Assembly (NCBI GenBank): GCA_900317715.1 | Contig: ONHS01000001.1 | Span: forward strand, 18,316 to 82,315 | DNA from: an uncultured Bacteroidales bacterium | Lineage (GTDB): Bacteria > Bacteroidota > Bacteroidia > Bacteroidales > WCHB1-69 | Direction: 5' to 3' | Length of the DNA: 64,000 bases | In this document: piece by piece, positions 1-64,000 of the stretch | How positions within the stretch are numbered: position 1 is the stretch's first letter | Layout of the letters: every line of letters begins with the position of its first letter | Program-made: the position numbers and the translations under genes | Notes under the pieces: model-generated | What the model was told of the DNA's origin: nothing | Database searches by the model: none | What the model saw: only the letters and a program-made list of their open reading frames with translations

Positions 1-22
1 GTTCATAAACTCGAAAGAGTAT

Positions 23-481
23 ATGTCCAGAGAGTACGGGCACTCCCGATTAGACAAAGACGCTCCGTTCAAAATCACAGGTGTGACTGCCGACACCTTG
101 ATGCAGTCGGATGAAGGCGTATCCTACATAATCCAAGGGAAAGTGGTCAATCATACGGGGAAATCCATCAGTCACGCCAATATGAGCGGTAGTTTAAAGG
201 TGATTTTCGAGAACAAGACCGAGGAGGTTTCCAACAGTTACTCCAAGAACCATAAGGTTCTGAAAAAAGAGGTGTCGGAATCGCATCCTTGGAAAGACGG
301 AGAGGCCATTGATTTCACCGTGATTACGAGCGAAATCAAGCAAATCTATTTGGATTACGACCCGCAATACGTGTTTTTCACCATAGAGATGTCGGCGAGC
401 GACCCTATCGGATATTCGTATAACAAGGCGATTTATGAGGTGGATATGAAGGGCAGGTGGAATGCCATCAGAAAAAAGTAA
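23..481 (+). CDS. hypothetical protein, 152 aa
   Basis: Complete ATG-to-TAA ORF with ordinary composition, same strand and 33 nt upstream of the next gene. No motif recognised. Confidence 0.4.
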   Translation: MSREYGHSRLDKDAPFKITGVTADTLMQSDEGVSYIIQGKVVNHTGKSISHANMSGSLKVIFENKTEEVSNSYSKNHKVLKKEVSESHPWKDGEAIDFTVITSEIKQIYLDYDPQYVFFTIEMSASDPIGYSYNKAIYEVDMKGRWNAIRKK

Positions 482-513
482 CTGACAGAGATTCAAAGAG
501 AAAATACACCAAT

Positions 514-882
514 ATGAAAAAATTATTGTTTATTGCCAGCATTATTGTTGTGTCATTGTGTTTCCTGACGGGTTGCGACAAACCAAGCAACCGCTATTAC
601 ATCAAATACGAAGTGAGTATTGACGGTATGGAGAATGGCGAAACACACGTCACGGTCAACACCGAAAATGGTGAACAGTCCTTTGTCACACCGAGAGAAT
701 TTTCCGAGACCTTTGGTCCGGTAAAGAAGAACTTTGTGGCAAAAATATCTGCATACAATACCGCTCTATATGGCACTCTCAATGTTCGCATTTATGCGTG
801 TAAAGGAGAGGAGGCTTTTGTATTGAAAGCATCAACTTCCAAGAAAGGTGAAGCGGATGCGGAATACCGAATAGATTTTTGA
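514..882 (+). CDS. putative lipoprotein, 122 aa
   Basis: MKKLLFIASIIVVSLCFLTGC is a signal peptide plus lipobox Cys. Start moved from track position 457 to ATG 514 so the signal peptide is N-terminal. Confidence 0.55.
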   Translation: MKKLLFIASIIVVSLCFLTGCDKPSNRYYIKYEVSIDGMENGETHVTVNTENGEQSFVTPREFSETFGPVKKNFVAKISAYNTALYGTLNVRIYACKGEEAFVLKASTSKKGEADAEYRIDF

Positions 883-939
883 AAATGTTGTAGATAGAAG
901 GGGAGACAAAATCGATTAGTTGTTAAAACTGAAAGTAGT

Positions 940-3900
940 ATGAACGAGAACGATCTGAAGGAAAGAAACTTTGAGGCCGACATTGAACGATGGCTCTTGG
1001 AAAAAGGGGGCTATATCAAAGGCGCTCAGAAAACCTACGACAGGGAACGGGCCATTGACATGGCTGTACTTACCGCCTTTCTGGATACGACCCAGCACAA
1101 GCAGTGGGAACGCTACGTGCGCAAGTATGGGGACAAAGCAGAAAGCCGCCTCTATCAAGTTTTTCAAGAAAATGTGGTGCGCTACGGTCTGATTTGGGTG
1201 CTCCGTAACGGCATCGATGATTTGGGCATCAAACTCAAACTCTGCTATTTCCGTCCAGCTTCAGAACTGAACGAGGAATTGATGCTGAAATACCGTCAAA
1301 ACATCCTTCAGGAAACTCGTCAATTTGCTTACTCCACACTTAACCGCAACACCATCGACATGGTGCTCTCCCTCAATGGTATTCCCGTAGTGGCTATGGA
1401 ACTGAAAAACCAACTCACCGGACAGAATGTGGAGAATTCCCGTTACCAGTGGATGAACAACCGCGACCCAGAGGAGTTGATCTTCCATTCCAACACTCGC
1501 ATACTGGCCTATTTTGGAGTGGATCTCTACGAGGCAATCATGGCTACGGAACTAAAAAAGGAGAATACCTATTTCATGCCGTTCAATCAGGGTAGCGGAG
1601 GAGCAGGAAACGTGGGTGGAGCAGGGAATCCGGAATGTGAAGACAAGGACGACTACGCCACTTCCTATTTGTGGAAGCACGTGCTGCAACGCGATATGCT
1701 GTTGAGTATCTTGCAACGTTATATTTCCCGACAGGAGGAAGAAAAAATCAAACTGTTTCGTGACAAACACGGCAAGATACGGGAAAAGAAGGAGACTTCT
1801 GTGAAGATTATCTTTCCGCGTTACCACCAGTTGGACGTGGTTGAGAAATTAATTGCCGATACGGAGGAGAAGGGCTGCGGTCAAAACTATCTGATACAGC
1901 ATTCGGCAGGTTCCGGCAAGTCGAATTCCATTGCCTGGCTCACCTACCGGCTGGCTTCGCTGCACGATGCTGAACAAAGGAGTGTCTTTGATGGCGTTTT
2001 TGTAATCACGGACCGCCGTGTGCTCAACGCACAGTTACAGACCACTATTCTTGGTTTCGACCACATAGAGGGGCAAATCGAGACTATCACGGACAAAGAC
2101 CCCTCAACGAAACTGCGCGATGTGATCAACGACGGTGCCGCCCGCATTGTCATCTGCACCCTGCATCGTTTCCCCTTCATTTATAAGGAAGTCTCCTCAC
2201 GAAGTGGCAAACGCTACGCCATCATTGTGGATGAAGCGCACAGCAGTCAGAGCGGAAAAAGTGCAGAGAAAGTGAAAACAGCTTTGGCCGACACCGACGA
2301 GGCGTTGCGTGAGATGGCCGAACTGGAAGAAAAAACTGAGGATGAACTGGAAAAGGAGCGCGATGCCATGATGGAAGACTTGCTTGCACAAGGCAAACAT
2401 AACAATCTGTCATTCTACGCATTTACGGCTACTCCCAAACCCAAAACCCTCCAGACTTTCGGAGTGTTAGTGGAGAAAGGAAACACCCCCGAAGAGGACA
2501 AATACCGTGCTTTTCATATTTATTCCATGCTTCAGGCTATTGAAGAAGGCTTTATCAAAGACGTGCTGTTGCAATATACCCCATACAGCGTGACTTACGA
2601 GATACAGAAGCGCATTGAACACGATCCGACATACGAGGAGACACCGGCCACCCGTGCGGTGAAAGCCTATCACGACAATCACCAGCACGTTATCAATCAG
2701 AAAACGGAAATTATTGTGGAGAAATTCCGGCAAGTCACGCTGAATGCCATCAAAGGACAGGCAAAAGCTATGGTGGTGACTTCAAGCCGGGCCCATGCGT
2801 TGCGCTATTTCTTGCAAATCCAAAAATATTGTGAGGACAAGGGTTATACCGATGTTCGTCCAATGGTGGCATTCTCCGGTAAGGTACAATATGGTGATTC
2901 GGAATACACTGAAAGCAAGTTGAACAGCCATGATGATTTCCACATTAGTGAGGAGCGGTTGCCGTTATACTTCGCCAGCGATATGTTCAACATGCTGGTG
3001 GTGGCCGACAAATACCAGACGGGATTTGACGAACCGTTGCTGCACACCATGTTTGTGGACAAAAGACTGAAAAATGTGAAGGCCGTGCAGACACTTAGTC
3101 GCTTGAACCGTTCACTGAAGGACAAGAAGGACACTTACGTGCTGGATTTCGTGAACGAGCCCGATTCCATCAAAAAAGCTTTTGAACCATTCTACACTGC
3201 CACAGAGTTGATTCGCCCTGTGGATGTGAACGGTGTTTACAACTTCCGTAACGACATCGCCCAATATCACCTTTGGACAGTTGCCGATGAAGAAGCCATC
3301 TACAAACTGGCTACCGACACGAAGGGCGACAAAAGCCGTTTGGCCAAGCTGAGCAACGCTTTCAAGCCTGTGGTGGACCGGTTTTCTGAACTTGATGAAG
3401 AAACGCGTTTCAAAGTGCGTTCGCTGATTAAGAATTTTGTGCGTTTTTACGCCTATATGGCGCAAGTGGAACGCACTTACGACCGCTCGTTGTATAAAAC
3501 TTACACTTTTTGTGATTTGCTTTACCGCTTGTTACCAAAGACCCCACATGAGAAAGTGGATTTGAACAAACAGATTCAGCTCATCAATTCGCGCATAGAG
3601 GAGGGACAAACGCAGAGCATAATACTGGATAAAGGGCAAGGCGGCATCAAGGGTGAGAACGTGAAAGGTGGCAGCAAGCCAGACGACAACACCGATTTAC
3701 TGTCAAACATCATCAACAAGGTGAACCTGATGTTCAAAGGCAATTTCTCGCCAGCTGACCGTGTGATTGTGGAAGCCATTTACGATAAGTTGAGTACGGC
3801 TTCGGCGAAGAAGAAGCTGGCCAAGCAGGCTCAAAATAACGATCCAAAGCAGTTCGCAGAAAGCATCTTCCCGGAGGTGTTCGAGAAAGCTGCCCAAAAG

Positions 3901-4677
3901 TGTTACGATGAGAGTGTGGGTGCATTTGACCGCTTATTCCAAAATAAGGAGTTGTACAACAGCATTATGACCCAGATGGCCGACTTGATGTATCAGAACT
4001 ATCGAGCAGAGGGCGAAACACTCATCTTTAATCCTGAACGTTTTAAGGAGAAGATTTTGCCGACAATTGAGCAGGAATTTGCTGTTTATAGGACGATGCC
4101 AAAAGCCAAGGAAAAGATTGCGGATGATTTGGTAGCACTCATCGCGGCCCAAACCACAGATGACATTGATGGAGCCAACGATGTTATTCAAAATGCTTTC
4201 AATCGTCTCTATTGTAGTCCTTCAAAGGTTTCATTAGTTGACAAAAAACAGCATTTCAACACTCTTGTCAGTCGGTTTGAGGTGTTCCTAAAGAAAGTGT
4301 TTTATCTAAACAATCTTTCAGAGATTGTATGTACCAAGCCCGGTCAGGAGGGCATGAAAGCCACTTTGGCTGATTGCATTTTCCAAACACCCTGCTTGAA
4401 ACGCTTAAAGTACTCGGAGGACGAAGCAGACCAGAAATTCAGTAACTATTTGACTATGGTGCGGGATTGGAGAAATGATAACGCCCACAAAGCCCCCATC
4501 ACCAAAGAGCAAGAATGTGACGTAGCAATTAACGTGCTGACCGCCATGTATCTCTATGTGGTGGCTTTTGGCATCAAAAGATGGCAAATTGACCATGTAA
4601 ATCCTGCAGTCTATCAATTAGGAATTGACAGAGATCAACCGATTAGATTGGCAGCAGAACCGGGACCAGATGAATAA
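940..4677 (+). CDS. hsdR: type I restriction enzyme R-subunit-like nuclease/helicase (HsdR-like), 1245 aa, with extra C-terminal HEPN-like domain
   Basis: N-terminal PD-ExK-type nuclease signature (DMVLS...AMELK, ELK at 1399-1407). SF2 Walker A QHSAGSGKS (1909-1923) and DEAH box IIVDEAHSSQSG (2230-2241). Long alpha-helical C-terminal region typical of HsdR, then WRNDNAHK (RNDNAH at 4471-4488). Confidence 0.85.
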   Translation: MNENDLKERNFEADIERWLLEKGGYIKGAQKTYDRERAIDMAVLTAFLDTTQHKQWERYVRKYGDKAESRLYQVFQENVVRYGLIWVLRNGIDDLGIKLKLCYFRPASELNEELMLKYRQNILQETRQFAYSTLNRNTIDMVLSLNGIPVVAMELKNQLTGQNVENSRYQWMNNRDPEELIFHSNTRILAYFGVDLYEAIMATELKKENTYFMPFNQGSGGAGNVGGAGNPECEDKDDYATSYLWKHVLQRDMLLSILQRYISRQEEEKIKLFRDKHGKIREKKETSVKIIFPRYHQLDVVEKLIADTEEKGCGQNYLIQHSAGSGKSNSIAWLTYRLASLHDAEQRSVFDGVFVITDRRVLNAQLQTTILGFDHIEGQIETITDKDPSTKLRDVINDGAARIVICTLHRFPFIYKEVSSRSGKRYAIIVDEAHSSQSGKSAEKVKTALADTDEALREMAELEEKTEDELEKERDAMMEDLLAQGKHNNLSFYAFTATPKPKTLQTFGVLVEKGNTPEEDKYRAFHIYSMLQAIEEGFIKDVLLQYTPYSVTYEIQKRIEHDPTYEETPATRAVKAYHDNHQHVINQKTEIIVEKFRQVTLNAIKGQAKAMVVTSSRAHALRYFLQIQKYCEDKGYTDVRPMVAFSGKVQYGDSEYTESKLNSHDDFHISEERLPLYFASDMFNMLVVADKYQTGFDEPLLHTMFVDKRLKNVKAVQTLSRLNRSLKDKKDTYVLDFVNEPDSIKKAFEPFYTATELIRPVDVNGVYNFRNDIAQYHLWTVADEEAIYKLATDTKGDKSRLAKLSNAFKPVVDRFSELDEETRFKVRSLIKNFVRFYAYMAQVERTYDRSLYKTYTFCDLLYRLLPKTPHEKVDLNKQIQLINSRIEEGQTQSIILDKGQGGIKGENVKGGSKPDDNTDLLSNIINKVNLMFKGNFSPADRVIVEAIYDKLSTASAKKKLAKQAQNNDPKQFAESIFPEVFEKAAQKCYDESVGAFDRLFQNKELYNSIMTQMADLMYQNYRAEGETLIFNPERFKEKILPTIEQEFAVYRTMPKAKEKIADDLVALIAAQTTDDIDGANDVIQNAFNRLYCSPSKVSLVDKKQHFNTLVSRFEVFLKKVFYLNNLSEIVCTKPGQEGMKATLADCIFQTPCLKRLKYSEDEADQKFSNYLTMVRDWRNDNAHKAPITKEQECDVAINVLTAMYLYVVAFGIKRWQIDHVNPAVYQLGIDRDQPIRLAAEPGPDE
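4207..4584 (+). other. HEPN-like C-terminal domain of the HsdR-like protein (approx. aa 1090-1215)
   Basis: R-N-D-N-A-H (Rx4H, canonical RNxxAH form) sits in a predicted helical segment after the normal HsdR C-terminal region. Boundaries are approximate. Confidence 0.5.
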
Positions 4678-4731
4678 TCGGTGTGTGTTCGACAGGCAGA
4701 TATTAGATTCATTTCGAGGATATTGTGTTCG

Positions 4732-4758
4732 GACAGGTTCAACATGACTGAACCTGTC
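4732..4758 (+). terminator. 10-bp perfect stem-loop after hsdR-like gene (gacaggttca / tgaacctgtc, 7-nt loop)
   Basis: Read directly from the sequence. The following T-tract is weak (tgttgtatcttt), so terminator function is uncertain. Confidence 0.4.
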
Positions 4759-4763
4759 TGTTG

Positions 4764-4771
4764 TATCTTTG
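4764..4771 (+). promoter_or_regulatory. Bacteroidota -7 box TATCTTTG upstream of rmuC
   Basis: Matches TAnnTTTG, 41 nt before ATG 4812. Confidence 0.55.
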
Positions 4772-4811
4772 CCGTCGAAAATCAACAGTATTAATCAAAA
4801 CCAAAACCATT

Positions 4812-6533
4812 ATGAACTCATTCACATACATCATTTTAGCATTGGTAGTAATCTGCACTATCTGTACCATCATTTTGATGGTCAAGGTTTTCTCCAGACA
4901 AGAAACCACATCGGATGTTTCATCAAAAGACTTTGACCGCTTGGAGAGCAAAATCTTGGAAGAGAACAGAAATGCCCGGCAAGAGCTGTCAGACAATATG
5001 GGTAAAATGCGTGACGAACTGTCAGGTAACGTTGGGAAGATGCGAGAGGAGATTTCCGGTACGGTGGACAAATTACGTTCTGAATTCACTGAAAATGTGA
5101 GCCAGTTAAGGAAAGAATCATCGGAAACTTCCAAAAGCCAGCGAGAGGAGACACAGAAAGTGTTCACGGACTTTCAGACTGCATTCGGCGACAATGTCGC
5201 AAAGCTCAATTCCTTCCAAAAGGAAGGCTTCGATGACATGGGTAAGCGCAATAAAGTGTTTGCGGACACCATGGAGTCGAAACTTGAAAACTTGAAGGAT
5301 ACAACCAACATGACGCTGACAAAATCGTTCGAGCAATTCTTCAAAACATTCGATGCCAACACTGACAAATCGGTTGAGGCGCAGAATGCCGGTTTTGAGA
5401 AGATGGAGAAACGTCAGTCGGACTTGATCAAGACTACGGAAACCAAACTTGATGCGCTGCGTTCCATCGTCGAGGAAAAGCTGACCACGATGTCCGAGAA
5501 GTTTCAGGAAGGGTTCGAGAAGAACACCGAAAAGATGGTGGAGGCTCAGAAGGAGCGGTTTGCCGAAATGGACAAGCGGCAGTCGGACTTGATCCAAACG
5601 ACAGAGAAACGGTTGGATGAGATGCGGGCGACCGTGGATGAGAAGCTGCAGAAGACCCTGAACGACCGTCTCGGGCAGTCTTTCAAGCTGGTCAGCGAGC
5701 AACTCGAAAGCGTCCAAAAAGGGTTGGGCGAGATGAAGAACCTCGCTTCCGATGTCGGAGGTTTGAAGAACGCGTTAACCAATGTCAAAGTGCGTGGCAA
5801 TTTCGGGGAGCTGCAACTCAAGGCGTTGTTGGAGCAGATGCTGTCTCCTGAGCAATACGATGAGAATGTGGCCACCGTGCCCGGCAGCTCGGAACGCGTG
5901 GAGTTCGCCATCAAGTTGCCCGGTAAGGATGATCCCCATGGGTCGGTGTATCTGCCTGTCGATTCCAAGTTCCCCAAGGATGTCTATGACCAGTATGTCG
6001 ATGCCATAGACACGGGAGATGCTGCGGCGATCAAATCGAAATCCAGCCAGTTCGAGAACACGATATTGGCCATGGCAAAGGACATCAGCACCAAATACAT
6101 ATCCGTTCCCGACACGACCAATTTCGCCATCATGTTTGTGCCCGTTGAGAACATCTACGCCGAGGTCATACGCCGTTCCAAACTCACCCAAGAGCTTAGA
6201 GACAAATGGAACGTGCTCGTCACGGGACCGACCACCTTGGGCGCCTTGCTCAGCAGTTTGCAGATGGGCTTTCGCACATTGGCCATTGAGAAACGTAGCA
6301 ACGATGTCTGGACCACGTTGGGCGCGGTCAAGACGGAGTTTTCCAAATTCGGCGACCTGCTTGAGAAGGCCAAGAAGAACATTGATACGGCTTCCGCGAC
6401 CATCGAACAACTTCAAGGTACACGTACAAAAGCCATCAACCGTAAACTTCGGGAGGTTGAAGCCCTCCCGACGGATCAAGCGGCTGCACTGTTGCCGGAT
6501 ATGAATGATGAGGGTGTTTTGGATGAGGAGTGA
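4812..6533 (+). CDS. rmuC: DNA recombination protein RmuC, 573 aa, with N-terminal TM helix and expanded coiled coil
   Basis: N-terminal TM segment (FTYIILALVVICTICTIILMV) and a long E/K/Q-rich coiled coil. Conserved RmuC C-terminal core (VRGNFGELQLKALLEQ..., FAIKLPG..., VDSKFP..., IMFVPVENIY). Start moved to ATG 4812. Confidence 0.85.
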   Translation: MNSFTYIILALVVICTICTIILMVKVFSRQETTSDVSSKDFDRLESKILEENRNARQELSDNMGKMRDELSGNVGKMREEISGTVDKLRSEFTENVSQLRKESSETSKSQREETQKVFTDFQTAFGDNVAKLNSFQKEGFDDMGKRNKVFADTMESKLENLKDTTNMTLTKSFEQFFKTFDANTDKSVEAQNAGFEKMEKRQSDLIKTTETKLDALRSIVEEKLTTMSEKFQEGFEKNTEKMVEAQKERFAEMDKRQSDLIQTTEKRLDEMRATVDEKLQKTLNDRLGQSFKLVSEQLESVQKGLGEMKNLASDVGGLKNALTNVKVRGNFGELQLKALLEQMLSPEQYDENVATVPGSSERVEFAIKLPGKDDPHGSVYLPVDSKFPKDVYDQYVDAIDTGDAAAIKSKSSQFENTILAMAKDISTKYISVPDTTNFAIMFVPVENIYAEVIRRSKLTQELRDKWNVLVTGPTTLGALLSSLQMGFRTLAIEKRSNDVWTTLGAVKTEFSKFGDLLEKAKKNIDTASATIEQLQGTRTKAINRKLREVEALPTDQAAALLPDMNDEGVLDEE

Positions 6534-6603
6534 TAGCGTTCGTTAATCTCTGCAACTGTCTGAAGAAATATGTTAATTGTCATATTATACAAACTGTAAT
6601 TTT

Positions 6604-7383
6604 ATGGAATACATTGATACTGGGAAATGTATTTGGTGTAAACTTGAAAAGCCCGTTGTTTCTTTCGGGAAAAAGCCACATATTATCCCGCATGCACTTA
6701 ATGCAAATTATATTGGAACGGATATTTGTAATAAGTGCAATACTTTTTTTGGCACGAGCACTTCCAACAAACCATCTGTTGACTTGGTTTTCAAAGAAGT
6801 ATTCAATGCTTTTCGGTTTTTTGGACAAAAATTGACGATCAATTCGTATAAAACATTTAAATCAGTCTATTTTAAATATGAACACAGCAAAAACATAATT
6901 ACAGTCAAGAATTCTTTTTTAACAACAACACTTACAAGGCAGTTTAAGAGAGGTTTGTTTGAGATTTTTCTTCAATATTACCATGACCAAACTCATGGAG
7001 GTAATAATCCGATTTTTGATCCGATAAGGGATTTTGCTCGGTATGATAAAGGCAATTTACGTGTCTACTACCTAAAAGCTGACTATATTCTCAAACCTGT
7101 ACGTGAAGAAGATATGTTTGTTTTGCCTATGTCAGAAGTGGCTATTGCAGAAGTCTTTTCTTTAGGCATTTATCGTTTTCACTTCTTTGGTCATTTTTTC
7201 TATTTAGAGATAATTCCAGAGTTGTTTAACATTAATTCAAAAAAATATTTTCAAGAACAAACAGAGCTTTTGGTAAAAGCACCTAATCTTATGGGTGAGA
7301 TCATAGAACTAACTGATATTCTTGAAGTCGATATGTTTATGCAACGCTTTCATAAAAGGAAAATTTGTTTCAAAACATCATAA
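6604..7383 (+). CDS. HNH-type (HNH_5-like) endonuclease-domain protein, about 259 aa, AT-rich
   Basis: N-terminal CIWCKLEKPVVSFGKKPHIIPHALNANYIGTDICNKCNTFFG has the CxxC...H-I-I-P...CxxCN layout of HNH nucleases. The remaining ~200 aa are unassigned. The start could also be 6577. Confidence 0.5.
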   Translation: MEYIDTGKCIWCKLEKPVVSFGKKPHIIPHALNANYIGTDICNKCNTFFGTSTSNKPSVDLVFKEVFNAFRFFGQKLTINSYKTFKSVYFKYEHSKNIITVKNSFLTTTLTRQFKRGLFEIFLQYYHDQTHGGNNPIFDPIRDFARYDKGNLRVYYLKADYILKPVREEDMFVLPMSEVAIAEVFSLGIYRFHFFGHFFYLEIIPELFNINSKKYFQEQTELLVKAPNLMGEIIELTDILEVDMFMQRFHKRKICFKTS

Positions 7384-7621
7384 CCCATTCAAAAACAGAA
7401 TGATAATAAGTCAAAATAACCTTCGAATTGTTGACGATCGCTCAATCCGTACTCAGATACCTGAATAAGACTATCAAACTACTTATGGTTATCCGAGAGC
7501 TATATGCGTGAATCACTTCTCTCTTATTGGACAAGTTTTGAATCTCCCACTATGCCAACGAATGGGAGTAGCCCTCAAAAAAATATTTTTATGATTAGAC
7601 GATCTGTATTGAAAATTTCCG

Positions 7622-7629
7622 TAATTTTG
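7622..7629 (+). promoter_or_regulatory. -7 box TAATTTTG upstream of abiEi-like gene
   Basis: Matches TAnnTTTG, 41 nt before ATG 7670. Confidence 0.5.
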
Positions 7630-7669
7630 CAAAAATTTCGGTGTAAAATTAATGTGAAAAACTAACTAT

Positions 7670-8272
7670 ATGACTATAGCTCAAATATTTGAAGAGGAAT
7701 ATCAGAAAGCAGAGAAAGGTTCGCTAATTTTTGCCTCTGACTTTGCGGATTACAATCAGGATTACATAGGCGACTTGCTTGCTCGTTATTCTAAGGATGG
7801 ACGGTTGGAACGGCTGGCCAATGGTGTCTATCTGAAGACAACTATCACAAAGTTCGGTCCAGTGTATCCGACTCCTGCAAAGATAGCAGAGGCGATAGCG
7901 CGTAGGGACCATTGTCAGGTCCTGATGGCTGGCCTGGCTGCTGAAAACCATTTCGGTCTTTCAACGCAGGTTCCGATGAAAGTGGTGTTCCTGACCAGTG
8001 GATCGGCCCGAAAGTTGAATGTAGGCAACACGACCATTGAGTTCAAGCGCGGTGTGCCTAAAAACTTCGCTTTCAAAGACGAAACGATGGCCACGCTTTG
8101 TCTCGCCCTGAAAAGCATCGGCAACGGACACGTAACGGATGAACAACGTGCTGTGTTGAAGCGTTTCCTAAAGAACTATCTCCTTGATCACGATATCAAG
8201 GATGACTTGAAATTGATGCCACAGTGGATCCAGCGTCTGTTAAACGGGATTGTGAAGGAGGTGGAATTATGA
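7670..8272 (+). CDS. AbiEi-like / DUF6088-type antitoxin-transcriptional regulator, 200 aa
   Basis: Size, position immediately upstream of and overlapping (ATGA) an AbiEii toxin gene, and an N-terminal wHTH-like segment. The family call rests mostly on context. Confidence 0.6.
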   Translation: MTIAQIFEEEYQKAEKGSLIFASDFADYNQDYIGDLLARYSKDGRLERLANGVYLKTTITKFGPVYPTPAKIAEAIARRDHCQVLMAGLAAENHFGLSTQVPMKVVFLTSGSARKLNVGNTTIEFKRGVPKNFAFKDETMATLCLALKSIGNGHVTDEQRAVLKRFLKNYLLDHDIKDDLKLMPQWIQRLLNGIVKEVEL

Positions 8273-9279
8273 CAGCTTGGAAAGATTTGAGCAGGGATGA
8301 GCAGGTGGCTGCTTTACAACAGGTTGCTGGAATGATGCATATCTCCCCACAGGCCGTGGAGAAAGACCTATGGGTGACTATCATTCTGCAAATGGTGTTC
8401 GCCTTGCCGTTTGCTGACAAATTAGTATTCAAAGGAGGCACTTCGCTGAGCAAGGTATTCGGGATGATTGAGCGTTTTTCAGAGGATATTGACTTGGCAA
8501 TTGACCGATCATATTTCGGGATAGAAGGTGATCTGACGAAAAAGCAACTTAAACGTTTGAGGAAACTGTCATCAACTTTTGTTCGTGATACTTTATTCAG
8601 CGAATTGAGGGATTCGTTGCATCATAATGGATTTGATGAGCTTGAGGTGAAAGCGGAACCAGACGGGGAGGGCGATGCCACCTATCCCGAACCCCGAAAG
8701 ATATTCATTGAATATCCGAGTTTATTTGGCGAGAGAAATGACTATCTCAAACCGAGAGTGATGTTAGAAGTGGGAGCTCGTTCCCTGTTTGAACCCACGA
8801 CAAAAGCACAAGTGAGCAGTTTGGTGGAACAGGCATTCCCTGATGTATGTTCTTCCGTGGTGAATCCGATGATAACCACAGCCGTTATAGAGAAAACGTT
8901 TTTGGAGAAGGCGTTCCTCTTGCACGAGCTGTTTTCCACCAATGCGGGAATACTGGCGAACAGGAAATCGAGACATCTCTATGATTTGGAGAAGATGATG
9001 GATCAGCCCTTTGCTGCGAAAGCTATTGGAAATGATGCGCTTTGGGAGACAATAAGCCATCACTGGCAGGTATTCACGAGTATGAGAGATGTGGACTATA
9101 CGCCGGATATTCGTGAACGCATAATGTTGGTGCCTCCCCAGAACTTAATGAAAGAATGGAAGGATGACTATGAAGCGATGCGGGGAACAATGGTTTTTGG
9201 TGCCTCGCTTGATTTTGAGGCACTGATGGAACGGATGGAGGAGTTGCAGAGGCGATTCAGAGTGAAAAACTCACTGTGA
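8269..9279 (+). CDS. nucleotidyltransferase AbiEii/AbiGii-family toxin, 336 aa
   Basis: EKDLWVTIILQ...FKGGTSLSKVFGMIERFSEDIDL is the characteristic AbiEii N-terminal nucleotidyltransferase signature. ATG 8269 overlaps the upstream TGA (ATGA). Confidence 0.85.
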   Translation: MTAWKDLSRDEQVAALQQVAGMMHISPQAVEKDLWVTIILQMVFALPFADKLVFKGGTSLSKVFGMIERFSEDIDLAIDRSYFGIEGDLTKKQLKRLRKLSSTFVRDTLFSELRDSLHHNGFDELEVKAEPDGEGDATYPEPRKIFIEYPSLFGERNDYLKPRVMLEVGARSLFEPTTKAQVSSLVEQAFPDVCSSVVNPMITTAVIEKTFLEKAFLLHELFSTNAGILANRKSRHLYDLEKMMDQPFAAKAIGNDALWETISHHWQVFTSMRDVDYTPDIRERIMLVPPQNLMKEWKDDYEAMRGTMVFGASLDFEALMERMEELQRRFRVKNSL

Positions 9280-9280
9280 G

Positions 9281-9349
9281 TGTAAATAACCATCCAAAGT
9301 GGTATACTTTTGAATGGCACTTTGGTATATTTTAACGTGGTTATTTACA
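9281..9349 (+). other. compound stem-loop directly after abiEii stop
   Basis: Outer 12-bp perfect stem tgtaaataacca (9281-9292) pairs with tggttatttaca (9338-9349). Inner 8-bp stem ccaaagtg (9294-9301) pairs with cactttgg (9318-9325). Confidence 0.55.
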
Positions 9350-9366
9350 ACCCATCACTTAACTCA

Positions 9367-9396
9367 TCATTTAGTTTATCATTTAGTTTATCATTT
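9367..9396. repeat. 12-nt tandem repeat tcatttagttta x2.5
   Basis: Read directly: tcatttagttta tcatttagttta tcattt. Confidence 0.7.
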
Positions 9397-9560
9397 CGAC
9401 TATCAGAAAATTCTTGAGTGAGGTGTTCTATATGTTGAGTCGGGCGACAAGATTGATACGGTCAGCAGCGGCATTCAAACCGTTTTCTACAAACAAAAAG
9501 AGCGACATTTTGAACAGATTGGGCAGACTCGGTGCATTTTTGGTGCATTTTTTTAGGTAT

Positions 9561-9600
9561 AAAAAAATCTCATAAGTCTGTTTGTCAATGACTTATGAGA
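9561..9600 (-). terminator. rho-independent terminator of tRNA-Ser
   Basis: 11-bp perfect stem tctcataagtc (9568-9578) pairs with gacttatgaga (9590-9600). A T7 run follows on the minus strand (9561-9567). Confidence 0.75.
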
Positions 9601-9609
9601 AAATGTCAG

Positions 9610-9694
9610 CGGAGAGAGAGGGATTCGAACCCCCGGAGGTGTGACCCTCAACGGTTTTCAAGACCGCCGCATTCGACCGCTCTGCCATCTCTCC
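9610..9694 (-). tRNA. tRNA-Ser (anticodon TGA)
   Basis: Reverse complement GGAGAGATGGCAGAGCGG...GGTCTTGAAAACC...GGTTCGAATCCCTCTCTCTCCG. It has a 7-bp acceptor stem, CT-TGA-AA anticodon loop, long variable arm and GTTCGAATC T-loop. Confidence 0.9.
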
Positions 9695-9706
9695 GTTTTG
9701 AGGCGG

Positions 9707-9714
9707 CAAAAATA
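9707..9714 (-). promoter_or_regulatory. -7 box TATTTTTG for tRNA-Ser
   Basis: The plus strand reads CAAAAATA, 13 nt from the tRNA 5' end. The spacing matches that of tRNA-Met. Confidence 0.6.
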
Positions 9715-9789
9715 GTATTTTTTTCGATACGAAACGCATGGGTGATTCGGAATTTCATTTTTCATCCCAATTTTGTTTAGATTGCTTTT

Positions 9790-9877
9790 GGCTGTTGGCT
9801 TTTAGCTATTGGCTTTCGGCTATAAGTGGCTAATAGTCAACGGGAAAAGGCAATAGGGAATAGGCAATAGGGAATTG
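9790..9877 (-). repeat. heptamer STR block R1 (families D and E)
   Basis: Plus strand reads ggctgttggcttttagctattggctttcggctataagtggctaatag ... gcaatagggaataggcaatagggaat. The 7-nt period is visible. Confidence 0.75.
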
Positions 9878-9883
9878 CTAAAG

Positions 9884-10651
9884 TTATTGCTTTTTTGTGA
9901 TAAATCCTGCTTCGGAGATGTCGTAAACGTCCGATAAGTTGAAACAATTTCGGATATTTTCTTCGGTTAAGACCGCATTGCTGTCACCAAAATGGAGCGC
10001 ATTTCCACTCTTCAGCAATAGCACCTGCTTGGAGTATGATTTCGCAATCGGCAGGTCGTGCAGAATGATGAGCACCGTGACCTGCTGCTCCTCATTCAAC
10101 TGCTGCAAAATGTCCATGATCTCGAATTTGTGCGTGACATCGATGTTCGACAACGGTTCGTCCAACAGCATGATACCCGTCTGTTGCGCCATAGCACGGG
10201 CGATCATCACCCGCTGGCGCTCACCGCCGCTCAACGACTGCAACAAGGTGTCTCTGTAGTGCCATACGTTGCATTTTTGTAACATTTCCTCCACAATCTC
10301 CTTGTCTTCAGCACGTTGCATTTCCCACGGAGTCTGATATGGATTGCGCCCCAACATCACATAGTCGAACACGGAAATGTCGAACACAATATCCTGATAC
10401 TGCGGTACATACGCAATCTTTCTCGCCAAATCCATCATCTTGTACTCTGGCAGAGATTTCCCGTCCAGTATGATTGTGCCGCCGCTCGGTTGTAACAACC
10501 CCACGATACACTTCAGCAATGTGGTCTTGCCGGAACCGTTCGGACCTAATATCGAACAGAAGCCGCCTTGCGGGAAGCTAACAGACAAGTCGTTGAAAAT
10601 CATGCGGTTGTCGTAGGCGAATGTCAGATCGTTTATGCTGATACAGTCCAT
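9884..10651 (-). CDS. ABC transporter ATP-binding protein (FecE/FepC/BtuD-like), 255 aa
   Basis: Walker A GPNGSGKTT, signature LSGGERQR and Walker B MLLDEPLSNID. The overall pattern is that of iron-siderophore/cobalamin importer ATPases. Confidence 0.9.
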   Translation of the reverse strand: MDCISINDLTFAYDNRMIFNDLSVSFPQGGFCSILGPNGSGKTTLLKCIVGLLQPSGGTIILDGKSLPEYKMMDLARKIAYVPQYQDIVFDISVFDYVMLGRNPYQTPWEMQRAEDKEIVEEMLQKCNVWHYRDTLLQSLSGGERQRVMIARAMAQQTGIMLLDEPLSNIDVTHKFEIMDILQQLNEEQQVTVLIILHDLPIAKSYSKQVLLLKSGNALHFGDSNAVLTEENIRNCFNLSDVYDISEAGFITKKQ

Positions 10652-10810
10652 GTTTCAAGTTTCAAGTTTCAGGTTTCAGGTTTCAAGTTTCAGGTTTCAA
10701 GGATCAAGGATCAAAGTTCAAAGTTCAAAGTTAATGGTTTTTAGGTATCAAGTTTTAAGTCTCAAGTCTCACGTCTTAAGTCTCAAGTCTTACGTCTTAC
10801 GTCACACGTC
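10652..10810 (-). repeat. heptamer STR block R2 (sense order A then B)
   Basis: Fills the whole mutL-stop to ABC-start spacer. Plus strand reads gtttcaa/gtttcag x7, ggatcaa x2, agttcaa x2 ... gtctcaa/gtcttac/gtcacac units. Confidence 0.9.
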
Positions 10811-12676
10811 TCACTCGAAATAACGCCGTAATTCTTCTGCGCTGAAGATATGTAACGTGGTTTTTCCCGAGGGCGATAGAGTGGGCATGTCGCTTTCGAA
10901 CAATCTGCGTATCAGCGCTTTCACCTCTTCTTGCGTGCTTGGGACACGCTGGCGGGAGCGTTTTTGACGGGCCAGGCTTTGCGCGATGCCGGAGATTTTG
11001 TCGCCTTTGTGTATCACTTGGTTGGTTTGGTATGCGGAAAGTACGTTTTCGATAAGTGCTTGGACGTCACCTTCTTCCTCTTCGTCGTTAGGGGTGGCGT
11101 TGACCGCAATATGGGTGCTGTCCATCTTCTCCAAATCGTAACCTAATCGCAGGAAATCCTCCTTCAGCGACATGGCCAAATCCGTTTGTGCAGCGGTGAG
11201 GGTGACGGTTTGCGGGAATAGACTCTGCTGAGGTCGTATCGGGGTGTTTTTCAGCGCGTTGACATAAGATTCGTACAAGATACGCTCTTGTACATTGGGT
11301 AGGTCGGCTGTCATTACCTGACCGTTCAGTTCGAAGAAGAGATAGCGGCCACCGAAGACGAAGAAGGGAATGTTTTCGGGGATTTCGAGCTCGTTTTTCT
11401 CACTTTCCGTCTGGAAATCAACCGTTTGCTGTTTTTCTTTCGGGTATTCCACCTTCTCCACATTCAACTCTTTCAGGAAGTTCTCCCAATCGTTGGAGGT
11501 GGGTGTCTCGCGACGGAAATTGCCGCCGCCAAACTGCTGGAACGGGGAACTATGCTTCTTTTCCGGCACTTTGTCGAAGGGATTGTAGTTCGGGTTCGTT
11601 CGGATGGTGGGAGCAATAATCTCCTTGTTTTCAGGACGATCCGTGATGATGTCGGGGAAGGAGTCGTCGAAGTCGATCATCGGGGTGAGCGACATGGTGC
11701 CGAGGGCTTTCTTCACCGTGGAGTTGAGGAAACCAAAGAAGAGGCGTTCGTCTTGCAGTTTCACTTCCACTTTGGTGGGACTGACGTTCACGTCGATGTT
11801 GGCGGGGTCTATTTCCAGAGCGATGAAGTAGGCGGGGTGGGAGCCTTGTGGGATGAGGTCGGCGTAGGCCTTCTCGACGGCGAAATTGAGCAGGTTGTGG
11901 CGCACATAACGGTGGTTGACGAACATGTATTGTTCGCTTTTCCGTTTGGCGTTTTCGGGCTTGGCGATGAAGCCGGTGATGCGCATCAGTTCGTGGTCGA
12001 GTTCCACGGGGAAGAGTTTGTCGTTGAAATGCTGGCCGAAGATGTTGACGATGCGTTGCCGCATGTTGGAGGCGGGTAGCATGAGGATGAGCTTGCCATT
12101 GTGGTAGTATTGGAAGGAGATGTCGTAATGGATGAGAGCAACGCGGTAGAGCTCCTCCTCAATATGGGTGAGTTCCACCTTGTCGGATTTGAGGAAGTTG
12201 CGACGGGCGGGCACGTTGAAGAAGAGGTTTTGAACGGCAATGGAGGTGCCGTCAGACGCAGTGACGGGCGCATGTTCTTTGATGTCAGCCCCTTCAATGC
12301 GGACGAGGGTGCCCATTTCGTCGGCGGCGGGCTTGGTTTTGAGCTCCACGTGCGCGATCGCCGCGATGGAGGCGAGGGCTTCGCCGCGGAATCCTTTGGT
12401 GGAGATGTGGAACAGGTCGTCGGCTTTCCTCAGCTTAGAGGTGGCGTGCCGTTCGAAGCAGAGACGCGCGTCGTTGAATGACATGCCCTTGCCGTTGTCG
12501 ATGACTTGGATCAGGGTCTTGCCGGCGTCTTTCACCACCAGTTGGATGTTGGTTGCCCCAGCATCGATGGCGTTCTCCAGTAATTCTTTCACGACGGAGG
12601 CGGGGCGTTGCACCACTTCACCGGCCGCGATTTGGTTCGCCACCGCATCGGGCAGCAGTCGGATAATGTCTTCCAT
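10811..12676 (-). CDS. mutL: DNA mismatch repair protein MutL, 621 aa
   Basis: N-terminal GHKL ATPase signature LPDAVANQIAAGEVVQRPASVVKELLENAIDAGA with a typical C-terminal dimerisation region. Confidence 0.95.
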   Translation of the reverse strand: MEDIIRLLPDAVANQIAAGEVVQRPASVVKELLENAIDAGATNIQLVVKDAGKTLIQVIDNGKGMSFNDARLCFERHATSKLRKADDLFHISTKGFRGEALASIAAIAHVELKTKPAADEMGTLVRIEGADIKEHAPVTASDGTSIAVQNLFFNVPARRNFLKSDKVELTHIEEELYRVALIHYDISFQYYHNGKLILMLPASNMRQRIVNIFGQHFNDKLFPVELDHELMRITGFIAKPENAKRKSEQYMFVNHRYVRHNLLNFAVEKAYADLIPQGSHPAYFIALEIDPANIDVNVSPTKVEVKLQDERLFFGFLNSTVKKALGTMSLTPMIDFDDSFPDIITDRPENKEIIAPTIRTNPNYNPFDKVPEKKHSSPFQQFGGGNFRRETPTSNDWENFLKELNVEKVEYPKEKQQTVDFQTESEKNELEIPENIPFFVFGGRYLFFELNGQVMTADLPNVQERILYESYVNALKNTPIRPQQSLFPQTVTLTAAQTDLAMSLKEDFLRLGYDLEKMDSTHIAVNATPNDEEEEGDVQALIENVLSAYQTNQVIHKGDKISGIAQSLARQKRSRQRVPSTQEEVKALIRRLFESDMPTLSPSGKTTLHIFSAEELRRYFE

Positions 12677-12769
12677 AGGTTAAAAGGTTTAGAGTTTAAG
12701 GTTTAGGGTTTAGAGTTTAGAGTTTAGAGTTTAGGGGATAAAGGTTGGAAGGTTAGGGGTTAGGGGTTA
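12677..12769 (-). repeat. heptamer STR block R3 (family C only, G-free on sense strand)
   Basis: Plus strand reads ggtttag/agtttag/ggttagg units from the mutL ATG to, and including, the upstream stop codon. Confidence 0.9.
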
Positions 12770-13009
12770 GAAGAATTTCCAGAGGATGAGGGCGAGTACG
12801 ATGGCAAAGAAAATCATGAAGAGAATGGTGATGGAAGAGTTGTTCTTCTTGTCGGAGGTGTGGTTGCGTTTGCTTTGCCATTCCTCGTGCAGGTTGCGGG
12901 CGAAATCGCGGCGTGCGTCGCCTGTGGATTCCTCCTTCTTCGGGTCGTAGAAGCGAGGTTTGTAGTTGAACTGTCTGGGTTCTCTGTTGTTGAAAAACGT
13001 GAATGCCAT
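12767..13009 (-). CDS. small C-terminally membrane-anchored protein, about 80 aa
   Basis: ORF with C-terminal TM helix ITILFMIFFAIVLALILWKFF. Start set to the second ATG (13009) because a -7 box lies at 13028-13035. Confidence 0.4.
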   Translation of the reverse strand: MAFTFFNNREPRQFNYKPRFYDPKKEESTGDARRDFARNLHEEWQSKRNHTSDKKNNSSITILFMIFFAIVLALILWKFF

Positions 13010-13027
13010 AACTTTGAATTTTGTTTG

Positions 13028-13035
13028 CAAAAGTA
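13028..13035 (-). promoter_or_regulatory. -7 box TACTTTTG
   Basis: Plus strand reads CAAAAGTA, 19 nt upstream of ATG 13009. Confidence 0.45.
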
Positions 13036-13090
13036 CTATTTTTTTCGGTTAGTGTGAGGTGAAGAAAAAACTTATCGTTCCTTGGGTTCT

Positions 13091-14167
13091 TTATCTAGTG
13101 AAGTAGATGTTGATTTTTCCTGTTATGCCCTCTGGAGACTGTATACATTCGCCTACCTTGAACGAAGACCATTCAACAGAGTGAAAATATGTAAGACCGA
13201 CCAATGGCGTCCGATTTTGTTCGTCGGGAACTATCCATATATCGATAGTTTTTACTTCGTCCACCAACCACGCTGGAATGGTGCACCGTGTTTTCCACTT
13301 ATCGTAGGACATGTCACAGACGATTTCAAAAGCATCACGCTGTTCCTTGATATGCAGTTCTTTCAAAGGAATAGGATGCCCGCAAAACCTTACTTCACTG
13401 ACTTTTTCAGAGAAAGGGACGGGCTCGGATGGTATGTCGGCCAGTTTCCGCCAGTCGGCAATCACCGTTCGGATGATGGGCATCTTATCGACAATAAGAC
13501 GTATGTTACGTTCCCGAACAGCCTTTTCTACAGTTTTGTGGATAGCGTAGAAGTGCTGTACATTGCGGATGGTGTCATCAGAGCAGTTACAATGATAACC
13601 ACTGGAAAATGGATAGTGGCTTACATCGAAGAATTCCCTGATGGGAGCGTCTAGGACAGGCGGTACATCACTCACGGTGGTGTCCATGCGGGCGGTCAGG
13701 ATCGCCAAACGGTACATCTCCGACAAGGCAATTCCGATGCTGTCGGGCAAGCGGAGCGTAAATTGTTGCATTTTCACCTTGCCTATTGGCTCAAAGAATA
13801 AGCAACCGTTTTTATCCTTCATGGGGGAACCGTCCGGATTATGACGGACTTTCCAAAGCGGGAACGGGGCTTTGCACTCTCGGAGCACGAGCTTGTGGGT
13901 CTTATGGTGATAGGAATATCCATAGTCGGTGCCTTCAATGCCTGGTGTGAAAAGGAATGCGAAATCGTAGTCTTGGTCCCCAAAAATCCGCGCCTGTCTG
14001 ATAGAATCCCATCGGAAAAACAACACCTCAGGGTCTCCTTGCTTCCATTCACGAGTCTTGAAGGCTCGCTGCGCGTAAAGTGTCTGTGCTACAGTGAGGA
14101 TCAAGCAGGTGATAACCAGCGCGACGCAAAGTGCAGGACTGTTCGGACGTTTTTCGGTAGGCTCCAT
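13091..14167 (-). CDS. hypothetical exported/membrane-anchored protein, 358 aa
   Basis: Long intact ORF with an N-terminal hydrophobic segment LCVALVITCLILTVAQTLYAQ. No family recognised. Confidence 0.55.
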   Translation of the reverse strand: MEPTEKRPNSPALCVALVITCLILTVAQTLYAQRAFKTREWKQGDPEVLFFRWDSIRQARIFGDQDYDFAFLFTPGIEGTDYGYSYHHKTHKLVLRECKAPFPLWKVRHNPDGSPMKDKNGCLFFEPIGKVKMQQFTLRLPDSIGIALSEMYRLAILTARMDTTVSDVPPVLDAPIREFFDVSHYPFSSGYHCNCSDDTIRNVQHFYAIHKTVEKAVRERNIRLIVDKMPIIRTVIADWRKLADIPSEPVPFSEKVSEVRFCGHPIPLKELHIKEQRDAFEIVCDMSYDKWKTRCTIPAWLVDEVKTIDIWIVPDEQNRTPLVGLTYFHSVEWSSFKVGECIQSPEGITGKINIYFTR

Positions 14168-14187
14168 TGTTTTGTCAAAAGAAAATG

Positions 14188-14195
14188 CAAAGATA
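14188..14195 (-). promoter_or_regulatory. -7 box TATCTTTG
   Basis: Plus strand reads CAAAGATA, 21 nt upstream of ATG 14167. Confidence 0.55.
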
Positions 14196-14305
14196 CATTT
14201 TTAGCGATATGCTTTGTCTGATTCTGTGATGAGAGTTGCCAGTGGCACGCAACTACCAAACAAAATCAATAAAATTCAAAACTTGACTTATATATCAATT
14301 ATTTG

Positions 14306-14313
14306 TACCTTTG
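14306..14313 (+). promoter_or_regulatory. -7 box TACCTTTG upstream of the XRE gene
   Basis: Matches TAnnTTTG, 52 nt before ATG 14365. Confidence 0.5.
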
Positions 14314-14364
14314 CCGCGTCGATGAGAAAGAACTTCACGGCGCCGACCAAATTACTTTCGAGAT

Positions 14365-14634
14365 ATGAACAACAAACAAGAATGGTTTAAGTCAAAGGTG
14401 GAAAAAGTTTCACCTGAAATCATGGCTGAAGTGCAGTTGTCGGCGGGCATCATTGCACGAATAGACAAGATTCTCAAAGAAAAGCACATGTCCCAGCGGG
14501 ATCTCGCCCGTAAAATGGGAAAAGATGAAGCTGTGGTATCACGCTGGATTACAGGATTCCCGAACTTCACCCTGCGCACACTTTCTCAAATATCCGTAGC
14601 TCTCGGCGAACCCCTTATCCGGCTGGCAGAATAA
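14365..14634 (+). CDS. XRE-family helix-turn-helix transcriptional regulator, 89 aa
   Basis: HMSQRDLARKMGKDEAVVSRWITG is a classic HTH_3/Cro-C1 motif. Confidence 0.75.
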   Translation: MNNKQEWFKSKVEKVSPEIMAEVQLSAGIIARIDKILKEKHMSQRDLARKMGKDEAVVSRWITGFPNFTLRTLSQISVALGEPLIRLAE

Positions 14635-14789
14635 CTGTAAAGCGCTTTTTAAGTGGTTATTCCTCAAAACATTCTCAACACTTAAGCATTGGATCAACCC
14701 ATTCTTACTTTGGTTTGTTGTATATTTCTTTGATAACTATACACTTATATAAAATTTTCACTTTCTGGTCGCACTATCAAAAAAAAGTG

Positions 14790-14797
14790 TATTTTTG
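14790..14797 (+). promoter_or_regulatory. -7 box TATTTTTG for tRNA-Met
   Basis: 14 nt upstream of the tRNA 5' end. Confidence 0.6.
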
Positions 14798-14810
14798 CAA
14801 CCTCAAAAAA

Positions 14811-14884
14811 GGCGGGGTAGCTCAGTTGGTTAGAGCGTCGGATTCATAACCCGGAGGTCTCGAGTTCAACTCTCGATCCCGCCA
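14811..14884 (+). tRNA. tRNA with CAT anticodon (elongator Met, or Ile2-lysidine; not an initiator)
   Basis: GGCGGGGTAGCTCAGTTGGTTAGAGC...TT-CAT-AA...GAGTTCAACTCTCGATCCCGCCA. G1-C72 is paired, so it is not an initiator. Confidence 0.85.
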
Positions 14885-14888
14885 CTGA

Positions 14889-14919
14889 AAGCGGTACAGA
14901 ATTCTGTGCCGCTTTTTTT
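14889..14919 (+). terminator. rho-independent terminator after tRNA-Met
   Basis: 11-bp stem aagcggtacag / ctgtgccgctt (one G-U pair), 4-nt loop, then T7. Confidence 0.75.
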
Positions 14920-14937
14920 GTCCTTTTGAAAAAAATG

Positions 14938-14945
14938 TATTTTTG
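14938..14945 (+). promoter_or_regulatory. -7 box TATTTTTG upstream of the SpoIIE-type gene
   Basis: Matches TAnnTTTG, 38 nt before GTG 14983. Confidence 0.55.
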
Positions 14946-14982
14946 CACTTGATAAAAGGGTGTCAAATCAAAATTAGCTTCT

Positions 14983-17037
14983 GTGTCGCATAAAATCAAT
15001 AAGCAGACTTTTGCAAAACGTGAACTTCTGAAGATATTTGTTGCCATCTCCGTGTTGTTGGTGTGCAGTGTTATTTACTATTTCTACATCAGGCAAGATG
15101 CTTTGCACTCGGCAGAGAAACGGGCGGAGGCCACCTTGAAGGGAACAGAAAAAATGATTCTCATCCGCATGGGGAAAATCGAAACTACTGTGAATGCTAT
15201 GCGACCAATGGCAGAATACGCCATTGACGATCCCGATGCGATGTACGAAATTGCGCAACACATTACAGAGTCAAGTTCGCGTGTCATGGGTACGTGTCTT
15301 GCTTTCATAGAGAACTACTTTCCTGGAAAAGGATACTGGTTTGAACCCTATTATGGATATCAGGAAGGATCTGACACATTGATCTCCAAACAATTGGGTT
15401 GCAAGGAGCACGATTACTTCCAAATGGATTGGTTCAAGCAAGGCTTGGTTTCGCCAAACGGTTTTTGGTGTGATCCTTATTATGACAACGCCGGGGGAAA
15501 AACGAGCATGATCTCCTACACTATCCCCATTCGTGACACTATGGGCCAAGTAGTGGGGGTAATCAGTGCTGATATCTCCCTCGACACACTCGCCAGTATT
15601 ATCAAAAGTGTCAATATTTATCCAAATAGTTTCTGCACCTTGGTATCTACAGACGGGAAAGTGCTGGTGGGACCCAAAGCTCATAAAAAAAAGGGCAAAT
15701 TTCATGTCTTCTCAAAGCAGATTGAAGATAAAAACATGATACTCGCACTGACGATTTACGACTCAGACATGTACAAGCGGTTACGGACGTCCAGTCTTTT
15801 TTTCTTACTCATGGCGTTCTCAGGCATTTTCGCGGTTCTCTTTATCTCTTACCAATCCTTGCAGAACCTTTGGAAGCTCAATGAAGTGCGAATGAAGGAG
15901 CAACATATCGAAGACGAACTCGCGATCGCCCGTAAAATCCAGCAATCATTACTTCCGTCAGATTTAACAAACAAGAACGCTAAAATAATAGACATCAAAG
16001 GTTTGCAAATGCCAGCCAAGTATGTTGGCGGCGACCTGTTCGACTACTATGTGCGTGATAACAAGTTGCTGTTCTGCATCGGGGATGTGTCCGGAAAAGG
16101 TGTTCCCGCCGCGCTTCTGATGGCAATTTCCCACAGTCTGTTCCGCACGCTGTCGGCACAAGACGACCGTCCTGAACACATCATGACGGCTCTTAACAAT
16201 GCCATCAGCGACAACAACCCCGACATCATGTTCATCACTCTGTTTTTGGGAGTCATGGACTTGGATACGGGAACGGTGAGCTATTGTAACGCTGGGCACA
16301 ACCCTCCGATTATCGTCCGGAGCGGTCGCGCGGAATATTTGGACACGGAACCTTCTCTGATTTTGGGCGTGGAACTTTCTGCGGAATATACCGTAAAAGA
16401 GTTGACATTGGCTTCAGGTGATGCGTTGTTCCTTTACACCGACGGCCTGACGGAGGCTGAAAACGCGGAAAAAGAAGTTTTCGGAGAGGGTCGGGCGTTG
16501 GAAGCCGCCGCTACTTTCGGCACCCAAACGGCTGAGCAGCAGATAGAGCAAATGCACCAGGCGGTGCGTGTATTCGTCAATCATGCCGAACAGAGCGATG
16601 ATCTCACCATGCTCTCCATCCGCTATGTTCATGCCGACAACACACTCGTTATGGAAAACCGCATCGAGGAGCTCGACAAACTAGAGCCTTTTTTGAGCCG
16701 TTTCTTTGAGCAGGAAAGCGTGGATATGTCGCTGTTGCCGCAACTCGACCTCGCATTGGAGGAGGCGGTCACCAACGTCATCATGTACGCCTATCCCGAA
16801 GGCGAAAAGGGCACAACGGAACTCACATTAGATATGGTGGATGGTCGTATTCATGCGACCCTCTGCGACTCTGGTCTGCCGTTCGACCCTCTGCAGCGTC
16901 CGGAGGTCAATCTTGATGTTTCATTGGAAGAACGGCAAATCGGCGGTCTCGGCATCCACCTTATCAAAGAGATTATGAGCGAGGTCAGCTATGAATATAA
17001 AGACGGCAAGAATGTGTTGAAAATGACGTATTGCTAA
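14983..17037 (+). CDS. sensor Ser/Thr phosphatase, 684 aa: TM - Cache-like periplasmic domain - TM - PP2C/SpoIIE domain - C-terminal RsbW-like HATPase domain
   Basis: Two TM segments flank a ~230-aa extracytoplasmic region. SpoIIE/PP2C motifs are GGDLFDY, CIGDVSGKGVPAALLM, LYTDGLTEA and SDDLTML. The C-terminal LEEAVTNVIMYAY...GGLGIHLI resembles an anti-sigma kinase ATP-binding domain. Only a GTG start precedes the first TM. Confidence 0.85.
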   Translation: MSHKINKQTFAKRELLKIFVAISVLLVCSVIYYFYIRQDALHSAEKRAEATLKGTEKMILIRMGKIETTVNAMRPMAEYAIDDPDAMYEIAQHITESSSRVMGTCLAFIENYFPGKGYWFEPYYGYQEGSDTLISKQLGCKEHDYFQMDWFKQGLVSPNGFWCDPYYDNAGGKTSMISYTIPIRDTMGQVVGVISADISLDTLASIIKSVNIYPNSFCTLVSTDGKVLVGPKAHKKKGKFHVFSKQIEDKNMILALTIYDSDMYKRLRTSSLFFLLMAFSGIFAVLFISYQSLQNLWKLNEVRMKEQHIEDELAIARKIQQSLLPSDLTNKNAKIIDIKGLQMPAKYVGGDLFDYYVRDNKLLFCIGDVSGKGVPAALLMAISHSLFRTLSAQDDRPEHIMTALNNAISDNNPDIMFITLFLGVMDLDTGTVSYCNAGHNPPIIVRSGRAEYLDTEPSLILGVELSAEYTVKELTLASGDALFLYTDGLTEAENAEKEVFGEGRALEAAATFGTQTAEQQIEQMHQAVRVFVNHAEQSDDLTMLSIRYVHADNTLVMENRIEELDKLEPFLSRFFEQESVDMSLLPQLDLALEEAVTNVIMYAYPEGEKGTTELTLDMVDGRIHATLCDSGLPFDPLQRPEVNLDVSLEERQIGGLGIHLIKEIMSEVSYEYKDGKNVLKMTYC

Positions 17038-17048
17038 CCCCGCAATCG

Positions 17049-17769
17049 TCACGCGCACACGGGCTCGGGGCGCAGCGTGGCACAGCGGTTGATGATGTCG
17101 TTGGCGCGTGCGAAACCGGCATCGCACACATTTCTCTCTTTAGCGCCGTCATAGCCCATAAACAAGTGCATGGTTTCGTAGCCGGCATTTATGAAGTTCA
17201 ACAGTGTGCGGTCGCGTTTGCCGGCTGCTTCTCTGTATTTCTCAATTGAGGGTCTGCTCACTGGAATAAGCCATCGCGCCCGCGACGGGAGTGCGCAAGT
17301 TCTGCTTGGTCCAGCAGTGACCGGAAACTCCCAACACCTCATAAGAGATGTTCGCCTGGTCGCCCAAATGATGCGGACAGACAATCAGGAAGAGCTTCCG
17401 AAGCAAATCGTAATTGTAGATGCCACCGTTCACGAGGTAAATATACTCCACATGTGATTTCGTTTGAGGTCCGAGGACAAAATCGTGATCGGCTTGCGGC
17501 GGGTTGTTTTCCAGATAAGGTGCATTATAGGTAACCACGTCATACACGGAGTCAACCATTAACTGCGCCTGCTCCACGCCAAGGGAGAGCTCATAGTTGC
17601 CGGTTGCAAAACGTTCGGCAAACGGTTGCCCCATGACGGCTGAAAGATGGCCGTCCGCCGTGGTGACGCCTGAGGAAAACAGTGTGCGTACGGTCTGCGG
17701 CTGCGCACACAAAGTAGCCGCAGACATACCGCACAATAATAAAAAAGTAACAATAAAAAAGCGTTTCAT
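17049..17769 (-). pseudogene. probable frameshifted/truncated secreted protein with degenerate Fibrobacter-paralogous (FISH)-like domain
   Basis: ORF 17242-17769 has a signal peptide and ends ...GHCWTKQNLR...SSEQTLN*. The adjacent frame (17049-17384) continues with protein-like sequence (LLNF, VCDAGF) that loosely matches the next FISH-domain motifs. Confidence 0.35.
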
Positions 17770-17922
17770 AAAGGTATATAAATATAAATCTTCTTTACGA
17801 TTTTTTTGAAAAATATCAACAGCGTTTTGTATGAGATGTTGAAAAACAAGGGGATGTTCTTTTTTTCTCTTTTAATGGTCAAATTTATTAAACATATTCT
17901 ATGCTTTTCGAATAAAAAATTG

Positions 17923-17930
17923 TATCTTTG
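17923..17930 (+). promoter_or_regulatory. -7 box TATCTTTG upstream of the STAS gene
   Basis: Matches TAnnTTTG, which implies a ~110-nt leader. Confidence 0.55.
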
Positions 17931-17954
17931 CAGCTTAAAAAAATCTGTAGAGAA

Positions 17955-17992
17955 TGGGGCGATGAGGGGGCGATGAATTGATGAAAGATGAT
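17955..17992. repeat. decamer-family (G) repeat remnant ggggcgatgagggggcgatgaattgatgaaagatgat
   Basis: Reverse complement of the ttcatcgcc units seen at 33475-33558. Confidence 0.55.
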
Positions 17993-18048
17993 AATATTAA
18001 TATAATATAGGTGAAAGTTGACAATATTAATACAAAACCCCAAAGAAT

Positions 18049-18351
18049 ATGGACATTACAATTACAGAAGCAGGCAATCAAATCAATGCCACATTTGACG
18101 GGAGATTAGACACCGTTGCTGCACAGCAGATTTCTGAGACCATCACCCCGCTGCTTGAACATGCGGATCAAACCATCGTTCTCGATTGTGAGAAAATGCC
18201 GTTTATCAGCAGTTCAGGACTTCGTATCTTTTTGAAAATCAGAAAGGAAGTGGAAGCGAAGGGCGGCAAAATGCTGTTGAAGAATATCTGTCCCGATGTG
18301 ATGCAGGTCTTCAAGATGACCAAATTAGATGGTGTTTTTGAAATCCAGTAA
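18049..18351 (+). CDS. STAS-domain anti-sigma-factor antagonist, 100 aa
   Basis: Small protein with FISSSGLRIFL (conserved phosphorylatable Ser context) and the typical SpoIIAA/RsbV length. Confidence 0.85.
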   Translation: MDITITEAGNQINATFDGRLDTVAAQQISETITPLLEHADQTIVLDCEKMPFISSSGLRIFLKIRKEVEAKGGKMLLKNICPDVMQVFKMTKLDGVFEIQ

Positions 18352-18353
18352 CA

Positions 18354-19703
18354 ATGCATAAGTTTCATTTTAACGCTGCACGGTGGTTATTCCTGTTAGC
18401 CGCCGTGTGTGCGTATTCCGGATTATTGGCACAGGTGGCGGACAATGAATTCACGATTGACGCCAAATTGAACACCCGTGGAGAGATTCGCGTGGGTGGA
18501 TATGACGACGCGGATGGCGAAGGACAGGAAGGAAGAGCCCATTTTATCATGGGGCAGTATCGGCTCAACCTCGGATACAAGCGGTCCGACTGGTTGGAGA
18601 TACGTCTCTCACCGCAGTTCTCCGGCGTATGGGGACAGGCGGGCGGCACTTTGAATCTCTCTGAAGGCTGGCTCACGATGAAACACAACAAGACCGGTCT
18701 TTTCACCAAAATAGGTCGTCAAACTCTTGAATACGACGACGAGCGTATCTTGGGTTACGATGACTGGACCATGACCGCGCCCACCCACGACGCCATCAAA
18801 CTAGGTTTCGAGGGTTACGGTCACAAAGTGCATCTGATCCTCGCCTACAACCAAAATGCAGAAAACATTTCCTCCGGTATCACCTACTATTCCGATGGAA
18901 TACAGCCCTACAAGACCATGCAGACCCTTTGGTACCACTACAACACTCCGAAAAACTTCTTCGGCATCTCCTTGCTCGGCATGAATATCGGAGTGCAAAG
19001 CAAGAAATATGATGAGCCTAACAAAACTTTCTTCCAACAAATTTTCGGCACATACCTGAACTTGAACCCCAGCATTGTCAATGTGGAAGGCTCCTTCTAC
19101 TACCAAATGGGCAGAGAGGAACACGGAATCAAGCTGAACGCCTTCATGGGAAGCGCTAAGGCCACCGTCACCCCCAATGACATCTACAACCTTTACACTG
19201 GTTATGATTACCTGAGCGGTGACAATTACCCCGTCACGACAAATGGCAATTTGGGCCTTATTTTCCATAAAGAGGCGCGGGCATTCACCCCCTTGTTCGG
19301 TTCTCACCACGATTTTTACGGTGCCATGGAATTTTTCTATTTTGACAACTATGCGCACAACTTCTCCCCCGGTTTGCAAAACCTCTATGTCGGTGGCAAC
19401 GTCAGCCCCGTCCCGGGATTGACCATCAACGCCGCCTACCACTTCTACGCCATCGCCGCCGACCTTCAATACGCTCAAAAAGAATTGAACAAAGCATTGG
19501 GCCATGATGTTGACCTCGGCGTGTCCTACTCTTTCGCGAATTTTGTCAAACTGTCGGCAGGCTACTCCTACATGCGCGGCACCGAGACGATGGAAATCCT
19601 CCAAAACACCACCGACAAGCGCCGTCTGCATTGGGGCTGGTTGATGCTGACCGTCACCCCGACTTTCTTCACCACCACGTGGAATGATAAGAAGAAGGTT
19701 TAA
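18354..19703 (+). CDS. outer-membrane beta-barrel protein (porin-like, possibly alginate-export family), 449 aa
   Basis: Signal peptide LFLLAAVCAYSGLLAQ, alternating amphipathic strands rich in Y/G, and a C-terminal aromatic-rich strand. The family name is tentative. Confidence 0.6.
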   Translation: MHKFHFNAARWLFLLAAVCAYSGLLAQVADNEFTIDAKLNTRGEIRVGGYDDADGEGQEGRAHFIMGQYRLNLGYKRSDWLEIRLSPQFSGVWGQAGGTLNLSEGWLTMKHNKTGLFTKIGRQTLEYDDERILGYDDWTMTAPTHDAIKLGFEGYGHKVHLILAYNQNAENISSGITYYSDGIQPYKTMQTLWYHYNTPKNFFGISLLGMNIGVQSKKYDEPNKTFFQQIFGTYLNLNPSIVNVEGSFYYQMGREEHGIKLNAFMGSAKATVTPNDIYNLYTGYDYLSGDNYPVTTNGNLGLIFHKEARAFTPLFGSHHDFYGAMEFFYFDNYAHNFSPGLQNLYVGGNVSPVPGLTINAAYHFYAIAADLQYAQKELNKALGHDVDLGVSYSFANFVKLSAGYSYMRGTETMEILQNTTDKRRLHWGWLMLTVTPTFFTTTWNDKKKV

Positions 19704-19792
19704 GGTTGAGGGTTTAAGGTTGAGGGTTTAAGGTTGAGGGTTTAAGGTTGAGGGTTTAAGGTTTAAGGTTTAAGGTTGAGGGTTTAAGGTTT
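19697..19792. repeat. heptamer STR block R4 (ggtttaa/ggttgag 14-nt double units)
   Basis: Begins inside the last codons (aag gtt taa) of the porin gene and runs ~95 nt. Confidence 0.9.
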
Positions 19793-19884
19793 CAAATTTC
19801 ACGGATTTGGAGGCTGAGAAGAAAAAATTCATCGAACCTTTCCAACTGCATGGTGGCAGGCTGTTTCATACCAAAGTGATGCGT

Positions 19885-19910
19885 GCGCGGCGTACCGCGT
19901 CTTTTTTTTT
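19885..19910 (+). terminator. rho-independent terminator of the STAS-porin unit
   Basis: gcgcgg cgta ccgcgt hairpin followed by c + T9. Confidence 0.65.
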
Positions 19911-20067
19911 GTTAAAAACTTTTTTTATGAAAATAGGGGAAAAAGTGTATTTTGGCAACTGCTTCTTTGACAAGAAGCTTATTCAATATTAACAATTAAA
20001 AATACTGGAAAAAGGTGAAAAAAATATTTTGTAAATCTAAGAAATAAACGCTTGTCAGATACAAAAA

Positions 20068-20105
20068 ATACCGCTTCATTCGAAAATGAAGCGGTATTTT
20101 TTTTG
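20068..20105 (-). terminator. bidirectional rho-independent terminator after the 1507-aa gene
   Basis: 13-bp perfect stem ataccgcttcatt / aatgaagcggtat with a 4-nt loop. It is flanked by an A-run and a T-run. Confidence 0.85.
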
Positions 20106-20128
20106 TACAAAAAGGTAAGCTCACCGGA

Positions 20129-23100
20129 TTATTTCCGGATGATGGGCATGGAGACCACGCCGTTGGCGGTGAACACCTTCGCGAAGTAGGTGCCCGTGGC
20201 GAGTGCGCTCACGGAAACTTCTGTACGGCTGTCGTTCACGGTCACCGTGTTCATCAACTGTCCGTAAATGTTGAACAACTCCACTTTCTCAATCATGAGA
20301 TTTTCGTCTTTTGCACTGATAGTGACGTTGTTGACGGCAGGATTCGGATAGACGATGAGGTTGTCGCGCAGCTCGTATTGGTTGATACCCACAGGATCGT
20401 AGTCATACATGGCAATGGCACTGTTGTTCATGCCCTCTTTCATGGCGATGGCCTTGACGAGGTAGTGAACGTTCAAATGGAACGGAACGCCAGAAGTATA
20501 TTCATAGCTGCTCTCATCAGGATCTGTGCCGTCAATAGAGTAGTAGATGGAAGCACCTTCCGTTTCGCAAGTAATGGTCATGCGGTAGAATTCGCCGTCA
20601 CGTTGCATGTGGATGACAGGCGTAGCAACAGTTTCTAACGTGCTGATAATAATGTCGTTGTTGTCGCGAGGATAAATCTGATAACCATAAGAGGTTGAAT
20701 AGCTGACAAAACCAATGACATCAGCGTGGTCGCCGGCAGAAATCTCCAAATCAACCGTGTTGAAACGGTCGCGGATGGACATGGTGTCACCGTTTTGCAC
20801 AAAGGTCTCAGCATCAATGAATTCCACATCATTCAGGCGCACTAACTTGGATTCATAAACTGTAGCATAATCGTTGATGACGTTGGAAACGGTAGCAACG
20901 GTAGGCATGACCGTCACTGGCGTACCCGTGGCTGCGTTGGCGTTGTGAGACGGGATCAGTTCCACCATGCCGTTGTAAAGTTGGTAGCTGCCGAAGATGC
21001 CTCCCTCAATGACATCGCCCTCGTTGTAAGTGGTGGTGATGACCCCGGCGTTGTCGTAAATCAGCAATGCGGCGGAGTTGTCCTCCACAAACATATAGTG
21101 TTCGCTACGGAAAACAAAGGTGACATCGCTCATAATCTGTTGTGCGCTGTTGGAGGCATTGGTCTTGAATGCGGCAATGTTGGCCACTTGCTCGGGGAAG
21201 GAGATGGTGGCGCTGGACACGAAGCTCGGGGTCATACCCGTCTTCCACGCTTTGGCCTTGATGGTCGTCGTATTGCTCACTGTGAACGGTGCACTGTAAA
21301 TCGTTGAATTCTCGGTAGGTACGCTGCCATCGGTGGTATAGCGGATCACAGCATCGGCATCGTCACAGGAGATGCTCACTGTCTGCGGCTCGTAATAGAT
21401 TCCTTCGTTCGGGGTAATCACCGGAGCACTGACGGTCGTGGGTGTGATACCCAGAATACCATAGACCACCACGCTGTCGATCACCACACGGGAATTAGCC
21501 GTCGGAATGGGGTCTGGAACCACAATCGTGAATTTCAGACGGACATAGTCGTAAGCGCCGGCCTCATCTACCACATAGTCGAAGTTCTGTGCCACAGAAG
21601 ACAAAGCGAACGTCTCGCCGGCAGAATAGGTGCTGCCACCGTCAACGGAGTGTGAAACCTTGACGTTCAAACCGTTAGAATTAGTGGCTGTAAACGTGAC
21701 ATGCGTCACATTGCGCAGGTCGAAGTTGCTATAGGTATAACCGATATTGTCTGGGTTAGCTTTGTACCAACGCATCTGCATAGATTGCGCATCGACGATA
21801 GCATTGTTGGTGGACGGTGTGCCGTAGTAGGTGCCCCATTGCATGTTGTCCGGACCGGTGAATGCAACCGTTGTATTATTGTAAACCGTGGAGGCAACAA
21901 AGCCTTCTTCAGCCTCAAAACCAACCGTATAGATGACAGTGTCGAGAGGTTGAGGTGCCGGCGGTTCATTGATGATGTAAGTACCCGTCGTTATCTCACT
22001 GTTTTCCCAATCTGCTTTCACGGCGATAGCCTTCACTGTGTAAGTTCCGGGGATGTTGAGGGCGACAGGCATGGTGTAAGCGGCTGATGCAGCGGTGGGT
22101 TCGGTGCCGTCGGTCGTGTAGTGGATGGTGGCACCGGCCACGGAGCAGCTCATGGTCACCGTGACAAGTGTGTCCTCGCCGTTAGCAGGATCCAAAACCG
22201 GTGCGGGCAGTTGCGCAGTGGCAGTCAACTGAACGATTTCATCGATCGTTCCTACAAGAACATGCAGAGATGCTGTCGTAGGCTCAGTACCGTCGAAAGT
22301 GACCGTGACCACGGTGTTGGTGTTGGTCGGGACTGTTTCAGGGCTGACAGTGAAATGCGTGTTGGTATTAGAGAGGGTAATGGTGGGATCGGAGAAGTTG
22401 GCACTGCTGACGGTGAACTGTTGCGTCAGTTGGGTGCTGGTGAAGTTCAATGCGTTCGTGCTGACGGACAAAATCGGTTCGGAAGAGACCGTATAGACTG
22501 CCGTAGCGGTTTCGCTTGCGAACCAGTCTGTCTTGAACGCTTTTGCTATTACGGTCGTGGTGGTGGTCAATGTGACAGGTGCCGTGTAGAGTGTGGAATT
22601 CTCAGTCGGATTGGAGCCGTCAAGGGTGTAACGGATTTCCGCACCTTCGGTCGCACAAGCAATGCTGAATGCAACACTGTCGGCGTAAGCACCTGAAGCG
22701 GGGGTGAATACGGGTGTCGCCACGGTCGGGGCGGTGATGGTCACCTCCAAAGTGCTCACGTTGCTGTTCTGATAGTACGGTTTCACCGCGATAGCCTTGA
22801 TAGTGCTGGTGGTCGTGACATTGAACGGGGCGGTGTAGAGTGTGGAAGCGTCTGTGGGCTCGGTACCGTCTGTGGTGTAATAGATGCTTGCGTCTTCATC
22901 GGCGGTGATGGTCACTTCGGCATTGAAGTAGAAAGTGTTGTCGCCTTCGGCTTCGGAACCGGCAGCGGTGATAGTGGGTGCACTCTGTTCAGGCGCCACA
23001 ACGGTGAAAGCTGCACTCACACTCACTGCGGGAGAAAGTGCGTTGGAGTCCATGTCCACCAAGGAAGCGGTGAAAGTATATTCACCGGCAGGCATCGGTG

Positions 23101-24652
23101 AGAGCGGGAAAAGCGGAATGATGTTCATTAAACTCTGATTCAGATACATGACCTCCACTCCAGGTATGAAAGCAGAGAGGAAATTGGATTCGACTTTCAG
23201 GTAGCCATCCGTGTCCAATGTGAAGTTTTGGATGTCAATGCCAATGTGAAGGGTGTCTAAAGTGCTGTAAACGGCACCGCTTGCGGGCTCATTGATAGTG
23301 AGGGAAGGAGTGAGCACCGGGGCTTGCGTCGTCAAATCCTGATTGTTTCGAGGATAAATCTGGATAGTTCCATCATGGATAGCCACAAATCCCGTGAGAT
23401 TCAAAGTTGAACCAGCAGCGATGGTTGTGTCAATGCTAAAACGGTTGAATAATTTAACCGAATCATTACCTTGGAAAACAAACACCTCAGAACCGGAAAA
23501 ACCGTACGGGAAAGTGACATTTTCAAATGTGACCAATTGCGCATCGTAAGCAGCATAGTTGTTTATCAGTTGGCTAAAGGTCAAAAGCGTAGGAACAACC
23601 GTACCGGTGTTAGGTGCTTGAGAAGCCTCGTACACAATGTTCTGCATCTCAACCTGATCATGGTACACTGATTTCGTTCCCATCAAGTTGGCAATTTGGT
23701 CGCCCTCTACAAAAGCATTAGGGATATTGGAATTGCCATACAGAAGAAGGCTAGCAGAAGCGTCTTTTACATAGGTGTATCCGCCGGAGCCAAACACGAA
23801 GGTCACATCATTATCAATCATATAAGAAGTTGATCCATTGGGTAACGCTTTGAATGCTGCCAAGTTAGCCACCGTCTCAGGAAATGTGTAGGTGGCGGAA
23901 GTGATCAAACTGTTGGCATGGCCGTTCGCCGTAGCCATAGCCTTCACTGTGGTATTCTGACTGATAGAGATGGGCGAAGTGTAGAGGGTGGAAGAAGTAG
24001 TGGGCGTAGTGCCATCCAGTGTGTAGTAGATGGAAGCATTATCGGTAGAGGAAGAGATCTCTACGTTAATAGGGGAGGTATAGAGTCCTGCGGCGGGAGA
24101 AAAAGTAGGTTGCGCCGTGGAAGGCAGACCACCTGCCTGTGTGATCGTTACATTGTCCAAAAAGAAGCGGCCTCTTGAGGCTTGTTTGCCTTCAAATCTG
24201 ATATGAGAAGAACTCGTACCGCCGCTCAATGGTAAAGTGAAATGATTGTAACTGCCGTAGCTACCATCGTTTTGAAGTCCAGAGACCGGATAACTTGTAT
24301 CGTCTAAGTAAACAATAAAGGTAGTGGAATCGTGATACCAAGCTTCAGCATCAAATTCCAAAATAAAGTTGCCACCGTCGCCAGACAGATCAATGTTAGG
24401 AGTCTGGATCCAGCCTTTAGTAGTACTTGTACCAATCCTAACTTTTCCATAGCAAGCAAAAACTTTATTGCCTGTCCAACCAGGTTGTTGTGTAAAATTA
24501 TCCAACGAGGTTTGAATGGCTTGGTTAGTTGAAGAATCTGCGAATCCAGAAAAATCTTCACTAAAAACAATGGTTTGTGCGTTCACGCCAATAATACAGT
24601 AGAAGAGCATCATCAGCACGAAGCAACTTTTCATAAGTAAATTCTTTTTCAT
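20129..24652 (-). CDS. T9SS-secreted multidomain surface protein, 1507 aa
   Basis: Signal peptide; six copies of a (I/V)(Y/R)YT.DG..P......Y..P module (chitobiase/hexosaminidase C-terminal-like); two copies of a ~190-aa VAN(L/I)AAFK...IYPR(N/D)N module. C-terminal sorting domain VYPNPA...GTYFAKVFT...MPIIRK. Confidence 0.85.
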   Translation of the reverse strand: MKKNLLMKSCFVLMMLFYCIIGVNAQTIVFSEDFSGFADSSTNQAIQTSLDNFTQQPGWTGNKVFACYGKVRIGTSTTKGWIQTPNIDLSGDGGNFILEFDAEAWYHDSTTFIVYLDDTSYPVSGLQNDGSYGSYNHFTLPLSGGTSSSHIRFEGKQASRGRFFLDNVTITQAGGLPSTAQPTFSPAAGLYTSPINVEISSSTDNASIYYTLDGTTPTTSSTLYTSPISISQNTTVKAMATANGHANSLITSATYTFPETVANLAAFKALPNGSTSYMIDNDVTFVFGSGGYTYVKDASASLLLYGNSNIPNAFVEGDQIANLMGTKSVYHDQVEMQNIVYEASQAPNTGTVVPTLLTFSQLINNYAAYDAQLVTFENVTFPYGFSGSEVFVFQGNDSVKLFNRFSIDTTIAAGSTLNLTGFVAIHDGTIQIYPRNNQDLTTQAPVLTPSLTINEPASGAVYSTLDTLHIGIDIQNFTLDTDGYLKVESNFLSAFIPGVEVMYLNQSLMNIIPLFPLSPMPAGEYTFTASLVDMDSNALSPAVSVSAAFTVVAPEQSAPTITAAGSEAEGDNTFYFNAEVTITADEDASIYYTTDGTEPTDASTLYTAPFNVTTTSTIKAIAVKPYYQNSNVSTLEVTITAPTVATPVFTPASGAYADSVAFSIACATEGAEIRYTLDGSNPTENSTLYTAPVTLTTTTTVIAKAFKTDWFASETATAVYTVSSEPILSVSTNALNFTSTQLTQQFTVSSANFSDPTITLSNTNTHFTVSPETVPTNTNTVVTVTFDGTEPTTASLHVLVGTIDEIVQLTATAQLPAPVLDPANGEDTLVTVTMSCSVAGATIHYTTDGTEPTAASAAYTMPVALNIPGTYTVKAIAVKADWENSEITTGTYIINEPPAPQPLDTVIYTVGFEAEEGFVASTVYNNTTVAFTGPDNMQWGTYYGTPSTNNAIVDAQSMQMRWYKANPDNIGYTYSNFDLRNVTHVTFTATNSNGLNVKVSHSVDGGSTYSAGETFALSSVAQNFDYVVDEAGAYDYVRLKFTIVVPDPIPTANSRVVIDSVVVYGILGITPTTVSAPVITPNEGIYYEPQTVSISCDDADAVIRYTTDGSVPTENSTIYSAPFTVSNTTTIKAKAWKTGMTPSFVSSATISFPEQVANIAAFKTNASNSAQQIMSDVTFVFRSEHYMFVEDNSAALLIYDNAGVITTTYNEGDVIEGGIFGSYQLYNGMVELIPSHNANAATGTPVTVMPTVATVSNVINDYATVYESKLVRLNDVEFIDAETFVQNGDTMSIRDRFNTVDLEISAGDHADVIGFVSYSTSYGYQIYPRDNNDIIISTLETVATPVIHMQRDGEFYRMTITCETEGASIYYSIDGTDPDESSYEYTSGVPFHLNVHYLVKAIAMKEGMNNSAIAMYDYDPVGINQYELRDNLIVYPNPAVNNVTISAKDENLMIEKVELFNIYGQLMNTVTVNDSRTEVSVSALATGTYFAKVFTANGVVSMPIIRK

Positions 24653-24719
24653 ATTTTTGATTTTTAATTATTTGAATTTCAGATATTTATTGTTTCTTAA
24701 AAGATGTACTTTGAAAGTG

Positions 24720-24727
24720 CAAAGATA
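24720..24727 (-). promoter_or_regulatory. -7 box TATCTTTG for the 1507-aa gene
   Basis: Plus strand reads CAAAGATA, 68 nt upstream of ATG 24652 and downstream of STR block R5. Confidence 0.55.
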
Positions 24728-24741
24728 CATTTTTTATATTT

Positions 24742-24860
24742 GGTTTAGGAGGTTAGAAGGTTCAAAGTTCAAGGTTCAAGGTTCAAGGTTCAAAGTTTCA
24801 GGTTTCAAGTTTCAAGTTTCAGGTTTCAAGTCTTAAATCATAAGTCACACGTCATACGTC
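24742..24860 (-). repeat. heptamer STR block R5 (sense order A, B, C)
   Basis: Sense strand reads gacgtatgacgtgtgacttatga... cttgaaa/cctgaaa x6, ccttgaa x3 ... ctaacctcctaaacc. The block overlaps the last 5 codons and the stop of the dus-like gene. Confidence 0.9.
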
Positions 24861-25762
24861 AAAAACTCCTTCAAGTCACAAATTCTCAACATCTGTTGCA
24901 GTTTTTCATCGGGCATTTGCATGAAAACGGCGAAATAGTGCCATAGTTCTTTCAGATTCGCCAGTGTGCCGGATTCTCCGCGGATGGGTAATAAATCATC
25001 GATAAGATTCTGATAGAAAGCGAGAAAACGACTGTTCTTGTCGCCAACTTCTTGACCTTTAATCTCTTCTGCCAAAAACGGATTTTGAAGCAACCCGCGA
25101 CCTAACATCCAAGCTTCCACATTAGGAAATCGTTCAGAGAGTGCCAGATAGTCTTCTTTGGTGAAAATATCGCCGCTATAGACGATTTTATGATGGGTTA
25201 TGCTGCAAAATTCCTCAAATATGTCCCAATGTGGTTTTCCTTCGTAGATTTCATCGCCCAAACGAGGATGGATGACCAGGAAATCCAATGGATAAGCGTT
25301 CAGCCGTTGCAGTAAAACGCGGCCTTCGTCGGGGTGATGCAGCCCGAGGCGCATCTTCAAGGAAACCTGAAACGATGTTTGTTCGGTGATGGCCGCCACC
25401 ATTCGTTCGATTGTGTCGGGGTGGGGCATGAGCCCGCACCCGCGCGTGTGTCGCACGACAGGGGACGAGGGACATCCGATGTTGATGTTAAAATGCTCGT
25501 ACCCAAACTGTTCGTGCAGCATGTTCATCGTGTCCACGAACTGTTGAGGTTGGTTGCCCATGAGTTGCGGGGTGAGTGGAAGGGCGGTGTTGTTTTCCGG
25601 AAGGATGTCCTGCCACACTTTCGGGCGGAATTTTCCGGCGGACTGCACGGGGAGGAATGGGGACATAAAAAAATCTATGCCGCCAAAATGACGGCATAGT
25701 GTGTTTCTGAATGTACGGGAAGTGATCCCGTGCAGAGGGGCTAACCAGAGTTCCGGTGCCAT
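24845..25762 (-). CDS. tRNA-dihydrouridine synthase family protein, 305 aa
   Basis: Dus-like TIM-barrel motifs (LAPLHGITS..FR, NIGCPS) and typical length. Confidence 0.8.
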   Translation of the reverse strand: MAPELWLAPLHGITSRTFRNTLCRHFGGIDFFMSPFLPVQSAGKFRPKVWQDILPENNTALPLTPQLMGNQPQQFVDTMNMLHEQFGYEHFNINIGCPSSPVVRHTRGCGLMPHPDTIERMVAAITEQTSFQVSLKMRLGLHHPDEGRVLLQRLNAYPLDFLVIHPRLGDEIYEGKPHWDIFEEFCSITHHKIVYSGDIFTKEDYLALSERFPNVEAWMLGRGLLQNPFLAEEIKGQEVGDKNSRFLAFYQNLIDDLLPIRGESGTLANLKELWHYFAVFMQMPDEKLQQMLRICDLKEFLTYDV

Positions 25763-26727
25763 TAGCGAATCACCACTTTCCGGGTCTTTTCAGAACCGTT
25801 CACGTTGAAAGTCAGCATATAAACGCCGGCAGGATACTTTTTGACGTCCAAGCTGGTTTTGCCTACCGACTTGCCGGAATCCAGCGTTCTGCCCGTCAAA
25901 TCGCGCAACGACCACTGGTATTGTTTGTCGGTGTTTGCTTGGAAATAAAGCACGTCAGAAGCCGGGTTGGGATATACGGTTTCGCGCTCCGTCTCCACAA
26001 CAGGAACGGCCACCTCTTGCATCAGTTTGACATCATCCACATACAGAATTGAACCACCGCCCATGCTGGTGGAAGAAATTATCACAATCATGATGGAGTC
26101 GCAAGCGGTGCCGGGATCGTCAAAATTGAGTGCGATTTGCTGATAACCGTCAGGATTCAGAGAACCGTAAGTGTTATAAGCATAGCTCACGGGAGTGCCG
26201 TTTTGCTTGGTCATAGCCAAGACTAGCATTTCATCCTCATCCACAGGTTGATACTTGACCCACATCGTCACGGCTCCTGGCGTTTGTGTGCAAGGAATAC
26301 CGGGCGCGAAGATTTTAGCCAAGGATGTCAGTGATGACAGGTTATCGGGATCGAAGCCTGCGCCTGTGGTGTCCTGGATGGCTTGTATGATGGCCATAAT
26401 ATCCTCTAAAGGAATAGAAAAGCCTTCAGATTCGCCGACTTGCAGAATACCGGGAAGCGGAATGGTGTATCCGAGGTTAGGAATCGTGAAATCGGCAGAT
26501 TCTAACTTTATAGCGTAATTGCCATTATGGGAGTCAGTGGTTTGGGACCCGAAATTCACCTCTACGGGAATATTGACGAAGGAGGTGATGTAGCCATGAA
26601 GACCAGCTGTCCAACCCACCGCTTTTCCGTATGACCACGTTTCAAAATCTCCGTTGGTGATGATGTTTTGTGCGTTCAGAGTCGCAAAACTGCTTAAAAT
26701 CAATAAAAATGCTAAAACTTTTTTCAT
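25762..26727 (-). CDS. T9SS-secreted protein, 321 aa (possible PCMD-like beta-sandwich)
   Basis: Signal peptide MKKVLAFLLILSSFATLNAQ, N-terminal NGDFETW motif, and C-terminal sorting domain VYPNPASDVLYF...GVYMLTF...RKVVIR. Confidence 0.7.
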   Translation of the reverse strand: MKKVLAFLLILSSFATLNAQNIITNGDFETWSYGKAVGWTAGLHGYITSFVNIPVEVNFGSQTTDSHNGNYAIKLESADFTIPNLGYTIPLPGILQVGESEGFSIPLEDIMAIIQAIQDTTGAGFDPDNLSSLTSLAKIFAPGIPCTQTPGAVTMWVKYQPVDEDEMLVLAMTKQNGTPVSYAYNTYGSLNPDGYQQIALNFDDPGTACDSIMIVIISSTSMGGGSILYVDDVKLMQEVAVPVVETERETVYPNPASDVLYFQANTDKQYQWSLRDLTGRTLDSGKSVGKTSLDVKKYPAGVYMLTFNVNGSEKTRKVVIR

Positions 26728-26753
26728 ATTCTTGAACTTATATCATCATGAAT

Positions 26754-28955
26754 TTACAACACCGTTATAGATCCCTTATGCGAGGAGGATACGCCCTCGT
26801 AGTCGGTGATATGGAGCGTGTAAGTGAAGGTGGAGCCGACCATCAGCTTGCCGTTGACAGAACCGTTCCATTCGAAATCTTTGTTGGTGGTATGGTAAAC
26901 CACTTCGCCATTGCGGTTGAAAACCGTGAACTCCAGCTCTTTGATGAGGCTTCTTTGCGGAATGTAGAAGTAGTCGTTCATGCCATCTAAGTTGCTGGGC
27001 GTTATGGTGTTGGGAAGATTCAGGAAGGGTTTGCAAGCTGGGATGGTGATGGTGTTGGTCGCGGAACATCCGTCTTCATTTTGAATCTCCACAGAATAGG
27101 TGCCAGGGGCTGTGATGGTAATGGAAGGCGTCGTTTCGCCGGTGCTCCATTTGTATTGGGCGATGTCGTCTTCTGATTCGGCGGAGAGGGTGGTGGTGAA
27201 GGCATCACAATAGTCCAAATCGAAGGCGATTTCCACCTTGGGCTTGCGCACAATCAAGGTGACATCGACAAGGCTGTCGCAGCCGTTCCAAGCCAGTGTT
27301 TCGTAATTGACACGGCGGGTGCCTTCTGTGGACCAGGTCTGAGTTTCTCCAAAATATTGGGAATCATAAACGAACGGCAGTTTTTCCTCGCAAGTGGAAA
27401 CTGTATCCGTCGCAGAGGAGTTCTCCGTAGCCGTCATGTCCAGGTGGATGACTTTTTCTATCGTATCGACGCAGATTCTGGCGGAGTCTTGGATAATGAT
27501 CCTAATAGTAGCCTCGCCAGTTTCTGATATCGTGCTGTTGTCAAAGGTCAAGACGGGATCGAGGGTGTTTTCTGCGAAGGGAATGAACGCATTGTTGTCA
27601 CGTCTTTTCACCAGCCACTGGATGAGTTGCGTTTGTTGTCGGACGGTGTCTTCCGTGCCACCTTGTTGTGTGGGCGGGGTGATGACGAAAATATCACTGG
27701 AGTCCATAAAGTGAACCGTCAGGTCGCAATTGTTGAACAACTGCTCATATCCGAAGTCGGCATCCAAGTAATAGGATTTGATGTGTGCTTCGTAAACGAA
27801 GGGGACGCCCGTGTAGGATTTCATCTCGCAACGGTAATAAGGCCAGATTCTAGCCAGGTTACGATCCAAGGAGACTTTATAAATGGTGCCGCTGATACCC
27901 GGTTGGTCGAAGTCGAGAATGCGGTTGCAGGCATCCAGAGAGTCGTAGCCGTAGTGCCATTCGTAGGTCTGTTCCAGGAAGCCCCACGGCACGGAAAGTT
28001 GTACAGGTTCTTCACCACATGCATCCACGTGGATGTCGCCGGGGATCATTTTGGCGGCGAAGAGGCAGTAAGCCCAGTGATACATAGCGCCGCATGCTCT
28101 GACGCGGATACGCAACTTTACGGATTTTCCTTGAGCGGCATAGTCGCTCAAATCGAAAGCGACAGGCTTGTATTCAAACCAACCCACATCGTAAGAGGAA
28201 AGTCCGCTGCTCTGGCTGGGCGGGCATTTACGGAACGGGAAGGTCGTGGGAGTAGCTTCAGGGAATGCCCAATAATAGGTGGTGATACCATTTTCGTCAG
28301 GAGCCGTGTGCGTGTCTTGAGCGGAATTACTACCACTGGGCACAGCCAGGAAACGATTGTACGGCCAAGCCGTGTTGATAGTGCCGTTAGCCCGTTTGTA
28401 GTAACCACTCGGAATCAGTTGCCCCGTCACACCATCAATCACCTCGATGTAAAATCTGGGGTTGTAACTGGCTTCATGGTAGGAGACATCTTCCTCAGCA
28501 AAAGAGAAATAGACCAGCAACGTGCTCTCCCCGGGTTGAGGATAGAACCAGTATTCCAGCTGAGAGTTGTCGGCGCAAGGGGTGCAACCGTTGGAACAGT
28601 TGTTGCATCCCACCATGATTACCGTGTCCAAAGTCTCGCTTGAATTACCTGACCAAGAGATAGGCAGGTAGTTTTCGTGCGGGTAGGTGTTGCCCACTTG
28701 GTAGCAACGACAAGGGTCGGCGGCCTGAGTGGTGATCAGTTTGTGTGAGTAGTATCCGTTATAGGAACTGATGCCTGACGAAGATTCAAAACTGCTCAGG
28801 GAAGAGGAGGTGGAGGCCCGGACGTAGTGGTGGTTCTGGAAGTCCAACGTCATGAAGTTCAGTGGCCCTTGGGCGGGTGTCCATGGGGCATATTGTGCCA
28901 TGCCTAAACTGACAGATAAAAAGCAAATGACTGCGAAAAAAGCTATCTTTTTCAT
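26754..28955 (-). CDS. secreted protein with T9SS type-B (gliding-motility-associated) C-terminal domain, 733 aa
   Basis: Signal peptide plus C-terminal PNTITPSNLDGMNDYFYIP...FTVFNRNGEVVY...WNG...G.....TFTY signature. Confidence 0.75.
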   Translation of the reverse strand: MKKIAFFAVICFLSVSLGMAQYAPWTPAQGPLNFMTLDFQNHHYVRASTSSSLSSFESSSGISSYNGYYSHKLITTQAADPCRCYQVGNTYPHENYLPISWSGNSSETLDTVIMVGCNNCSNGCTPCADNSQLEYWFYPQPGESTLLVYFSFAEEDVSYHEASYNPRFYIEVIDGVTGQLIPSGYYKRANGTINTAWPYNRFLAVPSGSNSAQDTHTAPDENGITTYYWAFPEATPTTFPFRKCPPSQSSGLSSYDVGWFEYKPVAFDLSDYAAQGKSVKLRIRVRACGAMYHWAYCLFAAKMIPGDIHVDACGEEPVQLSVPWGFLEQTYEWHYGYDSLDACNRILDFDQPGISGTIYKVSLDRNLARIWPYYRCEMKSYTGVPFVYEAHIKSYYLDADFGYEQLFNNCDLTVHFMDSSDIFVITPPTQQGGTEDTVRQQTQLIQWLVKRRDNNAFIPFAENTLDPVLTFDNSTISETGEATIRIIIQDSARICVDTIEKVIHLDMTATENSSATDTVSTCEEKLPFVYDSQYFGETQTWSTEGTRRVNYETLAWNGCDSLVDVTLIVRKPKVEIAFDLDYCDAFTTTLSAESEDDIAQYKWSTGETTPSITITAPGTYSVEIQNEDGCSATNTITIPACKPFLNLPNTITPSNLDGMNDYFYIPQRSLIKELEFTVFNRNGEVVYHTTNKDFEWNGSVNGKLMVGSTFTYTLHITDYEGVSSSHKGSITVL

Positions 28956-29105
28956 AATTTCAAATTTTTCATCTTTTACACCCTAACGAAAAAAACGCCT
29001 GAACGTTGCAAACAATTTTCATTTTTTTCTTAGGTCAAAAATCATTTTTCTTCTCCGCCGCGAAATTACAATTTTTATTCTTATGCTTCGCAAAAAAATA
29101 TTTTA

Positions 29106-29113
29106 TACCTTTG
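29106..29113 (+). promoter_or_regulatory. -7 box TACCTTTG
   Basis: Matches TAnnTTTG, 26 nt before ATG 29139. No further box appears before 33623. Confidence 0.55.
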
Positions 29114-29138
29114 CCGCCGCAAAATCTAAACCTAAAGT

Positions 29139-29831
29139 ATGAAAAAACCAGATATTCTTGTCATCATTATTATTGTTCTTTGCTTGCTGCCATTCTTCTT
29201 GTTTGACAGCGTTTATGATGCGTATTGCACAGCAAATCAGCGTTTTCCGTTATGGATGGCCTTTTTGAAATTCGGCATATTGGCTACGTTTGGGGAGATG
29301 TTGGGATGCCGTGTGAGAACGGGCGAATATTACCATAAAGGTTTCGGCATTGCTCCGAAATTTGTCATTTGGGGACTTTTGGGTATGTGGATTGCCTTGG
29401 CGATGAGTGTTTTCCGTCTCGGCATCCCTGCGTTCATGGAGCGTTATGCAGCCTTCAGCGGTGTTTCCGCCGCCATGGCAGGCCCGATGTCGTGGCTGAA
29501 ACTCCTCGGCGCCTTCTGCATCAGCGTGATGATGAACACCTCCTTCGCGCCCGTCTTCATGACCGTGCACAAGATCTCCGACATGCACATCAGCGAGCAC
29601 GGCGGCGCCTTCTCCGCGCTCTTCAAGCCCGTTGATGTGAAACGTCACATCTGCGAAATGGACTGGGGTGTGCAATGGGGCTTCGTCTTCAAGAAGACCA
29701 TCCCGATGTTCTGGATTCCTGCCCATACGCTCACTTTCTGTCTGCCGCAAGACCTCCAAGTGCTCTTCGCCGCCTTCTGTAGCGTCATCCTCGGACTGTT
29801 CCTGTCCATCGCTGCGAAAAAAGGGAACTAG
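29139..29831 (+). CDS. polytopic membrane protein, 230 aa
   Basis: About six hydrophobic helices. No family recognised. Confidence 0.6.
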   Translation: MKKPDILVIIIIVLCLLPFFLFDSVYDAYCTANQRFPLWMAFLKFGILATFGEMLGCRVRTGEYYHKGFGIAPKFVIWGLLGMWIALAMSVFRLGIPAFMERYAAFSGVSAAMAGPMSWLKLLGAFCISVMMNTSFAPVFMTVHKISDMHISEHGGAFSALFKPVDVKRHICEMDWGVQWGFVFKKTIPMFWIPAHTLTFCLPQDLQVLFAAFCSVILGLFLSIAAKKGN

Positions 29832-30023
29832 CTGTTGGCCGTTAGTCGTTCGCTTGCGAGAAACTAATGCTTTGAGACGTGTGACGTATGACGTGTGATG
29901 TGTGATGTGTGACTTGTGACCCTCGACACCTTGACCCTTGACCCTATACTATTAACCTTCTAACCTTCAACCCCTTAAACCTTCAACCCTAAACCCTAAA
30001 CCTTAAACCAACCCCAAACCAAC
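29832..30023 (+). repeat. heptamer STR block R6 (E-like, A 29874-29920, B 29921-29946, C 29953-30020)
   Basis: Fills the entire stop-to-ATG spacer. The last 78 nt contain no G. Confidence 0.9.
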
Positions 30024-30713
30024 ATGTATTTTATCATTTTCATCGTATTAATGGTCGCGAGCATGGTCATCCAAAAGACCTTGACCTCGCGCATGGAAAA
30101 ATATTCCAAAGTCCCGCTCAGCAGCGGGCTCTCCGGCAAGCAAGTGGCCGAGAAGATGCTGCGTGACAACGGTATTTATGACGTGCAGGTGACCTGCACC
30201 GGCGGTTATCTCACCGACCACTACGACCCGACCAAGAAGACGGTCAACCTGAGTGAAGGTGTCTATGAGGGTCGCAACATCTCCGCCGCTGCCGTCGCTG
30301 CGCACGAGTGCGGACACGCCGTGCAGCACGCCACTGCCTACCGCTGGCTCACCATGCGTTCCAAGCTGGTGCCCGCCGTGCAATTCGGTTCGCAATTCTC
30401 GACATGGATTCTGCTGGCAGGTATCGTCCTCTTAGGATTTACCCAGTATTTAGGACAATGGGTGCTGCTGATTGGCATTGCTCTTTTTGCATTGACCACC
30501 ATCTTCTCCATCATTACCCTGCCTGTGGAGTACAATGCTTCCGAACGTGCCGTCGCTTGGCTCGACGAGCAGGCCATCACCACTGGCGAAGAGACCGTTA
30601 TGGCCAAGGACGCCCTCAAGTGGGCCGCCCGCACCTACCTCATCGCCGCTATTTCCTCGCTGGCCACCTTGTTGTACTATATCTCCATTTACATGGGAGG
30701 AAGAAGGGATTAA
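30024..30713 (+). CDS. YugP-family zinc metallopeptidase, 229 aa
   Basis: HECGHAVQH zinc motif with N- and C-terminal TM helices, typical of the neutral zinc metallopeptidase (YugP) family. Confidence 0.85.
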   Translation: MYFIIFIVLMVASMVIQKTLTSRMEKYSKVPLSSGLSGKQVAEKMLRDNGIYDVQVTCTGGYLTDHYDPTKKTVNLSEGVYEGRNISAAAVAAHECGHAVQHATAYRWLTMRSKLVPAVQFGSQFSTWILLAGIVLLGFTQYLGQWVLLIGIALFALTTIFSIITLPVEYNASERAVAWLDEQAITTGEETVMAKDALKWAARTYLIAAISSLATLLYYISIYMGGRRD

Positions 30714-30743
30714 TTCATAATTCACAATTCATAATTCATAATT
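30711..30743 (+). repeat. heptamer STR block R7 (family F, ttcataa)
   Basis: taattcataattcacaattcataattcataatt spans from the stop codon to 3 nt before the next ATG. Confidence 0.85.
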
Positions 30744-30746
30744 GGA

Positions 30747-31835
30747 ATGAAAAGAATCGTAACATTATTAGTTGTTAACCTGTTGGTTTTAAGTGTGTTT
30801 GCGCAGGTGCAGGTTTATCCTTTGGGAAATTTGCCGGAGAAGGTGAAATATACGGGTTCCGTGACATATGCGCTTCCTTCCACTACGTTGAAAGTGACGG
30901 TTTCCGTCTCCAAAGTGCAGGATGTGCGCGGCTATTTCGCGGATTATGCCGAAAGTCTGCTTGGATTGACCAATATCATCCAGCAGAACAGCACCCATTA
31001 CTTGATCAATTCTGTGGAGATCGAACCTTTGAAAACGCCTGATATGACTGAAGTTTACAGGGCTTTCACCTCCAACGCTGTACTTGCTGAATCTATGAAC
31101 AAAGCTCCTCTCACTGCTCATGTGGCTTTCCCAGATGGGTATTTAACAGCCTATCAAACGCATACGGCATCGCTCCCTGAGTTCTTCAAAAACTATGCGG
31201 ACATTTCGTACACACAACAGCAGGAGACGTTTGTAGATACTAAAATCATTGACGGTGTCGTGACGCAAGTGCCTGCCAATCATACGAAAACGGTCTCCAA
31301 GAGTTTTGAGAACAAAGCTCGTGAGGCTGCCGATGCCATCATGAAGAGCCGTAAAGATCAATACAATCTGGTTGCGGGCGAGCAGGAAACTCCCTATACG
31401 GGAGAGGCGTTGGCCATCATGCTTTCGGAACTTAAAAATTGGGAAAGCAACTACATGAGCCTTTTCACTGGTGTCTCCATCGCCGACACGATCCAGTATG
31501 TGTTCTATTTTACGCCAAACAGCAAATTGGAGCAGATGACGGCGTTCTATTTTAGTGAGAACAAAGGACTTAACCCGACGGAAGGTGCCGCTGCGAATGC
31601 TTATACGCTGAACTTTAATCCTCGCTACCCAAAGATGTTTGAAGTGGCGGAATGGTATTTTCCGCAATCAGGTTTTTTGACGCGCAACAGGCAACCCGTG
31701 CACGTCACCCTGTCGCACGACAAAAAGGTTCACGATTTCGGTGTTGTGAACATGTACCAAGCGGGAAGCACTTTTGTGGTACAACCTTCCGCAAAAGAGC
31801 CCTTCGACATAAACCAAGTTGGCATTGTGTTTTAG
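30747..31835 (+). CDS. secreted hypothetical protein (DUF4831-like), 362 aa
   Basis: Signal peptide MKRIVTLLVVNLLVLSVFAQ. The family name is from memory of similar Bacteroidota proteins and is tentative. Confidence 0.55.
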   Translation: MKRIVTLLVVNLLVLSVFAQVQVYPLGNLPEKVKYTGSVTYALPSTTLKVTVSVSKVQDVRGYFADYAESLLGLTNIIQQNSTHYLINSVEIEPLKTPDMTEVYRAFTSNAVLAESMNKAPLTAHVAFPDGYLTAYQTHTASLPEFFKNYADISYTQQQETFVDTKIIDGVVTQVPANHTKTVSKSFENKAREAADAIMKSRKDQYNLVAGEQETPYTGEALAIMLSELKNWESNYMSLFTGVSIADTIQYVFYFTPNSKLEQMTAFYFSENKGLNPTEGAAANAYTLNFNPRYPKMFEVAEWYFPQSGFLTRNRQPVHVTLSHDKKVHDFGVVNMYQAGSTFVVQPSAKEPFDINQVGIVF

Positions 31836-31975
31836 CTTGACGTATGACGTATGATTTGTGACTTGTGACTTATGACTTATGACTTATGATTAGTGATATA
31901 GACTAGATTCTTGACCCTTGACCTTCGACCCTAAACATTAAACTCTAAACCCTAAACCCCAAACCTTAAACCTTC
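31836..31975 (+). repeat. heptamer STR block R8 (A 31836-31897, B 31910-31931, C 31930-31975)
   Basis: cttgacgtatgacgtatga...gacttatgacttatgacttatga ... cttgacccttgaccttcgaccc taaacattaaactctaaaccctaaaccccaaaccttaaaccttc, then ATG. Confidence 0.9.
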
Positions 31976-32482
31976 ATGCAAAGAACCCTAATTTCCATCC
32001 TTGCCCTCGTCCTCGTTTTCTTCACTGGATGCCAGAAGATGGAGCAGAATAAGCTCAATCGCCAGATGAAGAAGATGGCCAAAGTCTATTTAGAGCAAGA
32101 GGAGGTAAAAAATTATAAAGATTTGGCCATTACGTGTGTCGATACCATCACGGAGTTCAGTTATGCCAAGTTGACCTCCGAATTGTTGGGGAATATGGAA
32201 GTGATGTACGAACAGATGTATTGGGACGAGTCGGAAGATTCGACCAAGCGCGAAGTTATTGGTTTGTACCTCAATGAGATACGTCGGACAAAAGCGGATT
32301 TTGAGGATTTGATGGACAACGGTGATTTGCAGACCGAGGGCATTCTGCTGTATATGGTTACGGGTACTTTCCAGCTGGATGGCCAAAAGCAGGATATGAT
32401 GTTCTTGGTGAACCCGGATAAGAAATCGCTGCATGAGCTGGATCCGTTCGGCAACAATCTGTTATATAAGGACGAAGAGTGA
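31976..32482 (+). CDS. lipoprotein, 168 aa
   Basis: MQRTLISILALVLVFFTGC is a lipobox. Confidence 0.6.
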   Translation: MQRTLISILALVLVFFTGCQKMEQNKLNRQMKKMAKVYLEQEEVKNYKDLAITCVDTITEFSYAKLTSELLGNMEVMYEQMYWDESEDSTKREVIGLYLNEIRRTKADFEDLMDNGDLQTEGILLYMVTGTFQLDGQKQDMMFLVNPDKKSLHELDPFGNNLLYKDEE

Positions 32483-33423
32483 TGTTTCCCTGGGGCGATG
32501 AGCGGCGGTTTAACGCCTATAGCCGCTATTGCAGAGCGCATTACGGCGGCAGAATCCAGAAACTGCCGGTGGATGCGGGTTTCTCCTGTCCCAACCGTGT
32601 GAGTCGCACGCAAGGCGGTTGCACCTATTGTGCCAACAGTGCCTTTTCTCCATCTTATCTTGCTGATAAAGAAGATGTTGCTTTTCAATTGGAGCGCGGT
32701 AAAACCTTCTTTCAGAAAAGGTATCCCAAGAATAAAGGTTATTTTGCTTATTTTCAGGCATATACTAATACAAATGCACCTGTTGAGGTCCTTCGGCGAA
32801 AGTTCGAGGCGGCTTTGACCGTGGCTGATATTAAGGGACTTGTCATTTCCACCCGTCCTGATTGTCTGCCGGAAGAGGTGTTGGATTACCTTTCCGAGCT
32901 GAACGAGCGCACACACCTGACGATGGAAATAGGCGTGGAAAGTTTTCATAATGAGACGCTTACGCATATCCATCGCGGACATACGGTGGAATGCACTTTC
33001 GAAGCGTTTGAAAAACTGCATCAGCGGAATATTTCCACCAGTGCGCATCTGATTTTCGGTCTGCCCGACGAGAAACCCGAGCAATGGTTGGAGGATGTGC
33101 GGATCCTCAATAGATTGCGGTCCCAGTTCGTGAAATTCCATCAGCTGCAGATTTTCAAGAACACCGCCATGGAAACCGAATATGCGCAACATCCCGAGCG
33201 TTTCCATTCTTTTTCCGCCGATGATTACGTGCAGTTTCTGTGCGATTATCTGGAGCGGATGTCCCCCGAAATTGTCATTGAGCGCTTCTCGGCCGAGGTG
33301 CCACCCCGCTATCTCGCTGTCTCCCAGTGGAATTTGCTGCGCCATGATGCGTTGGTGCGTAAGGTAGAGGAGGAAATGGAGCGGAGGGGAAGCTGGCAGG
33401 GAGGTTCAATTCATAATTCATAA
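32482..33423 (+). CDS. TIGR01212-type radical SAM protein, 313 aa
   Basis: QKLPVDAGFSCPNR.....GGCTYC cluster motif. ATG 32482 overlaps the upstream TGA (TGATG). The last codons lie in the F repeat. Confidence 0.8.
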   Translation: MFPWGDERRFNAYSRYCRAHYGGRIQKLPVDAGFSCPNRVSRTQGGCTYCANSAFSPSYLADKEDVAFQLERGKTFFQKRYPKNKGYFAYFQAYTNTNAPVEVLRRKFEAALTVADIKGLVISTRPDCLPEEVLDYLSELNERTHLTMEIGVESFHNETLTHIHRGHTVECTFEAFEKLHQRNISTSAHLIFGLPDEKPEQWLEDVRILNRLRSQFVKFHQLQIFKNTAMETEYAQHPERFHSFSADDYVQFLCDYLERMSPEIVIERFSAEVPPRYLAVSQWNLLRHDALVRKVEEEMERRGSWQGGSIHNS

Positions 33424-33432
33424 TTCATAATT
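33407..33432 (+). repeat. heptamer STR block R9a (family F)
   Basis: caattcataattcataattcataatt encodes the last 5 residues (IHNS plus stop) of the radical SAM gene. Confidence 0.85.
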
Positions 33433-33474
33433 GGCGCGCTACGTACCAAGGATTTCGTTTCTGTAACGCATAAG

Positions 33475-33558
33475 GTTCATCGATTATTCATCGTCTTTCA
33501 TCCTCTTTCATCGCCTTTCGTCGCCTTTCATCGCCTTTCCTCGTATTTCATCGTATTT
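33475..33558 (+). repeat. decamer tandem repeat R9b (ctttcatcgc x ~8)
   Basis: 10-nt period: ctttcatcct ctttcatcgc ctttcgtcgc ctttcatcgc ctttcctcgt atttcatcgt. Confidence 0.85.
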
Positions 33559-33622
33559 TTAACAAATAATAGTTAAAATTAAAAATATTTTAATCAATAT
33601 GTTATTGTATTGAAAATTTTTC

Positions 33623-33630
33623 TATTTTTG
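33623..33630 (+). promoter_or_regulatory. -7 box TATTTTTG upstream of comM
   Basis: Matches TAnnTTTG, 26 nt before ATG 33656. Confidence 0.55.
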
Positions 33631-33655
33631 CCGCGAAGACAAAAACAGAAATAAC

Positions 33656-35200
33656 ATGTTGATAAGAACGAATAATTGTGCATTGATGGGGGTGGCCGCT
33701 ATACCCATCACAGTGGAAGTCAATGTGGACAACGGCATTGGTTTCTTTTTGGTCGGGTTGCCCGACAGTGCGGTGAAGGAGAGTCAGCAACGCATAGACA
33801 CGGCCTTGCATATTTATGGATACAAGATACCGGGGCGGAAAATCGTGGTGAACATGGCGCCGGCAGATATTCGCAAAGAGGGCTCTGCGTATGACTTGAC
33901 GTTGGCCATCGGCATTTTGGCCGCGTCGGAGCAGATTGCCGGTGCGGATATGCTGGAAGACTACTATATTATGGGTGAGTTGTCGCTAGATGGCTCGCTG
34001 CAACCCGTGCGCGGCGCGTTGCCTATTGCGTTGGAGGCGCGGCGGCACAAGAAAAAAGGGTTGATTTTGCCGATTCAGAACGCTCGGGAGGCTGCCATCG
34101 TGCAGGGAATAGATATTCTCGGAGCAACTGATATCAAGCAAGTTATTGACTTTTTTGATAAGAAAATACCGATTGAACCTACGCGCATAGACGTGGCCAA
34201 CGCCTTCCGCGACAGTCTGGATCATTACGAATATGATTTTGCAGACGTGAAGGGTCAGGAGAACATCAAGCGGGCGATGGAGATTGCGGCCGCAGGTTCC
34301 CATAACGTGATTTTGATCGGTCCCCCTGGCTCAGGTAAGACCATGTTAGCCAAGCGGTTGCCGTCGATTTTGCCGCCATTGTGCTTGGAGGAAGCCTTGG
34401 AAACGACCAAGATTCATTCCGTGGCGGGTAAGATGAGCCGTTATGCATCCATTATCTCCACCCGGCCGTTCCGAGCCCCTCATCATACGATTAGCGATGT
34501 TGCGCTCGTGGGTGGCGGCACGCATCCGCAGCCTGGGGAAATCTCACTCGCGCATAATGGGGTGCTCTTTTTGGATGAGTTGCCGGAATTTAAGCGTCAG
34601 GTGTTGGAGGTGATGCGTCAGCCGTTGGAAGAACGGCGCGTAACCATCTCGCGATCAAAGTATTCCGTGGAGTTTCCAGCCTCTTTCATGTTCATCGCGG
34701 CGATGAATCCTTGTCCGTGCGGCAACTACAACCACCCGACCATCCGCTGTACCTGTAAACCCAACGAGGTGCAGAATTACTTGAGTAAGATCTCGGGCCC
34801 TTTAATGGACAGGATCGATCTGCATGTAGAGGTCGTGCCGGTCAGTCACGAGGAATTGGCCTCCAACAAGCCCACGGAGCGCAGTGCCGACATCCGCAAA
34901 CGGGTGGTGGCGGCGCGCGAAATCCAGAAACAGCGGTTCGAAGGATGTACGGGGTTGTTCGCGAATGCGCAGATGAGCAGCCGGATGGTGCGCGAATATT
35001 GCCAGATAGACGCGACGGGGCAGATGCTGCTGAAGCAGGCGATGGACCGTCTCGGACTCTCCGCCCGCGCTTACGACCGCATCCTGAAGGTGGCCCGCAC
35101 CATCGCCGACCTCGACGGCAGCCCGAACATCGAAATCGGGCATTTGAGCGAGGCGATTAATTTCCGGAATCTGGATAGGGATAATTGGGGAAGGAGATAG
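33656..35200 (+). CDS. comM: YifB/ComM-family Mg-chelatase-like AAA+ ATPase, 514 aa
   Basis: N-terminal Lon-protease-like domain, Walker A GPPGSGKT, LFLDELPEF Walker B and a C-terminal ChlI-like region. Confidence 0.9.
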   Translation: MLIRTNNCALMGVAAIPITVEVNVDNGIGFFLVGLPDSAVKESQQRIDTALHIYGYKIPGRKIVVNMAPADIRKEGSAYDLTLAIGILAASEQIAGADMLEDYYIMGELSLDGSLQPVRGALPIALEARRHKKKGLILPIQNAREAAIVQGIDILGATDIKQVIDFFDKKIPIEPTRIDVANAFRDSLDHYEYDFADVKGQENIKRAMEIAAAGSHNVILIGPPGSGKTMLAKRLPSILPPLCLEEALETTKIHSVAGKMSRYASIISTRPFRAPHHTISDVALVGGGTHPQPGEISLAHNGVLFLDELPEFKRQVLEVMRQPLEERRVTISRSKYSVEFPASFMFIAAMNPCPCGNYNHPTIRCTCKPNEVQNYLSKISGPLMDRIDLHVEVVPVSHEELASNKPTERSADIRKRVVAAREIQKQRFEGCTGLFANAQMSSRMVREYCQIDATGQMLLKQAMDRLGLSARAYDRILKVARTIADLDGSPNIEIGHLSEAINFRNLDRDNWGRR

Positions 35201-35279
35201 TAATTCATAATTCATAATTCATAATTCATAATGCATAATGCATAATTACAATTCATAATTATTATTCACAATTCATAAT
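35201..35279 (+). repeat. heptamer STR block R10a (family F: ttcataa / tgcataa)
   Basis: taattcataattcataattcataattcataatgcataatgcataattacaattcataattattattcacaattcataatt. Confidence 0.9.
35216..35247. repeat. left arm of 32-nt inverted repeat flanking the four-helix-bundle gene
   Basis: aattcataattcataatgcataatgcataatt matches the reverse complement of 35652-35683 at 31 of 32 positions. Confidence 0.9.
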
Positions 35280-35290
35280 TAGGTAAAGGG

Positions 35291-35653
35291 ATGAAAGACA
35301 TTAAAGATAATATAATCGTAGTGAAGAGTACTGAGTTCGCAGTAGAGATTGTAAAAGCATGTAATTGGTTGCGAAAAGAAAAAAAAGAATGGGTGATGTC
35401 TGAGCAATTGTTGAAAAGTGGTACTAGCATTGGGGCTAACATTCGTGAGGGAATCAGGGGACAGAGCAGTGCTGATTTTTATGCTAAATTCAATGTTTCA
35501 CTCAAAGAAGCAAGTGAAACAGATTATTGGTTAGAACTATTATTTTTGAGTGGATATTTTGATAAAACTCTGTATGATGATCTGAATTTAAAATGCCAAG
35601 AATTAATACGATTGTTGATGTCCATAGTAAAACACAAAGATACCCCCAAATAA
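35291..35653 (+). CDS. four-helix-bundle protein (23S rRNA intervening-sequence protein / Avd-like family), 120 aa
   Basis: Length and motifs (SGTSIGANI.EG, F..K...SLKEA.ET.YWLELL) are typical of the TIGR02436-type family. Confidence 0.75.
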   Translation: MKDIKDNIIVVKSTEFAVEIVKACNWLRKEKKEWVMSEQLLKSGTSIGANIREGIRGQSSADFYAKFNVSLKEASETDYWLELLFLSGYFDKTLYDDLNLKCQELIRLLMSIVKHKDTPK

Positions 35654-35683
35654 TTATGCATTATGCATTATGAATTGTGAATT
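35652..35683. repeat. right arm of the 32-nt inverted repeat (family F in inverted orientation)
   Basis: aattatgcattatgcattatgaattgtgaatt overlaps the TAA stop of the four-helix-bundle gene. Confidence 0.9.
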
Positions 35684-35692
35684 AATTTTCAG

Positions 35693-35700
35693 TATTTTTG
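35693..35700 (+). promoter_or_regulatory. -7 box TATTTTTG upstream of murG
   Basis: Matches TAnnTTTG, 21 nt before ATG 35721. Confidence 0.55.
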
Positions 35701-35720
35701 CGGCGCAAAACCAAACCATT

Positions 35721-36827
35721 ATGGAAAAGAGATATATCATCAGCGGCGGCGGTACTGGCGGGCACATTTTCCCCGCGTTGGCCATCGCTAACAAGATCAA
35801 AGCAGAAAACCCTGATGCCAAGATTCTCTTCATCGGGGCAAGCGATAAAATGGAAATGCGGCGCGTGCCGGAAGCTGGCTATCCTATTGAAGGACTGGAG
35901 ATTTACGGCATCCATCGCGACTTTTCACCTAGTGGCATTATGTGCAATTTGCGTCTGCCGGTGGTGATGATGAAGGCCATGAGTAAGGCCAAGAAAATCA
36001 TGCGCGAGTTCAAGCCCAATCTCGCCATCGGGGTTGGCGGATTCGCCAGCGGTCCCGCGCTAAAAGCTGCATCGCAACTCGGAATCCCGACACTTTTGCA
36101 GGAACAAAACTCCTACCCTGGGGTTACCAACAAGATGCTGGCCAAGAAAGCCAAGACCATCTGCGTGGCCTACGACGGTCTCGACCGCTTCTTCCCGCCC
36201 GAAAAAATCATCAAAACGGGCAACCCCATCCGCAAGGAAATCCTGCAGTTGGAGCGCAAATCGCCTGCCGCATACGAATATTTCAACTTTTCACCCGACA
36301 AGAAAACCGTGTTGGTGGTAGGCGGAAGTCTAGGTGCCCGCACCTTCAACCAGACCATGGCCGCCAACTTGGACGCTTTCCGTAAAGCAGACCTTCAACT
36401 GCTTTGGCAAACGGGCGAGCAATTCTACAAGAACATCGATCCTGAACTGCTTAAACAGCAGGACGAGCACATCCATATCGTGCCGTTTATCAAGAACATG
36501 AACGATGCCTACAGCATGGCTGATGTCATCATATCCCGTGCGGGTGCATTGGCGTTGGCTGAATTGACCATCGTGGGCGCACCTACCATCCTCGTGCCGT
36601 TCCCCTACGCCGCCGAAGACCACCAGACCTTCAACGCCAAGGCTCTCTCCACAAAAGATGCCGCCCTGCTCATTTCCGACAAGGAAGCCCCGGAGAAGCT
36701 GATACCCACGCTGTTACAACTTGTCAATGACCCGCACCGAATGGAAACCCTTGGCACGAACATCAAGACCTTCGCCCTGCCGAATGCGATTGATTTGATT
36801 TATGATGAGATTGTGAAGTTGGCGTGA
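35721..36827 (+). CDS. murG: UDP-N-acetylglucosamine--N-acetylmuramyl-(pentapeptide) pyrophosphoryl-undecaprenol GlcNAc transferase MurG, 368 aa
   Basis: GGGTGGHIFPALAIA N-terminal signature and GT28 C-terminal domain (GGSLGA, RAGA). Start moved to ATG 35721, because the track's N-terminal extension reads through the inverted F repeat. Confidence 0.9.
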   Translation: MEKRYIISGGGTGGHIFPALAIANKIKAENPDAKILFIGASDKMEMRRVPEAGYPIEGLEIYGIHRDFSPSGIMCNLRLPVVMMKAMSKAKKIMREFKPNLAIGVGGFASGPALKAASQLGIPTLLQEQNSYPGVTNKMLAKKAKTICVAYDGLDRFFPPEKIIKTGNPIRKEILQLERKSPAAYEYFNFSPDKKTVLVVGGSLGARTFNQTMAANLDAFRKADLQLLWQTGEQFYKNIDPELLKQQDEHIHIVPFIKNMNDAYSMADVIISRAGALALAELTIVGAPTILVPFPYAAEDHQTFNAKALSTKDAALLISDKEAPEKLIPTLLQLVNDPHRMETLGTNIKTFALPNAIDLIYDEIVKLA

Positions 36828-37030
36828 TGTGTGACGTGTGATGTGTGACGTGTGACGTGTGACGTGTGACGTGTGACGTGTGACGTGTGACGTGTGACGT
36901 GTGATAGTTGCTATAATCAAAAGTCATAAATCATAAATCAAAAGTCAAACGTCATAAGTCAAACTTCAAAAGTCAAACGTCATAAGTCAAACTTCATAAG
37001 TCAAACGTCAAAAAATAAACCTTAACCCCC
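36825..37030 (+). repeat. heptamer STR block R11 (A: tgtgacg x ~11 at 36825-36905; aagtcaa/acgtcat/acttcaa units at 36918-37010; short C)
   Basis: Starts with the murG stop TGA and ends 6 nt before ATG 37037. Confidence 0.9.
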
Positions 37031-37036
37031 AAAAAA

Positions 37037-37528
37037 ATGAACGGAGACCCGAAATTATACAAACTTCTTGACGAACTGCATATTCCATACGAATATCTGG
37101 AGCATCCGCCGGCACCGACCATTGAGATTGCCAAACAGTACTGGGCGGGGCACGATGCCAAGCATTGCAAGAACCTCTTTTTCCGCAATCACAAGGGCAA
37201 CCAGCACTATCTGGTCTGCCTTGATTGCGACCAAGACATGAACATCCACGATATCGAGAAACAGTTGCATCAGGGCAAGCTGAGCTTTGCCTCCGAGAAG
37301 CGGCTGATGAAGTATTTGGGTGTAATGCCTGGTTCTGTGACACCGTTCGGACTCATCAATGACACGGATCATCACGTGCATCTTTTCTTGGACAAGCAGT
37401 TGCATAATGCCGATCGTGTGAGCTTCCACCCGTGCGAAAACACCGCCTCGCTCATCGTGAAGCGCGAGGATTTCGAACGATTCTTGCAATATATGGGCAA
37501 TCCGTACGAATGGATAGACCTGTATTAA
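37037..37528 (+). CDS. YbaK/ProX-like aminoacyl-tRNA deacylase domain protein, 163 aa
   Basis: YLGVMPGSVTPFGLIND and overall length are typical of prolyl-tRNA-synthetase-associated editing domains. Confidence 0.75.
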   Translation: MNGDPKLYKLLDELHIPYEYLEHPPAPTIEIAKQYWAGHDAKHCKNLFFRNHKGNQHYLVCLDCDQDMNIHDIEKQLHQGKLSFASEKRLMKYLGVMPGSVTPFGLINDTDHHVHLFLDKQLHNADRVSFHPCENTASLIVKREDFERFLQYMGNPYEWIDLY

Positions 37529-37554
37529 TCGGAAGTTTTTTTATCTGTTTTTAT

Positions 37555-38187
37555 TTAGCGAGACGAGGCTGCCGTCTCAGAGCCATCGTTGGTTGCGGGA
37601 ATTGCATGATAACATCCGTGGCGCTTGCTGCCGACGTATTTGACGAGCTTGCGCTTGCGGAGCTCGGAAAGGCAACGCTCGACCGTGCACAGCGAAATCT
37701 CGGTCTGGGCGACGATATCCGTGGTGTTGCAGCCCGGATTCGCCTGAATGCAGGAATGAACCATGTCGAGTTTCTGCTGTGGGGGAACGACGGGCTTCCG
37801 TTTGGACTTCGACCGGGGCTTGCTCTTCGGAGCTTGTTCCCTTGCTGTTTCGGCCTTGCATCGCTGAAGACCCTCGGCAACCTGGTCGGCAATCGGGCCG
37901 CTGTTTTTGGGATCCAACGTGAATGTGAGCGGTTCCTTCGTCCACGGCATCTTTTTCAGGGACACTTCGCTGCCGTTGCACGACCAGATGTACTGATACG
38001 GAATCAAAACGGTGGGCGAAATGCGGACAAAGTCTTCTTCCCCAAACAGTTGCACAAGATGTTTCATAGAGCCGAGCCGGGTAAACCAACGGTCATCCAC
38101 TGTATAGATGCGGGTGAAGTTCCCGTCCTGAACACAATAGTAGATGTCGTTTTTGGGAATCATGAGCAGGTTGCTGGTCAACGACAT
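37555..38187 (-). CDS. LytTR DNA-binding domain protein with C-terminal wHTH-like domain, 210 aa (possibly the 3' part of a frameshifted gene)
   Basis: LLMIPKNDIYYCVQDGNFTRIYT...FVRISPTVLIPYQYI is a LytTR fold signature. A basic linker is followed by DIVAQTEISLCTVERCLSELRKRKLV, an HTH-like segment. Confidence 0.65.
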   Translation of the reverse strand: MSLTSNLLMIPKNDIYYCVQDGNFTRIYTVDDRWFTRLGSMKHLVQLFGEEDFVRISPTVLIPYQYIWSCNGSEVSLKKMPWTKEPLTFTLDPKNSGPIADQVAEGLQRCKAETAREQAPKSKPRSKSKRKPVVPPQQKLDMVHSCIQANPGCNTTDIVAQTEISLCTVERCLSELRKRKLVKYVGSKRHGCYHAIPATNDGSETAASSR

Positions 38188-38653
38188 CCACCATCAGAGT
38201 GTCACGATAGACCACCTGCACTTCTGCGTCCAGAGCCTTTCGCAGTTCCTGCCGTTCGCGGAACATAAATGGGAAGAAGTTGAATGCCAAGGTACGGGCA
38301 GCTACAACTCTCCCATGATGGGTAAACATTCTGAAGGCGCCAAATTGTTCTATAACCCCCGCATTACAATATTTGATCCATTTCCAGGCGATAATCATTT
38401 CAATCAATCCTGCCACAATGGAAACGAAAACCACCACCACCCAATAGACAACCGGATGCTTTTTATGAAGCAAGGGGTAAAACAGGAAATAGTTGGCATA
38501 TACTGTGGCCAACAACAACAGTCCCACAAGCACCTCATTGGTGACACTGCCCGCCCATGGACGAAGATAGGAGTTGTTGACAAAGAAGTAGAGCAGCACG
38601 GCGCAGAACAAGACGTTCAGCAAAACGATAACGATAGTTCTTTGATGTTTCAT
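38093..38653 (-). CDS. 4-TM membrane module, 186 aa, of the type normally fused N-terminally to LytTR regulators
   Basis: MKHQRTIVIVLLNVLFCAVLLYFF... has four hydrophobic helices followed by RERQELRKALDAEVQVVYRD. It overlaps the LytTR ORF by 95 nt in another frame. Start set to ATG 38653. Confidence 0.5.
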   Translation of the reverse strand: MKHQRTIVIVLLNVLFCAVLLYFFVNNSYLRPWAGSVTNEVLVGLLLLATVYANYFLFYPLLHKKHPVVYWVVVVFVSIVAGLIEMIIAWKWIKYCNAGVIEQFGAFRMFTHHGRVVAARTLAFNFFPFMFRERQELRKALDAEVQVVYRDTLMVDVVDQQPAHDSQKRHLLLCSGRELHPHLYSG

Positions 38654-38713
38654 AATCGGACTTCTATATTTGTTTATTAATATGATTCTTGTTTTCGGGT
38701 CCATAAGTCGCGG

Positions 38714-38721
38714 CAAAGATA
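38714..38721 (-). promoter_or_regulatory. -7 box TATCTTTG for the membrane/LytTR gene
   Basis: Plus strand reads CAAAGATA, 61 nt upstream of ATG 38653. Confidence 0.5.
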
Positions 38722-38881
38722 GTGAATTAATCCAAATGAGACTCCAAATAAAGCCCCATTCCCTCACAGAAAAGCCCTCTAAACCCCTCACAACAGCACA
38801 AAAAAACCGATATAGTTATAATGTATTGAAAATCAGTATTTTACCCCCCCCGAAATAACAGCGTAAAAACAGTAATCTGGT

Positions 38882-38921
38882 CATATTTTTGCTGTGAAGG
38901 AACATATTTTTCGTGTGAGGG
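38882..38921 (+). promoter_or_regulatory. two 19-nt direct repeats phased 21 nt apart (candidate LytTR operator)
   Basis: catatttttgctgtgaagg (38882-38900) and catatttttcgtgtgaggg (38903-38921) are 16/19 identical. They end 24 nt before the -7 box. Confidence 0.35.
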
Positions 38922-38944
38922 ATAAAAAGTATGGCAGAAGATAG

Positions 38945-38952
38945 TATCTTTG
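38945..38952 (+). promoter_or_regulatory. -7 box TATCTTTG upstream of the giant-protein cluster
   Basis: Matches TAnnTTTG, 35 nt before ATG 38987. Confidence 0.55.
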
Positions 38953-38986
38953 CCGCCAAAAACTGATATAATTAAATGATTTCGTC

Positions 38987-41698
38987 ATGAAAAATTTGTT
39001 TATTATCCAATGGTTGATGTTGATTTCAATTCTGACTGTTGTGGCACAGGAGCCTACTCTTCCCTACACGGCCACTTTTTCCACGTCGGAAGGTTGGGTG
39101 CTGAACAATGGTGATGCTCAGAATTACTGGATATTAGGTACCTCTGGCAGTAACAATGCACTCCTTGTGACCAACAACGGTGCCACCCCCACCTATTCCT
39201 ACACCCGGAGTAATGTTGCTGCGGAAAAGACATTTGTGGTCGGGGATGCGGACAAGATTATTGTCTCTTTCGATCTGAAATGCGGCGGCAAGTACAACAA
39301 AGACTTTCTGAAGATGTTTTTGGCGCCTCCTTCCCAGATCTACGAGGGTGGAATCGCCTACTCGTGGGGTGTCAGTACGAATTCCCTCTATGCAGCCAAC
39401 TTCAGCGACCACTTCGACATGACCAACACGCCAAACTATCCTTACATTATCAATTTGACAGATGGCAAAACTATCCATTTGGATGTTCGGATGAACAATC
39501 CGATTGCCAATCCCGATACCAACTCAATTGCAAAACTGGTTTTTGGATGGGTTAATGACTACGGCAGCACCTACGATCACGGAATCCAGCCCGCACCTAC
39601 AATCACCAATTTGCGTTTGAAAAGAGAGACCTGTACCCCTCTTACGGGATTGTCCGTCTCCAACATCCAGAGCCATTCAGTAGAGTTGTCGTGGGATATG
39701 CCTGAGGGTGGCGCCTCTGACTATATTGTCCAATATGCTAAAGATGGCCAGAATTGGAACGATGCCTATATTACCACCGTGAACGTGCAGGACACGTCTG
39801 TGACACTGACAGGTTTGCAGTCTATAACGAAATATTGGGTAAGGGTGGCGCGCAATTGCGGTAGCGATACCAGTGTCTGGATCAAACAATCCTTCACTAC
39901 ACTTTGTGAATATATTGACACCCTTCCGTACATCTGCGACTTATCTCATGTCTCAAGCACTATGCATCCGATTCCTGTTTGTTGGGAAAGAGGCCCAGGA
40001 AGCTGCTGCGACCCTGTTATTAGCTATGGTGCTATCAATCTTTGGATTCCCAACACCATCTCGATGCCGCATTTGAACAGACAGCTCATTGATATAAATA
40101 CTGTGGAGGTCTCCTTCTCCGCCAGAAGTGAAGCGAACAATGGCACTTTGATCATTGGTGTGATGTCCGATGCCAGCGAAGACTCCACGTTTGTGGCTGT
40201 TGACACGCTAAGCCTGACTACATCATACGAGACTTATTTGGTTCCGATAAACGGTTACACTGGAGTTGGGGACAGAGTCTCTTTCAAATGTATCGACCAC
40301 AGCGACATATACGTGAAAGATGTGATTCTTGACCATACGCTTTCGTGCCCAAGGCCATACAATTTGGAATCGTCAGATCCAACGCATAACAGCATCAAAT
40401 TGAGTTGGACGGGAACAGAATCATCCTGTAACCTATACTACCGAATCAAGGGGGACAATGCATTTACGGTTGTGCCGAACGTATCGTTGAATAACAATGG
40501 CGTTTACACTTTGTCGGGACTGACCTCGGGTACAATTTACCAATGGTATGTGGCGGCACGATGCGATGACGGCACCGAAGCGGCAAGTCACGAACTCCAC
40601 GATTTTTCTACTCTTTGCGATCCAATTGTTGAGCTTCCCGCGACTTGGGACTTTGAATATTATAACAATGAGACCATGTTGCCTGTATGTTGGAAAACAT
40701 TATCCGCATCTGCTACCATTAGGACGGACGAGTCTCACAGTGGTACACACGTGCTGCGGCTGTACTACATAGATAACGGATCAAATATTGTCGTACTCCC
40801 CAAAGTGGAGGACAATCTCTATCCGATTGATAATTTGCAAATTAAGTTCTATGCCAAGAATATGGGAACTTATAGCGATTGGCATGTTCAGGTCATCGGT
40901 GGACTGATTACGAATCCAGAGAACAGTTCCACCTTTATTCCTAACGACACAATTGATGTGATTGGTGCGGCAGGCGGAAGTTTCCAGGAATATACGCTTC
41001 GCGTGGCGGATTATCATTGGGCGGATGGCTATCCCGCCATAAGGTTTGTGAGAGTTAATGGCCCAATGTGGCTTCACATTGACGACCTGACATTAGAGGT
41101 CGTTGATACCGCAATTCTCCCGGTGCGCCCATCTGTGATGACTGTTGGCGCAGACCCCATCGGACAGACAACCGCGACACTGAACGCCACCATCAACAAT
41201 CCGGACAATCTGCTTGTTTCTGCAGCGGGATTTGAATGGCGTGATATTTCGGACAGCGCGTTTACGCAGGTCGATTGTTCCGTCTCGAATGACGCTTTCA
41301 TGACCGAACTGACCAGCTTGACCGCAAACATGACTTACGCCTACAGGGCATTCATCACCTATTTTGGTATAACCGACTATAGTGAGGAAACATTCTTTGC
41401 CACTTTGCCTAATAATAATGACTCGGTCCATGTTGACGAGTATTTGCTTAGCAGCATCAAACTCTATCCCAATCCGGCAAATGAGTACGTCAATCTACAA
41501 TGTACAATGAGCGATGTACAATTGGAAAGTGTTGAGGTGATAGATGTTTACGGCAAGGTAGTCCGTACCGTTGTAGGGGCGAATAATCATTCACCCCTAC
41601 AGACCCGCATTAATGTTTCGGGATTGGCCGGTGGCATCTATTTTGTGCGCGTGACTACCGACAAGGGAATGGTGATGAAGAAATTCGTGAAGAAATAA
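38987..41698 (+). CDS. T9SS-secreted FN3-repeat surface protein, 903 aa
   Basis: Signal peptide, LPYTATF... beta-sandwich-like module, several FN3-like units (..W....G....Y.V.Y...W..), and C-terminal LYPNPANEYV...GIYFVRVTTDKGMVMKKFVKK. Confidence 0.8.
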   Translation: MKNLFIIQWLMLISILTVVAQEPTLPYTATFSTSEGWVLNNGDAQNYWILGTSGSNNALLVTNNGATPTYSYTRSNVAAEKTFVVGDADKIIVSFDLKCGGKYNKDFLKMFLAPPSQIYEGGIAYSWGVSTNSLYAANFSDHFDMTNTPNYPYIINLTDGKTIHLDVRMNNPIANPDTNSIAKLVFGWVNDYGSTYDHGIQPAPTITNLRLKRETCTPLTGLSVSNIQSHSVELSWDMPEGGASDYIVQYAKDGQNWNDAYITTVNVQDTSVTLTGLQSITKYWVRVARNCGSDTSVWIKQSFTTLCEYIDTLPYICDLSHVSSTMHPIPVCWERGPGSCCDPVISYGAINLWIPNTISMPHLNRQLIDINTVEVSFSARSEANNGTLIIGVMSDASEDSTFVAVDTLSLTTSYETYLVPINGYTGVGDRVSFKCIDHSDIYVKDVILDHTLSCPRPYNLESSDPTHNSIKLSWTGTESSCNLYYRIKGDNAFTVVPNVSLNNNGVYTLSGLTSGTIYQWYVAARCDDGTEAASHELHDFSTLCDPIVELPATWDFEYYNNETMLPVCWKTLSASATIRTDESHSGTHVLRLYYIDNGSNIVVLPKVEDNLYPIDNLQIKFYAKNMGTYSDWHVQVIGGLITNPENSSTFIPNDTIDVIGAAGGSFQEYTLRVADYHWADGYPAIRFVRVNGPMWLHIDDLTLEVVDTAILPVRPSVMTVGADPIGQTTATLNATINNPDNLLVSAAGFEWRDISDSAFTQVDCSVSNDAFMTELTSLTANMTYAYRAFITYFGITDYSEETFFATLPNNNDSVHVDEYLLSSIKLYPNPANEYVNLQCTMSDVQLESVEVIDVYGKVVRTVVGANNHSPLQTRINVSGLAGGIYFVRVTTDKGMVMKKFVKK

Positions 41699-41727
41699 CT
41701 CTGTTTATAAGTAAATAAAAATTCGCT

Positions 41728-44700
41728 ATGAAAAAGTCTTGTATAATAGGATGTTTGGTTTTAATGGCCGCACTGTCTATGCAGACAGGAAAGTTGGAGG
41801 CGCAATCCCCTTGTCCTCCGGTAAGTGGCATCACATTGTTGTCAGTGACGGAGCACACGGCCGAAATCACGTGGACAGCCGGTGGGAGTGAAAATTACTG
41901 GTTTTATTGCTTTACCACAGATTTCACAACACCCGCCCCGGCACCAGCTAACGAGGGTTGGATGCATACGGACAATCCTCTTCTGTTGGACTCTCTTGCT
42001 GATGGTCGTTGTTACAGACTTTGGATCAGGGCCGGATGCGGTGCGGGAAATGTCAGTTCTGCCCAACCCTTTGAGTTTTGGACGGAGTGCCAAGAGATAA
42101 CCTTGCCTTACACAGAGGATTTTGACCATCCAGACAGCATATTCTACCTCGGTTTCCAAAATTCAGGGCCGCTGCCACACTGCTGGCAGAAACTGAGCCC
42201 TTACCTCAATTCGGGTCCCTATTGTACCGGCGACAGCTGTCTCACGTTTTACAGCACCAACAACGAGTACAAGGTAGCCATTCTACCGCGCCTTTCCAAC
42301 GACCTGCTGATTTCCCACCTCAAGATGAGCTTTGATTGCAAGAAGTTGCAATATTACTATCCATCCTCTTTGATAGTAGGTGTGATGGACAACCCCACCG
42401 ATCTTTCTTCGTTCACGCCTGTGGATACGGTTTACACTCCTGATGTCAACTATTGGGATTGGCATCACAGGGAGGTTTTTTTCGAAAACTACACGGGAAC
42501 GGGACATTATATTGCTTTGAAATGTCAGTATTCCTCACCAAATTATTTCAAGGTGGACAACTTGACGATTGACACTGCGTTCACCTGCCATACACCTACA
42601 AATCTGATGGCTACGGGTATTTCACCCTCATCCATGTATGTGACTTGGGAGGGTGAGGCCGGTGAGAATGAGTGGCAGGTGGCGATTGTGCCCGATTATT
42701 CTACACTTCCCGATAGCAGCAGTGTCGTCACCGTGCATGAGAAGCATCATCTCTTCACAAACCTCACAGACAGCAATTATGTGTTTTTTGTGCGCACCCA
42801 CTGTTCCAACGGCTGGGGTTACAGCGATTGGGTCTCCATACCCGTGACCTCTTTTGCTTATCAGCCCGCCACGGTTCCCTATTCCCATAATTTCGAAGCT
42901 GGGAGCGAGAATGCCGCGTGGCGAATGGAGACCGGAAATCCCGTGAGTCGGTGGCAAATCGGCATTCCTAACGGTTACAGCGACTCATTGCTCTTTATTA
43001 CCAACAACGGTGCGGATGCCACCTACGGCAGCACGATAGCCGAGGCTTGGGCGTACCGGGACTTCCAGCTAAGCGGTGCCACCGAGTACGAGGTCAGGTT
43101 CAGATGGCTGTGTAACGGGCATCCCTCCTACGCTTATTTGCAGGCAATGATCGGGAAGCCCGCTCCGATATTGGTTTCCACAAACTATTTCGATGATGTT
43201 TATCCCGAGGGTTCTGTTCTGATAGGTAAATATGCACGACAGAATGATTGGAAGACAACCCGTTACGTGTTAGGAAGCGAGAATGACAATACGGTGCAAC
43301 GTCTTTACTTCCGATGGCGTAATGTGTATAATTCCGTGTATCCGCCCGGTGCGATTATCGACCACGTGGAAATCATCCCTTACCATTGCGTCCGACCGAC
43401 TGACCTTACGTTGGATTTTGTGGACGATCACAATGCCATCATCTCCTTTTCCCCTGCATTGAATGATATAACCACTTGGGAGTATGTTGTTTTGGAAGGC
43501 GACAGTTTCCCGAATGATTCCCTCCCCGTCCTCACCACTTCAAACACGTCTGTTTTTCTCTCCGGGCTGTCAGAAAAAACCTCCTACACGCTCTATATTC
43601 GCGGTGTCTGCAGCAACGGTTATCACTCCTCGTGGGCTGAGTTCAAGTTCAGGACAGAATGCTCCCCCCTTGTGCTGCCATACGTGGAGACATTCGACGT
43701 GGCAGGTGGCAGCAAGTTTGACTGTTGGTCGTTCCCCGCTCCCGAGACAGGCATACAACATCCATCCATCTATACACCAACTCATGATTGGGAGGTGGAC
43801 ACCAATCCTGTTCTCCGTTTTGCGGGTATCTACTCCACAGAAGCTTTGGCCATACTTCCCGAAGTGCCTTCCGATTATTCGCTCAACAGCCTGCGACTAT
43901 CATTTTTAATGCGCTCGAATACTGACAGCATCCACTTGATTGTGGGAGTGATGTCTGACCCAGATGATTTCTCGACTTTTATCCCAGTGGACAGTGTTCA
44001 AATAGTCGAGCCATTTTATATTGACCGTAAGGAGATTTTCTTTGACCATTACCAGGGCTCGGGAACGTACATTGCCATTCTCTCCGATTATGTAGGAGAC
44101 AACACTTGCCACCTCGATGTTGACGATCTGGTATTGGAAATCGCGCCCTCATGTCTTGCTCCGTCTGGATTAAAGGCAATCAACATGGGCCAAAACTCGG
44201 TAACGCTCTTGTGGACGCCTGCCAATGGCGAACAAGCTTGGGAAATCGCATACGGCACGAACAATTTCGATCCAGATTCAACGGAAAACATCTGTGTGGT
44301 CAATACGAGCCCATTCACGCTGACAGGGCTTTCTGACGGGACTTTCTACGGCTTCTACGTGCGTGCCGTGTGCTCGCCAGGGGAATACAGCGAATGGAGC
44401 CCGCTCGGCTACGCTTTCACTCGTTGTGCCCCGGTTTCAGTGCTTGGTCAGCCGTACCAGGAATCTTTCGACAGCTATACAACAGGGATTTCCACATCGC
44501 TTTACACGCCTATAGAATACCCCTATATCTCGTACCCGGACTGCTGGTCGTTCTTGAATCTCCATGCCCTTGTCGGATATCCTGACTGGACTCTTCCCGC
44601 GGCGTTTTTGTCCAACAAAAGCACTTTAATTGTTTGGGGCAACAGTCTGCACCTCGTAAACAGCAAGGTCACACCCTTGTATGCGGTTCTTCCGGAATTT

Positions 44701-45534
44701 GTGGAGCATCTCCGTTTTTTGAAGCTGACCTTCTCCTACAAATACTCACCCCAGAGACCTCATCTTTCAGTAGGATATATGACCGATTCCTCTGACGGAA
44801 GCACCTATCATGAGGTGCAATTATGTCAGACGTCAAACACAAACAATTTTACGACCCTGACCATCGACTACAGTACACTCGGCCTTGATCCAGACAGTAA
44901 CTATTACATTGCGTTCCGGGCGTATGACTCCGTTTCTGGGTGGTTGAATGTTGCCCTCGAGAATGTGAAGGTGGAGCTTATCCCGAATGCTTTTCCAGCA
45001 CCCACGCAGTTGAATGTCAGTGATATCACCACGCACTCGGCTGTGCTGGATTGGACCAATGGGAATGACGAAGACCATTGGGTGGTACAGTATAGAGTTG
45101 CCAATAGATCCGGATGGACGGACAGCATGGAAGTTCTTGAGCATCCCATCCTCCTCGACAGTCTGGCAGCCAACACGGAATACGAGGTTCGGGTAAAGTC
45201 GGTTTATGGGAAGAACAACAATACCATGTGCAGTGCCTACACCACCACGGCGTTCACCACCCTCGACGACACTTGGGTGCCCGAATACGGTGGTTTTGAC
45301 CAGCACGTCACCATCCGACCCAATCCTGCCAAACAATATATCGACGTGATTTTGGAGGAGGAATCAGGGCCTTGCCAGATCGAGTTGTACGACAGCCAAA
45401 GCCGGAAGGTCAGAGAGATGTCTATGGCGGGAAAGAGTGTGAGAATCCCTCTCGGGCATCTTGCCTCAGGCGTTTATTTCATCCAAATCAAGGGCGATGA
45501 TCTAAAGGTCACCAAGAAATTCATCAAAAAATAG
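41728..45534 (+). CDS. T9SS-secreted FN3-repeat surface protein, 1268 aa (paralog of neighbours)
   Basis: Signal peptide, alternating FN3-like units and LPY(T/V)E(D/T)FD...CW modules, and a C-terminal RPNPAKQYI...GVYFIQIKG...KKFIKK. Lies only 29 nt after the previous gene. Confidence 0.8.
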   Translation: MKKSCIIGCLVLMAALSMQTGKLEAQSPCPPVSGITLLSVTEHTAEITWTAGGSENYWFYCFTTDFTTPAPAPANEGWMHTDNPLLLDSLADGRCYRLWIRAGCGAGNVSSAQPFEFWTECQEITLPYTEDFDHPDSIFYLGFQNSGPLPHCWQKLSPYLNSGPYCTGDSCLTFYSTNNEYKVAILPRLSNDLLISHLKMSFDCKKLQYYYPSSLIVGVMDNPTDLSSFTPVDTVYTPDVNYWDWHHREVFFENYTGTGHYIALKCQYSSPNYFKVDNLTIDTAFTCHTPTNLMATGISPSSMYVTWEGEAGENEWQVAIVPDYSTLPDSSSVVTVHEKHHLFTNLTDSNYVFFVRTHCSNGWGYSDWVSIPVTSFAYQPATVPYSHNFEAGSENAAWRMETGNPVSRWQIGIPNGYSDSLLFITNNGADATYGSTIAEAWAYRDFQLSGATEYEVRFRWLCNGHPSYAYLQAMIGKPAPILVSTNYFDDVYPEGSVLIGKYARQNDWKTTRYVLGSENDNTVQRLYFRWRNVYNSVYPPGAIIDHVEIIPYHCVRPTDLTLDFVDDHNAIISFSPALNDITTWEYVVLEGDSFPNDSLPVLTTSNTSVFLSGLSEKTSYTLYIRGVCSNGYHSSWAEFKFRTECSPLVLPYVETFDVAGGSKFDCWSFPAPETGIQHPSIYTPTHDWEVDTNPVLRFAGIYSTEALAILPEVPSDYSLNSLRLSFLMRSNTDSIHLIVGVMSDPDDFSTFIPVDSVQIVEPFYIDRKEIFFDHYQGSGTYIAILSDYVGDNTCHLDVDDLVLEIAPSCLAPSGLKAINMGQNSVTLLWTPANGEQAWEIAYGTNNFDPDSTENICVVNTSPFTLTGLSDGTFYGFYVRAVCSPGEYSEWSPLGYAFTRCAPVSVLGQPYQESFDSYTTGISTSLYTPIEYPYISYPDCWSFLNLHALVGYPDWTLPAAFLSNKSTLIVWGNSLHLVNSKVTPLYAVLPEFVEHLRFLKLTFSYKYSPQRPHLSVGYMTDSSDGSTYHEVQLCQTSNTNNFTTLTIDYSTLGLDPDSNYYIAFRAYDSVSGWLNVALENVKVELIPNAFPAPTQLNVSDITTHSAVLDWTNGNDEDHWVVQYRVANRSGWTDSMEVLEHPILLDSLAANTEYEVRVKSVYGKNNNTMCSAYTTTAFTTLDDTWVPEYGGFDQHVTIRPNPAKQYIDVILEEESGPCQIELYDSQSRKVREMSMAGKSVRIPLGHLASGVYFIQIKGDDLKVTKKFIKK

Positions 45535-45542
45535 TATTTTTG
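45535..45542 (+). promoter_or_regulatory. -7 box TATTTTTG upstream of the 3714-aa gene
   Basis: Matches TAnnTTTG immediately after the upstream stop codon and 87 nt before ATG 45629. STR block R12 lies between the box and the ATG. Confidence 0.5.
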
Positions 45543-45552
45543 CACCCAAAAC

Positions 45553-45617
45553 CTTGAAACTTGAACTTTGAATCTTGAAACTTGAATCTTGAATCTTGAA
45601 ACCTTAAAACCTTAAAA
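45553..45617 (+). repeat. heptamer STR block R12 (B: cttgaaa/ctttgaa/tcttgaa x7; then ccttaaaa x2)
   Basis: ccttgaaacttgaactttgaatcttgaaacttgaatcttgaatcttgaaaccttaaaaccttaaaaa. Confidence 0.9.
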
Positions 45618-45628
45618 ATCATATTATT

Positions 45629-48600
45629 ATGAAAAACCTCATCTCCTTATTCGTGATTTTAGCGACGCTGGTGGCAGGGCTGAACGCACAGACCCTCACG
45701 GTGGCCAATGATCCGAATGGTGTTGCTATGCAGGATCGATACATCCCTGTATATGGTTATTACATGGATGCGGCACAACGGTCCCAAACCATTTACCCCA
45801 ATACCATGTTGACAGCGATGACGGGGAAATACATCACCGAACTCACCTATTATTTCGCCACCGCGCCTAACGGGACTTGGGGCGGTACCCAGACGGTAAA
45901 GATCGGGGTGACGACGGCCTCGGATTTGGAGAATGGGTTTGTCGCATCGCCTGCCACGCTGGTATGGACCGGCACGCTGTCGGCCAACATCTCCAACAAC
46001 CAGATGCACATCGTGTTGGACCAGCCATTCCTGTATAGTGGAGGCAATCTGCTGATTGAGATTGAAAATCCGACGGCGGCTACCTGGAAAGATTCCTATT
46101 TTGCCGGTCAGAGCCAGTCTGATCAGCTGTCGTATATGACTTGGTCGAACTATGGTACACCCCAGACCCATGCGGCGAACTTTCTGCCAAGACTGACGTT
46201 TGCGTATTCCTCCACCCCGGGATGTGCCACGCCTAACAACTTAGTTTCCTCAGTCAATGGCGATTTCGCCCTGCTGACCTGGTCTCCATCTCCATACAGC
46301 ACTGTCTCAAGTTACACCGTGGGATACAAGTCTTCATTAGACACTGCCTACACGGATGTGACGACAACGGACACCTTCCTCACCATCAGCAACTTGATAC
46401 CTAACACAGACATCCAATGGCGGGTTCGCGCCAACTGCGGCGATTCCGAACAGAGTTCTTGGAGAGCGGCCTCTCTGCACGTGCCGCAAGTCATAGGTAA
46501 TCTACCCTATCATTGCGACTTCGAGGATTTGGTCGAAAACCAGCAGTGGATGCTGCAAAACGGAAGCTACCCGAACAAATGGTGCATCGGGGAAGCCACA
46601 CACAGCAGCGGCAGCCATGCCTTGTACATCTCCAACAACGATGGCGCCAGCAACCAGTACTCCACCGGCAACTCAAGTTCCACTTCGACGGTTTGGGCTT
46701 ATCGGGACATTTATTTCGACACCACCTACAATGAATACGACATTTCGTTGGATGTCAAAGGGATGGGACATATAGATGCCGGCTTTATGCGTATGTATCT
46801 CGGTTCTCCGGCAACCCCTTCGGGAATGTCGGTTCCCGGCAACGCCATCCAAATGAGGACATTTTATTTTATAGAGAACTGGCAGCATTTCCATTTCGTT
46901 GTAGATAGCACACACCGGGGCTTGCAACGAATCTATTTTGTGTGGAACAACGGCTCTACCTTTGGTGTCAACCCTCCTGCCGCCATCGACAATCTTACAG
47001 TGACCGGTGTCAACATTCCAGCCCCTACAGGATTGACCGCCACAGACATCACCACCTCGTCCGCGACGCTTTCCTGGAATGGCGGTGCCTCGTCTTCCTA
47101 CACCCTCTCCTACCGTATTGCCTCTGACACCGCCAGCACAGAAGTGACACTCAGCGACACCTTTTTCGTGGCCACGGGATTGGATGTGTCACAGACCTAT
47201 TTGTGGAAGGTCAAGGTGAACACAGGTACAGGAAGTGCATGGAGCGGCGAAAGCAGTTTCAAAACCCTGGCAAATATAGCGCAAGTGCCCTACCAGTGCG
47301 ATTTTGAGGACAATTTGGAGAACCAGCAATGGCAGCTCGTTAACGGCAACTACCCCAACCGCTGGTTCATTGGAAGTGCCGTGAACCATGGCGGCGAAAA
47401 AGCGCTGTTCGTCTCCGACAACAATGGGGTGTCATACAGTTACAACACCAATGTTTCCTACATTTGGGCATACCGCGACATTGACTTTGACACCATTTAC
47501 GCCGGCCACCGTCTCTCCTTCGACTGTAAAAACCACACCTTCTACAGCAGCAGTTACCATGGCACTTTCCGAGTGTATATTGGCGACCCTGTTGATCCGA
47601 ACGGCGGATATATTCCGGCTGGAGCTGTGCAGTTAGGCAGTGACATTTACAACCAGAACAACTGGACACGACCCACTTTCCTGTTAGATTCCACCTACAG
47701 AGGAGTGAAACGCCTCTATTTCTATTGGCACACGCCCGGCTCCTATTCCCGTGTGAACCCACCTGCCGCAGTAGATAATGTCACCATCGAGAGCTTCACC
47801 TGCGCGACACCCGAGGGGCTTGCCACCCAACCCGACAGCACCTCCGCTGTCCTCACCTGGAACGCGCCTGTTTTCGGCACAGCTTCCTCTTATACGCTGG
47901 CTTACAAGACATTGTCTGACCTTGAATACACGGAAGTGACGGTAACCGACACTTTCTATCTTCTAACAGAATTGACGGCCTCCACCGAATACGAATGGAA
48001 GGTTCGCGCCCACTGTTCTGCAAACGATGAGAGTGACTGGAGCGAGTCGGTTTCGTTCATCACCGCGCCCTTGTTAGCGCAGCTGCCCTACTTCTGTGGG
48101 TTCGAAGATGCGTTGGAGAACCAGCAGTGGCGTTTCGTGAGACTGGCGGACGAGGGCTGGTTCATCGGGACCGCCACAGCCCACACGGGAGAACATTCGC
48201 TGTATAATTCCAACGACGGAGGGGTAAGCTATGCGGTGAACCAAGCGGACTACGGATCCAATGTACACGAGTTTTGGGCCTACCGCGACGTTAACTTCAC
48301 TCCCGGGTATGCCGACTACCAGATTTCTTTCGACTACAAAGGCATAGAAAACGCGTGGAGCAATTTGGTGCTGTTTATTGGCAACACTGGGGTAAGTGAG
48401 CCAGCCACATACACTTACACACCGGCAGGGACCCTTTTCTCCCAATATTTATCCGCCCAAGACACCGCTTGGCATCACTTCTCCCTTACGATTGACTCGA
48501 CTTATCAGGGAGTGAAGCGGATCTACTTTCATTTCAGCAACTCGTACGACCCGTGCGAAGCGCCTGCCGCCATTGACAACCTCACCATTACGGGAAACGC

Positions 48601-51600
48601 CTGTCAGAGCGTCCGCAACTTGCAGATTCTCAGCGTTTCCGACACCTTTGCGATACTCGCTTGGAATCCTGTTGAGGCCGAGAATTACACAGTGGCTTAT
48701 AAAACCGCTGACGAAACAGGGTTTACGGAAGTGCAAACCAGCGACACGACCCTTCAGCTCAATGGTCTGCTCCCGTCCACATCCTACGAATGGAAGGTGC
48801 GGGCGCATTGTTCGGATTCAACGGAGAGTTACTGGAGCGAACCGCTTACCTTCACCACGATACAGCTGCTTTCACATCTGCCTTACTTCTGCGATTTTGA
48901 AAACGCTGACGAAAACGCCCATTGGGAAACAACCGTTATCAACGGCAACAACCAGTGGTTCATCGGCAACGCTGCCAACAACGGCGGAACATCGTCCATC
49001 TACATCTCGCAGGATAATGGTCTTACCAACACCTTTGACGTCAGCAGCACCTCTCAGGCAGGCGCATACCGCGACATCTACTTCGACCCCGAATACAAGG
49101 AATACCTCCTTTCCTTTGACGTGCGTTGCCAAGGCGGAGCATTGTCCATGGCAGCGGTTCTAATCGGGAGTTCCAGTAACTTCGACTATGACGCGGTACA
49201 GCTTGGCGGCGAGATATACGGACTGCCCGAATGGACACACTACGAAGTTATCCTTGACTCCACCTTTGCCGGCAACCGCCGCCTCTACCTGAACTGGAAC
49301 AATATCTATTGGAGCTCCTTCAATCCGGGGGAGAATCCGCCTGCCGCTTTCGACAACATCTCCATCTCGGGTGTAAGTTGCAGTAAACCTGTTGATTTAG
49401 CCATGTCTGACATTGACCTGCACACCGCCACGGTTTCCTGGTCGAGCGGAAATGCGGGGACAGCCGCCTCTTACACCGTGTCTTACCGCAAAAACACAGA
49501 CACCGCATACGCCGAGGTGACCGTTTCCGACACCGCCCTGCAAATCACAGAGCTCCAATCCGGCAGCCAATATTTCTGGAAAGTGCGCGCAAACTGTCAA
49601 GAGGGGGAGACGAGCGACTGGAGCGCGGAAAAAGAGTTCTACACTTTTGCGGAACTGCCCTATTCCTGTGGATTTGAGACTGCGGAAGAAAGTGATTTGT
49701 GGGTGTCGCATTACCAAGCCACGTATGATAACGTAGCTGTTTATGAGAACCGCTGGTCAGTGGGTGAAGCGACTCACAGCACGGGAACTTCCGCCATGTA
49801 TATTTCCAGCGATAACGGATTGTCCAACACCTATTCCTTTGATTACGGCTGTACAGCATGGACGACGTTAAGTCTGTATCTTGATCCCGCCTACCCCGAA
49901 TACCAGATTTCGTTTGACTTCAAAGGTGTCGGCGAGCAGGGACAAGACTACATGCGGGTCTATTGCGGCGACCCGACCTACACTTCCGACCAATCTTCTT
50001 TCCCCAATAATGTGGAACAGATAGGAGGGGACTTCAACCTCACGGAAGATTGGACGACCTTCACTTTCACGCTCGACTCCACGCACGCTGGTTATAAACA
50101 GCTGTATTTTAGCTGGACAAACAATTATTACGATGGGGTGAATCCGCCCGCCGCCGTTGATAACATCATCATCATCGGCAATTCATGCGGCATCCCGACC
50201 AATATGACCCAACAGATTGCGGATTCAACGGCCATGCTGAAATGGTCAGCCAATATCGGTGAGCCCGAATCCTACATTTTGGCTTACAAGAAAACTTCTG
50301 ACAGTGTGTTCACAGAAATCAACACCACAGACACTTCCCTCCTGCTCACCTCGCTCCTCCCGCTGACCGACTATGTCTGGAAAGTGCGGGCCGTATGCGA
50401 TGACGACTCACAAAGCTTCTGGAGCAACACATTAGGTTTCACCACCACGCAGCCACTGAAACACCTGCCGTATCTCTGTTCCTTCGATGATGCGGAAGAG
50501 AACGGACAATGGACGATGGTGAATGGAGATGCTGAGAACCAGTGGGTCATCGGCAATGCCACCGGCTACGGCGACAACAGCGCCCTCTACATCTCCAACG
50601 ACGACGGCACGACCAACGCCTACGAGGTTTACTCCGCCGCCACGGTTTGGGCTTACCGCGATGTCTATTTTGACGAGAATTTCCAAGCATACCAGCTGTC
50701 CTTCGACTATAAGAGCATGGGACAGAACACTGCTGACTACATGCAGGTGTTCGTGGGCACTCCCGCCGCTCCTTCCGGCACGGCTATTCCGAGCGGAGCG
50801 GTACAACTCGGCGGACAGTTCTCCTACATCAACAATTGGGCTCACTATTCCTTCCTTGTGGATTCCACACACGTCGGGGCGCAGCGCATCTATTTCCTGT
50901 GGGTCAACAACAACTCCACAGGAGTGCAGCCGCCCGCCGCAGTCGATAATCTCTCCATCCTCGGACTGACTTGTGTCACCCCTTCAGAGCCGGTGGTAAC
51001 GGACATGACGGACAACACCGTGACACTCAGCTGGTTACCGAATCCGATCGGCACTGCCGCTTCCTACACGGTGAGCGTGCGTCAGGCGGAGAGCACCACA
51101 ACCTCCGAATATACTACCACTGACACGTTCTTGACCATTAGCGGACTCACTCCTTCTACCGCCTACTTCTGCAAAGTGCGCGCCAACTGCTCCACCAACG
51201 ACCATAGTGGATGGACCAGCGACTTCAGCGTCCAGATGCCAGCGGTTTTGCCCTACGTCTGTGACTTTGAAGATGCCAACGAGCGCAATGCCTGGCAGTT
51301 CGTGAATGGATCCTATACCAACCAATGGTACGTTGGCAACGCAGTCAGCTTGAGCGGGGACTATTCCTTGTATATATCTAACGATGGAGGAGTAACTTAC
51401 GCATACTCTTACCCTTATAACAGTTCCTACGTTTGGGCTTACCGGGACATCTATTTTGATCCGTCCGATTCCGTCTATACCCTTTCCTTTGACATGCGAG
51501 GGGTGGGAGGAACCAGCTACCAAATTTCTGCTTACACAAATGTTTACATCGGAAGTCCTGCCACACCTAACGGCACCACCACCCCCGCTGGAGCCACCGA

Positions 51601-54600
51601 ACTAGGAAACGGCCTTTGCGGGATGTCGGCGTGGACAACCAAAACCTACACGTTGAACCACTCCTACGCCGGTCTGCAACGACTCTATTTCCTGTGGCGC
51701 AACACCGGCTGGACAGTCTCCAATCCGCCAGCAGCTATCGACAACCTCACCATCGACGGTACCCCGTGTACCGATGTCCCTTACGAACTGACGGCGCAGG
51801 CGATGGACACGCTCGCCAATCTGTTGTGGTCTATGCACAACGGCAGTGCCGAATCCTACACTGTTGCCTACAAACTGCAATATGACACCGCCTTCACCTA
51901 CATCACCGTACAGGACGAACATCTCACCATTGGCAACCTCACCCCGCTGACCACCTACGTTTGGAAAGTGCGGGCCAACTGCACCGCCACCGACCACAGC
52001 CAATGGTCTGCGGAATCCACCTTCCAGACCCCGGCGATTACCGCTCGTCTGCCATACGTATGTGATTTCGAAGATGCGGATGAGAACAGCCGATGGACGT
52101 TCGTGAACGGGAGTTACGCCAACAAATGGCATATCGGAAACGCTGTGAACAACGGAGGCACCTCATCGTTGTATGTTTCCAATGACAATGGTGCCACCAA
52201 CACCTACACAACCAACTATTCGATGATTTGGGCTTACCGCGATGTCTATCTGGATCCCAGCTATACAGATTACGTGATTTCATTCGACTGCAGAGCTTTC
52301 GGCGAGCTGTATAACAACAATCCTGTTGACTACGCGAAGGTATTCTTAGGACCTCCCACGACACCAACTGTCACACCCGTCAGCTCAAATATTATTGTCC
52401 CTGACGGTGCAACCCAGATGGGCGATGTCATCTATTTGGATTCCACCTGGCACAATGTCACCATCAATTTAGACACCGCCTTCTCCGGTCTGCAGCGCAT
52501 CTACATCCTGTGGCGCAGCGATGTGTCATGGGGTACCAACCCGCCAGCGGCTTTCGACAACATCTCTATCACACCGGAGGGTTGCGGCATTCCACGCCAT
52601 CTGACCGCCAACCAAGTGTCGGAGAACGATGCAGTGCTGTCGTGGACTGCGGTTTACCAAGCCGACTCCTACACGGTGGCTTACCGCAGACAATCCGACA
52701 GCACCTACAGCTACGTAACAACCACCGATAACCATATTTTGCTGACCAACTTGTTGCCCAAGACCAACTATTTGGCGAAAGTCAAAACCAATTGTGACTC
52801 TTCACAGGGCGCATGGAGCGACGAGTTCCAGTTCAGTACGACTACTTTGCCCTATTTCTGCGGCTTTGAGGAAGCGGATGAGAACGCTTGTTGGATTTTG
52901 GATGACGGCATGAACAACCACAAGTGGTACATCGGCCATGCGGTGCACTATGAAGGTGATACAGCTCTGTACGTCTCCAATAACAACGGTGTTTCCAATA
53001 CCTTTTCTGATAATGTGAACGCCCAAACTTGGGCTTACCGCGACATCTACTTCGATCCGCAATATTCCGAATATCTGATGGAGTTCGACATCCGCTCATA
53101 CGGTTATCCTGGAGCGTCAGTAGACTATGTGAGAGTATTTCTCGGGCCGCCGGCAACTCCTTCTGGCAATTACACTCCAGCAAACGCAGAAGTCATCGGC
53201 GACTTCTATGGTATGACTAATTGGAACCATTCCCGTTTCGTAGTCAACGGTTCGCATGCGGGCATGCAACGTCTGTATTTCCTTTGGACACAGCAGATTG
53301 TCGGGACAAACAACAACCTTCCGGGTGCTGTTGACAACATCTCCATCGTCGGTTCGCCGTGCAGCATCCCGACGGAGTTGACCGTTTCCGACCTTGCAGA
53401 CAACACGGCGGTGGTCTCTTGGAGCCCCGGCGCGTGCGGCATCACCAACGACTACACGGTCGGCTATCGGATGAGCAGTGACACGGGATGGTACGAACTT
53501 TCCACCATCGATACATTCCTCCTGCTGGTGAATTTGCAGTCCTCCACGCAATACACATGGCGGGTACGTAAGAGTTGCGTGCCGTCATACTCCAGCCAAT
53601 GGAGCGAAGAAAGCACCTTCTTCACGGAGGCCACCGAGGCGCAGCTGCCCTATTTCTGCGGCTTCGAAGAGAGTGACGAGAATCGTGACTGGCGTCTGTT
53701 GGGTGTGAGCGATAACCGCTGGTATATCGGGCAGGCTGCGCAACAAGCTGGTCAATACGCCCTCTATGTCTCCAACGACAGCGGTGCCACCAATGCCTAC
53801 AATGTTTACGGCTCTATGACTAATTCCTGGGCGTACCGCGACATCTATTTCACCCCTGGTTACTCAGAATACCAGATAGCTTTTGATTTCCGAGGGCTTG
53901 GACAGAGCGGTGATGACCGTACTCGTATCTTCCTCGGACCTCCGGTCCAGGTAGAGCCTAACGCGACCTATTCCATCACCATCCCTTCCGGATTGGAAGA
54001 ACTTGGCAATGGATTGAACTCGGATGCTACATGGACCAGCCATTCGTTCACGGTTGATTCCACGCACGCAGGGCACCAGCGCCTCTACTTCCTCTGGAGC
54101 AACGGCTTCTATGAAGGGACGAACCCGCCGGGTGCTGTCGATAACATCATGATTTACGGCGGAACCTGTGCGGCACCGCATAGTCTGACGGTGACCGCAA
54201 CCTCCACGACCAGCATCAGCATCCAATTCACCCCCGCCAACAACGGCGACCAGAATTGGGAGGCAGTCATCGTGGAAGACGGCCAACCTATAGATACTAC
54301 GCAGATTGTTGCGCTGACAAGTACCGCCTATACTTTCAATAACCTGCACAAAGACAGGCTTTACGTCATCTATGTGCGCACCAACTGCGGGAACAGCCAA
54401 AGTGCTTGGAGCTCCACTTCCCAGAGAACGGATTGCGGCACCATTACCGATATTCCTTATCAAGAATCCTTTGACACCTACGGCACTGGCTCCAACTTGG
54501 ACGGTTATTCAGCCTTCCCGAGATGCTGGAGCCGCCTCTACAGCTCGTACATTGTCGCGCCTTACCCGTTTATTTTCCAAAACGGATATTTCAGCGCACC

Positions 54601-56773
54601 CGGTTCTCTCTATTTTCAAGCCTCTAACGGCTACAACGTTGCTATAACCCCTGAATTTGACCCGAGCATTTCGTTGAATACCTTGCAGGCATCGTTCAAG
54701 TTCAAAGCCAACACAACGGCACCCAACTCCTTTTTAGTGGTTGGTGTGATGACTGATCCTAACGAATATGCCACTTTCACGGCTATTGATACGGTCTTCC
54801 CGAACCCTTACGCGCTGACATCTTGGATTGACAGGACCGTCAGTTTGGCCTCCTATACCGGCAACGGTCACTACCTCGCCTTCATGCAGGAGAACTTCTC
54901 CAATCCGCTCACACCGGTTAGCATGGATAATCTGATAGTGGATTACCTCTCCACCTGTCCGCTGCCCACGAATGTGACCGCTGAACCCATCACCCACGAC
55001 AGCGTGTTGGTGGATTGGCAACCCGGCGGGTCGGAGACCGCTTGGCGCGTGGTGGTCGTCCCCAACGGCAATGGACCTGAGAGCGGCACACCTGTGCAGA
55101 CGGGAACTCATCCGATCGTTATCGGCGGTTTGGCCGACAACACGATGTACGATGTCTTCGTGCAGTCCGATTGCGGCAGCTCGAGCAGTTCGTGGTGTAC
55201 CCCCGCCACCTTCATGACAACTTGCGCCCCCGTGGTGGATCTGCCCTATTCGGAGAATTTCGACGACTACCCGTGGATGAGCTCCTATATTGTGAGACCC
55301 GACTGCTGGATCTTCCCCGTCACCCACGCCAGCTGTCCCAGAATAGACTGGAACACCTACGGCTATTACGGCATGGAGAGCAAAGCCCTGCTCTTCCACT
55401 CCGACACGTCAACGACTGCCACCGCTGTCACCCAGCCGTTCGGGGTGGACATCCATTCGCTGCGGGCGCAGTTCCGGTTGTCTGCTGACCACGAATATAT
55501 TGCCGGCTGTATGGAAGTGGGGGTGATGAGCGACCCGTACGACCTTTCGACTTTTGAATCCGTGCAGGTTATTTCCATCGCCCATTTTGATACCTGGCAG
55601 GATGTCACGGTGGATTTCCGCAACACGGCGATGACGGGCACCAACCGCCATATCGCCTTCCGACAGGTGGGATTACACTCCTCCAATATGGCCATGTGGC
55701 TTGACGATTTGGTTGTCTATCAGGCAGATGATTGCGATGCGCCCTCCGCTTTGACTGCCCACGGCCTCACCTCCACCTCGGCTACCATCTCGTTCGAGCC
55801 CTCGCATAGTAGTGCTTCACAATGGGAATACGTGGCCTGCGCCCCGGGTGTTTCTCCCAACACCCAAACCCCGGTGGCCACCGCCAGCGCCTCGTTTGTC
55901 GTGGACAACCTGACTCCCGGACAAACGTACCGCATATTCGTGCGGACCGTCTGTGGCTCGAACAGCCATTCGGAATGGTCAGAGCCGTTAGAAATCACCC
56001 CAGACTGTGGAATTATCAGCCAATTGCCCTACACGGAGACGTTCGACACCTACGGAACAGACAGTGAGACGGCCTTCCCCGATTGTTGGCGCCGCATTCT
56101 GACCCCTGCATCCTACTCCTACTACCCCATCGTTTCGTCTGAAGTTTCCGCCAGCGGCGTCGGGTCGATGCTCTTCCTCGCCAACTCTTTCAGCGACGAT
56201 TGGGCCATCACTCCCGCATTCGTCCCGAATCTCTCCTTCGACAGCATCCAACTGGATTTCAGCTACTTCCAGGAAGCTGGTGCGGTTCCGGGTTGGGACA
56301 CGATGTTTATCGGGGTGATGAGCAGTCCTTACGAAGAGACCTCCTTTGTGCCGGTTGATACCATTACCCTCCAGAACCGTGGTGTTTGGGAACCACACAC
56401 TGTGCTCTTCGACAGCTATCACGGTGATGGAAGATACGTGGCCTTCCGGTATCACTGTCCTGCATATTTAGGAAAGGTGAACATCGACGACGTGGTCTTC
56501 TCCGTAAGAACTGATGTCGGAATTGATGATCACGACTTGAGCCAACTGTTGCACCTCTATCCCAACCCCACGACGGGTAAGTGCACTATCCGCAACGATC
56601 AGTATGTGATGGAACGCATCGAAGTGTACGATGTATTTGGAAAACGATTAGAAGTATTGCAAATAAATGATTATCAAATAGATATTGATTTATCCTCCCG
56701 TGCTTCTGGCATCTACTTCGTGCGTGTCACCACCGAACAAGGAATGGTTACCAAACGGGTAGTGAAACGATAG
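45629..56773 (+). CDS. giant T9SS-secreted surface protein, 3714 aa
   Basis: Signal peptide, a ~195-aa N-terminal domain, 10 x (FN3-like + LPY.CDFE...WAYRD.YFD...PPAA.DN module), 3 x (FN3-like + (I/L)PY.E.FD...CW module), and C-terminal LYPNPTTGKC...GIYFVRVTTEQGMVTKRVVKR. Confidence 0.85.
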   Translation: MKNLISLFVILATLVAGLNAQTLTVANDPNGVAMQDRYIPVYGYYMDAAQRSQTIYPNTMLTAMTGKYITELTYYFATAPNGTWGGTQTVKIGVTTASDLENGFVASPATLVWTGTLSANISNNQMHIVLDQPFLYSGGNLLIEIENPTAATWKDSYFAGQSQSDQLSYMTWSNYGTPQTHAANFLPRLTFAYSSTPGCATPNNLVSSVNGDFALLTWSPSPYSTVSSYTVGYKSSLDTAYTDVTTTDTFLTISNLIPNTDIQWRVRANCGDSEQSSWRAASLHVPQVIGNLPYHCDFEDLVENQQWMLQNGSYPNKWCIGEATHSSGSHALYISNNDGASNQYSTGNSSSTSTVWAYRDIYFDTTYNEYDISLDVKGMGHIDAGFMRMYLGSPATPSGMSVPGNAIQMRTFYFIENWQHFHFVVDSTHRGLQRIYFVWNNGSTFGVNPPAAIDNLTVTGVNIPAPTGLTATDITTSSATLSWNGGASSSYTLSYRIASDTASTEVTLSDTFFVATGLDVSQTYLWKVKVNTGTGSAWSGESSFKTLANIAQVPYQCDFEDNLENQQWQLVNGNYPNRWFIGSAVNHGGEKALFVSDNNGVSYSYNTNVSYIWAYRDIDFDTIYAGHRLSFDCKNHTFYSSSYHGTFRVYIGDPVDPNGGYIPAGAVQLGSDIYNQNNWTRPTFLLDSTYRGVKRLYFYWHTPGSYSRVNPPAAVDNVTIESFTCATPEGLATQPDSTSAVLTWNAPVFGTASSYTLAYKTLSDLEYTEVTVTDTFYLLTELTASTEYEWKVRAHCSANDESDWSESVSFITAPLLAQLPYFCGFEDALENQQWRFVRLADEGWFIGTATAHTGEHSLYNSNDGGVSYAVNQADYGSNVHEFWAYRDVNFTPGYADYQISFDYKGIENAWSNLVLFIGNTGVSEPATYTYTPAGTLFSQYLSAQDTAWHHFSLTIDSTYQGVKRIYFHFSNSYDPCEAPAAIDNLTITGNACQSVRNLQILSVSDTFAILAWNPVEAENYTVAYKTADETGFTEVQTSDTTLQLNGLLPSTSYEWKVRAHCSDSTESYWSEPLTFTTIQLLSHLPYFCDFENADENAHWETTVINGNNQWFIGNAANNGGTSSIYISQDNGLTNTFDVSSTSQAGAYRDIYFDPEYKEYLLSFDVRCQGGALSMAAVLIGSSSNFDYDAVQLGGEIYGLPEWTHYEVILDSTFAGNRRLYLNWNNIYWSSFNPGENPPAAFDNISISGVSCSKPVDLAMSDIDLHTATVSWSSGNAGTAASYTVSYRKNTDTAYAEVTVSDTALQITELQSGSQYFWKVRANCQEGETSDWSAEKEFYTFAELPYSCGFETAEESDLWVSHYQATYDNVAVYENRWSVGEATHSTGTSAMYISSDNGLSNTYSFDYGCTAWTTLSLYLDPAYPEYQISFDFKGVGEQGQDYMRVYCGDPTYTSDQSSFPNNVEQIGGDFNLTEDWTTFTFTLDSTHAGYKQLYFSWTNNYYDGVNPPAAVDNIIIIGNSCGIPTNMTQQIADSTAMLKWSANIGEPESYILAYKKTSDSVFTEINTTDTSLLLTSLLPLTDYVWKVRAVCDDDSQSFWSNTLGFTTTQPLKHLPYLCSFDDAEENGQWTMVNGDAENQWVIGNATGYGDNSALYISNDDGTTNAYEVYSAATVWAYRDVYFDENFQAYQLSFDYKSMGQNTADYMQVFVGTPAAPSGTAIPSGAVQLGGQFSYINNWAHYSFLVDSTHVGAQRIYFLWVNNNSTGVQPPAAVDNLSILGLTCVTPSEPVVTDMTDNTVTLSWLPNPIGTAASYTVSVRQAESTTTSEYTTTDTFLTISGLTPSTAYFCKVRANCSTNDHSGWTSDFSVQMPAVLPYVCDFEDANERNAWQFVNGSYTNQWYVGNAVSLSGDYSLYISNDGGVTYAYSYPYNSSYVWAYRDIYFDPSDSVYTLSFDMRGVGGTSYQISAYTNVYIGSPATPNGTTTPAGATELGNGLCGMSAWTTKTYTLNHSYAGLQRLYFLWRNTGWTVSNPPAAIDNLTIDGTPCTDVPYELTAQAMDTLANLLWSMHNGSAESYTVAYKLQYDTAFTYITVQDEHLTIGNLTPLTTYVWKVRANCTATDHSQWSAESTFQTPAITARLPYVCDFEDADENSRWTFVNGSYANKWHIGNAVNNGGTSSLYVSNDNGATNTYTTNYSMIWAYRDVYLDPSYTDYVISFDCRAFGELYNNNPVDYAKVFLGPPTTPTVTPVSSNIIVPDGATQMGDVIYLDSTWHNVTINLDTAFSGLQRIYILWRSDVSWGTNPPAAFDNISITPEGCGIPRHLTANQVSENDAVLSWTAVYQADSYTVAYRRQSDSTYSYVTTTDNHILLTNLLPKTNYLAKVKTNCDSSQGAWSDEFQFSTTTLPYFCGFEEADENACWILDDGMNNHKWYIGHAVHYEGDTALYVSNNNGVSNTFSDNVNAQTWAYRDIYFDPQYSEYLMEFDIRSYGYPGASVDYVRVFLGPPATPSGNYTPANAEVIGDFYGMTNWNHSRFVVNGSHAGMQRLYFLWTQQIVGTNNNLPGAVDNISIVGSPCSIPTELTVSDLADNTAVVSWSPGACGITNDYTVGYRMSSDTGWYELSTIDTFLLLVNLQSSTQYTWRVRKSCVPSYSSQWSEESTFFTEATEAQLPYFCGFEESDENRDWRLLGVSDNRWYIGQAAQQAGQYALYVSNDSGATNAYNVYGSMTNSWAYRDIYFTPGYSEYQIAFDFRGLGQSGDDRTRIFLGPPVQVEPNATYSITIPSGLEELGNGLNSDATWTSHSFTVDSTHAGHQRLYFLWSNGFYEGTNPPGAVDNIMIYGGTCAAPHSLTVTATSTTSISIQFTPANNGDQNWEAVIVEDGQPIDTTQIVALTSTAYTFNNLHKDRLYVIYVRTNCGNSQSAWSSTSQRTDCGTITDIPYQESFDTYGTGSNLDGYSAFPRCWSRLYSSYIVAPYPFIFQNGYFSAPGSLYFQASNGYNVAITPEFDPSISLNTLQASFKFKANTTAPNSFLVVGVMTDPNEYATFTAIDTVFPNPYALTSWIDRTVSLASYTGNGHYLAFMQENFSNPLTPVSMDNLIVDYLSTCPLPTNVTAEPITHDSVLVDWQPGGSETAWRVVVVPNGNGPESGTPVQTGTHPIVIGGLADNTMYDVFVQSDCGSSSSSWCTPATFMTTCAPVVDLPYSENFDDYPWMSSYIVRPDCWIFPVTHASCPRIDWNTYGYYGMESKALLFHSDTSTTATAVTQPFGVDIHSLRAQFRLSADHEYIAGCMEVGVMSDPYDLSTFESVQVISIAHFDTWQDVTVDFRNTAMTGTNRHIAFRQVGLHSSNMAMWLDDLVVYQADDCDAPSALTAHGLTSTSATISFEPSHSSASQWEYVACAPGVSPNTQTPVATASASFVVDNLTPGQTYRIFVRTVCGSNSHSEWSEPLEITPDCGIISQLPYTETFDTYGTDSETAFPDCWRRILTPASYSYYPIVSSEVSASGVGSMLFLANSFSDDWAITPAFVPNLSFDSIQLDFSYFQEAGAVPGWDTMFIGVMSSPYEETSFVPVDTITLQNRGVWEPHTVLFDSYHGDGRYVAFRYHCPAYLGKVNIDDVVFSVRTDVGIDDHDLSQLLHLYPNPTTGKCTIRNDQYVMERIEVYDVFGKRLEVLQINDYQIDIDLSSRASGIYFVRVTTEQGMVTKRVVKR
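46223..54160 (+). repeat. 10 tandem, diverged ~0.79-kb coding repeats inside the 3714-aa gene
   Basis: The PPAA(I/V/F)DN-type motif recurs at about 46972, 47758, 48562, 49337, 50144, 50930, 51725, 52541, 53319 and 54125, a spacing of 777-816 nt. Confidence 0.85.
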
Positions 56774-56804
56774 CCCTATATTGGATTTGTTGCGAACTCC
56801 ATTT

Positions 56805-56842
56805 TGTAGAGACGTGTCATGGCGCGTCTCTACATTTCGTTT
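56805..56842 (+). terminator. stem-loop after the giant gene
   Basis: 10-bp perfect stem tgtagagacg / cgtctctaca with a 10-nt loop, followed by the T-rich tttcgttt. Confidence 0.55.
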
Positions 56843-56849
56843 AAAAATG

Positions 56850-56857
56850 TACTTTTG
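56850..56857 (+). promoter_or_regulatory. -7 box TACTTTTG upstream of hydE
   Basis: Matches TAnnTTTG, 27 nt before ATG 56884. Confidence 0.55.
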
Positions 56858-56883
56858 CCGATGATAAATAATCATGCAATAGG

Positions 56884-57933
56884 ATGGATAACAAGGCCCT
56901 AATCTCCCAACTGGAAGAAACACAAATCCTTAATAAACAGGAATTTGCCACTCTCATTGCGCACCATACGGAAGAGGATGCGCAGTTCCTGTTCGAGCGG
57001 GCGCGTGTCGTGCGCGAACGCTATTTCGGCAAGTCTGTTTATTTGCGCGGACTCATCGAAATTTCCAACTTTTGCGCCAACGACTGCTACTACTGCGGCA
57101 TACGTCGCAGCAACGAGACTGCAGACCGTTACCGTCTCACCGAAGAGGACATTCTTGCCTGTTGTGAAGAGGGTTATCAGCTGGGATTCAGGACGTTCGT
57201 GATGCAAGGCGGCGAGGACGCGCATTTCACCGATGAGGTGCTGGTGCGTTTGATTCGCAACATCAAATCGCGCTTTCCTGACTGCGCGATCACGCTTTCG
57301 TTGGGTGAGCGCGCGAAGGATCGTTATCAGAAACTCTTTGATGCCGGCGCAGACCGTTACTTACTGCGTCACGAGACGGCTAACGCACAGCATTACGCGC
57401 AGTTGCATCCCGCGTGGATGTCGCACGCGCGGCGCATACAGTGCTTGTGGGATTTGAAAGAGATTGGCTATCAGGTGGGTACGGGCTTTATGGTGGGCAC
57501 ACCGTTCCAAACGCCAGAATTGTTGGCTGAGGACATGCTCTTTATCAAGGAGTTGCAGCCGCAAATGGTGGGCATCGGGCCGTTTGTGCCGCATCACGCC
57601 ACGCCGTTTGCCAACGAAACGGGCGGCACCGTGGAACAGACGCTCTTCATGCTGGGCCTGTTACGTTTGATGATGCCGCAACTGCTGCTGCCTTCCACGA
57701 CGGCTTTAGGCACCATCGACAAAACAGGTCGTGAGAAAGGGTTGATGGCCGGTGCTAACGTGGTGATGCCGAACCTGTCGCCTGTGTCCGTGCGCAAAAA
57801 GTACGACCTTTACGACAACAAAATCTGCACGGGCGACGAATCCGCGCAATGTGTTAACTGTTTGGGCGTTAGAATTGCATCCACGGGCTATCGAATCGAA
57901 GAATCACGCGGCGATGCCCCAGGGTGGAAATAA
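56884..57933 (+). CDS. hydE: [FeFe]-hydrogenase H-cluster radical SAM maturase HydE, 349 aa
   Basis: VYLRGLIEISNFCANDCYYCGIRRSN...RYRL...FVMQGGED has the HydE-type Cx3CxxC context and length. A BioB/ThiH-like alternative is not fully excluded. Confidence 0.75.
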   Translation: MDNKALISQLEETQILNKQEFATLIAHHTEEDAQFLFERARVVRERYFGKSVYLRGLIEISNFCANDCYYCGIRRSNETADRYRLTEEDILACCEEGYQLGFRTFVMQGGEDAHFTDEVLVRLIRNIKSRFPDCAITLSLGERAKDRYQKLFDAGADRYLLRHETANAQHYAQLHPAWMSHARRIQCLWDLKEIGYQVGTGFMVGTPFQTPELLAEDMLFIKELQPQMVGIGPFVPHHATPFANETGGTVEQTLFMLGLLRLMMPQLLLPSTTALGTIDKTGREKGLMAGANVVMPNLSPVSVRKKYDLYDNKICTGDESAQCVNCLGVRIASTGYRIEESRGDAPGWK

Positions 57934-57947
57934 ACTCAGTATTCCAG

Positions 57948-59621
57948 CTACTTGACTTGTATCTTTCTTATTACCTTCTGCCCGTTAATCGTGATTTCCA
58001 GAATGTAACTTCCGGCGGGGAGAGTGGAAACATCGAGCGTGGTCTGTTGCAGAGACTCGATGAATCGCGTCTCTATCATCCGGCCTTGAAGGTCGTATAA
58101 GGTGATTGATTGGAGCGATTCGCTGCCGGAAAAATCGATATTGATGACATCCCAGGCGGGGTTAGGGTAAATCTTGACATGACTATCATAATAGTCTATA
58201 CCTACACTTCTCGACAGCTGCACGTTTTGGATAAGTTGTTCACCATCATTGATTTGCGTGATGATGGTCTTCGGCAGATAGCCTTCGGCGGAGTAGGTGA
58301 CCGCGTATTGTCCAGCTTTGATGGGACGGTGGTAGTCGCCGTAGGGCAGGGCTGTTTCCACGTAGGAGTGGTCGAGGTCGTGATTGGCGATATAGATCAG
58401 CGCCTGCAGCGGCTCGCCCGTCAAAGAATCGGTCACGGTGCCGTGGATGCCGTGTTTAGCTTCCGCCATAAAATTCAGAAATGAGCGGTAGATGTATCCC
58501 CAATAGGTTGATAAACGATTGTTAGATAGTATCTTATCTTCGCTAACTTCAATGGTTACGTGGCGCGTTCCAACATAGAAGTTGTGCCAGTCTTGGAAAG
58601 AACCGGTGATGACGTACCAGTCGCCGCCTTCTGTCACGCCATTGTCCTCTTCGGTCATGTAGTGAGACGTGGATTTGTGGCAAGTGTCGGCAAACTGACG
58701 GCCCATCAGATACCACCAATCGGCATCGGCGTGACTATGCTGATAGCTTGTCCATGTATCCCACGGGTAGTTGAACACTTCCGCGCCGCCATGTAGATTT
58801 GCTGCCAACGTGAAGTTGTGTGCAGAAGTGAAGTTGATCATGGCCTCCACTTCCGGTTCGTATGAAGGCTTTGCGGGAATGCTAACTTCTGGAAATGAGC
58901 GGTTTAGGTCTTCTCCATGCATGTTTGCACGAATGGAATAAGGCCAGGTGTTGATTTGGTTGTTAGAAGAATAGTAGGTGCCATCGGGATTGTGCAAAGG
59001 ACAAATCCAAATGTCAATAGTGTTTACCAACTCAGTTGCGTAACTATTTGTGCCATAATTTGATAACAAGTAATCTATTAGTCGGAGCATCATGTAATAC
59101 CCCGTTACTTCATCGCCATGGATGGTGGAGGTGTAGAGTATGGACGGCTTCCCTTCGTTATCGTTGAGGTTGTTGCTGATGTGTGCGACGAGGATGCTGT
59201 GGTTGGCGGGCGTAGTCGCCAAAATCGTGTCGATTTTGCACAGTTGGGGGTAGCGTGTCTGGAAGGTGTCCATCATCGCTAAATAAGTGCTGTAAGTCGG
59301 GTAGCGGTTCCAATTGGCGGTCATCTGTTCGTAGTTTTGCGCCATTTGGATTTGGGCTTTGCTGGCCGACATGGTCTGATAAGGGATGTTCAGCGCTTGA
59401 AATTGGTCTATGTCTTTGTACGATAGCCAAATACGCACATCGAAGGTGTTGTCGGCATTGCGTTTCACTCGGTCGATGGAGAAATCGTGCGACAACGAGT
59501 TCAGTGTGGCGGCATCCAACACGGTCTCCACGTAGGTTCCGGGGATGTTGGGTGCTGAGGTCTGCGCCATAGCCGTGAAAGCTATGAGAGTGGCGGCGAT
59601 GAAGAGGATGGTGTTTTTCAT
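57948..59621 (-). CDS. M14-family zinc carboxypeptidase with T9SS C-terminal sorting domain, 557 aa
   Basis: Signal peptide, IHGDEVTG (HxxE zinc site) and a later LHGG, with C-terminal IYPNPAWDVI...GSYILEITI...RKIQVK. Confidence 0.85.
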   Translation of the reverse strand: MKNTILFIAATLIAFTAMAQTSAPNIPGTYVETVLDAATLNSLSHDFSIDRVKRNADNTFDVRIWLSYKDIDQFQALNIPYQTMSASKAQIQMAQNYEQMTANWNRYPTYSTYLAMMDTFQTRYPQLCKIDTILATTPANHSILVAHISNNLNDNEGKPSILYTSTIHGDEVTGYYMMLRLIDYLLSNYGTNSYATELVNTIDIWICPLHNPDGTYYSSNNQINTWPYSIRANMHGEDLNRSFPEVSIPAKPSYEPEVEAMINFTSAHNFTLAANLHGGAEVFNYPWDTWTSYQHSHADADWWYLMGRQFADTCHKSTSHYMTEEDNGVTEGGDWYVITGSFQDWHNFYVGTRHVTIEVSEDKILSNNRLSTYWGYIYRSFLNFMAEAKHGIHGTVTDSLTGEPLQALIYIANHDLDHSYVETALPYGDYHRPIKAGQYAVTYSAEGYLPKTIITQINDGEQLIQNVQLSRSVGIDYYDSHVKIYPNPAWDVINIDFSGSESLQSITLYDLQGRMIETRFIESLQQTTLDVSTLPAGSYILEITINGQKVIRKIQVK

Positions 59622-59779
59622 GAAGGTTTAGGGTTTAGGGGGAAAATAAAGTTAGCAGTTAGCAGATAGTAGTTAGTAGTTAGCGGGGAGTAGGGAGAAG
59701 GGAATAGGGAATAGTCATACGTCAAAAGTCTAAGTTTAAGTTTATGTCTATGTCTAGGTTCAAAGTTCAAAGTCAAAGT
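59622..59779 (-). repeat. heptamer STR block R13 (sense order B, A-like, D, E, C)
   Basis: Fills the whole uvrC-stop to peptidase-ATG spacer. The sense strand ends ...ccccctaaaccctaaaccttcATG. Confidence 0.9.
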
Positions 59780-61552
59780 CTAAGTTTTATCCAGGTATTT
59801 TTTAAGGTCGGCGGCTTTTTTGGGGCCGAGGATGGCGGCGAGTTCGGGTTCGGTGGCGGCGGTGATTTTGGAGACGCTTTTGAATTCTTTTAACAGTTTG
59901 GTTTTGAGCACTTTGCCGATGCCGGGCGCGTCGTCTAGGATGGAGGCGATGCTGGTTTTGCTGCGGCGCTTGCGATGGTGGGTGATGCCGAAACGGTGTA
60001 CCTCGTCGCGCACGTGTTGCAGCAATTTTTGTGCTTCGGAGCGTTTGTCGATATAGACGGGCACGTCGTCGCCGACCTTGAAGATGTCCTCCAGTCGTTT
60101 TGCAATGCCGACCATCATCAGCCGGTCTTCGATGTGCAACGCTTGGATGGCGTTCCAGGCGGCGTGCAGTTGCCCTTTGCCGCCGTCGATGACCACCAAG
60201 TCGGGCAGCGGCTTGTTCTCTTCGAGCAGCCGGTGGTAGCGACGGTAGATGACCTCCTCCATGGAGGCGAAGTCGTCGGCCCCGACCACGGTTTTGATGT
60301 TGAAGTGGCGGTACTCGTTCTTGGCGGGTTTGCCGTCGATGAAGCAGCTCATGGCCGCCACGGGTTCCTCACCTTGCGTGTTGGAGTTGTCGAAACATTC
60401 GATACGGCGCGGTAACGTCTTCATTCCCAGCGCTTCCTGTAAGGCTTGCAGCACGCGCATGTTACGTCGCTCGGGATCCGCCAAGTCCTGACGTTTCTTC
60501 TTCTCCAACATGTAGAAATGGGCGTTGTGGGTGGCCAACTCCAGCAGTTTGCGTTTGTCACCGCGCTGCGGCACCTGCAAATCCCAGTCTTCGGGTGCGA
60601 GACTCGGCATGAACGGCACTAAAAGGGTGGGGGAGAGTCCTCCCAGACGCTCTTTCATTTCCAAGATGCCGGTCCAAAGCGCGTCTTCCGCGGTGGTCTC
60701 CAACCGATTGTCGATTTCCAAGGTGTGCGCTTGCACGACAGCCCCGTCTATTACACGCAAGAAGCTGATATACGTGCAGTTATCGTCTTCTTCCATGCCG
60801 AAGACATCCATATTGGTCAATGCGGGATTCACCACCACCGATTTACCGATGAAGTTCTCCAACGCTTCGATTTTCTGCTTGACTTCCGCTGCCTGCTCAA
60901 ATTTCCATTCTTCGGCGTACTGCATCATCTCCTCTTTCAGTTGCCGGATCACCTCTTTGCGGTTGCCTTTGATGATTTGGATGGCCTTCTCGATGTTTTC
61001 CTGATACTTTTCCGCCGTGATGAGACCGCAGCAGGGCGCGGCACACTTCTTGATTTGGTATTGCATGCACGGACGGTCGTTGTTGCGCAGGATTTTGCAG
61101 GTGCGCAACGGAAACATGTCGTTGAGGAGCTCAAGGAGTATATTCATCTGGCGGACAGAGGAATAGGGACCGAAAAGATGCATCTTGGCGGGGTCGGGGC
61201 GGCGTGTCGGAAATATCCGCGCAAACGGCTCCCTCGTAACCGCAATCCACGGGTAGGTCTTGTCGTCCTTCAGCATGATGTTGTACTTGGGCTTGAACTC
61301 CTTGATCATGCTGTTTTCCAGCAACAAAGCGTCCCATTCCGTATCCACCACCACGGTCTGGATGTCACGAATCTTCGTGACCAGCATCCGCACCTTCGCC
61401 GAATCGTGATCCTTGTTGAAATAGGAGGAAACCCTCCGCTTCAACCGCTTCGCCTTACCCACATAGATAACCGTGCCTTTATCGTCGTAGAAACGATAAA
61501 CGCCGGGCTTCTCGGGCAGGGTCTTGAGGATCAGTTTGATGTGGTCGGACAT
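59780..61552 (-). CDS. uvrC: excinuclease ABC subunit C (UvrC), 590 aa
   Basis: GIY-YIG N-terminus (PGVYRFYD..G.VIYVGKA), UVR domain, endonuclease V-like domain and C-terminal (HhH)2. Confidence 0.95.
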   Translation of the reverse strand: MSDHIKLILKTLPEKPGVYRFYDDKGTVIYVGKAKRLKRRVSSYFNKDHDSAKVRMLVTKIRDIQTVVVDTEWDALLLENSMIKEFKPKYNIMLKDDKTYPWIAVTREPFARIFPTRRPDPAKMHLFGPYSSVRQMNILLELLNDMFPLRTCKILRNNDRPCMQYQIKKCAAPCCGLITAEKYQENIEKAIQIIKGNRKEVIRQLKEEMMQYAEEWKFEQAAEVKQKIEALENFIGKSVVVNPALTNMDVFGMEEDDNCTYISFLRVIDGAVVQAHTLEIDNRLETTAEDALWTGILEMKERLGGLSPTLLVPFMPSLAPEDWDLQVPQRGDKRKLLELATHNAHFYMLEKKKRQDLADPERRNMRVLQALQEALGMKTLPRRIECFDNSNTQGEEPVAAMSCFIDGKPAKNEYRHFNIKTVVGADDFASMEEVIYRRYHRLLEENKPLPDLVVIDGGKGQLHAAWNAIQALHIEDRLMMVGIAKRLEDIFKVGDDVPVYIDKRSEAQKLLQHVRDEVHRFGITHHRKRRSKTSIASILDDAPGIGKVLKTKLLKEFKSVSKITAATEPELAAILGPKKAADLKKYLDKT

Positions 61553-61727
61553 GGAGGGTGAGGGTTTAAGGTTGAGGGTTTAGGGGGTTAATAGGTTAGG
61601 GTCGAGGGTCGAGGGAAAAGGGAGTAGGGAATAGTTCAAGGTTCAAAGTTCAAAGTTCAAAGTTCAAGGTTCAAAGTCAAAAGTCAAAGTTCAAAGTTCA
61701 AAGTCAGCTAACAGCTAACAGCCAGTT
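61553..61727 (-). repeat. heptamer STR block R14 (sense order E, B, D, B-like, C)
   Basis: Sense strand reads ctggctgttagctgttagctga ctttgaa units x ~10, ctattccctactccc, cctcgaccctcgaccc, ...ccctaaaccctcaaccttaaaccctcaccctccATG. Confidence 0.9.
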
Positions 61728-63254
61728 TTACGGTTCTCTTGGTACGGGGTTCACGTATAAATCTTCGGGTTTGCGGGGGCGATAGAGGTCCATCCAGCGG
61801 AAGTCTTGGAGTTTGCGGTTTTTGTCTTCGAGCTTTTCGTCGGGGTAGATTTGGCCGTTGGGGGCGTCAAAGTAGCGGATTTGCTGTATGTGGTTGCTGT
61901 CCAGGTAGATGCGCATCTCGCTGGTGATGGAGGTGTTGATTCCTATGAGTTCTTCGTTGTCTTCCTGCACATAATACACACATTCTGCATTCCCGATAAT
62001 ATCGACCCTATTCAGATTCTTTCTTTCCATGAATCCTTTGATTTTCAGACCTTTAATCTGGTTGAATTCCGTGTTTTCAAAGAGACCGCCCACAATGAAT
62101 CCCGATTTGCAAAGTTCTATGATGGAGTGGATGGAGTCTAGGGCTTGGCATCGGACGGTGTCGCCGGTGAGTTGGTAATTATCAGACCAGAAAACAGGGT
62201 TGTAGTAGAGCGTGAGTAGCGAATCTTCAACATTGTAAACCATTGAGTCACAAGCACCTTGAATGTCTTTGTGAAGGAATTTGGTATGGAAGTAAGCTCT
62301 GAAAAGGGTAGGGTTTGAAGCGGAGTCAATATCCATCTTTAGGGTGTCGCAATGGAGAAAGAGGGTGTCGTGGTTATCGTCAATGTACATGAGCAGGTTG
62401 CTGTCGGTAGCGATAGAGGTGCCGTTTTTCTCATAATGCTCAAGGTAATTCCCTTTGACAATGAAGTTGTTGGCGGAATCTATGAGGCAGGCGTTGTTCC
62501 ATGCCCTGCCGAATCGGAATTGCTTGTCGTAAAAGAGACTGTCGGCTGACAAGTATTGGCCATCCCCAAAAAGCTCTACGTTGCCGTAAAGGACAGAAAC
62601 ATCCGCCTCTGTGTTGTAGAGACCGTGGTCTGTCCAGATGGCGTTTTCATCGCTGACGAGGTGAGTGCGGGAAATGAAGTAGGCAATTTTGGAGGATGCG
62701 TTGTAACGAAGTGAATCACAGTCCATTTTGTAGCTGGGACTGCGCAATTGCACCTCTTCGTACAGGAAGGCATCGTCGGTGTTGGTATAATATTTCCCGA
62801 TGATGCTGCTGAGCGTATCGGCATCACTGTAGATGTGGCTCAGGGAGGTGTAATAGCCGCAATCGATATTCAGATCGTAGAACAAGCTGTCCGTCAACAA
62901 GTAAGCTCTTCCGTTGTCCAGTCGGACGTCGCCCGCGATGGAGGCCTGCCGGATATTTCCGTCATAGTTGGCGCGTTTGCCGTAGAGATTCACCGAATCG
63001 CTGACGACGATGCGCACAGGGGAACCGAAAGCCTGGATGTAGTTTTCTGATTCATAGAGGTATGCGCTGTCGCAGTAGCCTACCACATTATCCTGTTTGA
63101 ACTTGACGTGTCCAACGAGTCGTTGCGCCCCGTTGAGCACCTCTTCGTCATAATATCCCATATCCGCCCGATAGAGAATCTTTCGGTCGTTTTGTGCGTT
63201 TAGAACACTAACACACAAGCAGATAAGGATGATATTACAGAAGAGTCGTTTCAT
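61728..63254 (-). CDS. OstA-like (LptA/LptD N-terminal-type beta-jellyroll repeat) periplasmic protein, 508 aa
   Basis: Signal peptide and repeated D..Y......F.G.V-type strands. The family call is tentative. Confidence 0.45.
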   Translation of the reverse strand: MKRLFCNIILICLCVSVLNAQNDRKILYRADMGYYDEEVLNGAQRLVGHVKFKQDNVVGYCDSAYLYESENYIQAFGSPVRIVVSDSVNLYGKRANYDGNIRQASIAGDVRLDNGRAYLLTDSLFYDLNIDCGYYTSLSHIYSDADTLSSIIGKYYTNTDDAFLYEEVQLRSPSYKMDCDSLRYNASSKIAYFISRTHLVSDENAIWTDHGLYNTEADVSVLYGNVELFGDGQYLSADSLFYDKQFRFGRAWNNACLIDSANNFIVKGNYLEHYEKNGTSIATDSNLLMYIDDNHDTLFLHCDTLKMDIDSASNPTLFRAYFHTKFLHKDIQGACDSMVYNVEDSLLTLYYNPVFWSDNYQLTGDTVRCQALDSIHSIIELCKSGFIVGGLFENTEFNQIKGLKIKGFMERKNLNRVDIIGNAECVYYVQEDNEELIGINTSITSEMRIYLDSNHIQQIRYFDAPNGQIYPDEKLEDKNRKLQDFRWMDLYRPRKPEDLYVNPVPREP

Positions 63255-63257
63255 GGA

Positions 63258-63929
63258 TTAGCGGATCAGCGAGGAGTCGGTTTTTTGGTCGATGATGCGG
63301 TCTTCTTTGAAAGTGATTTCGCGGAAAATCTCTCCGGTGGGAGTATAATAAACCTCTGCACCCTCTTTTTTGTTGTTTTTGTAATGGGTCGTACGAGCTG
63401 GGTGACCGTTTTTGTCATAAAAAGTGACTTCTCCGTCACCATTTTGGAACTTACCTTCTCCAACAACCACACCGCGTTCATCGTAGTAGGTCCATGGTCC
63501 GTCGAACAGGTCGTTTTTGAAACCGCCTTCCACTTTGATGCTGCCGTCAATGTGATAGGCTTTATGCGGACCGTCCTTACGACCATGTAAATAAGTGAAT
63601 TCCTGACTTTTACATCCATTTGGCAGATACATCACCTCCAAACCTTCGATGGAATCATTCACGTAAACGCAATAGGTGTCCAGCAAGCCGTTTTTGAAAT
63701 ATCTGCGGAATTCGCCGTTACGTTTGCCGTTTTTCATGTCCACCTCGATTTCCACCGTGTTGGGGCTGCTGAAGAAGTAGGTGGTACGTCCGTGTTCCTT
63801 CTTCCCTTTGTAATGGATGATAGACTGGGTGGCTCCGTTCGGATAGTAGGTGGTCTCCACATGGGAGCAGGCGGCGGCCAAGAGTAGGAGCGCGCCCATG
63901 ACAACTATTAGATATGTCTCTTTTCTCAT
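63258..63929 (-). CDS. MORN-variant repeat (YwqK-like) lipoprotein, 223 aa
   Basis: LLLLAAAC lipobox and repeated Y(Y/F).NG......Y..G...G motifs. Start moved to ATG 63929, 19 nt downstream of a -7 box. Confidence 0.7.
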   Translation of the reverse strand: MRKETYLIVVMGALLLLAAACSHVETTYYPNGATQSIIHYKGKKEHGRTTYFFSSPNTVEIEVDMKNGKRNGEFRRYFKNGLLDTYCVYVNDSIEGLEVMYLPNGCKSQEFTYLHGRKDGPHKAYHIDGSIKVEGGFKNDLFDGPWTYYDERGVVVGEGKFQNGDGEVTFYDKNGHPARTTHYKNNKKEGAEVYYTPTGEIFREITFKEDRIIDQKTDSSLIR

Positions 63930-63947
63930 AATTTTCAAATTAGCCCG

Positions 63948-63955
63948 CAAAAATA
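63948..63955 (-). promoter_or_regulatory. -7 box TATTTTTG
   Basis: Plus strand reads CAAAAATA, 19 nt upstream of ATG 63929. Confidence 0.5.
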
Positions 63956-63975
63956 CACTTTTTAGAACAAAAAAA

Positions 63976-64000
63976 TACACGGCAGTCGCCGTGTATTTTT
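63976..64000. terminator. hairpin tacacggc agtc gccgtgta flanked by an A-run and a T-run
   Basis: 8-bp perfect stem with a T5 tail at the window edge. Probably the terminator of the gene beyond the window. Confidence 0.5.

What the first reader, a model, noticed from the sequence alone, without database searches (positions are those of the whole stretch)
4207..4584. HEPN-like RNxxAH domain fused to the C-terminus of the HsdR-like protein
After the normal HsdR C-terminal helical region, the last ~130 residues contain ...NYLTMVRDWRNDNAHKAPITKEQECDVAINVLTAMYLYVV.... RNDNAH (4471-4488) fits the Rx4-6H catalytic motif of HEPN RNases in its most common R-N-x-x-A-H form, embedded in predicted helices. 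Fusing a DNA translocase/nuclease with a putative RNase would couple DNA sensing to RNA cleavage, an abortive-infection logic. I recall that comparative surveys of HEPN domains noted links to restriction-modification systems, but I cannot verify whether this particular architecture has been characterised.
Basis: partly seen in the sequence, partly recalled or inferred. Interest (0 to 1): 0.65.

Follow-up and report, generated by a model that had tools for sequence, protein, structure and literature searches.

The report
HEPN-like RNase module on HsdR
The restriction subunit of an ordinary-looking type I restriction-modification system from a rumen Bacteroidales bacterium carries a C-terminal domain with the hallmarks of a HEPN RNase; this kind of fusion was predicted by comparative genomics in 2013, I found no experimental test of it, and curated domain libraries still miss this family.

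Summary
ORF 940-4677 (+) encodes a 1245-aa HsdR, and RNDNAH lies at nt 4471-4488 (R1178..H1183).

- The tail is an autonomous all-alpha module of about 190 aa (aa ~1034-1222), found in 165 clusters at 50% identity.
- Nearly all long members are type I HsdR proteins.
- R, N and H of the motif are 98-99% conserved.
- A second HEPN signature, Ex3K (E1114-K1118), is also conserved.
- In the AlphaFold model the R ends a long helix and the H opens the following loop, as in HEPN domains.
- The only Pfam families that members hit repeatedly are HEPN families: DUF4145, RiboL-PSP-HEPN (best E 2.7e-6), Swt1-like, Cthe_2314 and Csm6-HEPN.

Weak points: the window protein itself is sub-threshold in Pfam (E 0.12-0.16), and Foldseek gave no significant match, though HEPN proteins rank near the top.

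The gene closes an hsdM-hsdS-orf288-orf122-hsdR operon inside a defence island.

HEPN fusions to type I-like helicase/REase subunits were described computationally in 2013 (PMC3710099), so this is a new, uncurated member of a known kind.

New details are a conserved C-terminal [M/I/L]AAE peptide and stand-alone paralogues. RNase activity and its regulation remain inferred.

The parts
940..4677 (+). hsdR: 1245-aa type I restriction subunit with a C-terminal HEPN-like module
   Evidence: Intact ORF. Pfam HSDR_N, SWI2_SNF2/ResIII and T1R_D3-like up to aa ~750. TIGR00348 hsdR E 2.2e-45, which is below the curated cutoff. PADLOC REase_I E 5.7e-33. Identical protein on 9 contigs.
1357..1407 (+). PD-(D/E)xK nuclease motif: D140 ... 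E154-L-K156
   Evidence: Read from the sequence inside the HSDR_N match.
1906..1923 (+). Helicase motif I (Walker A, AGSGKS)
   Evidence: Sequence, inside the ResIII/SWI2_SNF2 match.
2230..2241 (+). Helicase motif II (DEAH)
   Evidence: Sequence.
4039..4605 (+). Autonomous HEPN-like module (aa ~1034-1222); the core four-helix part is aa ~1095-1215
   Evidence: The profile of close homologues matches aa 1034-1241 of full-length relatives. The same ~190-aa unit exists as stand-alone genes. AF2 models are all-alpha: pLDDT 81 for 183 aa and 89 for the 128-aa core.
4279..4293 (+). E1114-x3-K1118, the Ex3[KR] motif that is the second HEPN signature
   Evidence: E20, L23 and K25 of the core alignment are >=90% conserved in 66 diverse members. 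Positions. The motif is defined in PMC3710099.
4471..4488 (+). R1178-N-D-N-A-H1183, the Rx4H putative catalytic motif
   Evidence: Sequence. R 99%, N 99% and H 98% conserved. In the model R ends helix 68-87 and H lies in the loop before helix 96-117.
4648..4659 (+). L1237-A-A-E1240, a conserved C-terminal short linear motif ([M/I/L]-A-A-[E/D]) after a disordered acidic linker
   Evidence: AA[ED] occurs in 74 of 105 members that have >=25 residues after the domain, against 9% of shuffled tails. This segment has pLDDT <50 in the model.
4730..4760 (+). Terminator-like hairpin (12-bp stem) after the hsdR stop codon
   Evidence: Consensus scan; a pattern match only.
1..481 (+). 3' part of orf288 (288 aa, no family match), lying between hsdS and hsdR
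   Evidence: Gene call on L001 8676-9542 = window -385..481. No Pfam hit. Present only in the same species' locus L004 among related loci.
514..882 (+). orf122 (122 aa, no family match), immediately upstream of hsdR
   Evidence: Gene call on L001 9575-9943. No significant Pfam hit. Found only in L004.

Best explanation
ORF 940-4677 encodes the R (translocase/endonuclease) subunit of a complete type I restriction-modification system. The operon is hsdM-hsdS-orf288-orf122-hsdR; hsdM and hsdS lie just upstream of the window.

The last ~210 residues of HsdR are a HEPN-superfamily module. It is a helical bundle carrying a conserved E-x3-K in an early helix and a conserved (W)R-N-x-x-x-H at the end of the penultimate long helix.

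The most likely function is a metal-independent endoribonuclease whose composite active site forms when two such modules pair. I infer that it is kept silent in the resting enzyme. It would switch on when two HsdR tails are brought together, for example by stalled or colliding translocating complexes on unmodified DNA. Alternatively it would switch on when the R-M complex is disabled by an anti-restriction factor. Cleavage of cellular or phage RNA would then give a second, abortive-infection-like layer of defence.

Shown here: the domain, its motifs, their conservation, its near-exclusive attachment to HsdR proteins, and the intact nuclease and helicase motifs and operon partners.

Inferred: RNase activity, dimer-dependent activation, the trigger, and the outcome for the cell.
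For: HsdR identity and intact motifs.

Operon partners hsdM and hsdS are upstream on the same contig. They are conserved in 12 related rumen Bacteroidales/Prevotellaceae loci with enough upstream sequence.

The tail family has 165 clusters at E<=1e-3. All eight full- or near-full-length members scanned are HsdR-type, and several shorter ones carry EcoR124_C, i.e. a different HsdR lineage with the same tail.

R, N and H are 99/99/98% conserved. E-x3-K is >=90% conserved.

The AF2 core model (pLDDT 89) places R at the helix end and H in the next loop. PMC3710099 describes exactly this position for HEPN.

Recurrent Pfam hits are only to HEPN-clan families, best E 2.7e-6. That is about 2e-4 after correcting for 66 queries.

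HEPN toxins and Csm6 rank near the top of the Foldseek lists.

The module also exists as a separate gene in defence islands. One sits next to a Macro-TIR gene. Another sits 3 nt downstream of an HsdR that has its own tail. This fits a portable effector that pairs with a second copy.

Experimental precedent that a divergent HEPN needs its R and H for defence: RAZR/DUF4145 R146 and H154 (PMC13017515). The PrrC-EcoprrI logic and the prediction for R-M-fused HEPN domains are in PMC3710099.
Against: The window protein itself is sub-threshold for every Pfam HEPN model: Swt1 E 0.12, DUF4145 E 0.16.

I could not identify the member that gave E 2.7e-6 or see its alignment.

The weak Pfam hits mostly cover only the motif helix pair, so they are not independent of the motif.

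Foldseek found no match with E<=1e-3 in the PDB or BFVD. Profile searches of PDB sequences found no HEPN entry.

Some family members have lost R or H (GNFERH, RNIVVNYGY, and stand-alone P0202/P0198/P0200), so a non-catalytic role is viable in at least some lineages.

No data on RNA cleavage, toxicity or phage defence exist for any member I could find.
Confidence: 0.6

Rival explanations
1. The module is a HEPN-fold domain that is not a nuclease. It would act as an RNA-, nucleotide- or protein-binding regulatory or assembly domain of HsdR, for example sensing a ligand or an anti-restriction protein, or mediating HsdR-HsdR or HsdR-methylase contacts.
For: Non-catalytic HEPN domains are known, such as MtlR and the NTase-associated versions (PMC3710099). 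Some family members lack H or R. The C-terminal region of HsdR proteins is generally an assembly region, and relatives carry EcoR124_C just before the module. The conserved MAAE peptide suggests a docking function.
Against: In PMC3710099, non-catalytic HEPN families are the ones that have lost Rx4-6H. Here R, N and H are 98-99% conserved together with the Ex3K acidic residue. That paper takes this pattern to predict an active RNase.
Confidence: 0.2
2. The module is an unrelated helical bundle that only resembles HEPN through a short convergent motif, and its function has nothing to do with RNA. It could be a family-specific extension of the HsdR C-terminal helical domain.
For: There is no significant structural match to solved HEPN structures. 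There is no PDB sequence-profile hit. Pfam hits are sub-threshold for the window protein and centred on the motif. Four-helix bundles are a common fold.
Against: Seven different HEPN-clan Pfam families, and no other clan, recur among the members, one at E 2.7e-6. Both HEPN signatures are present in the right order and in the right secondary-structure positions. The module is portable and sits in defence islands as a stand-alone gene, which is not expected of a mere structural extension of HsdR.
Confidence: 0.12
3. The motif is a chance occurrence in a poorly constrained tail, possibly a gene-prediction or assembly artefact.
For: Rx4-6H occurs 7 times in this protein against about 4 expected. 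Many database hits are short fragments or chimeric ORFs.
Against: The identical 1245-aa ORF occurs on 9 contigs. The motif is conserved down to about 25% identity. The model is confident. One chimeric ORF that I checked is a deletion scar of the same operon; other short ORFs whose contigs I examined look like remnants of broken hsdR genes.
Confidence: 0.01

Closest known systems
HEPN domains fused to R-M restriction/helicase subunits (DUF4145-like and Swt1-like families; Anantharaman et al. 2013, PMC3710099)
   Same: The architecture class is the same: a HEPN domain fused to an REase + SF-II (EcoEI-like/'SWI2/SNF2') helicase subunit of an R-M system, never to the methylase. The motif is predicted active, and the proposed role is a PrrC-like second-line RNase. 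DUF4145, RiboL-PSP-HEPN and Swt1-like are the Pfam models that members of this family hit most often.
   Different: No member tested reaches the DUF4145 or Swt1 gathering score; the best values seen are 18.2 bits against 23.1 and 15.5 against 27.5. The family has its own signatures: FExFLKK, WRNxExH, MYxYV, ITDLE, and a C-terminal MAAE peptide. Pfam (2025 copy) and NCBIfam r20 have no model for it. I could not check whether the 2013 paper's example proteins belong to this family, because the supplement is not held.
PrrC anticodon nuclease with the EcoprrI type Ic R-M system
   Same: A HEPN RNase is functionally coupled to a type I R-M system. The RNase is silent while the R-M complex is intact and is unleashed when restriction is countered (as summarised in PMC3710099). 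This is the working model adopted here.
   Different: PrrC is a separate protein with an N-terminal ABC-type NTPase and is encoded between hsd genes. Here the HEPN module is covalently fused to HsdR and there is no ABC ATPase. The RNA target and the trigger are unknown here.
RAZR (PD-T7-4), a zinc-finger + DUF4145 HEPN RNase
   Same: It is a divergent HEPN that is barely detectable by sequence. Its R and H are essential for phage defence, it acts by abortive infection through RNA cleavage, and its activity depends on how HEPN dimers are positioned (PMC13017515). Its R146..H154 spacing (Rx7H) resembles the RNTxDGNGxH (Rx8H) variant seen in a subgroup of this family.
   Different: RAZR is a small stand-alone protein activated by phage ring proteins. 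It has no link to HsdR, and no sequence match to it was detected.
HepT/MntA-type HEPN toxins (DUF86)
   Same: They share an R-N-x-x-x-H motif in a four-helix bundle and a dimeric composite active site. They are the best-ranked Foldseek targets for the longer model: 8xdj, 8xeh, 6m6u, 7bxo and 1wwp, with TM up to 0.5 normalised to the target.
   Different: The matches are not significant (E >= 0.37). There is no MNT antitoxin partner here, and the module has an extra N-terminal helical extension and a long insert.

Membership tests
HEPN superfamily | Rx4-6H motif, with R and H conserved across homologues | tested here: met
   RNDNAH at aa 1178-1183. R 99% and H 98% conserved in about 170 aligned members. 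A minority have Rx8H or have lost R or H.
HEPN superfamily | Polar residue (N/D/H) immediately after the conserved R | tested here: met
   N is 99% conserved at that position. Criterion from PMC3710099.
HEPN superfamily | Upstream conserved acidic residue, typically within Ex3[KR] | tested here: met
   E1114-VFL-K1118. E and the following K are >=90% conserved in 66 diverse members.
HEPN superfamily | [quoted passage not shown] | tested here: met
   AF2 core model, pLDDT 89. The helices are 5-31, 49-63, 68-87 and 96-117. R84 lies at the end of helix 68-87 and H89 in the loop. This is a prediction, not an experimental structure.
HEPN superfamily | Significant structural similarity to solved HEPN domains | tested here: inconclusive
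   Foldseek against the PDB gave nothing at E<=1e-3. HEPN toxins, Csm6 and 1wwp are among the top hits (E 0.37-2.9, TM 0.4-0.5) alongside unrelated helical bundles.
HEPN superfamily | Significant profile match to a curated HEPN family | tested here: inconclusive
   The window protein gives Swt1 E 0.12 and DUF4145 E 0.16. Among the members, HEPN-clan families are the only recurrent hits, with best values RiboL-PSP-HEPN 2.7e-6 and Csm6_HEPN 6.9e-4. No member I could inspect passes a gathering score. HHpred was not available.
HEPN superfamily | Metal-independent endoRNase activity from a dimeric composite site | not testable with these tools
   This needs biochemistry.
Type I R-M HsdR subunit | N-terminal PD-(D/E)xK nuclease domain plus SF2 helicase motifs | tested here: met
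   HSDR_N, ResIII/SWI2_SNF2 and T1R_D3-like. D140..E154xK156, AGSGKS, DEAH and QTLSRLNR are all present. TIGR00348 scores 155 bits, below its 284-bit equivalog-style cutoff, so this is a divergent HsdR lineage.
Type I R-M HsdR subunit | Encoded with hsdM and hsdS | tested here: met
   HsdM (HsdM_N + N6_Mtase, 584 aa) and HsdS (Methylase_S, 440 aa) lie upstream on the same contig. The arrangement is conserved in related loci.
Pfam DUF4145 (PF13643) | Score at or above the gathering threshold (23.1 bits) | tested here: not met
   12.5 bits for the window core. The best member seen scores 18.2 bits. It is related at clan level at most, so it is not filed as DUF4145.
PrrC/RloC anticodon nucleases | N-terminal ABC-type NTPase fused to a C-terminal HEPN | tested here: not met
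   There is no ABC ATPase domain in the protein. This is a functional analogy only.

The most novel reading that the evidence does not exclude
The HsdR-fused HEPN module is a latent RNase that makes a single type I enzyme both a restriction and an abortive-infection device. Two tails would pair only when HsdR motors stall or collide on foreign DNA, or when the complex is poisoned by an anti-restriction protein. The conserved, tethered C-terminal [M/I/L]AAE peptide would act as the latch or trigger sensor. Degenerate stand-alone paralogues encoded right after some hsdR genes would act as inhibitory pseudo-partners.
Probability: 0.25. Interest if true: 0.65.

Novelty: new member of a known kind. 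Interest (0 to 1): 0.42.

Why it matters
Type I R-M enzymes are treated as pure DNA-targeting systems. A built-in RNase would mean a widespread class of gut and rumen Bacteroidales restriction enzymes has a second, RNA-directed output. This would be a covalent version of the PrrC-EcoprrI arrangement.

The idea was put forward in 2013 from domain architectures, and I found no experimental test of it. This locus is a clean, complete system for that test: intact hsdM, hsdS and hsdR, intact catalytic motifs, and many natural variants including H-less paralogues.

Practically, the family is currently annotated only as 'type I restriction endonuclease subunit R'. It has no Pfam or NCBIfam model, so it is invisible to defence-system annotation.

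Tried and rejected
- Sequence-profile searches of PDB chains, with a close (A1) and a diverse (A2) alignment, found no HEPN entry. The hits were Csm2, PP5 and PscA at E>=0.1, which I judge to be noise.
- Foldseek of both models against the PDB, and of the core model against BFVD, gave no significant hit.
- hhalign of the family profile against E. coli RnlA, a very divergent HEPN used as a single sequence, was uninformative.
- I tried to fetch Lactococcus pNP40 AbiF as a reference, but the record is not in the collection.
- I tried to find the member behind the 2.7e-6 RiboL-PSP-HEPN hit by scanning 28 further members.
- The PrkA_C hit (E 0.0095-0.017) was rejected as noise because only 1 of 66 members shows it.
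- P0056, with 36 repeats matching the motif region, was rejected as a low-complexity tandem-repeat artefact.
- The PADLOC PD-T4-5 hit (E 0.005, no stretch passing on its own) was left uninterpreted.
The taxonomic picture therefore covers close relatives only.
- A plasmid search gave one unannotated Phocaeicola hit.
- The supplement of the 2013 paper is not held, so its example proteins could not be compared.

Full report
**1. The observation**

The window has an intact ORF at 940-4677 on the + strand encoding 1245 aa. The codons AGA AAT GAT AAC GCC CAC at 4471-4488 give R1178-N-D-N-A-H1183. The identical protein is encoded on 9 independent metagenomic contigs, so it is not an assembly accident.

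The loose HEPN pattern Rx4-6H alone means nothing here: it occurs 7 times in this protein against about 4 expected. The specific RNxxAH has an expectation of about 0.005.

**2. The host protein and its operon**

- Pfam finds HSDR_N, SWI2_SNF2/ResIII/DEAD and T1R_D3-like up to about aa 750.
- NCBIfam TIGR00348 (hsdR) matches at 2.2e-45 but below its cutoff.
- PADLOC calls it REase_I.
- The nuclease motif D140...E154-x-K156, Walker A (AGSGKS), DEAH and motif VI (QTLSRLNR) are all intact.

The window starts inside the operon. On the longer contig the order is hsdM (HsdM_N + N6_Mtase, 584 aa), hsdS (Methylase_S, 440 aa), orf288, orf122, then hsdR. A terminator-like hairpin follows the hsdR stop at 4730-4760.

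Downstream lie RmuC, an HNH_5-like gene and an AbiEi/AbiEii pair. Upstream of the operon lie another N6_Mtase (801 aa) and a DUF6339 gene. The locus is therefore part of a defence island.

The closest genome hit (98% identity) is an uncultured rumen Bacteroidales MAG, RUG083. Relatives are in rumen and gut Prevotellaceae and Bacteroidales. In 12 related loci with enough upstream sequence, hsdM-hsdS-hsdR(+tail) is conserved. orf288 and orf122 occur only in the same species, so they are local cargo rather than obligate partners. The tail is less conserved (51-85% identity) than the HsdR body (67-89%).

**3. The tail is a discrete, widespread module**

A profile of close homologues, searched against 1.8 billion representative proteins, found 165 clusters at E<=1e-3.
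- Every full-length or near-full-length member scanned (1182-1503 aa, plus a 759-aa fragment) has HsdR domains. Several shorter ones begin with EcoR124_C, i.e. the same tail sits on a different HsdR lineage.
- Sources name these proteins only 'type I restriction endonuclease subunit R'.
- The profile match starts at aa ~1034 and ends at aa ~1222.

The same ~190-aa unit also occurs as a stand-alone gene.
- P0206 and P0137 sit directly after a Macro-TIR gene in an RmuC...SAM-lyase island.
- P0202 starts 3 nt after the stop of a 1276-aa HsdR that carries its own tail.

Many of the short database hits are fragments of broken hsdR genes. One, P0013, is an in-frame deletion scar that joins HsdM residues 1-85 to the HsdR tail.

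**4. Is it HEPN?**

I used the criteria of Anantharaman et al. 2013 (PMC3710099).

(a) Rx4-6H conserved. R is 99% and H 98% conserved over about 170 aligned members. Conservation is still >=90% in a 66-sequence alignment that goes down to 22% identity.

(b) Polar residue after R. N is 99% conserved.

(c) Upstream acidic residue in Ex3[KR]. This is E1114-VFL-K1118 within the family signature FExFLKK, >=90% conserved.

[quoted passage not shown] In the AF2 core model (pLDDT 89, pTM 0.82), R is residue 84 at the end of helix 68-87 and H is residue 89 in the loop before helix 96-117.

(e) Profile matches. The window protein alone gives only Swt1-like HEPN E 0.12 and DUF4145 E 0.16. Across 66 diverse members, the families hit by more than two members are all HEPN families:

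| Pfam family | Members hit (of 66) | Best E-value |
|---|---|---|
| DUF4145 | 13 | 0.0021 |
| RiboL-PSP-HEPN | 9 | 2.7e-6 |
| Swt1-like | 8 | 0.0076 |
| Cthe_2314-like | 5 | 0.012 |

Csm6-HEPN (6.9e-4) and MAE_28990 were each hit by 2 members. DUF3644, which the paper says overlaps the EC042_2821 HEPN family, was hit by 1. LA2681-like HEPN also appeared for one member. In all inspected cases the motif helix pair aligns to the C-terminal part of the HEPN profiles; in two it extends back to the Ex3K helix.

(f) Structure search. No Foldseek match reached E<=1e-3. The top of the lists nevertheless contains HEPN toxins (8xdj, 8xeh, 8yuf, 6m6u, 7bxo), YutE, sacsin HEPN, 1wwp and Csm6, mixed with generic helical bundles. 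BFVD gave nothing.

I conclude that HEPN-superfamily membership is well supported by motif, conservation, topology and convergent weak profile hits. It is not clinched by a significant structural or single-profile match. I put it at about 0.85.

**5. How it probably works**

Established knowledge: HEPN domains with an intact Rx4-6H are metal-independent RNases whose active site forms at a dimer interface. In PrrC, RNase L/Ire1 and RloC the R and H are essential (PMC3710099). The same holds for the divergent DUF4145 HEPN of RAZR, where R146 and H154 are required for defence (PMC13017515).

The 2013 survey proposed that HEPN domains fused to R-M nuclease or helicase subunits behave like PrrC. 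They would be silent while the R-M enzyme is intact and released when restriction is neutralised or overwhelmed.

I adopt that model, with dimerisation of two HsdR tails as the likely switch. It is inference. Nothing here shows RNA cleavage, toxicity or the trigger.

Two features found here bear on regulation.
- A conserved [M/I/L]-A-A-[E/D] peptide lies a few residues from the C-terminus, after a disordered acidic linker. AA[ED] occurs in 74/105 members against 9% in shuffles; in the window it is LAAE, aa 1237-1240.
- H-less stand-alone paralogues sit next to HsdR-HEPN genes. They could be pseudo-partners.

A close relative, P0042, continues after the tail into an ASCH-like domain and is present on 7 contigs.

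**6. Comparison with the known, and novelty**

The architecture class is already in the literature as a computational prediction. It appears as HEPN fused to an REase/SF-II helicase (DUF4145-like) and to a SWI2/SNF2 ATPase (Swt1-like) (PMC3710099).

This particular family does not reach the thresholds of those Pfam models. It has no Pfam or NCBIfam model of its own. I found no experimental paper on any HsdR-HEPN fusion.

It is not a PrrC/RloC member, because it has no ABC ATPase, and it is not filed as DUF4145. My verdict is a new, uncurated member of a known kind. It is moderately interesting as a clean test case for a 13-year-old prediction, but it is not a new principle.

Noticed in passing
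window 4648-4659 (aa 1237-1240), and C-termini of family members: A conserved short peptide [M/I/L]-A-A-[E/D] usually lies 3-14 residues from the C-terminus, after a disordered acidic linker. AA[ED] occurs in 74/105 members against 9% of shuffled tails, and it persists in members only about 25-30% identical in the domain. Its function is unknown; it could be a docking site, a latch or a degradation signal.
   Followed up: partly
L028 8001-8588, L032 7001-7573 (P0206, P0137): Stand-alone ~190-aa versions of the module (IRNETCH motif) are encoded directly after a Macro-TIR gene. The conserved cluster is RmuC - 2 unknown genes - SAM lyase - Macro-TIR - module.
   Followed up: partly
L035 3168-7597: A 1276-aa HsdR has its own tail with an expanded RNTKDGNGGH (Rx8H) motif. 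Three nucleotides after its stop codon comes a stand-alone paralogue (P0202) that has lost the histidine. This may be an active/inactive HEPN pair.
   Followed up: partly
L018 9776-10423 (P0013, Prevotella sp. RGIG8056): An in-frame deletion scar joins HsdM residues 1-85 directly to the HsdR tail from RFEVFLKK onward, so the whole hsdM...hsdR operon has been excised. It lies next to a McrBC system. Other chimeric ORFs (P0005, P0011 with DUF3846, P0014 with an EcoRI_methylase N-terminus) join foreign N-termini to the tail at different points. Those contigs were not examined.
   Followed up: partly
P0042 (1503 aa, relative of the window protein; 7 contigs): The HsdR-HEPN protein continues after the MAAE peptide into an ASCH-like domain (MKCLSVQQPWASAI..., Pfam ASCH E 0.0011, just under threshold) and a further ~200 aa.
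   Followed up: no
window 1-882 (orf288 3' part and orf122); L001 8676-9943: Two genes with no family match lie between hsdS and hsdR. Among related loci they occur only in the same species. Other relatives carry different inserts between hsdM, hsdS and hsdR, so these positions behave as variable cargo slots.
   Followed up: partly
window 4812-9279: Downstream of hsdR lie RmuC (573 aa), an HNH_5-like protein (259 aa, weak match) and an AbiEi/AbiEii (DUF6088 + nucleotidyltransferase toxin) pair. Together with a second N6_Mtase (801 aa) and DUF6339 upstream of the operon (L001 1315-4593), this marks a defence island.
   Followed up: partly
window 45629-56773: A very large ORF (3714 aa) on the + strand. 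It was not examined.
   Followed up: no
P0056 (1971 aa, from the representative search): This protein consists of 36 tandem 53-aa repeats, each of which matches the motif region of the profile (RRQWQNSRLH). It looks like a repeat-driven false positive rather than a relative.
   Followed up: yes

Follow-up and report, generated by a model that had tools for sequence, protein, structure and literature searches.

Dense tandem heptanucleotide arrays between genes of an uncultured rumen Bacteroidales lineage

Results

The window analysed here is a 64,000-nt stretch of DNA from an uncultured rumen Bacteroidales bacterium, carrying among others mutL, dus, comM, murG and uvrC, together with genes for an ABC ATPase, a Zn-peptidase and a DUF4831 protein, many of which are separated by head-to-tail units of seven nucleotides (Table 1). 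All 15 blocks listed in a first-pass annotation are period-7 (or 14/21) arrays according to Tandem Repeats Finder, with a lag-7 self-identity of 0.58-0.95 (0.80 in 10652..10810) compared with 0.256 window-wide, and every block lies between called genes; in the block listed as 29832-30023, the heptad pattern is weak in the first ~40 nt. The blocks add up to 1664 nt (2.6% of the window), slightly below the ~1.8 kb and 3% first given, and make up ~31% of its 5.35 kb of intergenic DNA. The description of spacers as almost wholly heptameric therefore holds for about ten of them, which are filled from stop to start codon, but not for all, promoter-bearing spacers being ordinary.

Table 1. Heptamer arrays of the window, their sites and the order of their units
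Coordinates	Strand	Site	Units
9784..9881	-	Between ABC ATPase gene stop (9884) and tRNA-Ser promoter	Two short arrays, sense CTATTCC/CTATTGC then AGCCAAA/AGCCAAC
10652..10810	-	Entire mutL-to-ABC-ATPase spacer, reaching ATG	22.7 heptads, nearly one register: GACGTGT, GACGTAA, GACTTGA, AACTTTG, ATCCTTG, AAACCTG/AAACTTG
12677..12766	-	Entire spacer 5' of mutL; first unit is stop TAA of upstream ORF	CCCCTAA/CTCTAAA/CCTAAAC, without G
19697..19792		Convergent spacer, beginning within last codons of + strand gene 18354-19703; orientation exception	(GGTTTAA GGTTGAG)n on + strand
24742..24863	-	Over last ~16 nt and stop of dus gene; followed by normal promoter (24727), then leader of 1507-aa gene	GACGTAT/GACGTGT, CTTATGA, CTTGAAA/CCTGAAA, CCTTGAA, CCTTCTAA
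29871..30023	+	Spacer 5' of Zn-peptidase gene	GAGACGTGTGAC-type units, CCTTGAC, CCTTAAAC/CCCTAAA, ending AAACCAAC-ATG
30711..30746	+	Entire Zn-peptidase-to-DUF4831 spacer; first unit includes stop TAA	(TTCATAA)n
31836..31975	+	Entire DUF4831-to-orf168 spacer, up to ATG	GACGTAT, GACTTGT, GACTTAT, CTTGACC, CCTAAAC
33407..33432	+	Across radical-SAM gene stop codon	Short (ATTCATA)n
35201..35281	+	Fills spacer from comM to 23S_rRNA_IVP-family (IVP) gene	(TAATTCA/TAATGCA)n
35651..35686	+	Across IVP stop and annotated murG start	TTATGCA/TTATGAA, the reversed TAATTCA/TAATGCA family
36825..37036	+	Entire murG-to-ybaK-like spacer; murG stop TGA within first unit	(GTGTGAC)11, GTCATAA/GTCAAAC, AAACCTTAACCCCCAAAAAA-ATG
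45550..45617	+	94-nt spacer before 3714-aa gene; array forms 5' leader, promoter-like TATTTTTG upstream at 45535	(CTTGAAA/CTTGAAT)n, then CCTTAAAA units
59622..59779	-	Entire uvrC-to-M14-peptidase spacer, 158 nt of heptamers, up to ATG	ACTTTGA, ACATAGA/ACTTAAA, GACGTAT, CTATTCC, GCTAACT/ACTAACT, CCCTAAA
61553..61727	-	Entire LptD-like-to-uvrC spacer, 175 nt, up to ATG	GCTGTTA, ACTTTGA/ACCTTGA, CTATTCC, CCTCGAC, CCCTAAA/CCCTCAA

The seven-nucleotide period is specific: a sliding lag-p scan of the window returned 16 period-7 runs covering 1002 nt and no more than one run at any of the periods 4-6 and 8-12, and a looser threshold raised the period-7 count to 18 runs (1349 nt), with 0-2 runs at every other period across both thresholds. 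Against a background of 80 contigs (1.10 Mb, mostly Bacteroidota) encoding ComM relatives with 53-69% identity, which carry 1.5 period-7 runs and 63 nt per 64 kb, arrays in the window are 12-fold denser and array bases 21-fold denser. These comparisons confirm genuine period-7 tandem arrays, unusually dense in this lineage. Across 247 kb of the lineage, 87.6% of which is coding, 48 of the 51 period-7/8 arrays fall outside the gene calls, and five of the six unit families contain a stop triplet in all three frames per 21 nt, in agreement with their designation as non-coding. Their exclusion from CRISPR and from MITE or IS copies was likewise sound, as they have neither unique spacers nor terminal inverted repeats and the unit is not fixed; no Rfam family or CRISPR-like architecture was found for the array blocks. 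The same unit types do return at sites separated by tens of kb, as well as in relatives. The six discrete families (A, of GTGTGAC type, to F) into which they had been sorted dissolve on inspection, with units grading by single-base steps, often in one unbroken 7-nt register over a whole spacer. Flanking the IVP gene, 35651..35686 and 35215-35248 form a 34-nt inverted repeat that is 97% complementary.

The roughly ten array spacers lie between co-oriented genes and lack a promoter. Within the window, arrays start 0-3 nt past the stop codon, which is often the TGA or TAA of the first unit, and end 0-16 nt short of the ATG. All 12 non-array spacers that precede a gene and measure 80 nt or more contain the Bacteroidota -7 motif TAnnTTTG, compared with three of ten array spacers, where it falls only once within array sequence (hypergeometric p ~0.0007); beside the arrays at 9784..9881 it lies downstream, at 9714. 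Arrays are also polar, with G/T-rich GTGTGAC units on the stop side and G-poor CTTGAAA, CTATTCC and CCTAAAC units on the start side. In the 247 kb of the lineage, 21 of 25 start-adjacent arrays have more C than G on the sense strand (binomial p = 0.0009), and stop-adjacent arrays tend towards G over C (17 of 25). CCTAAAC and close variants stand directly upstream of the start in at least nine of ~24 start-adjacent arrays, and the order from hairpin-prone through intermediate to CCTAAAC units is seen at several junctions and in a yak-rumen MAG. Orientation switches with gene strand along the window, and in a divergent gene pair of contig L004 each gene has its own sense-oriented array, indicating that orientation tracks transcription and not replication. 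The exceptions are 19697-19792, where the minus strand is the C-rich one, 35651-35686, and arrays at L002 3367 and L004 11768.

This polarity extends to base composition and predicted RNA folding. Leaders of 75 nt within arrays have a mean predicted energy of -2.3 kcal/mol and 6.7% G, compared with -9.2 kcal/mol and 18.8% G in other leaders and -16.1 kcal/mol in coding windows. Start-proximal array halves are predicted at 0 to -2.4 kcal/mol and GUGUGAC parts at -13 to -24 kcal/mol (z about -2.2 to -2.4), as in 10652..10810, where the stop-proximal half reaches -13.3 kcal/mol (z = -2.2) and the start-proximal half -1.3, and in 36825..37036, where the GUGUGAC part reaches -24 kcal/mol (z = -2.35) and the other 134 nt -2.3. 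Predicted energy is 0 kcal/mol across 93 nt of 12677..12766 and for the last 101 nt of 29871..30023. Hairpin-proneness is not universal on the stop side, the fold predicted for 31836-31895 being weak (-4.3 kcal/mol). CCTAAAC-type start-adjacent arrays contain 30-40% C, ordinary leaders 16% C and 40% A. Four spacers contain 78-nt windows with 31-40 C and 0-3 G (C = 31, G = 0 in 12677..12766; C = 40, G = 2 in 61553..61727), giving C/G ratios of 8-33, compared with a maximum of 4.25 among 2764 coding windows.

Arrays were recovered in independent assemblies of other samples (L001 and L205), and that at 35201..35281 is identical in L205. Other arrays differ between samples by one, two or four whole units, which is variable-number (VNTR) behaviour. 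Assembly is weak at the longest perfect array, (GTGTGAC)11 at 36825-36905, which has 10 or 11 units in different assemblies, the 10-unit scaffold containing an N-gap, and one Logan contig begins ~100 nt downstream of it within the same spacer. At orthologous junctions the change is greater: the uvrC-to-M14 spacer of 96%-identical relatives holds a period-8 CATCATCG/CATCATCC array of 121, 129 or 161 nt, the LptD-like and uvrC genes of relatives overlap or lie 52-94 nt apart, and their DUF4831-to-orf168 spacer measures ~7, 36 or ~47 nt. In four lineages (the window, L207, L208 and L209) heptads occupy the Zn-peptidase-to-DUF4831 junction, with a different unit in each. Conservation is seen at the Zn-peptidase start, where L207 and L208, like the window, carry CCTAAAC arrays that run into AAACCAAT-ATG, so that an array of this type is kept across lineages of 88-93% protein identity. 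At the junction upstream of the same gene, L208 has a REP-like hairpin in place of the GTGTGAC array of the window. The lineage possesses a true REP-like palindrome, GTAGAGACG-N10-CGTCTCTAC, and two of the six A arrays of the window begin GAGACGTGT, like the REP copy of the window. (GTGTGAC)n is also found well beyond this organism, in numerous unrelated lineages of bacteria and in one archaeal MAG, without orientation preference across phyla (15 sense, 17 antisense).

The MutL of the lineage is without endonuclease motifs, but the same is true of almost every one of the 150 MutL C-terminal domains most similar to its own, a highly diverse set. A lack so widespread would hardly account for the many arrays of the lineage.

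Discussion

The anatomy, position and polarity of the arrays, their turnover and copy-number polymorphism, the absence of promoters and the predicted lack of RNA structure are best explained, with a probability of roughly 0.6, by slippage-generated, hypervariable intercistronic filler under selection for G-free, structure-free mRNA before start codons. The arrays would be created and turned over by slippage during replication, or by unequal exchange, of 7-nt units, and promoter-less gaps between co-oriented, probably co-transcribed genes may be the only DNA in which such indels are harmless. Loops of seven bases exceed the size that bacterial mismatch repair is known to correct. Recurrence of units at distant loci had been taken to speak against local slippage, but orthologous junctions vary in unit and period and copy number changes in whole units, both of which slippage predicts, so local slippage is compatible with the data. 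Growth would proceed from both gene ends of a spacer, from stop-codon-containing G/T-rich units (GTGTGAC, TAATTCA) at the upstream stop and A/C-rich units (CCTAAAC) at the downstream start, with units drifting through point mutation and local re-amplification, which would explain both the graded "families" and the fixed order. A selective filter on orientation and sequence could account for the ~60-140 nt before each start that are nearly without G or predicted secondary structure. Such leaders would suit Bacteroidia, in which ribosomes begin translation without pairing to a Shine-Dalgarno sequence and use leaders that are unstructured, AUG being depleted upstream of the start (PMC6847099, PMC7797042). 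With stop triplets recurring in all three frames, the outcome would be a length-variable, hypervariable linker that uncouples neighbouring cistrons and still permits initiation.

On this reading the arrays are not a conserved regulatory element. The recurrence of CCTAAAC and the C-richness are not predicted by a filter admitting anything unstructured, and hint at sequence-specific function or exchange between loci. They lend some substance to a reading, in our view improbable but the strongest competitor, in which the arrays are modular RNA elements under selection: (GUGUGAC)n would replace the REP-like hairpin of the lineage in protecting or processing the upstream cistron's 3' end, and (CCUAAAC)n and its relatives would form a sequence-specific platform on which bS1, a protein of cold-shock type or some other RNA-binding protein could dock, so setting the initiation rate, with unit number as rheostat. 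The repeated unit order, the C content far above that of ordinary leaders, the CCTAAAC-type arrays adjoining the ATG of many unrelated genes and kept at the Zn-peptidase start, the hairpin of L208 and the two REP-like array starts all suit it, and binding of S1, Csp or CsrA was already proposed for TAACTGA repeats (MacGregor 2015, PMC4679880). It fits poorly with turnover so fast that unit type, period (7 or 8) or the whole spacer changed within 96% protein identity, with (GTGTGAC)n lying in either orientation across phyla, with REP-like starts in only two of six A arrays and with several array spacers that have no A array; no candidate binding protein was found. Rather less probable is that the arrays load Rho. 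The sites at which Rho loads (rut sites) consist of ~80 nt of untranslated, unstructured RNA with more C than G, and the four C-rich spacers, with essentially no predicted structure and no promoter downstream, would then let Rho end part of the transcripts ahead of the next gene, as intra-operon attenuators whose strength is set by unit number. Yet the downstream genes, among them uvrC, mutL and a murG neighbour, each lack a promoter, which means that Rho, if it terminated efficiently, would shut off housekeeping functions; nor are the CTTGAAA and TTCATAA arrays rich in C.

An effect at the level of DNA is decidedly unlikely. Orientation could keep the G-quadruplex-prone repeat (TTTAGGG)n, the complement of CCCTAAA, off the non-template strand, avoiding quadruplexes and R-loops, or the arrays could be contingency loci that alter promoter or operator spacing; quadruplex-forming G-rich heptamers are documented in Xanthomonas and Nostoc (PMC4692102), copy number is polymorphic and the 24742-24863 array lies just 5' of a promoter. 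Only some units contain GGG runs, however, most arrays are not near promoters and none lies between promoter elements, and 7-nt steps between stop and start switch no reading frame. Least probable of all are copies of a small mobile element, a dedicated mechanism of spreading between loci, or assembly artefacts, for which one might cite the same units at distant loci, the IVP gene within its inverted repeat of heptads and the breaks and gaps that assemblers leave at the longest array. Against these stand the variable length of the supposed element, the absence of terminal inverted repeats, target duplications, an Rfam family or CRISPR-like architecture, the continuous gradation of units, and identical arrays from independent samples and assemblers, the arrays being shorter than, or about as long as, the k-mers and reads used in assembly.

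The REP/BIME elements of enterobacteria are fixed-length imperfect palindromes that form hairpins in operon-internal spacers just past stop codons, a position shared by the arrays, whose GUGUGAC parts are likewise predicted to form hairpins; the arrays differ in being tandem heptads, with most of each spacer predicted to be structure-free. Contingency-locus repeats of Haemophilus, Neisseria and Campylobacter share whole-unit copy-number change between strains or samples, but have units of 1-5 nt inside reading frames or between promoter elements and act as on/off switches, whereas the arrays of the window lie between stop and start, where a frame shift is impossible. Cyanobacterial STRRs (short tandemly repeated repetitive sequences) have the units CCCCAGT, TTGGTCA and CAACAGT, none of which was found in tandem in the window, and we know of no description of stop-to-start polarity for them. 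Their few heptanucleotide families at many intergenic sites, including operon-internal ones, in heterocystous cyanobacteria (Calothrix/Nostoc; PMC4692102) nevertheless make them, as first suggested, a fair functional parallel with other units in another phylum. The GGGAATC and GGGGA(T/C)T heptamers of Xanthomonas and Nostoc are G-rich quadruplex formers, those of Xanthomonas varying widely in length and sequence among close relatives (Rehm et al. 2015, PMC4692102); they share with our arrays intergenic over-representation, variation among close relatives and occasional inverted pairs, and differ in that the mRNA-sense strand of the window is G-poor by start codons and no unit dominates.

The closest likeness is to the TAACTGA repeats of marine Beggiatoaceae, some cyanobacteria and five Bacteroidetes, in the last of which "other heptamer direct repeats" were also reported between genes (MacGregor 2015, PMC4679880), contrary to the earlier supposition that none had been described in Bacteroidota. 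They too are tandem, nearly all intergenic, in forward orientation directly 5' of start codons without a ribosome-binding site, and operon-internal, with stops in all frames (PMC4679880), overlap with the upstream stop codon, further heptamers alongside in spacers of Gramella and Aequorivita, and absence from the same junctions in relatives. No tandem TAACTGA was found in the window, but its GCTAACT/ACTAACT units are (TAACTGC)n/(TAACTAC)n, one base away. The differences are that the window, from an anaerobic rumen Bacteroidales host, has many unit types in a fixed order filling whole spacers with up to ~30 units, compared with 2-6 copies of one unit in BOGUAY. As relayed in two later papers, the survey of Mrazek et al. 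2007 showed that among the long simple-sequence repeats of prokaryotes (LSSR; units of 5-11 nt, with polymerase slippage proposed as origin) those with heptanucleotide units are the most frequent, units whose length is not a multiple of three being restricted, as here, to non-coding DNA; the account they give names no Bacteroidetes among the richest genomes and describes no composite polar arrays (PMC4679880, PMC4692102). The arrays are members of this known class of long heptanucleotide repeats, together with the STRR, TAACTGA and GGGAATC types, and the window adds an unusually dense case to those known from cyanobacteria, sulfur bacteria and a few Bacteroidetes.

Heptanucleotide arrays between genes

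All 15 blocks that the first-pass annotation had described as heptanucleotide arrays were recovered by Tandem Repeats Finder at period 7 or its 14- and 21-nt multiples, with up to 19 copies per array and a lag-7 self-identity of 0.58-0.95 against 0.256 across the window. Their summed length is 1664 nt (2.6% of the window). A lag scan of the window returned 16 runs (1002 nt) at period 7 and 0-1 runs at each of lags 4-6 and 8-12; a looser threshold gave 18 period-7 runs (1349 nt). The 16-18 runs at period 7 compare with 0-2 at other periods, indicating that the signal is specific to period 7. For background, 80 contigs (1.10 Mb) were taken from the metagenome matches listed; their ComM proteins are relatives of 53-69% identity. 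This set holds 1.5 period-7 runs and 63 nt per 64 kb, so that the window exceeds this 1.1-Mb background 12-fold in array number and 21-fold in bases. The ComM scan of metagenomes was abandoned as a route to close relatives, all matches listed being at most 69% identical, and was reused as background.

The arrays are non-coding, as had been claimed: all 15 blocks are intergenic, and across a 247-kb census of the lineage (the window, nine loci of relatives and two loci of the yak-rumen MAG RGIG10164; 87.6% coding) 48 of 51 arrays lie outside called genes. The description of spacers as almost entirely heptameric holds for about ten of them (Table) but not for the rest, arrays making up about 31% of all intergenic DNA. 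Within spacers, which separate co-oriented genes, arrays set in 0-3 nt past the stop codon and finish 0-16 nt ahead of the next ATG. Often the first unit supplies the stop codon itself through its TGA or TAA (mutL, murG, the Zn-peptidase gene, the radical-SAM gene, orf81 and the AlgE-like gene), and in dus and the radical-SAM gene the final codons are themselves array units.

The Bacteroidota promoter -7 motif TAnnTTTG is present in all 12 array-free spacers that precede a gene and measure 80 nt or more, and in 3 of 10 array spacers (hypergeometric p ~0.0007). Because the motif is mostly missing from them, the array spacers look operon-internal. A role of the arrays as promoters was rejected: AACTTTG units resemble the -7 box, yet TAnnTTTG occurs just once within array sequence.

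Gene callers place start codons within arrays, and arrays also break assemblies. The UvrC model of the relative's locus L005, which starts within a CCTTGAA array, has 626 aa against 590-593 aa elsewhere, and the true start of murG is uncertain because the annotated one (35670) falls within a reversed heptad array. A 34-nt inverted repeat of TAATTCA/TAATGCA heptads, 97% complementary, stands around a gene for a 120-aa protein of the 23S_rRNA_IVP family (four-helix bundle); other genes follow comM in relatives. The inverted repeat may pair as a long-range RNA stem, or it may be what is left of an inserted cassette. A shared inserted module (family D6) was also considered for the purine-rich codons that precede three TTCATAA arrays and was dropped, as ComM relatives align through the last residues.

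Table. Positions of array spacers and other features in the window and in other loci
Feature	Sequence	Positions	Remarks
Spacers filled end to end by arrays	window	10652-10810, 12677-12766, 29871-30023, 30714-30746, 31836-31975, 35201-35290, 36828-37036, 45550-45617, 59622-59779, 61553-61727	
Orientation exceptions	window	19697-19792, 35651-35686	the former in a convergent spacer, G-rich strand in sense
Orientation exceptions	relatives	L002 3367; L004 11768	
CCCTAAA tracts	window	12677-12766, 29970-30013, 31928-31972, 59625-59640, 61554-61586	
TAACTGC/TAACTAC units	window	59650-59690	
Heptad inverted repeat	window	35215-35248, 35651-35684	
IVP-family gene	window	35291-35653	
mutL	window	10811-12676 (-)	
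uvrC	relatives	L005 10001-11881; L006 8458-10014	L005, 626-aa model; L006 also cited
REP-like palindromes	window	56806-56833	28 nt
REP-like palindromes	other loci	L002 18217/19248/19303; L003 13517; L005 17921/18202; L006 7720; L007 10015; L010 8060; L063 1107; L165 4983; L208 9919/10723; L209 10728/18334	
Non-heptad tandem array	window	33487-33558	(TTCATCGTCT)x7
Non-heptad tandem array	window	9366-9396	(ATCATTTAGTTT)x2.6
AbiEi-like/AbiEii pair	window	7670-9279 (+)	4-nt overlap
Candidate small RNA gene	window	~19900-20100	in convergent spacer 19704-20128
Fibronectin-III/T9SS-sorted protein gene	window	45629-56773 (+)	3714 aa
Two further fn3/T9SS protein genes	window	38987-45534	
Inverted heptad pairs	other phyla	L056 804-886, 1457-1558; L114 2509-3151; L022 1147-1230; L120 3945-4042, 7644-7743	
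Inverted heptad pair	close relative	L010 12563-12636	GTTTCAA/CTTGAAA

Polarity, grading and predicted RNA properties

Read in gene direction, the spacers repeat one order of units: GTGTGAC/GTATGAC/CTTATGA adjoining the stop, followed by CTTGAAA/CTTTGAA/CCTTGAC, in some cases by CTATTCC and GCTAACT, and finally by CCTAAAC/CTCTAAA adjoining the ATG. The discrete families A-F of the first-pass annotation dissolve on inspection: units shift by one-base steps, often in one 7-nt register per spacer, as in 10810>10652 (GACGTGT, GACGTAA, GACTTGA, GACTTAA, AACTTGA ... GAACTTT, GATCCTT, GAAACCT, GAAACTT). When orientation was tabulated against the genes of the 247-kb census, C exceeded G in the sense strand of 21 of 25 start-adjacent arrays (p = 0.0009), and stop-adjacent arrays leaned towards G over C (17 of 25; p = 0.11). 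Array orientation switches with gene strand several times across the window, and a divergent gene pair in the relative's locus L004 has one sense-oriented array for each gene, indicating that orientation tracks transcription and not replication; four exceptions are known (Table). Since 7 is not a multiple of 3 and five of the six unit families carry a stop triplet (TGA, TAA or TAG) in sense, there is a stop in each frame per 21 nt.

The start-proximal parts of the arrays are predicted to be nearly structure-free (0 to -2.4 kcal/mol over 80-140 nt). Predicted folds of 75-nt leaders average -2.3 kcal/mol in arrays, against -9.2 in other leaders and -16.1 in coding windows, and the G content of array leaders is 6.7% against 18.8%. 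Self-pairing of ACGUGU via G-U pairs gives the GUGUGAC parts long imperfect hairpins in the predictions, with folds of -24 kcal/mol (78 nt; z = -2.35) and -13.3 (z = -2.2); unlike these, the array at 31836 has a weak predicted fold (-4.3 kcal/mol). Four spacers include 78-nt windows of 31-40 C and 0-3 G, the maximum C/G of coding sequence being 4.25. An origin of the CCTAAAC arrays by amplification of ordinary leader sequence was also weighed: ordinary leaders are 40% A and 16% C, with AAACC/AACCT enriched about 3-fold, and the CCTAAAC arrays are far more C-rich. The CCCTAAA form is the reverse complement of the plant-type telomere repeat TTTAGGG; rumen samples are full of plant DNA, and classifiers or decontamination filters could misassign short reads from these spacers.

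Array turnover in relatives

The window has several hallmarks of Bacteroidota, including type IX secretion C-terminal domains, CHU_C and TAnnTTTG promoter boxes. Cow and yak rumen metagenomes contain hundreds of proteins 84-98% identical to the window's UvrC and Zn-peptidase, and the window belongs to an uncultured Bacteroidales of the rumen. Relatives carry 7-12 period-7 and 4-5 period-8 arrays per 64 kb, making arrays a trait of the lineage, with the window at its upper end.

The VNTR behaviour for which a comparison of strains had been proposed is borne out by unit counts from assemblies, which differ by 1, 2, 4 and 5 whole units between contigs whose flanking proteins are identical or nearly so. 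In contigs with a 96%-identical UvrC, the uvrC-to-M14 spacer is occupied by a period-8 CATCATCG/CATCATCC array of 121, 129 or 161 nt, depending on the sample, and the LptD-like gene and uvrC overlap, against a 175-nt array in the window; further arrays vary from sample to sample by 2 or 4 units. Orthologous spacers at 87-94% identity are 41-182 nt long, with few or different repeats. A CCTAAAC array ending in AAACCAAT-ATG is found at the Zn-peptidase start in two relatives of 88-93% identity. The junction between the Zn-peptidase and DUF4831 genes has heptads in all four lineages, built from different units (TTCATAA, GAGTAAT, TTAAGAA and TAGTAAT), and the spacer following DUF4831 ranges from about 7 to 140 nt. 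This pattern appears to reflect slippage and concerted evolution of tandem repeats, in which a junction would stay 'repeat-prone' as its units are replaced.

Origin of the arrays and alternative explanations

The arrays are probably hypervariable repeats generated by slippage and filtered by selection at the mRNA level (probability about 0.6). They would build up in promoter-less gaps between co-transcribed genes, where 7-nt indels would do no harm, growing from both the stop-codon and the start-codon side, and mRNA-level selection would then filter them. Bacteroidia ribosomes do not rely on Shine-Dalgarno (SD) pairing, and initiation needs an unstructured, AUG-depleted leader (PMC6847099, PMC7797042), a requirement that the start-proximal arrays match to an extreme degree; their reverse complements would be G-rich and prone to pairing or quadruplexes. 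The arrays would then be tolerated, length-variable linkers uncoupling adjacent cistrons, rather than conserved regulators. Slippage with an mRNA-level filter does not account well for the narrow, C-rich CCTAAAC unit that recurs before many unrelated genes, and leaves the array richness of the lineage unaccounted for.

The recurrence of this unit brings in functional modules, in which a hairpin is combined with a sequence-specific binding platform, as a tentative alternative of low probability. A functional heptad 'grammar' in this SD-less lineage, with a stop-side module, a start-side module and tuning by unit number, is doubtful. Under such a grammar, the stop-proximal GUGUGAC hairpin would delimit or shield the upstream mRNA end, the CCUAAAC-type module near the start, which lacks G, would let the ribosome, bS1 or Rho land or bind in a sequence-specific manner, and unit number, changing in 7-nt steps between strains, would set the relative expression of adjacent cistrons. 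If true, this would constitute a heritable, fast-evolving rheostat within operons and provide a function for the long-unexplained STRR/TAACTGA class. It is improbable that the arrays are Rho-loading attenuators, strikingly as their excess of C over G would fit: a rut site is about 80 nt of C-rich, G-poor, unstructured and untranslated RNA, and rut-like composition and predicted folding are found in four to six spacers, a fit that is purely compositional. Effects at the DNA level, either quadruplex avoidance or contingency switching, are very unlikely.

A mobile element or an assembly artefact is hardly tenable. MITE and IS copies are near-identical and of fixed length, with terminal inverted repeats and a target-site duplication; the blocks are 26-206 nt long, all different, with graded units and no common ends. 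The same arrays occur in the ENA assembly L001 and in scaffold L205 from another sample, which argues against an artefact. The longest perfect array, (GTGTGAC)11, is a weak point of assembly: in one scaffold it contains 10 units and an N-gap, and one Logan contig begins about 100 nt downstream, within its spacer.

A mismatch-repair defect was also considered as the cause of the arrays. The mutL gene has arrays on both sides. In its product neither endonuclease metal-binding motif is present, DLPNVQERILYE replacing DQHA(X)2E(X)4E and SPSGKT replacing CPHGRP, and the best alignment of the C-terminal domain is to E. coli-type MutL. Among the best 150 cluster representatives (24-52% identical to MutL), DQHA(X)2E(X)4E is present in four and CPHGRP in two, SPSGK being the norm. 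The motif-less MutL is therefore a property of a large clade and not of the array-rich lineage, and a clade-wide property provides no explanation for a lineage-specific trait. Moreover, 7-nt loops lie outside the known recognition range of bacterial MutS. How this clade nicks strands is a question raised by the motif-less MutL.

Intergenic heptanucleotide arrays of bacteria, known since 1990, still lack an explanation. This lineage provides an unusually clean natural data set, with heptad-only intercistronic spacers and clear stop-to-start polarity in an SD-independent phylum, and public rumen metagenomes already hold many strain-level length alleles. Two ideas thereby become testable: that arrays are tolerated as structure-free leaders, and that they are loading sites for Rho or a binding protein. 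The combination of polarity, structure-free and rut-like composition and natural length alleles makes the old question more tractable, and the arrays could also be used as strain markers.

Other elements in the window and its relatives

A family of REP-like 28-nt palindromes (GTAGAGACG-N10-CGTCTCTAC), with an inner 10 nt that is likewise self-complementary and varies by compensatory changes, occurs in the yak-rumen MAG RGIG10164 as well as in the window and its relatives. Copies mostly follow stop codons; in relatives some lie within the M14 peptidase gene, in the part that encodes its T9SS C-terminal domain. A derivation of the GTGTGAC arrays from this palindrome is speculative, being suggested by the sequence at two of six arrays and one orthologous junction.

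Two tandem arrays in 3' regions have periods other than 7, one lying between the radical-SAM gene and the comM promoter and one downstream of the AbiEii gene. The latter gene, for a nucleotidyltransferase toxin, is paired with one for an AbiEi-like antitoxin (DUF6088/AbiEi_3_N) as a type IV toxin-antitoxin/abortive-infection module; an AbiEii gene also adjoins comM in the relative's locus L208. A convergent spacer contains a promoter-like GTGTATTTTGGCAAC and, about 130 nt later, a strong terminator hairpin (AAAAAATACCGCTTCATTCGAAAATGAAGCGGTATTTTTTTT), which may represent a small RNA gene with no Rfam match. The gene for the 3714-aa fibronectin-III/T9SS-sorted protein has about ten internal repeats of ~790 nt, and two further genes of this type lie upstream.

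Heptad arrays in other phyla

An exact (GTGTGAC)3 scan of one genome per species returned at least 112 loci, against about 0.3 expected by chance as estimated with equal base frequencies. The matches listed include Streptomyces and other Actinomycetota, Acidimicrobiia, Verrucomicrobiota, Chloroflexota, Planctomycetota, Acidobacteriota, Gemmatimonadota, Omnitrophota, Patescibacteria, Proteobacteria, a cyanobacterium, an archaeon and about ten Bacteroidota, among them the yak-rumen MAG, an Odoribacter and a Bacteroides. Many of the 8-kb loci contain several heptad arrays of a similar graded-unit look. This spread across phyla indicates that heptad arrays are widespread and under-described in prokaryote intergenic DNA, and not peculiar to the genome of the window. 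A universal orientation rule for (GTGTGAC)n was rejected, with 15 sense and 17 antisense cases in co-directional spacers across phyla, among the matches listed; 27 cases scored as coding on the opposite strand are explained solely by the lack of a stop codon in the reverse unit. Arrays are frequently in inverted pairs in Verrucomicrobiota, Planctomycetota and Acidobacteriota. Pairs of the GTGAC type, (GTGACGx)n ... (GTCACxx)n about 15 nt apart, would form long heptad-built hairpins, and an inverted pair is also present in a close relative of the window.

Relation to known repeat classes

CRISPRs have 23-50-nt repeats, unique spacers of similar length and usually cas genes; the arrays are not of this class, their 7-nt units abutting directly and no cas domains occurring among the Pfam-scanned ORFs. 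They also differ from REP/BIME elements, imperfect palindromes of ~20-40 nt repeated genome-wide, in being direct repeats with predicted folding limited to the GUGUGAC portions. The Rfam search of the window returned two tRNAs only and no known RNA family at the arrays. Long simple-sequence repeats are tandem head-to-tail units of 1-11 nt that exceed chance length. The arrays share this feature (by copies, period specificity and density), and have units that are not a multiple of three and are kept to non-coding DNA, as well as unstable whole-unit copy number, scored from assemblies rather than reads. The proposed likeness to the STRR repeats of cyanobacteria is upheld in that the window likewise has few heptamer families scattered over many intergenic loci; the units differ, however, none of the STRR1-3 units CCCCAGT, TTGGTCA and CAACAGT occurring even twice in tandem in the window.

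Heptamer arrays as such are no great surprise to a specialist. Three heptamer families were reported from Calothrix in 1990 (as cited in PMC4692102), and heptanucleotides are the commonest long simple-sequence repeat according to Mrazek et al. 2007, with polymerase slippage proposed (as cited in PMC4679880 and PMC4692102). GGGAATC and GGGGAYT arrays of Xanthomonas and Nostoc vary extensively in length and sequence between close relatives (Rehm et al. 2015, PMC4692102). The first-pass observation stands and its interpretation does so in part, since the statement that such repeats were undescribed in Bacteroidota was wrong: TAACTGA repeats are known from Beggiatoaceae, cyanobacteria and five Bacteroidetes, namely Flexibacter litoralis, Gramella forsetii, Aequorivita sublithincola, Paludibacter propionicigenes and one more (MacGregor 2015, PMC4679880). 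A full-text literature search returned no further paper on such repeats in Bacteroidota. TAACTGA repeats are mostly forward, a few nt ahead of start codons that lack a ribosome-binding site, have stops in all frames, overlap upstream stop codons and are operon-internal; their spacers contain other heptamers, and close relatives are without arrays (PMC4679880). The TAACTGA unit itself differs in the window, with three single copies and none in tandem, although its one-mismatch relatives TAACTGC/TAACTAC are present. Shared with this type are forward orientation directly before start codons (C above G in sense in 21 of 25 start-adjacent arrays), all-frame stops and a probable operon-internal position, the promoter motif being missing in 7 of 10 spacers. 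The array density and polar composite structure seen here have no reported counterpart in the Bacteroidetes of MacGregor 2015, and the arrays are a new, dense and unusually well-organised representative of a known repeat class.

What the first reader, a model, noticed from the sequence alone, without database searches (positions are those of the whole stretch)
29832..30023. Repeat families recur in a similar order along the direction of transcription (A after the stop codon, then B, with C abutting the next start or promoter in most blocks)
Read in the sense of the flanking co-directional genes, the order recurs at 29874-30020 (A, B, C), 31836-31975 (A, B, C), 24742-24860 on the minus strand (A, B, C, then the -7 box), 10652-10810 minus (A, B), 36825-37030 (A, A-variant, short C) and 45553-45617 (B, C). 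At 59622-59779 and 61553-61727 on the minus strand, C is last. C-type units directly abut the downstream ATG in five cases: ...ccaaaccaacATG (30024), ...aaaccttcATG (31976), ...ccttttaacctATG (12676, minus), ...ctaaaccttcATG (59621, minus) and ...ctcaccctccATG (61552, minus). Random microsatellite expansion would not produce a shared polarity and order.
Basis: seen in the sequence. Interest (0 to 1): 0.8.

Follow-up and report, generated by a model that had tools for sequence, protein, structure and literature searches.

The report
Graded heptamer repeat spacers between genes
In this rumen Bacteroidales genome many gaps between same-strand genes are 7-base tandem repeats that change length between strains, and their units run from G/T-rich after the stop codon to G-free just before the next start codon, probably because the mRNA must stay open there.

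Summary
The window has 24 stringent period-7 tracts, all intergenic (0.05 expected), about 21% of its non-coding DNA. Family order A<B<E<C was concordant in 25/25 pairwise comparisons over 12 gaps. C-type units abut the ATG at all five named starts.

These are true slippage microsatellites. Among strains with 99.5-100% identical flanking genes, four gaps vary only in 7-nt steps (83-209, 152-194, 126-140 and 185-199 nt). One gap also has an unrelated short allele.

A, B and C are not discrete modules. They are sections of one array whose unit drifts by single substitutions, and A, D and F also occur inverted. The robust rule is compositional. Tracts next to a start codon are C>G on the sense strand in 18/18 cases. 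Tracts next to a stop codon tend to be G-rich. The sense RNA is nearly unstructured.

The same rule was published for GGGAATC repeats in Xanthomonas and Nostoc, and I found it for (TTGAAMY)n arrays across phyla (p=7e-5).

Most likely these are slippage-born spacers filtered by selection for a G-free, AUG-free, unstructured initiation region in Shine-Dalgarno-less Bacteroidia. I rate it a new variant of a known kind.

The parts
29873..29920 (+). A-type array (GACGTGT, GATGTGT, GACTTGT), stop-proximal part of the gap between the 230-aa gene and the Zn_peptidase_2 gene
   Evidence: Copy number differs by one unit between strains, giving 185, 192 or 199 nt.
29921..29949 (+). B'-type units (GACCCTC, GACCCTT), in register with the A units
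29950..30023 (+). C-type G-free segment (AACCTTC, AACCCTA, ...CCAAACCAAC) that abuts the ATG at 30024
   Evidence: 0 G in the last 35 nt. The start-proximal TAAACC motif is conserved in sister species.
31836..31892 (+). A-type array (TGACGTA, TGACTTG, TGACTTA) directly after the DUF4831 stop codon
   Evidence: TGACTTA is present 1, 2 or 3 times among strains, giving 126, 133 or 140 nt.
31910..31932 (+). B'-type units (CTTGACC)
31933..31975 (+). C-type G-free array that abuts the ATG at 31976
   Evidence: The N-terminus is shared with orthologue L003.
24832..24860 (-). A-type units that overlap the last codons and the TGA stop of the Dus gene
24761..24831 (-). B-type array (AACCTGA, AACTTGA, ACCTTGA), in register with the A units
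24741..24760 (-). Short C-type segment, followed by a Bacteroidetes-type -7 box TATCTTTG at 24727-24720
10748..10810 (-). A-type array (GACGTGT, GACGTAA, GACTTGA) directly after the mutL stop codon
10652..10733 (-). B-type array that abuts the ATG of the LptB-like ABC ATPase gene
   Evidence: The whole gap is 152, 159, 173, 180 or 194 nt among strains.
12677..12766 (-). C-type array that fills the whole gap between the small ORF's stop and the mutL ATG; it contains no G
   Evidence: Eight length alleles from 83 to 209 nt among 10 sequences, all equal to 6 mod 7.
36824..36906 (+). A-type array (GTGACGT, 11.6 copies) that overlaps the murG stop codon; 5' arm of a long hairpin
36917..37013 (+). 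Inverted A-like array (AAGTCAT, ACGTCAA); 3' arm of the hairpin
   Evidence: -76.1 kcal/mol, z = -7.5
37014..37036 (+). A/C-rich, G-poor leader that abuts the ybaK-like ATG at 37037
45535..45628 (+). -7 box TATTTTTG (45535-45542), then a B array and C-like units in the presumed 5' UTR of the 3714-aa T9SS protein gene
59622..59779 (-). Gap from uvrC to the M14 peptidase gene made entirely of arrays: B, period-6 array, A remnant, E (TATTCCC), F (CTAACTG), then C abutting the ATG at 59621
61553..61727 (-). Gap from the OstA-like gene to uvrC made entirely of arrays: F' (GCTGTTA), B, E, B', then C abutting the ATG at 61552
   Evidence: The B-E-C order is repeated in sister genome L159 at three gaps.
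30711..30744 (+). D-type array (TTCATAA, 4 units) that overlaps the Zn_peptidase_2 stop codon
   Evidence: It is invariant in 10 strains and conserved at this site across the clade.
33406..33434 (+). D-type array that overlaps the radical-SAM gene's stop codon
35198..35281 (+). D-type array upstream of the 23S-rRNA-IVP family gene
35652..35684 (+). Inverted D array downstream of the IVP gene
9784..9875 (-). E-like (TATTCCC, TATTGCC) and AGCCAAN arrays between the stop of the LptB-like gene and tRNA-Ser; C-rich on the sense strand
19697..19791 (+). Exception: a 14-nt-period array (GGTTTAAGGTTGAG, 6.8 copies), which is C-type in antisense. It overlaps the stop codon of gene 18354-19703 in a convergent gap.

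Best explanation
These are intergenic heptanucleotide microsatellites, that is, long simple-sequence repeats.

Origin (shown): they arise, grow and shrink by replication slippage in 7-nt steps.

Setting (inferred): in this rumen Bacteroidales clade they have come to make up whole intercistronic spacers inside operons.

Why strand and order are non-random (inferred): selection on the polycistronic mRNA filters which units survive at which position.
- The 20-40 nt before a start codon must be single-stranded, A/C-rich and free of G. A G-free stretch cannot contain AUG, GUG or UUG.
- Bacteroidia ribosomes do not use Shine-Dalgarno pairing. They depend on an open, A-rich initiation region with few nearby AUGs.
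- G-containing units (A-type, and F or B in the G-rich orientation) are therefore tolerated only at the stop-proximal side.

Consequence: point mutations followed by local slippage and homogenisation turn one array into a graded series, TGACGTG > TGACTTA > TGACCCT or TGAACCT > TAAACCC. This graded series reads as 'A, B, C'.
For: SHOWN
1. Slippage. Four gaps differ only by multiples of 7 nt among strains whose flanking genes are 99.5-100% identical.
2. Location. 24/24 tracts in the window are intergenic, as are 54/58 in the first set of relatives and 71/84 in 41 clade loci.
3. Start-proximal rule. Tracts next to a start are C>G on the sense strand in 18/18 cases. Seven window starts have 0-1 G in the last 35 nt, and no array gap has an ATG in its last 40 nt.
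4. Stop-proximal tendency. Tracts next to a stop are G>C in 11/15 co-directional and 6/8 convergent cases. Spearman rho for relative position versus G-C is -0.49, p=0.004.
5. Structure. The sense RNA of array gaps folds at 0 to -0.125 kcal/nt, weaker than mononucleotide shuffles (z from +0.1 to +3.0), and weaker than the antisense strand in 9 of 11 gaps.
6. Operon setting. There is no terminator-like site in the array gaps scanned (24000-38000) and no TAnnTTTG -7 box in the pure-array gaps. This is consistent with co-transcription.
7. Graded units in one register.
8. Turnover. Arrays at the gap after the DUF4831 gene (window 31836-31975) differ or are absent at the same site in sister species, while a start-proximal TAAACC segment persists at the gap before the Zn_peptidase_2 gene.
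9. Unit diversity. The clade uses at least 52 distinct units, which argues against a sequence-specific reader.
10. Background. Repeat-free gaps show the same trend more weakly: G falls from 0.186 to 0.144, and A is 0.44 at -20 to -11.

FROM THE LITERATURE
- The same positional strand rule was reported for GGGAATC repeats (PMC4692102). I reproduced it for (TTGAAMY)n arrays across phyla: Fisher p=7e-5.
Against: - No expression data exist. Co-transcription and any effect on translation are inferred.
- C-type units are far more C-rich (0.4-0.57) than ordinary initiation regions of the clade (0.17-0.19). G and structure avoidance alone does not explain the preference for C.
- The E-before-C order (4/4) does not follow from G content.
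- Junction strings such as TTGAAAC[TC]CTACTCCCTATTCCCTAA recur at three gaps of L159. CTATTAACC recurs at two window gaps. Both hint that whole cassettes are copied between gaps.
- The short C segment at 24741-24760 abuts a promoter, not a start codon.
- D arrays carry G next to the start.
- In Segatella copri, (GTTCAAA)n arrays abut start codons, so G is not strictly excluded elsewhere.
- My ORF-based gene calls in relatives may bias the distances to start codons.
Confidence: 0.55

Rival explanations
1. Composite cassettes (A-B-C, B-E-C) are copied as units between gaps by ectopic recombination or gene conversion, or by an unknown mobile mechanism. The shared order would then be inherited, not selected position by position.
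For: - Irregular junction strings are shared between distant gaps. CTATTAACC sits after GACCCTA at 29945 and at 61590. TTGAAAC(T/C)CTACTCC...TATTCCCTAA sits at three L159 gaps.
- One gap (29832-30023) has a whole-allele replacement between strains.
- The two neighbouring gaps, 29832-30023 and 31836-31975, are very alike.
Against: - There are no terminal inverted repeats, target duplications or linked transposase.
- The boundaries coincide with stop and start codons, not with element ends.
- Arrays at the gap after the DUF4831 gene (window 31836-31975) differ in sister species.
- The strand rule also holds for unrelated units and in other phyla.
- The sequence is low-complexity, which makes chance junction matches likely.
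Confidence: 0.15
2. The arrays are periodic binding platforms on the mRNA for a single-strand RNA-binding protein, roughly one protein per 7 nt. Candidates are ribosomal protein bS1, cold-shock-domain proteins and RRM-1 Rbp proteins. Binding would control translation or stability of the downstream cistron.
For: - The strict 7-nt period, the unstructured sense RNA and the position at start codons.
- CspB binds heptamer repeats one protein per unit, and S1 or Csp were proposed as readers of TAACTGA repeats (PMC4679880).
- bS1 domain 4 lies near mRNA positions -12 to -15 (PMC6847099).
Against: - At least 52 different units in the clade and 21 in this window.
- Free copy-number variation from 83 to 209 nt.
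- Presence or absence at the same gap in sister species.
- B. thetaiotaomicron RbpB prefers a G/U/A motif and did not bind a C/U-rich motif (10.1101/2021.04.27.441718).
Confidence: 0.12
3. The C-rich, G-poor, unstructured arrays are Rho-loading (rut-like) sites. They would couple transcription of the downstream cistron to its translation, that is, conditional polarity.
For: The sense-strand composition and lack of structure match the general rut description: C>G, 60-150 nt, 0 to -0.1 kcal/nt. The arrays lie inside operons without intrinsic terminators.
Against: - A rut site directly before essential genes (mutL, lptB, uvrC) would be costly.
- Stop-proximal parts are G-rich.
- The rule is strongest within 30 nt of the start, where a ribosome would cover the RNA.
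- Nothing here tests Rho.
Confidence: 0.08
4. The arrays are contingency or 'tuning-knob' repeats. Copy number would set expression of the downstream gene and create heritable, reversible heterogeneity in the population.
For: - Many length alleles among near-identical strains: 8 in 10 sequences before mutL.
- One array lies in a 5' UTR after a -7 box, upstream of a T9SS surface protein gene.
- Heptanucleotide repeats tune the hmw genes of Haemophilus influenzae (PMC8262952) and the ctx promoter of Vibrio cholerae (10.1101/2021.05.14.444153).
Against: - Most flanked genes are housekeeping genes, and most arrays are between cistrons rather than in promoters.
- Variation looks unconstrained.
- No expression data exist.
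Confidence: 0.1

Closest known systems
GGGAATC and GGGGA(T/C)T heptamer repeats of Xanthomonas and Nostoc (Rehm et al. 2015, PMC4692102)
   Same: - Intergenic heptamer repeats, mostly between co-directional genes.
- Variable in length between close relatives.
- G-rich strand on the coding strand within 0-50 nt after stop codons, often overlapping the stop.
- C-rich strand on the sense strand within 0-50 nt before start codons.
- The window's E units (TATTCCC, the complement of GGGAATA) differ from GGGAATC by one base.
   Different: - Those genomes have one dominant G4-prone unit. This window has many units, most not G4-prone.
- Here several unit types follow one another inside a single gap, and whole gaps are built from them.
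- The host is a Shine-Dalgarno-less Bacteroidales.
TAACTGA direct repeats of Beggiatoaceae, cyanobacteria and five Bacteroidetes (MacGregor 2015, PMC4679880)
   Same: - Heptamer direct repeats in forward orientation, a few nucleotides upstream of start codons.
- Shine-Dalgarno sites are rare in those gaps.
- A role in translation was proposed.
- Other heptamer arrays were noted in the same gaps of some Bacteroidetes.
- The window's F unit (TAACTGC, TAACTAC) is one base away.
   Different: - That system has a single unit, usually 2-6 copies, and related heptamers are not repeated.
- No graded succession was described.
- Horizontal transfer was proposed there. Here the strain comparisons point to in-place slippage and turnover.
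Long simple-sequence repeats with 5-11 nt units (Mrazek et al. 2007, as summarised in PMC4679880 and PMC4692102), and cyanobacterial STRR repeats (my own knowledge: Mazel et al. 1990)
   Same: Heptamers are the commonest long repeat unit in bacteria. They are intergenic, sporadic across lineages and attributed to polymerase slippage.
   Different: These are surveys of abundance. They did not describe position-dependent unit composition or the order of units within gaps.
Regulatory heptad repeats: Vibrio cholerae ctxAB TTTTGAT (10.1101/2021.05.14.444153) and Haemophilus influenzae hmw heptanucleotide repeats (PMC8262952)
   Same: Heptamer arrays with variable copy number next to genes. The unit TTTTGAT resembles B-type units (TTTGAAC).
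   Different: Those act at the DNA level in promoters of virulence or surface genes and bind known regulators. Here most arrays are intercistronic and next to housekeeping genes.

Membership tests
Intergenic heptanucleotide microsatellites (long simple-sequence repeats) | Head-to-tail tandem copies of a 7-nt unit, far above chance | tested here: met
   24 tracts against 0.05 in shuffles. Period 7 dominates the TRF histogram.
Intergenic heptanucleotide microsatellites (long simple-sequence repeats) | Confined to non-coding DNA | tested here: met
   24/24 in the window, which is 7.6% non-coding; 71/84 in the clade
Intergenic heptanucleotide microsatellites (long simple-sequence repeats) | Copy number changes in whole units between close strains (slippage) | tested here: met
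   all length alleles at four gaps are congruent mod 7.
Positional strand rule of heptamer repeats (Rehm 2015) | C-rich strand is the sense strand just upstream of start codons; G-rich strand is the sense strand just downstream of stop codons | tested here: met
   (18/18 near starts; 11/15 and 6/8 near stops) and across phyla (p=7e-5)
G-quadruplex-forming GGGAATC repeats | Unit with a run of at least three G, able to form a G4 | tested here: not met
   Most units (A, B, C, D, F) lack G runs. Only the complement of E, and 19697-19791, carry GGG. G4 folding itself was not tested.
TAACTGA repeat system (MacGregor 2015) | The unit is TAACTGA, and related heptamers are not repeated | tested here: not met
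   The F units are TAACTGC and TAACTAC. The window has 21 distinct canonical units.
TAACTGA repeat system (MacGregor 2015) | Forward-oriented arrays within a few nucleotides of the start codon | tested here: met
   C or B arrays abut six ATGs.
Cyanobacterial STRR1-3 | Units CCCCAGT, TTGGTCA, CAACAGT (my own knowledge) | tested here: not met
   None of these units is among the window's consensus units. F' (GCTGTTG) is only similar to the complement of STRR3.
Miniature transposable or REP-type elements | Fixed-length element with terminal inverted repeats or a conserved hairpin, and target-site duplication | tested here: not met
   lengths vary in unit steps, the ends coincide with stop and start codons, and there is no hairpin except at 36824-37013.
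Phase-variable contingency loci | Repeat number changes expression of the adjacent gene | not testable with these tools
   Length polymorphism is shown. No expression data are available.
Rho-utilisation sites | C-rich, G-poor, unstructured RNA of about 60-80 nt or more | tested here: met
   for the start-proximal halves only
Rho-utilisation sites | Rho-dependent termination downstream | not testable with these tools
   No transcript 3'-end data.

The most novel reading that the evidence does not exclude
The G-free heptamer arrays are evolvable ribosome landing pads for internal cistrons in Shine-Dalgarno-less Bacteroidia. Slippage would change their length at high rate and so tune translation of the downstream gene. 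The affected genes include the repair genes mutL and uvrC, so strains of one rumen species could differ heritably and reversibly in expression, and possibly in mutation rate. The recurrence of the same positional strand rule in Xanthomonas, Nostoc and many other phyla would then reflect a general, undescribed mRNA-level function of bacterial heptamer repeats.
Probability: 0.15. Interest if true: 0.8.

Novelty: new variant of a known kind. Interest (0 to 1): 0.5.

Why it matters
Heptamer repeats are the commonest long microsatellites in bacteria, and their function has stayed unexplained for decades.

This clade offers an unusually clean case:
- Whole intercistronic spacers are built from them.
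- There is a strict rule at start codons.
- There is natural strain-level copy-number variation.
- The host's ribosomes ignore Shine-Dalgarno sequences.

That makes one hypothesis directly testable with reporters: the repeats supply open, start-codon-free leaders.

On the practical side, the arrays break metagenome assemblies (N-runs and contig ends), and they could serve as strain markers for rumen Bacteroidales.

Tried and rejected
- **Structured RNA.** Rfam gathering search of the window gave only two tRNAs, so the arrays are not a known structured RNA.
- **Structured or terminator role for the A-B-C gaps.** Rejected. The sense RNA is less structured than shuffles and there are no terminator-like sites. 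Only 36824-37013 is a strong hairpin.
- **Replication-strand explanation of polarity.** Rejected. Array orientation flips with gene orientation in five alternating gene blocks within 64 kb, and GC skew shows no matching switches.
- **Universal polarity of the B unit.** Rejected. In other Bacteroidota, (TTGAAM)n is sense in 5 loci and antisense in 6. Across phyla it is 30 sense and 28 antisense. Only orientation combined with position is non-random.
- **Per-gap G gradient in relatives.** Not significant (15 decline, 12 rise), because many of those gaps contain promoters or REP-like elements. The tract-level test is significant.
- **Single sequence-specific reader.** Disfavoured by the diversity of units.
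- **RbpB as reader of C arrays.** Disfavoured. It did not bind a C/U-rich motif.
- **Technical failure.** My first dinucleotide-shuffle script timed out. I replaced it with mononucleotide shuffles and with the tool's own dinucleotide shuffles.
- **Strain look-ups for uvrC and ybaK.** These returned only identical alleles, so they give no information on variation at those gaps.

Full report
**Source and setting.** The window comes from an uncultured ruminant Bacteroidales. The closest public genomes are yak, goat, sheep and cattle MAGs, with DUF4831 protein identity of 84-86% and UvrC identity up to 98%. Contigs with identical proteins occur in many rumen metagenomes. I checked the gene map around every repeat block with Pfam:
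- LptB-like ABC ATPase 9884-10651 (-)
- MutL 10811-12676 (-)
- Dus 24845-25762 (-)
- Zn_peptidase_2 30024-30713
- DUF4831 30747-31835
- radical SAM 32479-33423
- YifB-like 33656-35200
- 23S-rRNA-IVP family 35291-35653
- MurG, ending at 36827
- YbaK-like 37037-37528
- three T9SS fn3 proteins 38987-56773
- M14 peptidase 57948-59621 (-)
- UvrC 59780-61552 (-)
- OstA-like 61728-63254 (-)

- TRF reports 68 rows, overwhelmingly of period 7, 14 or 21.
- A stringent lag-7 test gives 24 tracts against 0.05 in shuffles.
- All 24 are intergenic, although only 7.6% of the window is non-coding. They cover about 21% of that non-coding DNA.
- With signature hexamers, all 25 pairwise orders over 12 gaps (7 in the window, 5 in relatives) agree with A<B<E<C.
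- For the window alone, the chance of this order is about 8e-6 if the order is fixed in advance, and about 2e-4 after allowing for the 24 possible orders (my arithmetic). The gaps are not fully independent.
- The five C-abuts-ATG cases are exact. Those ATGs fit Pfam domain positions or an orthologue N-terminus.

**Corrections to the description.**
1. The 'A-variant' at 36917-37013 is an inverted A-like array. Together with the A array at 36824-36906 it folds into a hairpin with arms of about 85 nt (-76.1 kcal/mol, z = -7.5).
2. A, D and F occur in both orientations.
3. The gap 59622-59779 has a short A remnant after B.
4. The array at 19697-19791 is C-type in antisense and overlaps the stop codon of a porin-like gene in a convergent gap.
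5. Other families exist: D, E, F, a period-10 array and a period-6 array. The window holds 21 distinct canonical units, and 41 clade loci hold 52.
6. A, B and C are not separate elements. At 24860-24741 the units stay in one register while changing one base at a time: GACGTAT, GACTTAT, GACTTGA, AACTTGA, AACCTGA, ACCTTGA, ACCTTCT, AACCTCC. The gap 29873-30023 behaves the same way.

**They are active microsatellites.** I compared contigs from other rumen samples whose flanking genes are 99.5-100% identical at the nucleotide level.
- The DUF4831-downstream gap is 126, 133 or 140 nt (TGACTTA in 1, 2 or 3 copies).
- The 29832-30023 gap is 185, 192 or 199 nt.
- The mutL-lptB gap is 152, 159, 173, 180 or 194 nt.
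- The G-free gap before mutL has eight lengths, from 83 to 209 nt, in ten sequences.

Within each gap all lengths are congruent mod 7, and the unit order is kept. The 29832-30023 gap also exists as an unrelated 55 or 62 nt allele with C-type units only. That allele is the one found in sister species, so the A-B part there is a recent addition on the stop-proximal side. Assemblers leave N-runs or contig ends inside the arrays. At the gap after the DUF4831 gene, sister species have different units, different copy numbers or no array. In contrast, the D array between Zn_peptidase_2 and DUF4831 is invariant among strains and is kept across the clade.

**What is actually constrained?** The robust rule concerns strand composition by position.
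- In the window, G declines from stop to start in 8 of 8 non-D array gaps.
- Seven starts have 0-1 G in the preceding 35 nt, and no array gap has an ATG in its last 40 nt.
- In an independent set of 42 clade loci (about 0.8 Mb), tracts that abut a start are C>G on the sense strand in 5/5 cases, with a further 2/2 for tracts that fill the gap. Near starts in divergent gaps the count is 4/4.
- Tracts that abut a stop are G>C in 11/15 co-directional and 6/8 convergent cases.
- Relative position correlates with G minus C at rho = -0.49, p=0.004.
- The F family shows the rule directly. It reads AGTTAGC or GCTGTTG after stops and CTAACTG or AGCCAAC before starts.
- Orientation follows gene strand through five alternating gene blocks, so it tracks transcription or translation rather than replication.
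- Repeat-free gaps of the clade show the same trend more weakly: G declines in 89 and rises in 53, and A reaches 0.44 at -20 to -11.

**Structure and signals.** The sense transcript of array gaps is nearly unstructured, at 0 to -0.125 kcal/nt. It folds more weakly than shuffles, and more weakly than the antisense strand in 9 of 11 gaps. The 29825-30040 RNA has only a small hairpin in its non-repeat head. The array gaps scanned (24000-38000) have no terminator-like site. The pure-array gaps lack the Bacteroidetes TAnnTTTG -7 box, which elsewhere in the window sits 21-37 nt before the ATG. I infer that the arrays lie inside operons.

**Distribution.** Period-7 tracts occur at 0.67 per kb of non-coding DNA in the clade, 0.08 per kb in other Bacteroidota, and about 5 per kb in this window (24 tracts in 4,861 non-coding nt). 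B-type (TTGAAMY)4 arrays, however, occur in more than 119 loci from very diverse phyla. There the overall orientation is even (30 sense, 28 antisense) but depends on position. Sense copies sit near the downstream start (13/30 within 30 nt), and antisense copies sit right after the upstream stop (20/28). Fisher's exact test gives p=7e-5.

**Explanation.** Slippage produces the arrays; this step is shown. Selection on the mRNA then decides which units persist at which position; this step is inferred.

Bacteroidia do not use Shine-Dalgarno pairing. In Flavobacterium johnsoniae, initiation depends on low structure, on adenines at -3, -6 and -12/-13, and on depletion of AUG near the start (PMC6847099, PMC7797042). 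A G-free, A/C-rich tandem repeat of a unit that is not self-complementary cannot fold and cannot contain any start codon. That fits the strict rule at starts, the looser rule at stops, and the addition of new G-bearing arrays on the stop side.

Some things are not explained: the strong excess of C, the E-before-C order, and the shared junction strings that hint at cassette copying. The rivals are cassette propagation, a periodic RNA-binding protein, Rho loading, and copy-number tuning. Each keeps some probability.

**Comparison with known systems.**
- Heptamers are the commonest long microsatellites in bacteria (Mrazek 2007, as summarised in PMC4679880).
- TAACTGA repeats lie just upstream of start codons in Beggiatoaceae, cyanobacteria and five Bacteroidetes (PMC4679880).
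- GGGAATC repeats of Xanthomonas and Nostoc follow the same stop and start strand rule and vary between relatives (PMC4692102).
- Heptamer repeats near Nostoc start codons have been linked tentatively to translation (10.1101/2022.06.06.494920).

The present case belongs to that kind. What is new is the degree and the form. Whole intercistronic gaps are built from a graded series of units. Strain-level hypervariability is documented. The host is a Shine-Dalgarno-less rumen Bacteroidales clade.

**Verdict.** I rate it a new variant of a known kind, of moderate interest.

Noticed in passing
window 35198-35684; L006 11650-12101; L010 10782-11243: The 23S-rRNA-IVP family gene (35291-35653) is bracketed by a (TAATTCA)n array and its inverted copy. 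The same bracket is present in two relatives. This suggests either a stem that encloses the ORF or an insertion into a D array.
   Followed up: partly
window 36824-37013: A heptamer array and its inverted counterpart form a very stable hairpin with arms of about 85 nt (-76 kcal/mol, z = -7.5) between murG and the ybaK-like gene. Similar inverted array pairs occur in Acidobacteriota loci (L024, L025, L039, L043, L055, L086) and in L180 and L199.
   Followed up: partly
window 29832-30023 compared with L137, L139, L141: This gap has two unrelated alleles among strains with near-identical flanking genes: a 185-199 nt A-B-C allele, and a 55 or 62 nt C-only allele shared with sister species. L136 carries both alleles joined by Ns, which looks like a strain-mixture scaffold.
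   Followed up: yes
window 35670-35722: The murG start is probably the ATG at 35722 (MEKRYIISGGGTGG), preceded by its own TATTTTTG -7 box at about 35693. The ORF-list start at 35670 lies inside the inverted D array.
   Followed up: partly
window about 56808-56838; L001 5219-5250; L013 5092-5135: A hairpin, GTAGAGACG...CGTCTCTAC, recurs after stop codons in the window and in relatives. It may be a small REP-like element or a terminator.
   Followed up: no
L168 11774-11958; L170 9837-9985; L174 17275-17541; L183 9821-9985: Relatives carry a GC-rich REP-like element (GAGCAGCCCCGAAGGGGCAAGACG...CCCCACA...TGTGGGG) between heptamer arrays. I did not see it in the window.
   Followed up: no
window 33487-33558 and 59726-59756: Tandem arrays with other periods: TTCATCGTCT (7.2 copies, period 10) upstream of the yifB-like promoter, and TAGACA/TAAACT (period 6) inside the uvrC-M14 gap.
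   Followed up: no
window 19697-19791: A G-rich array with a 14-nt period (GGTTTAAGGTTGAG, 6.8 copies, 95% match) overlaps the stop codon of a porin-like gene in a convergent gap. It is the one C-type array in the opposite orientation, and it could form two- or three-tetrad G-quadruplexes.
   Followed up: partly
window 7670-9279; L147-L156: An AbiEii/DUF6088 toxin-antitoxin-like pair lies next to tRNA-Ser. The AbiEii gene is called as 314-336 aa in some strains and is split or shortened (224 and 112 aa) in others.
   Followed up: no
window 38987-56773: Three consecutive T9SS-sorted fn3-repeat proteins of 903, 1268 and 3714 aa. The largest has a B array in its presumed 5' UTR.
   Followed up: no
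window 12767-13030: A small ORF with no Pfam match lies upstream of mutL. It is called as an 80-aa gene in all strain contigs and is followed by the hypervariable G-free array.
   Followed up: no
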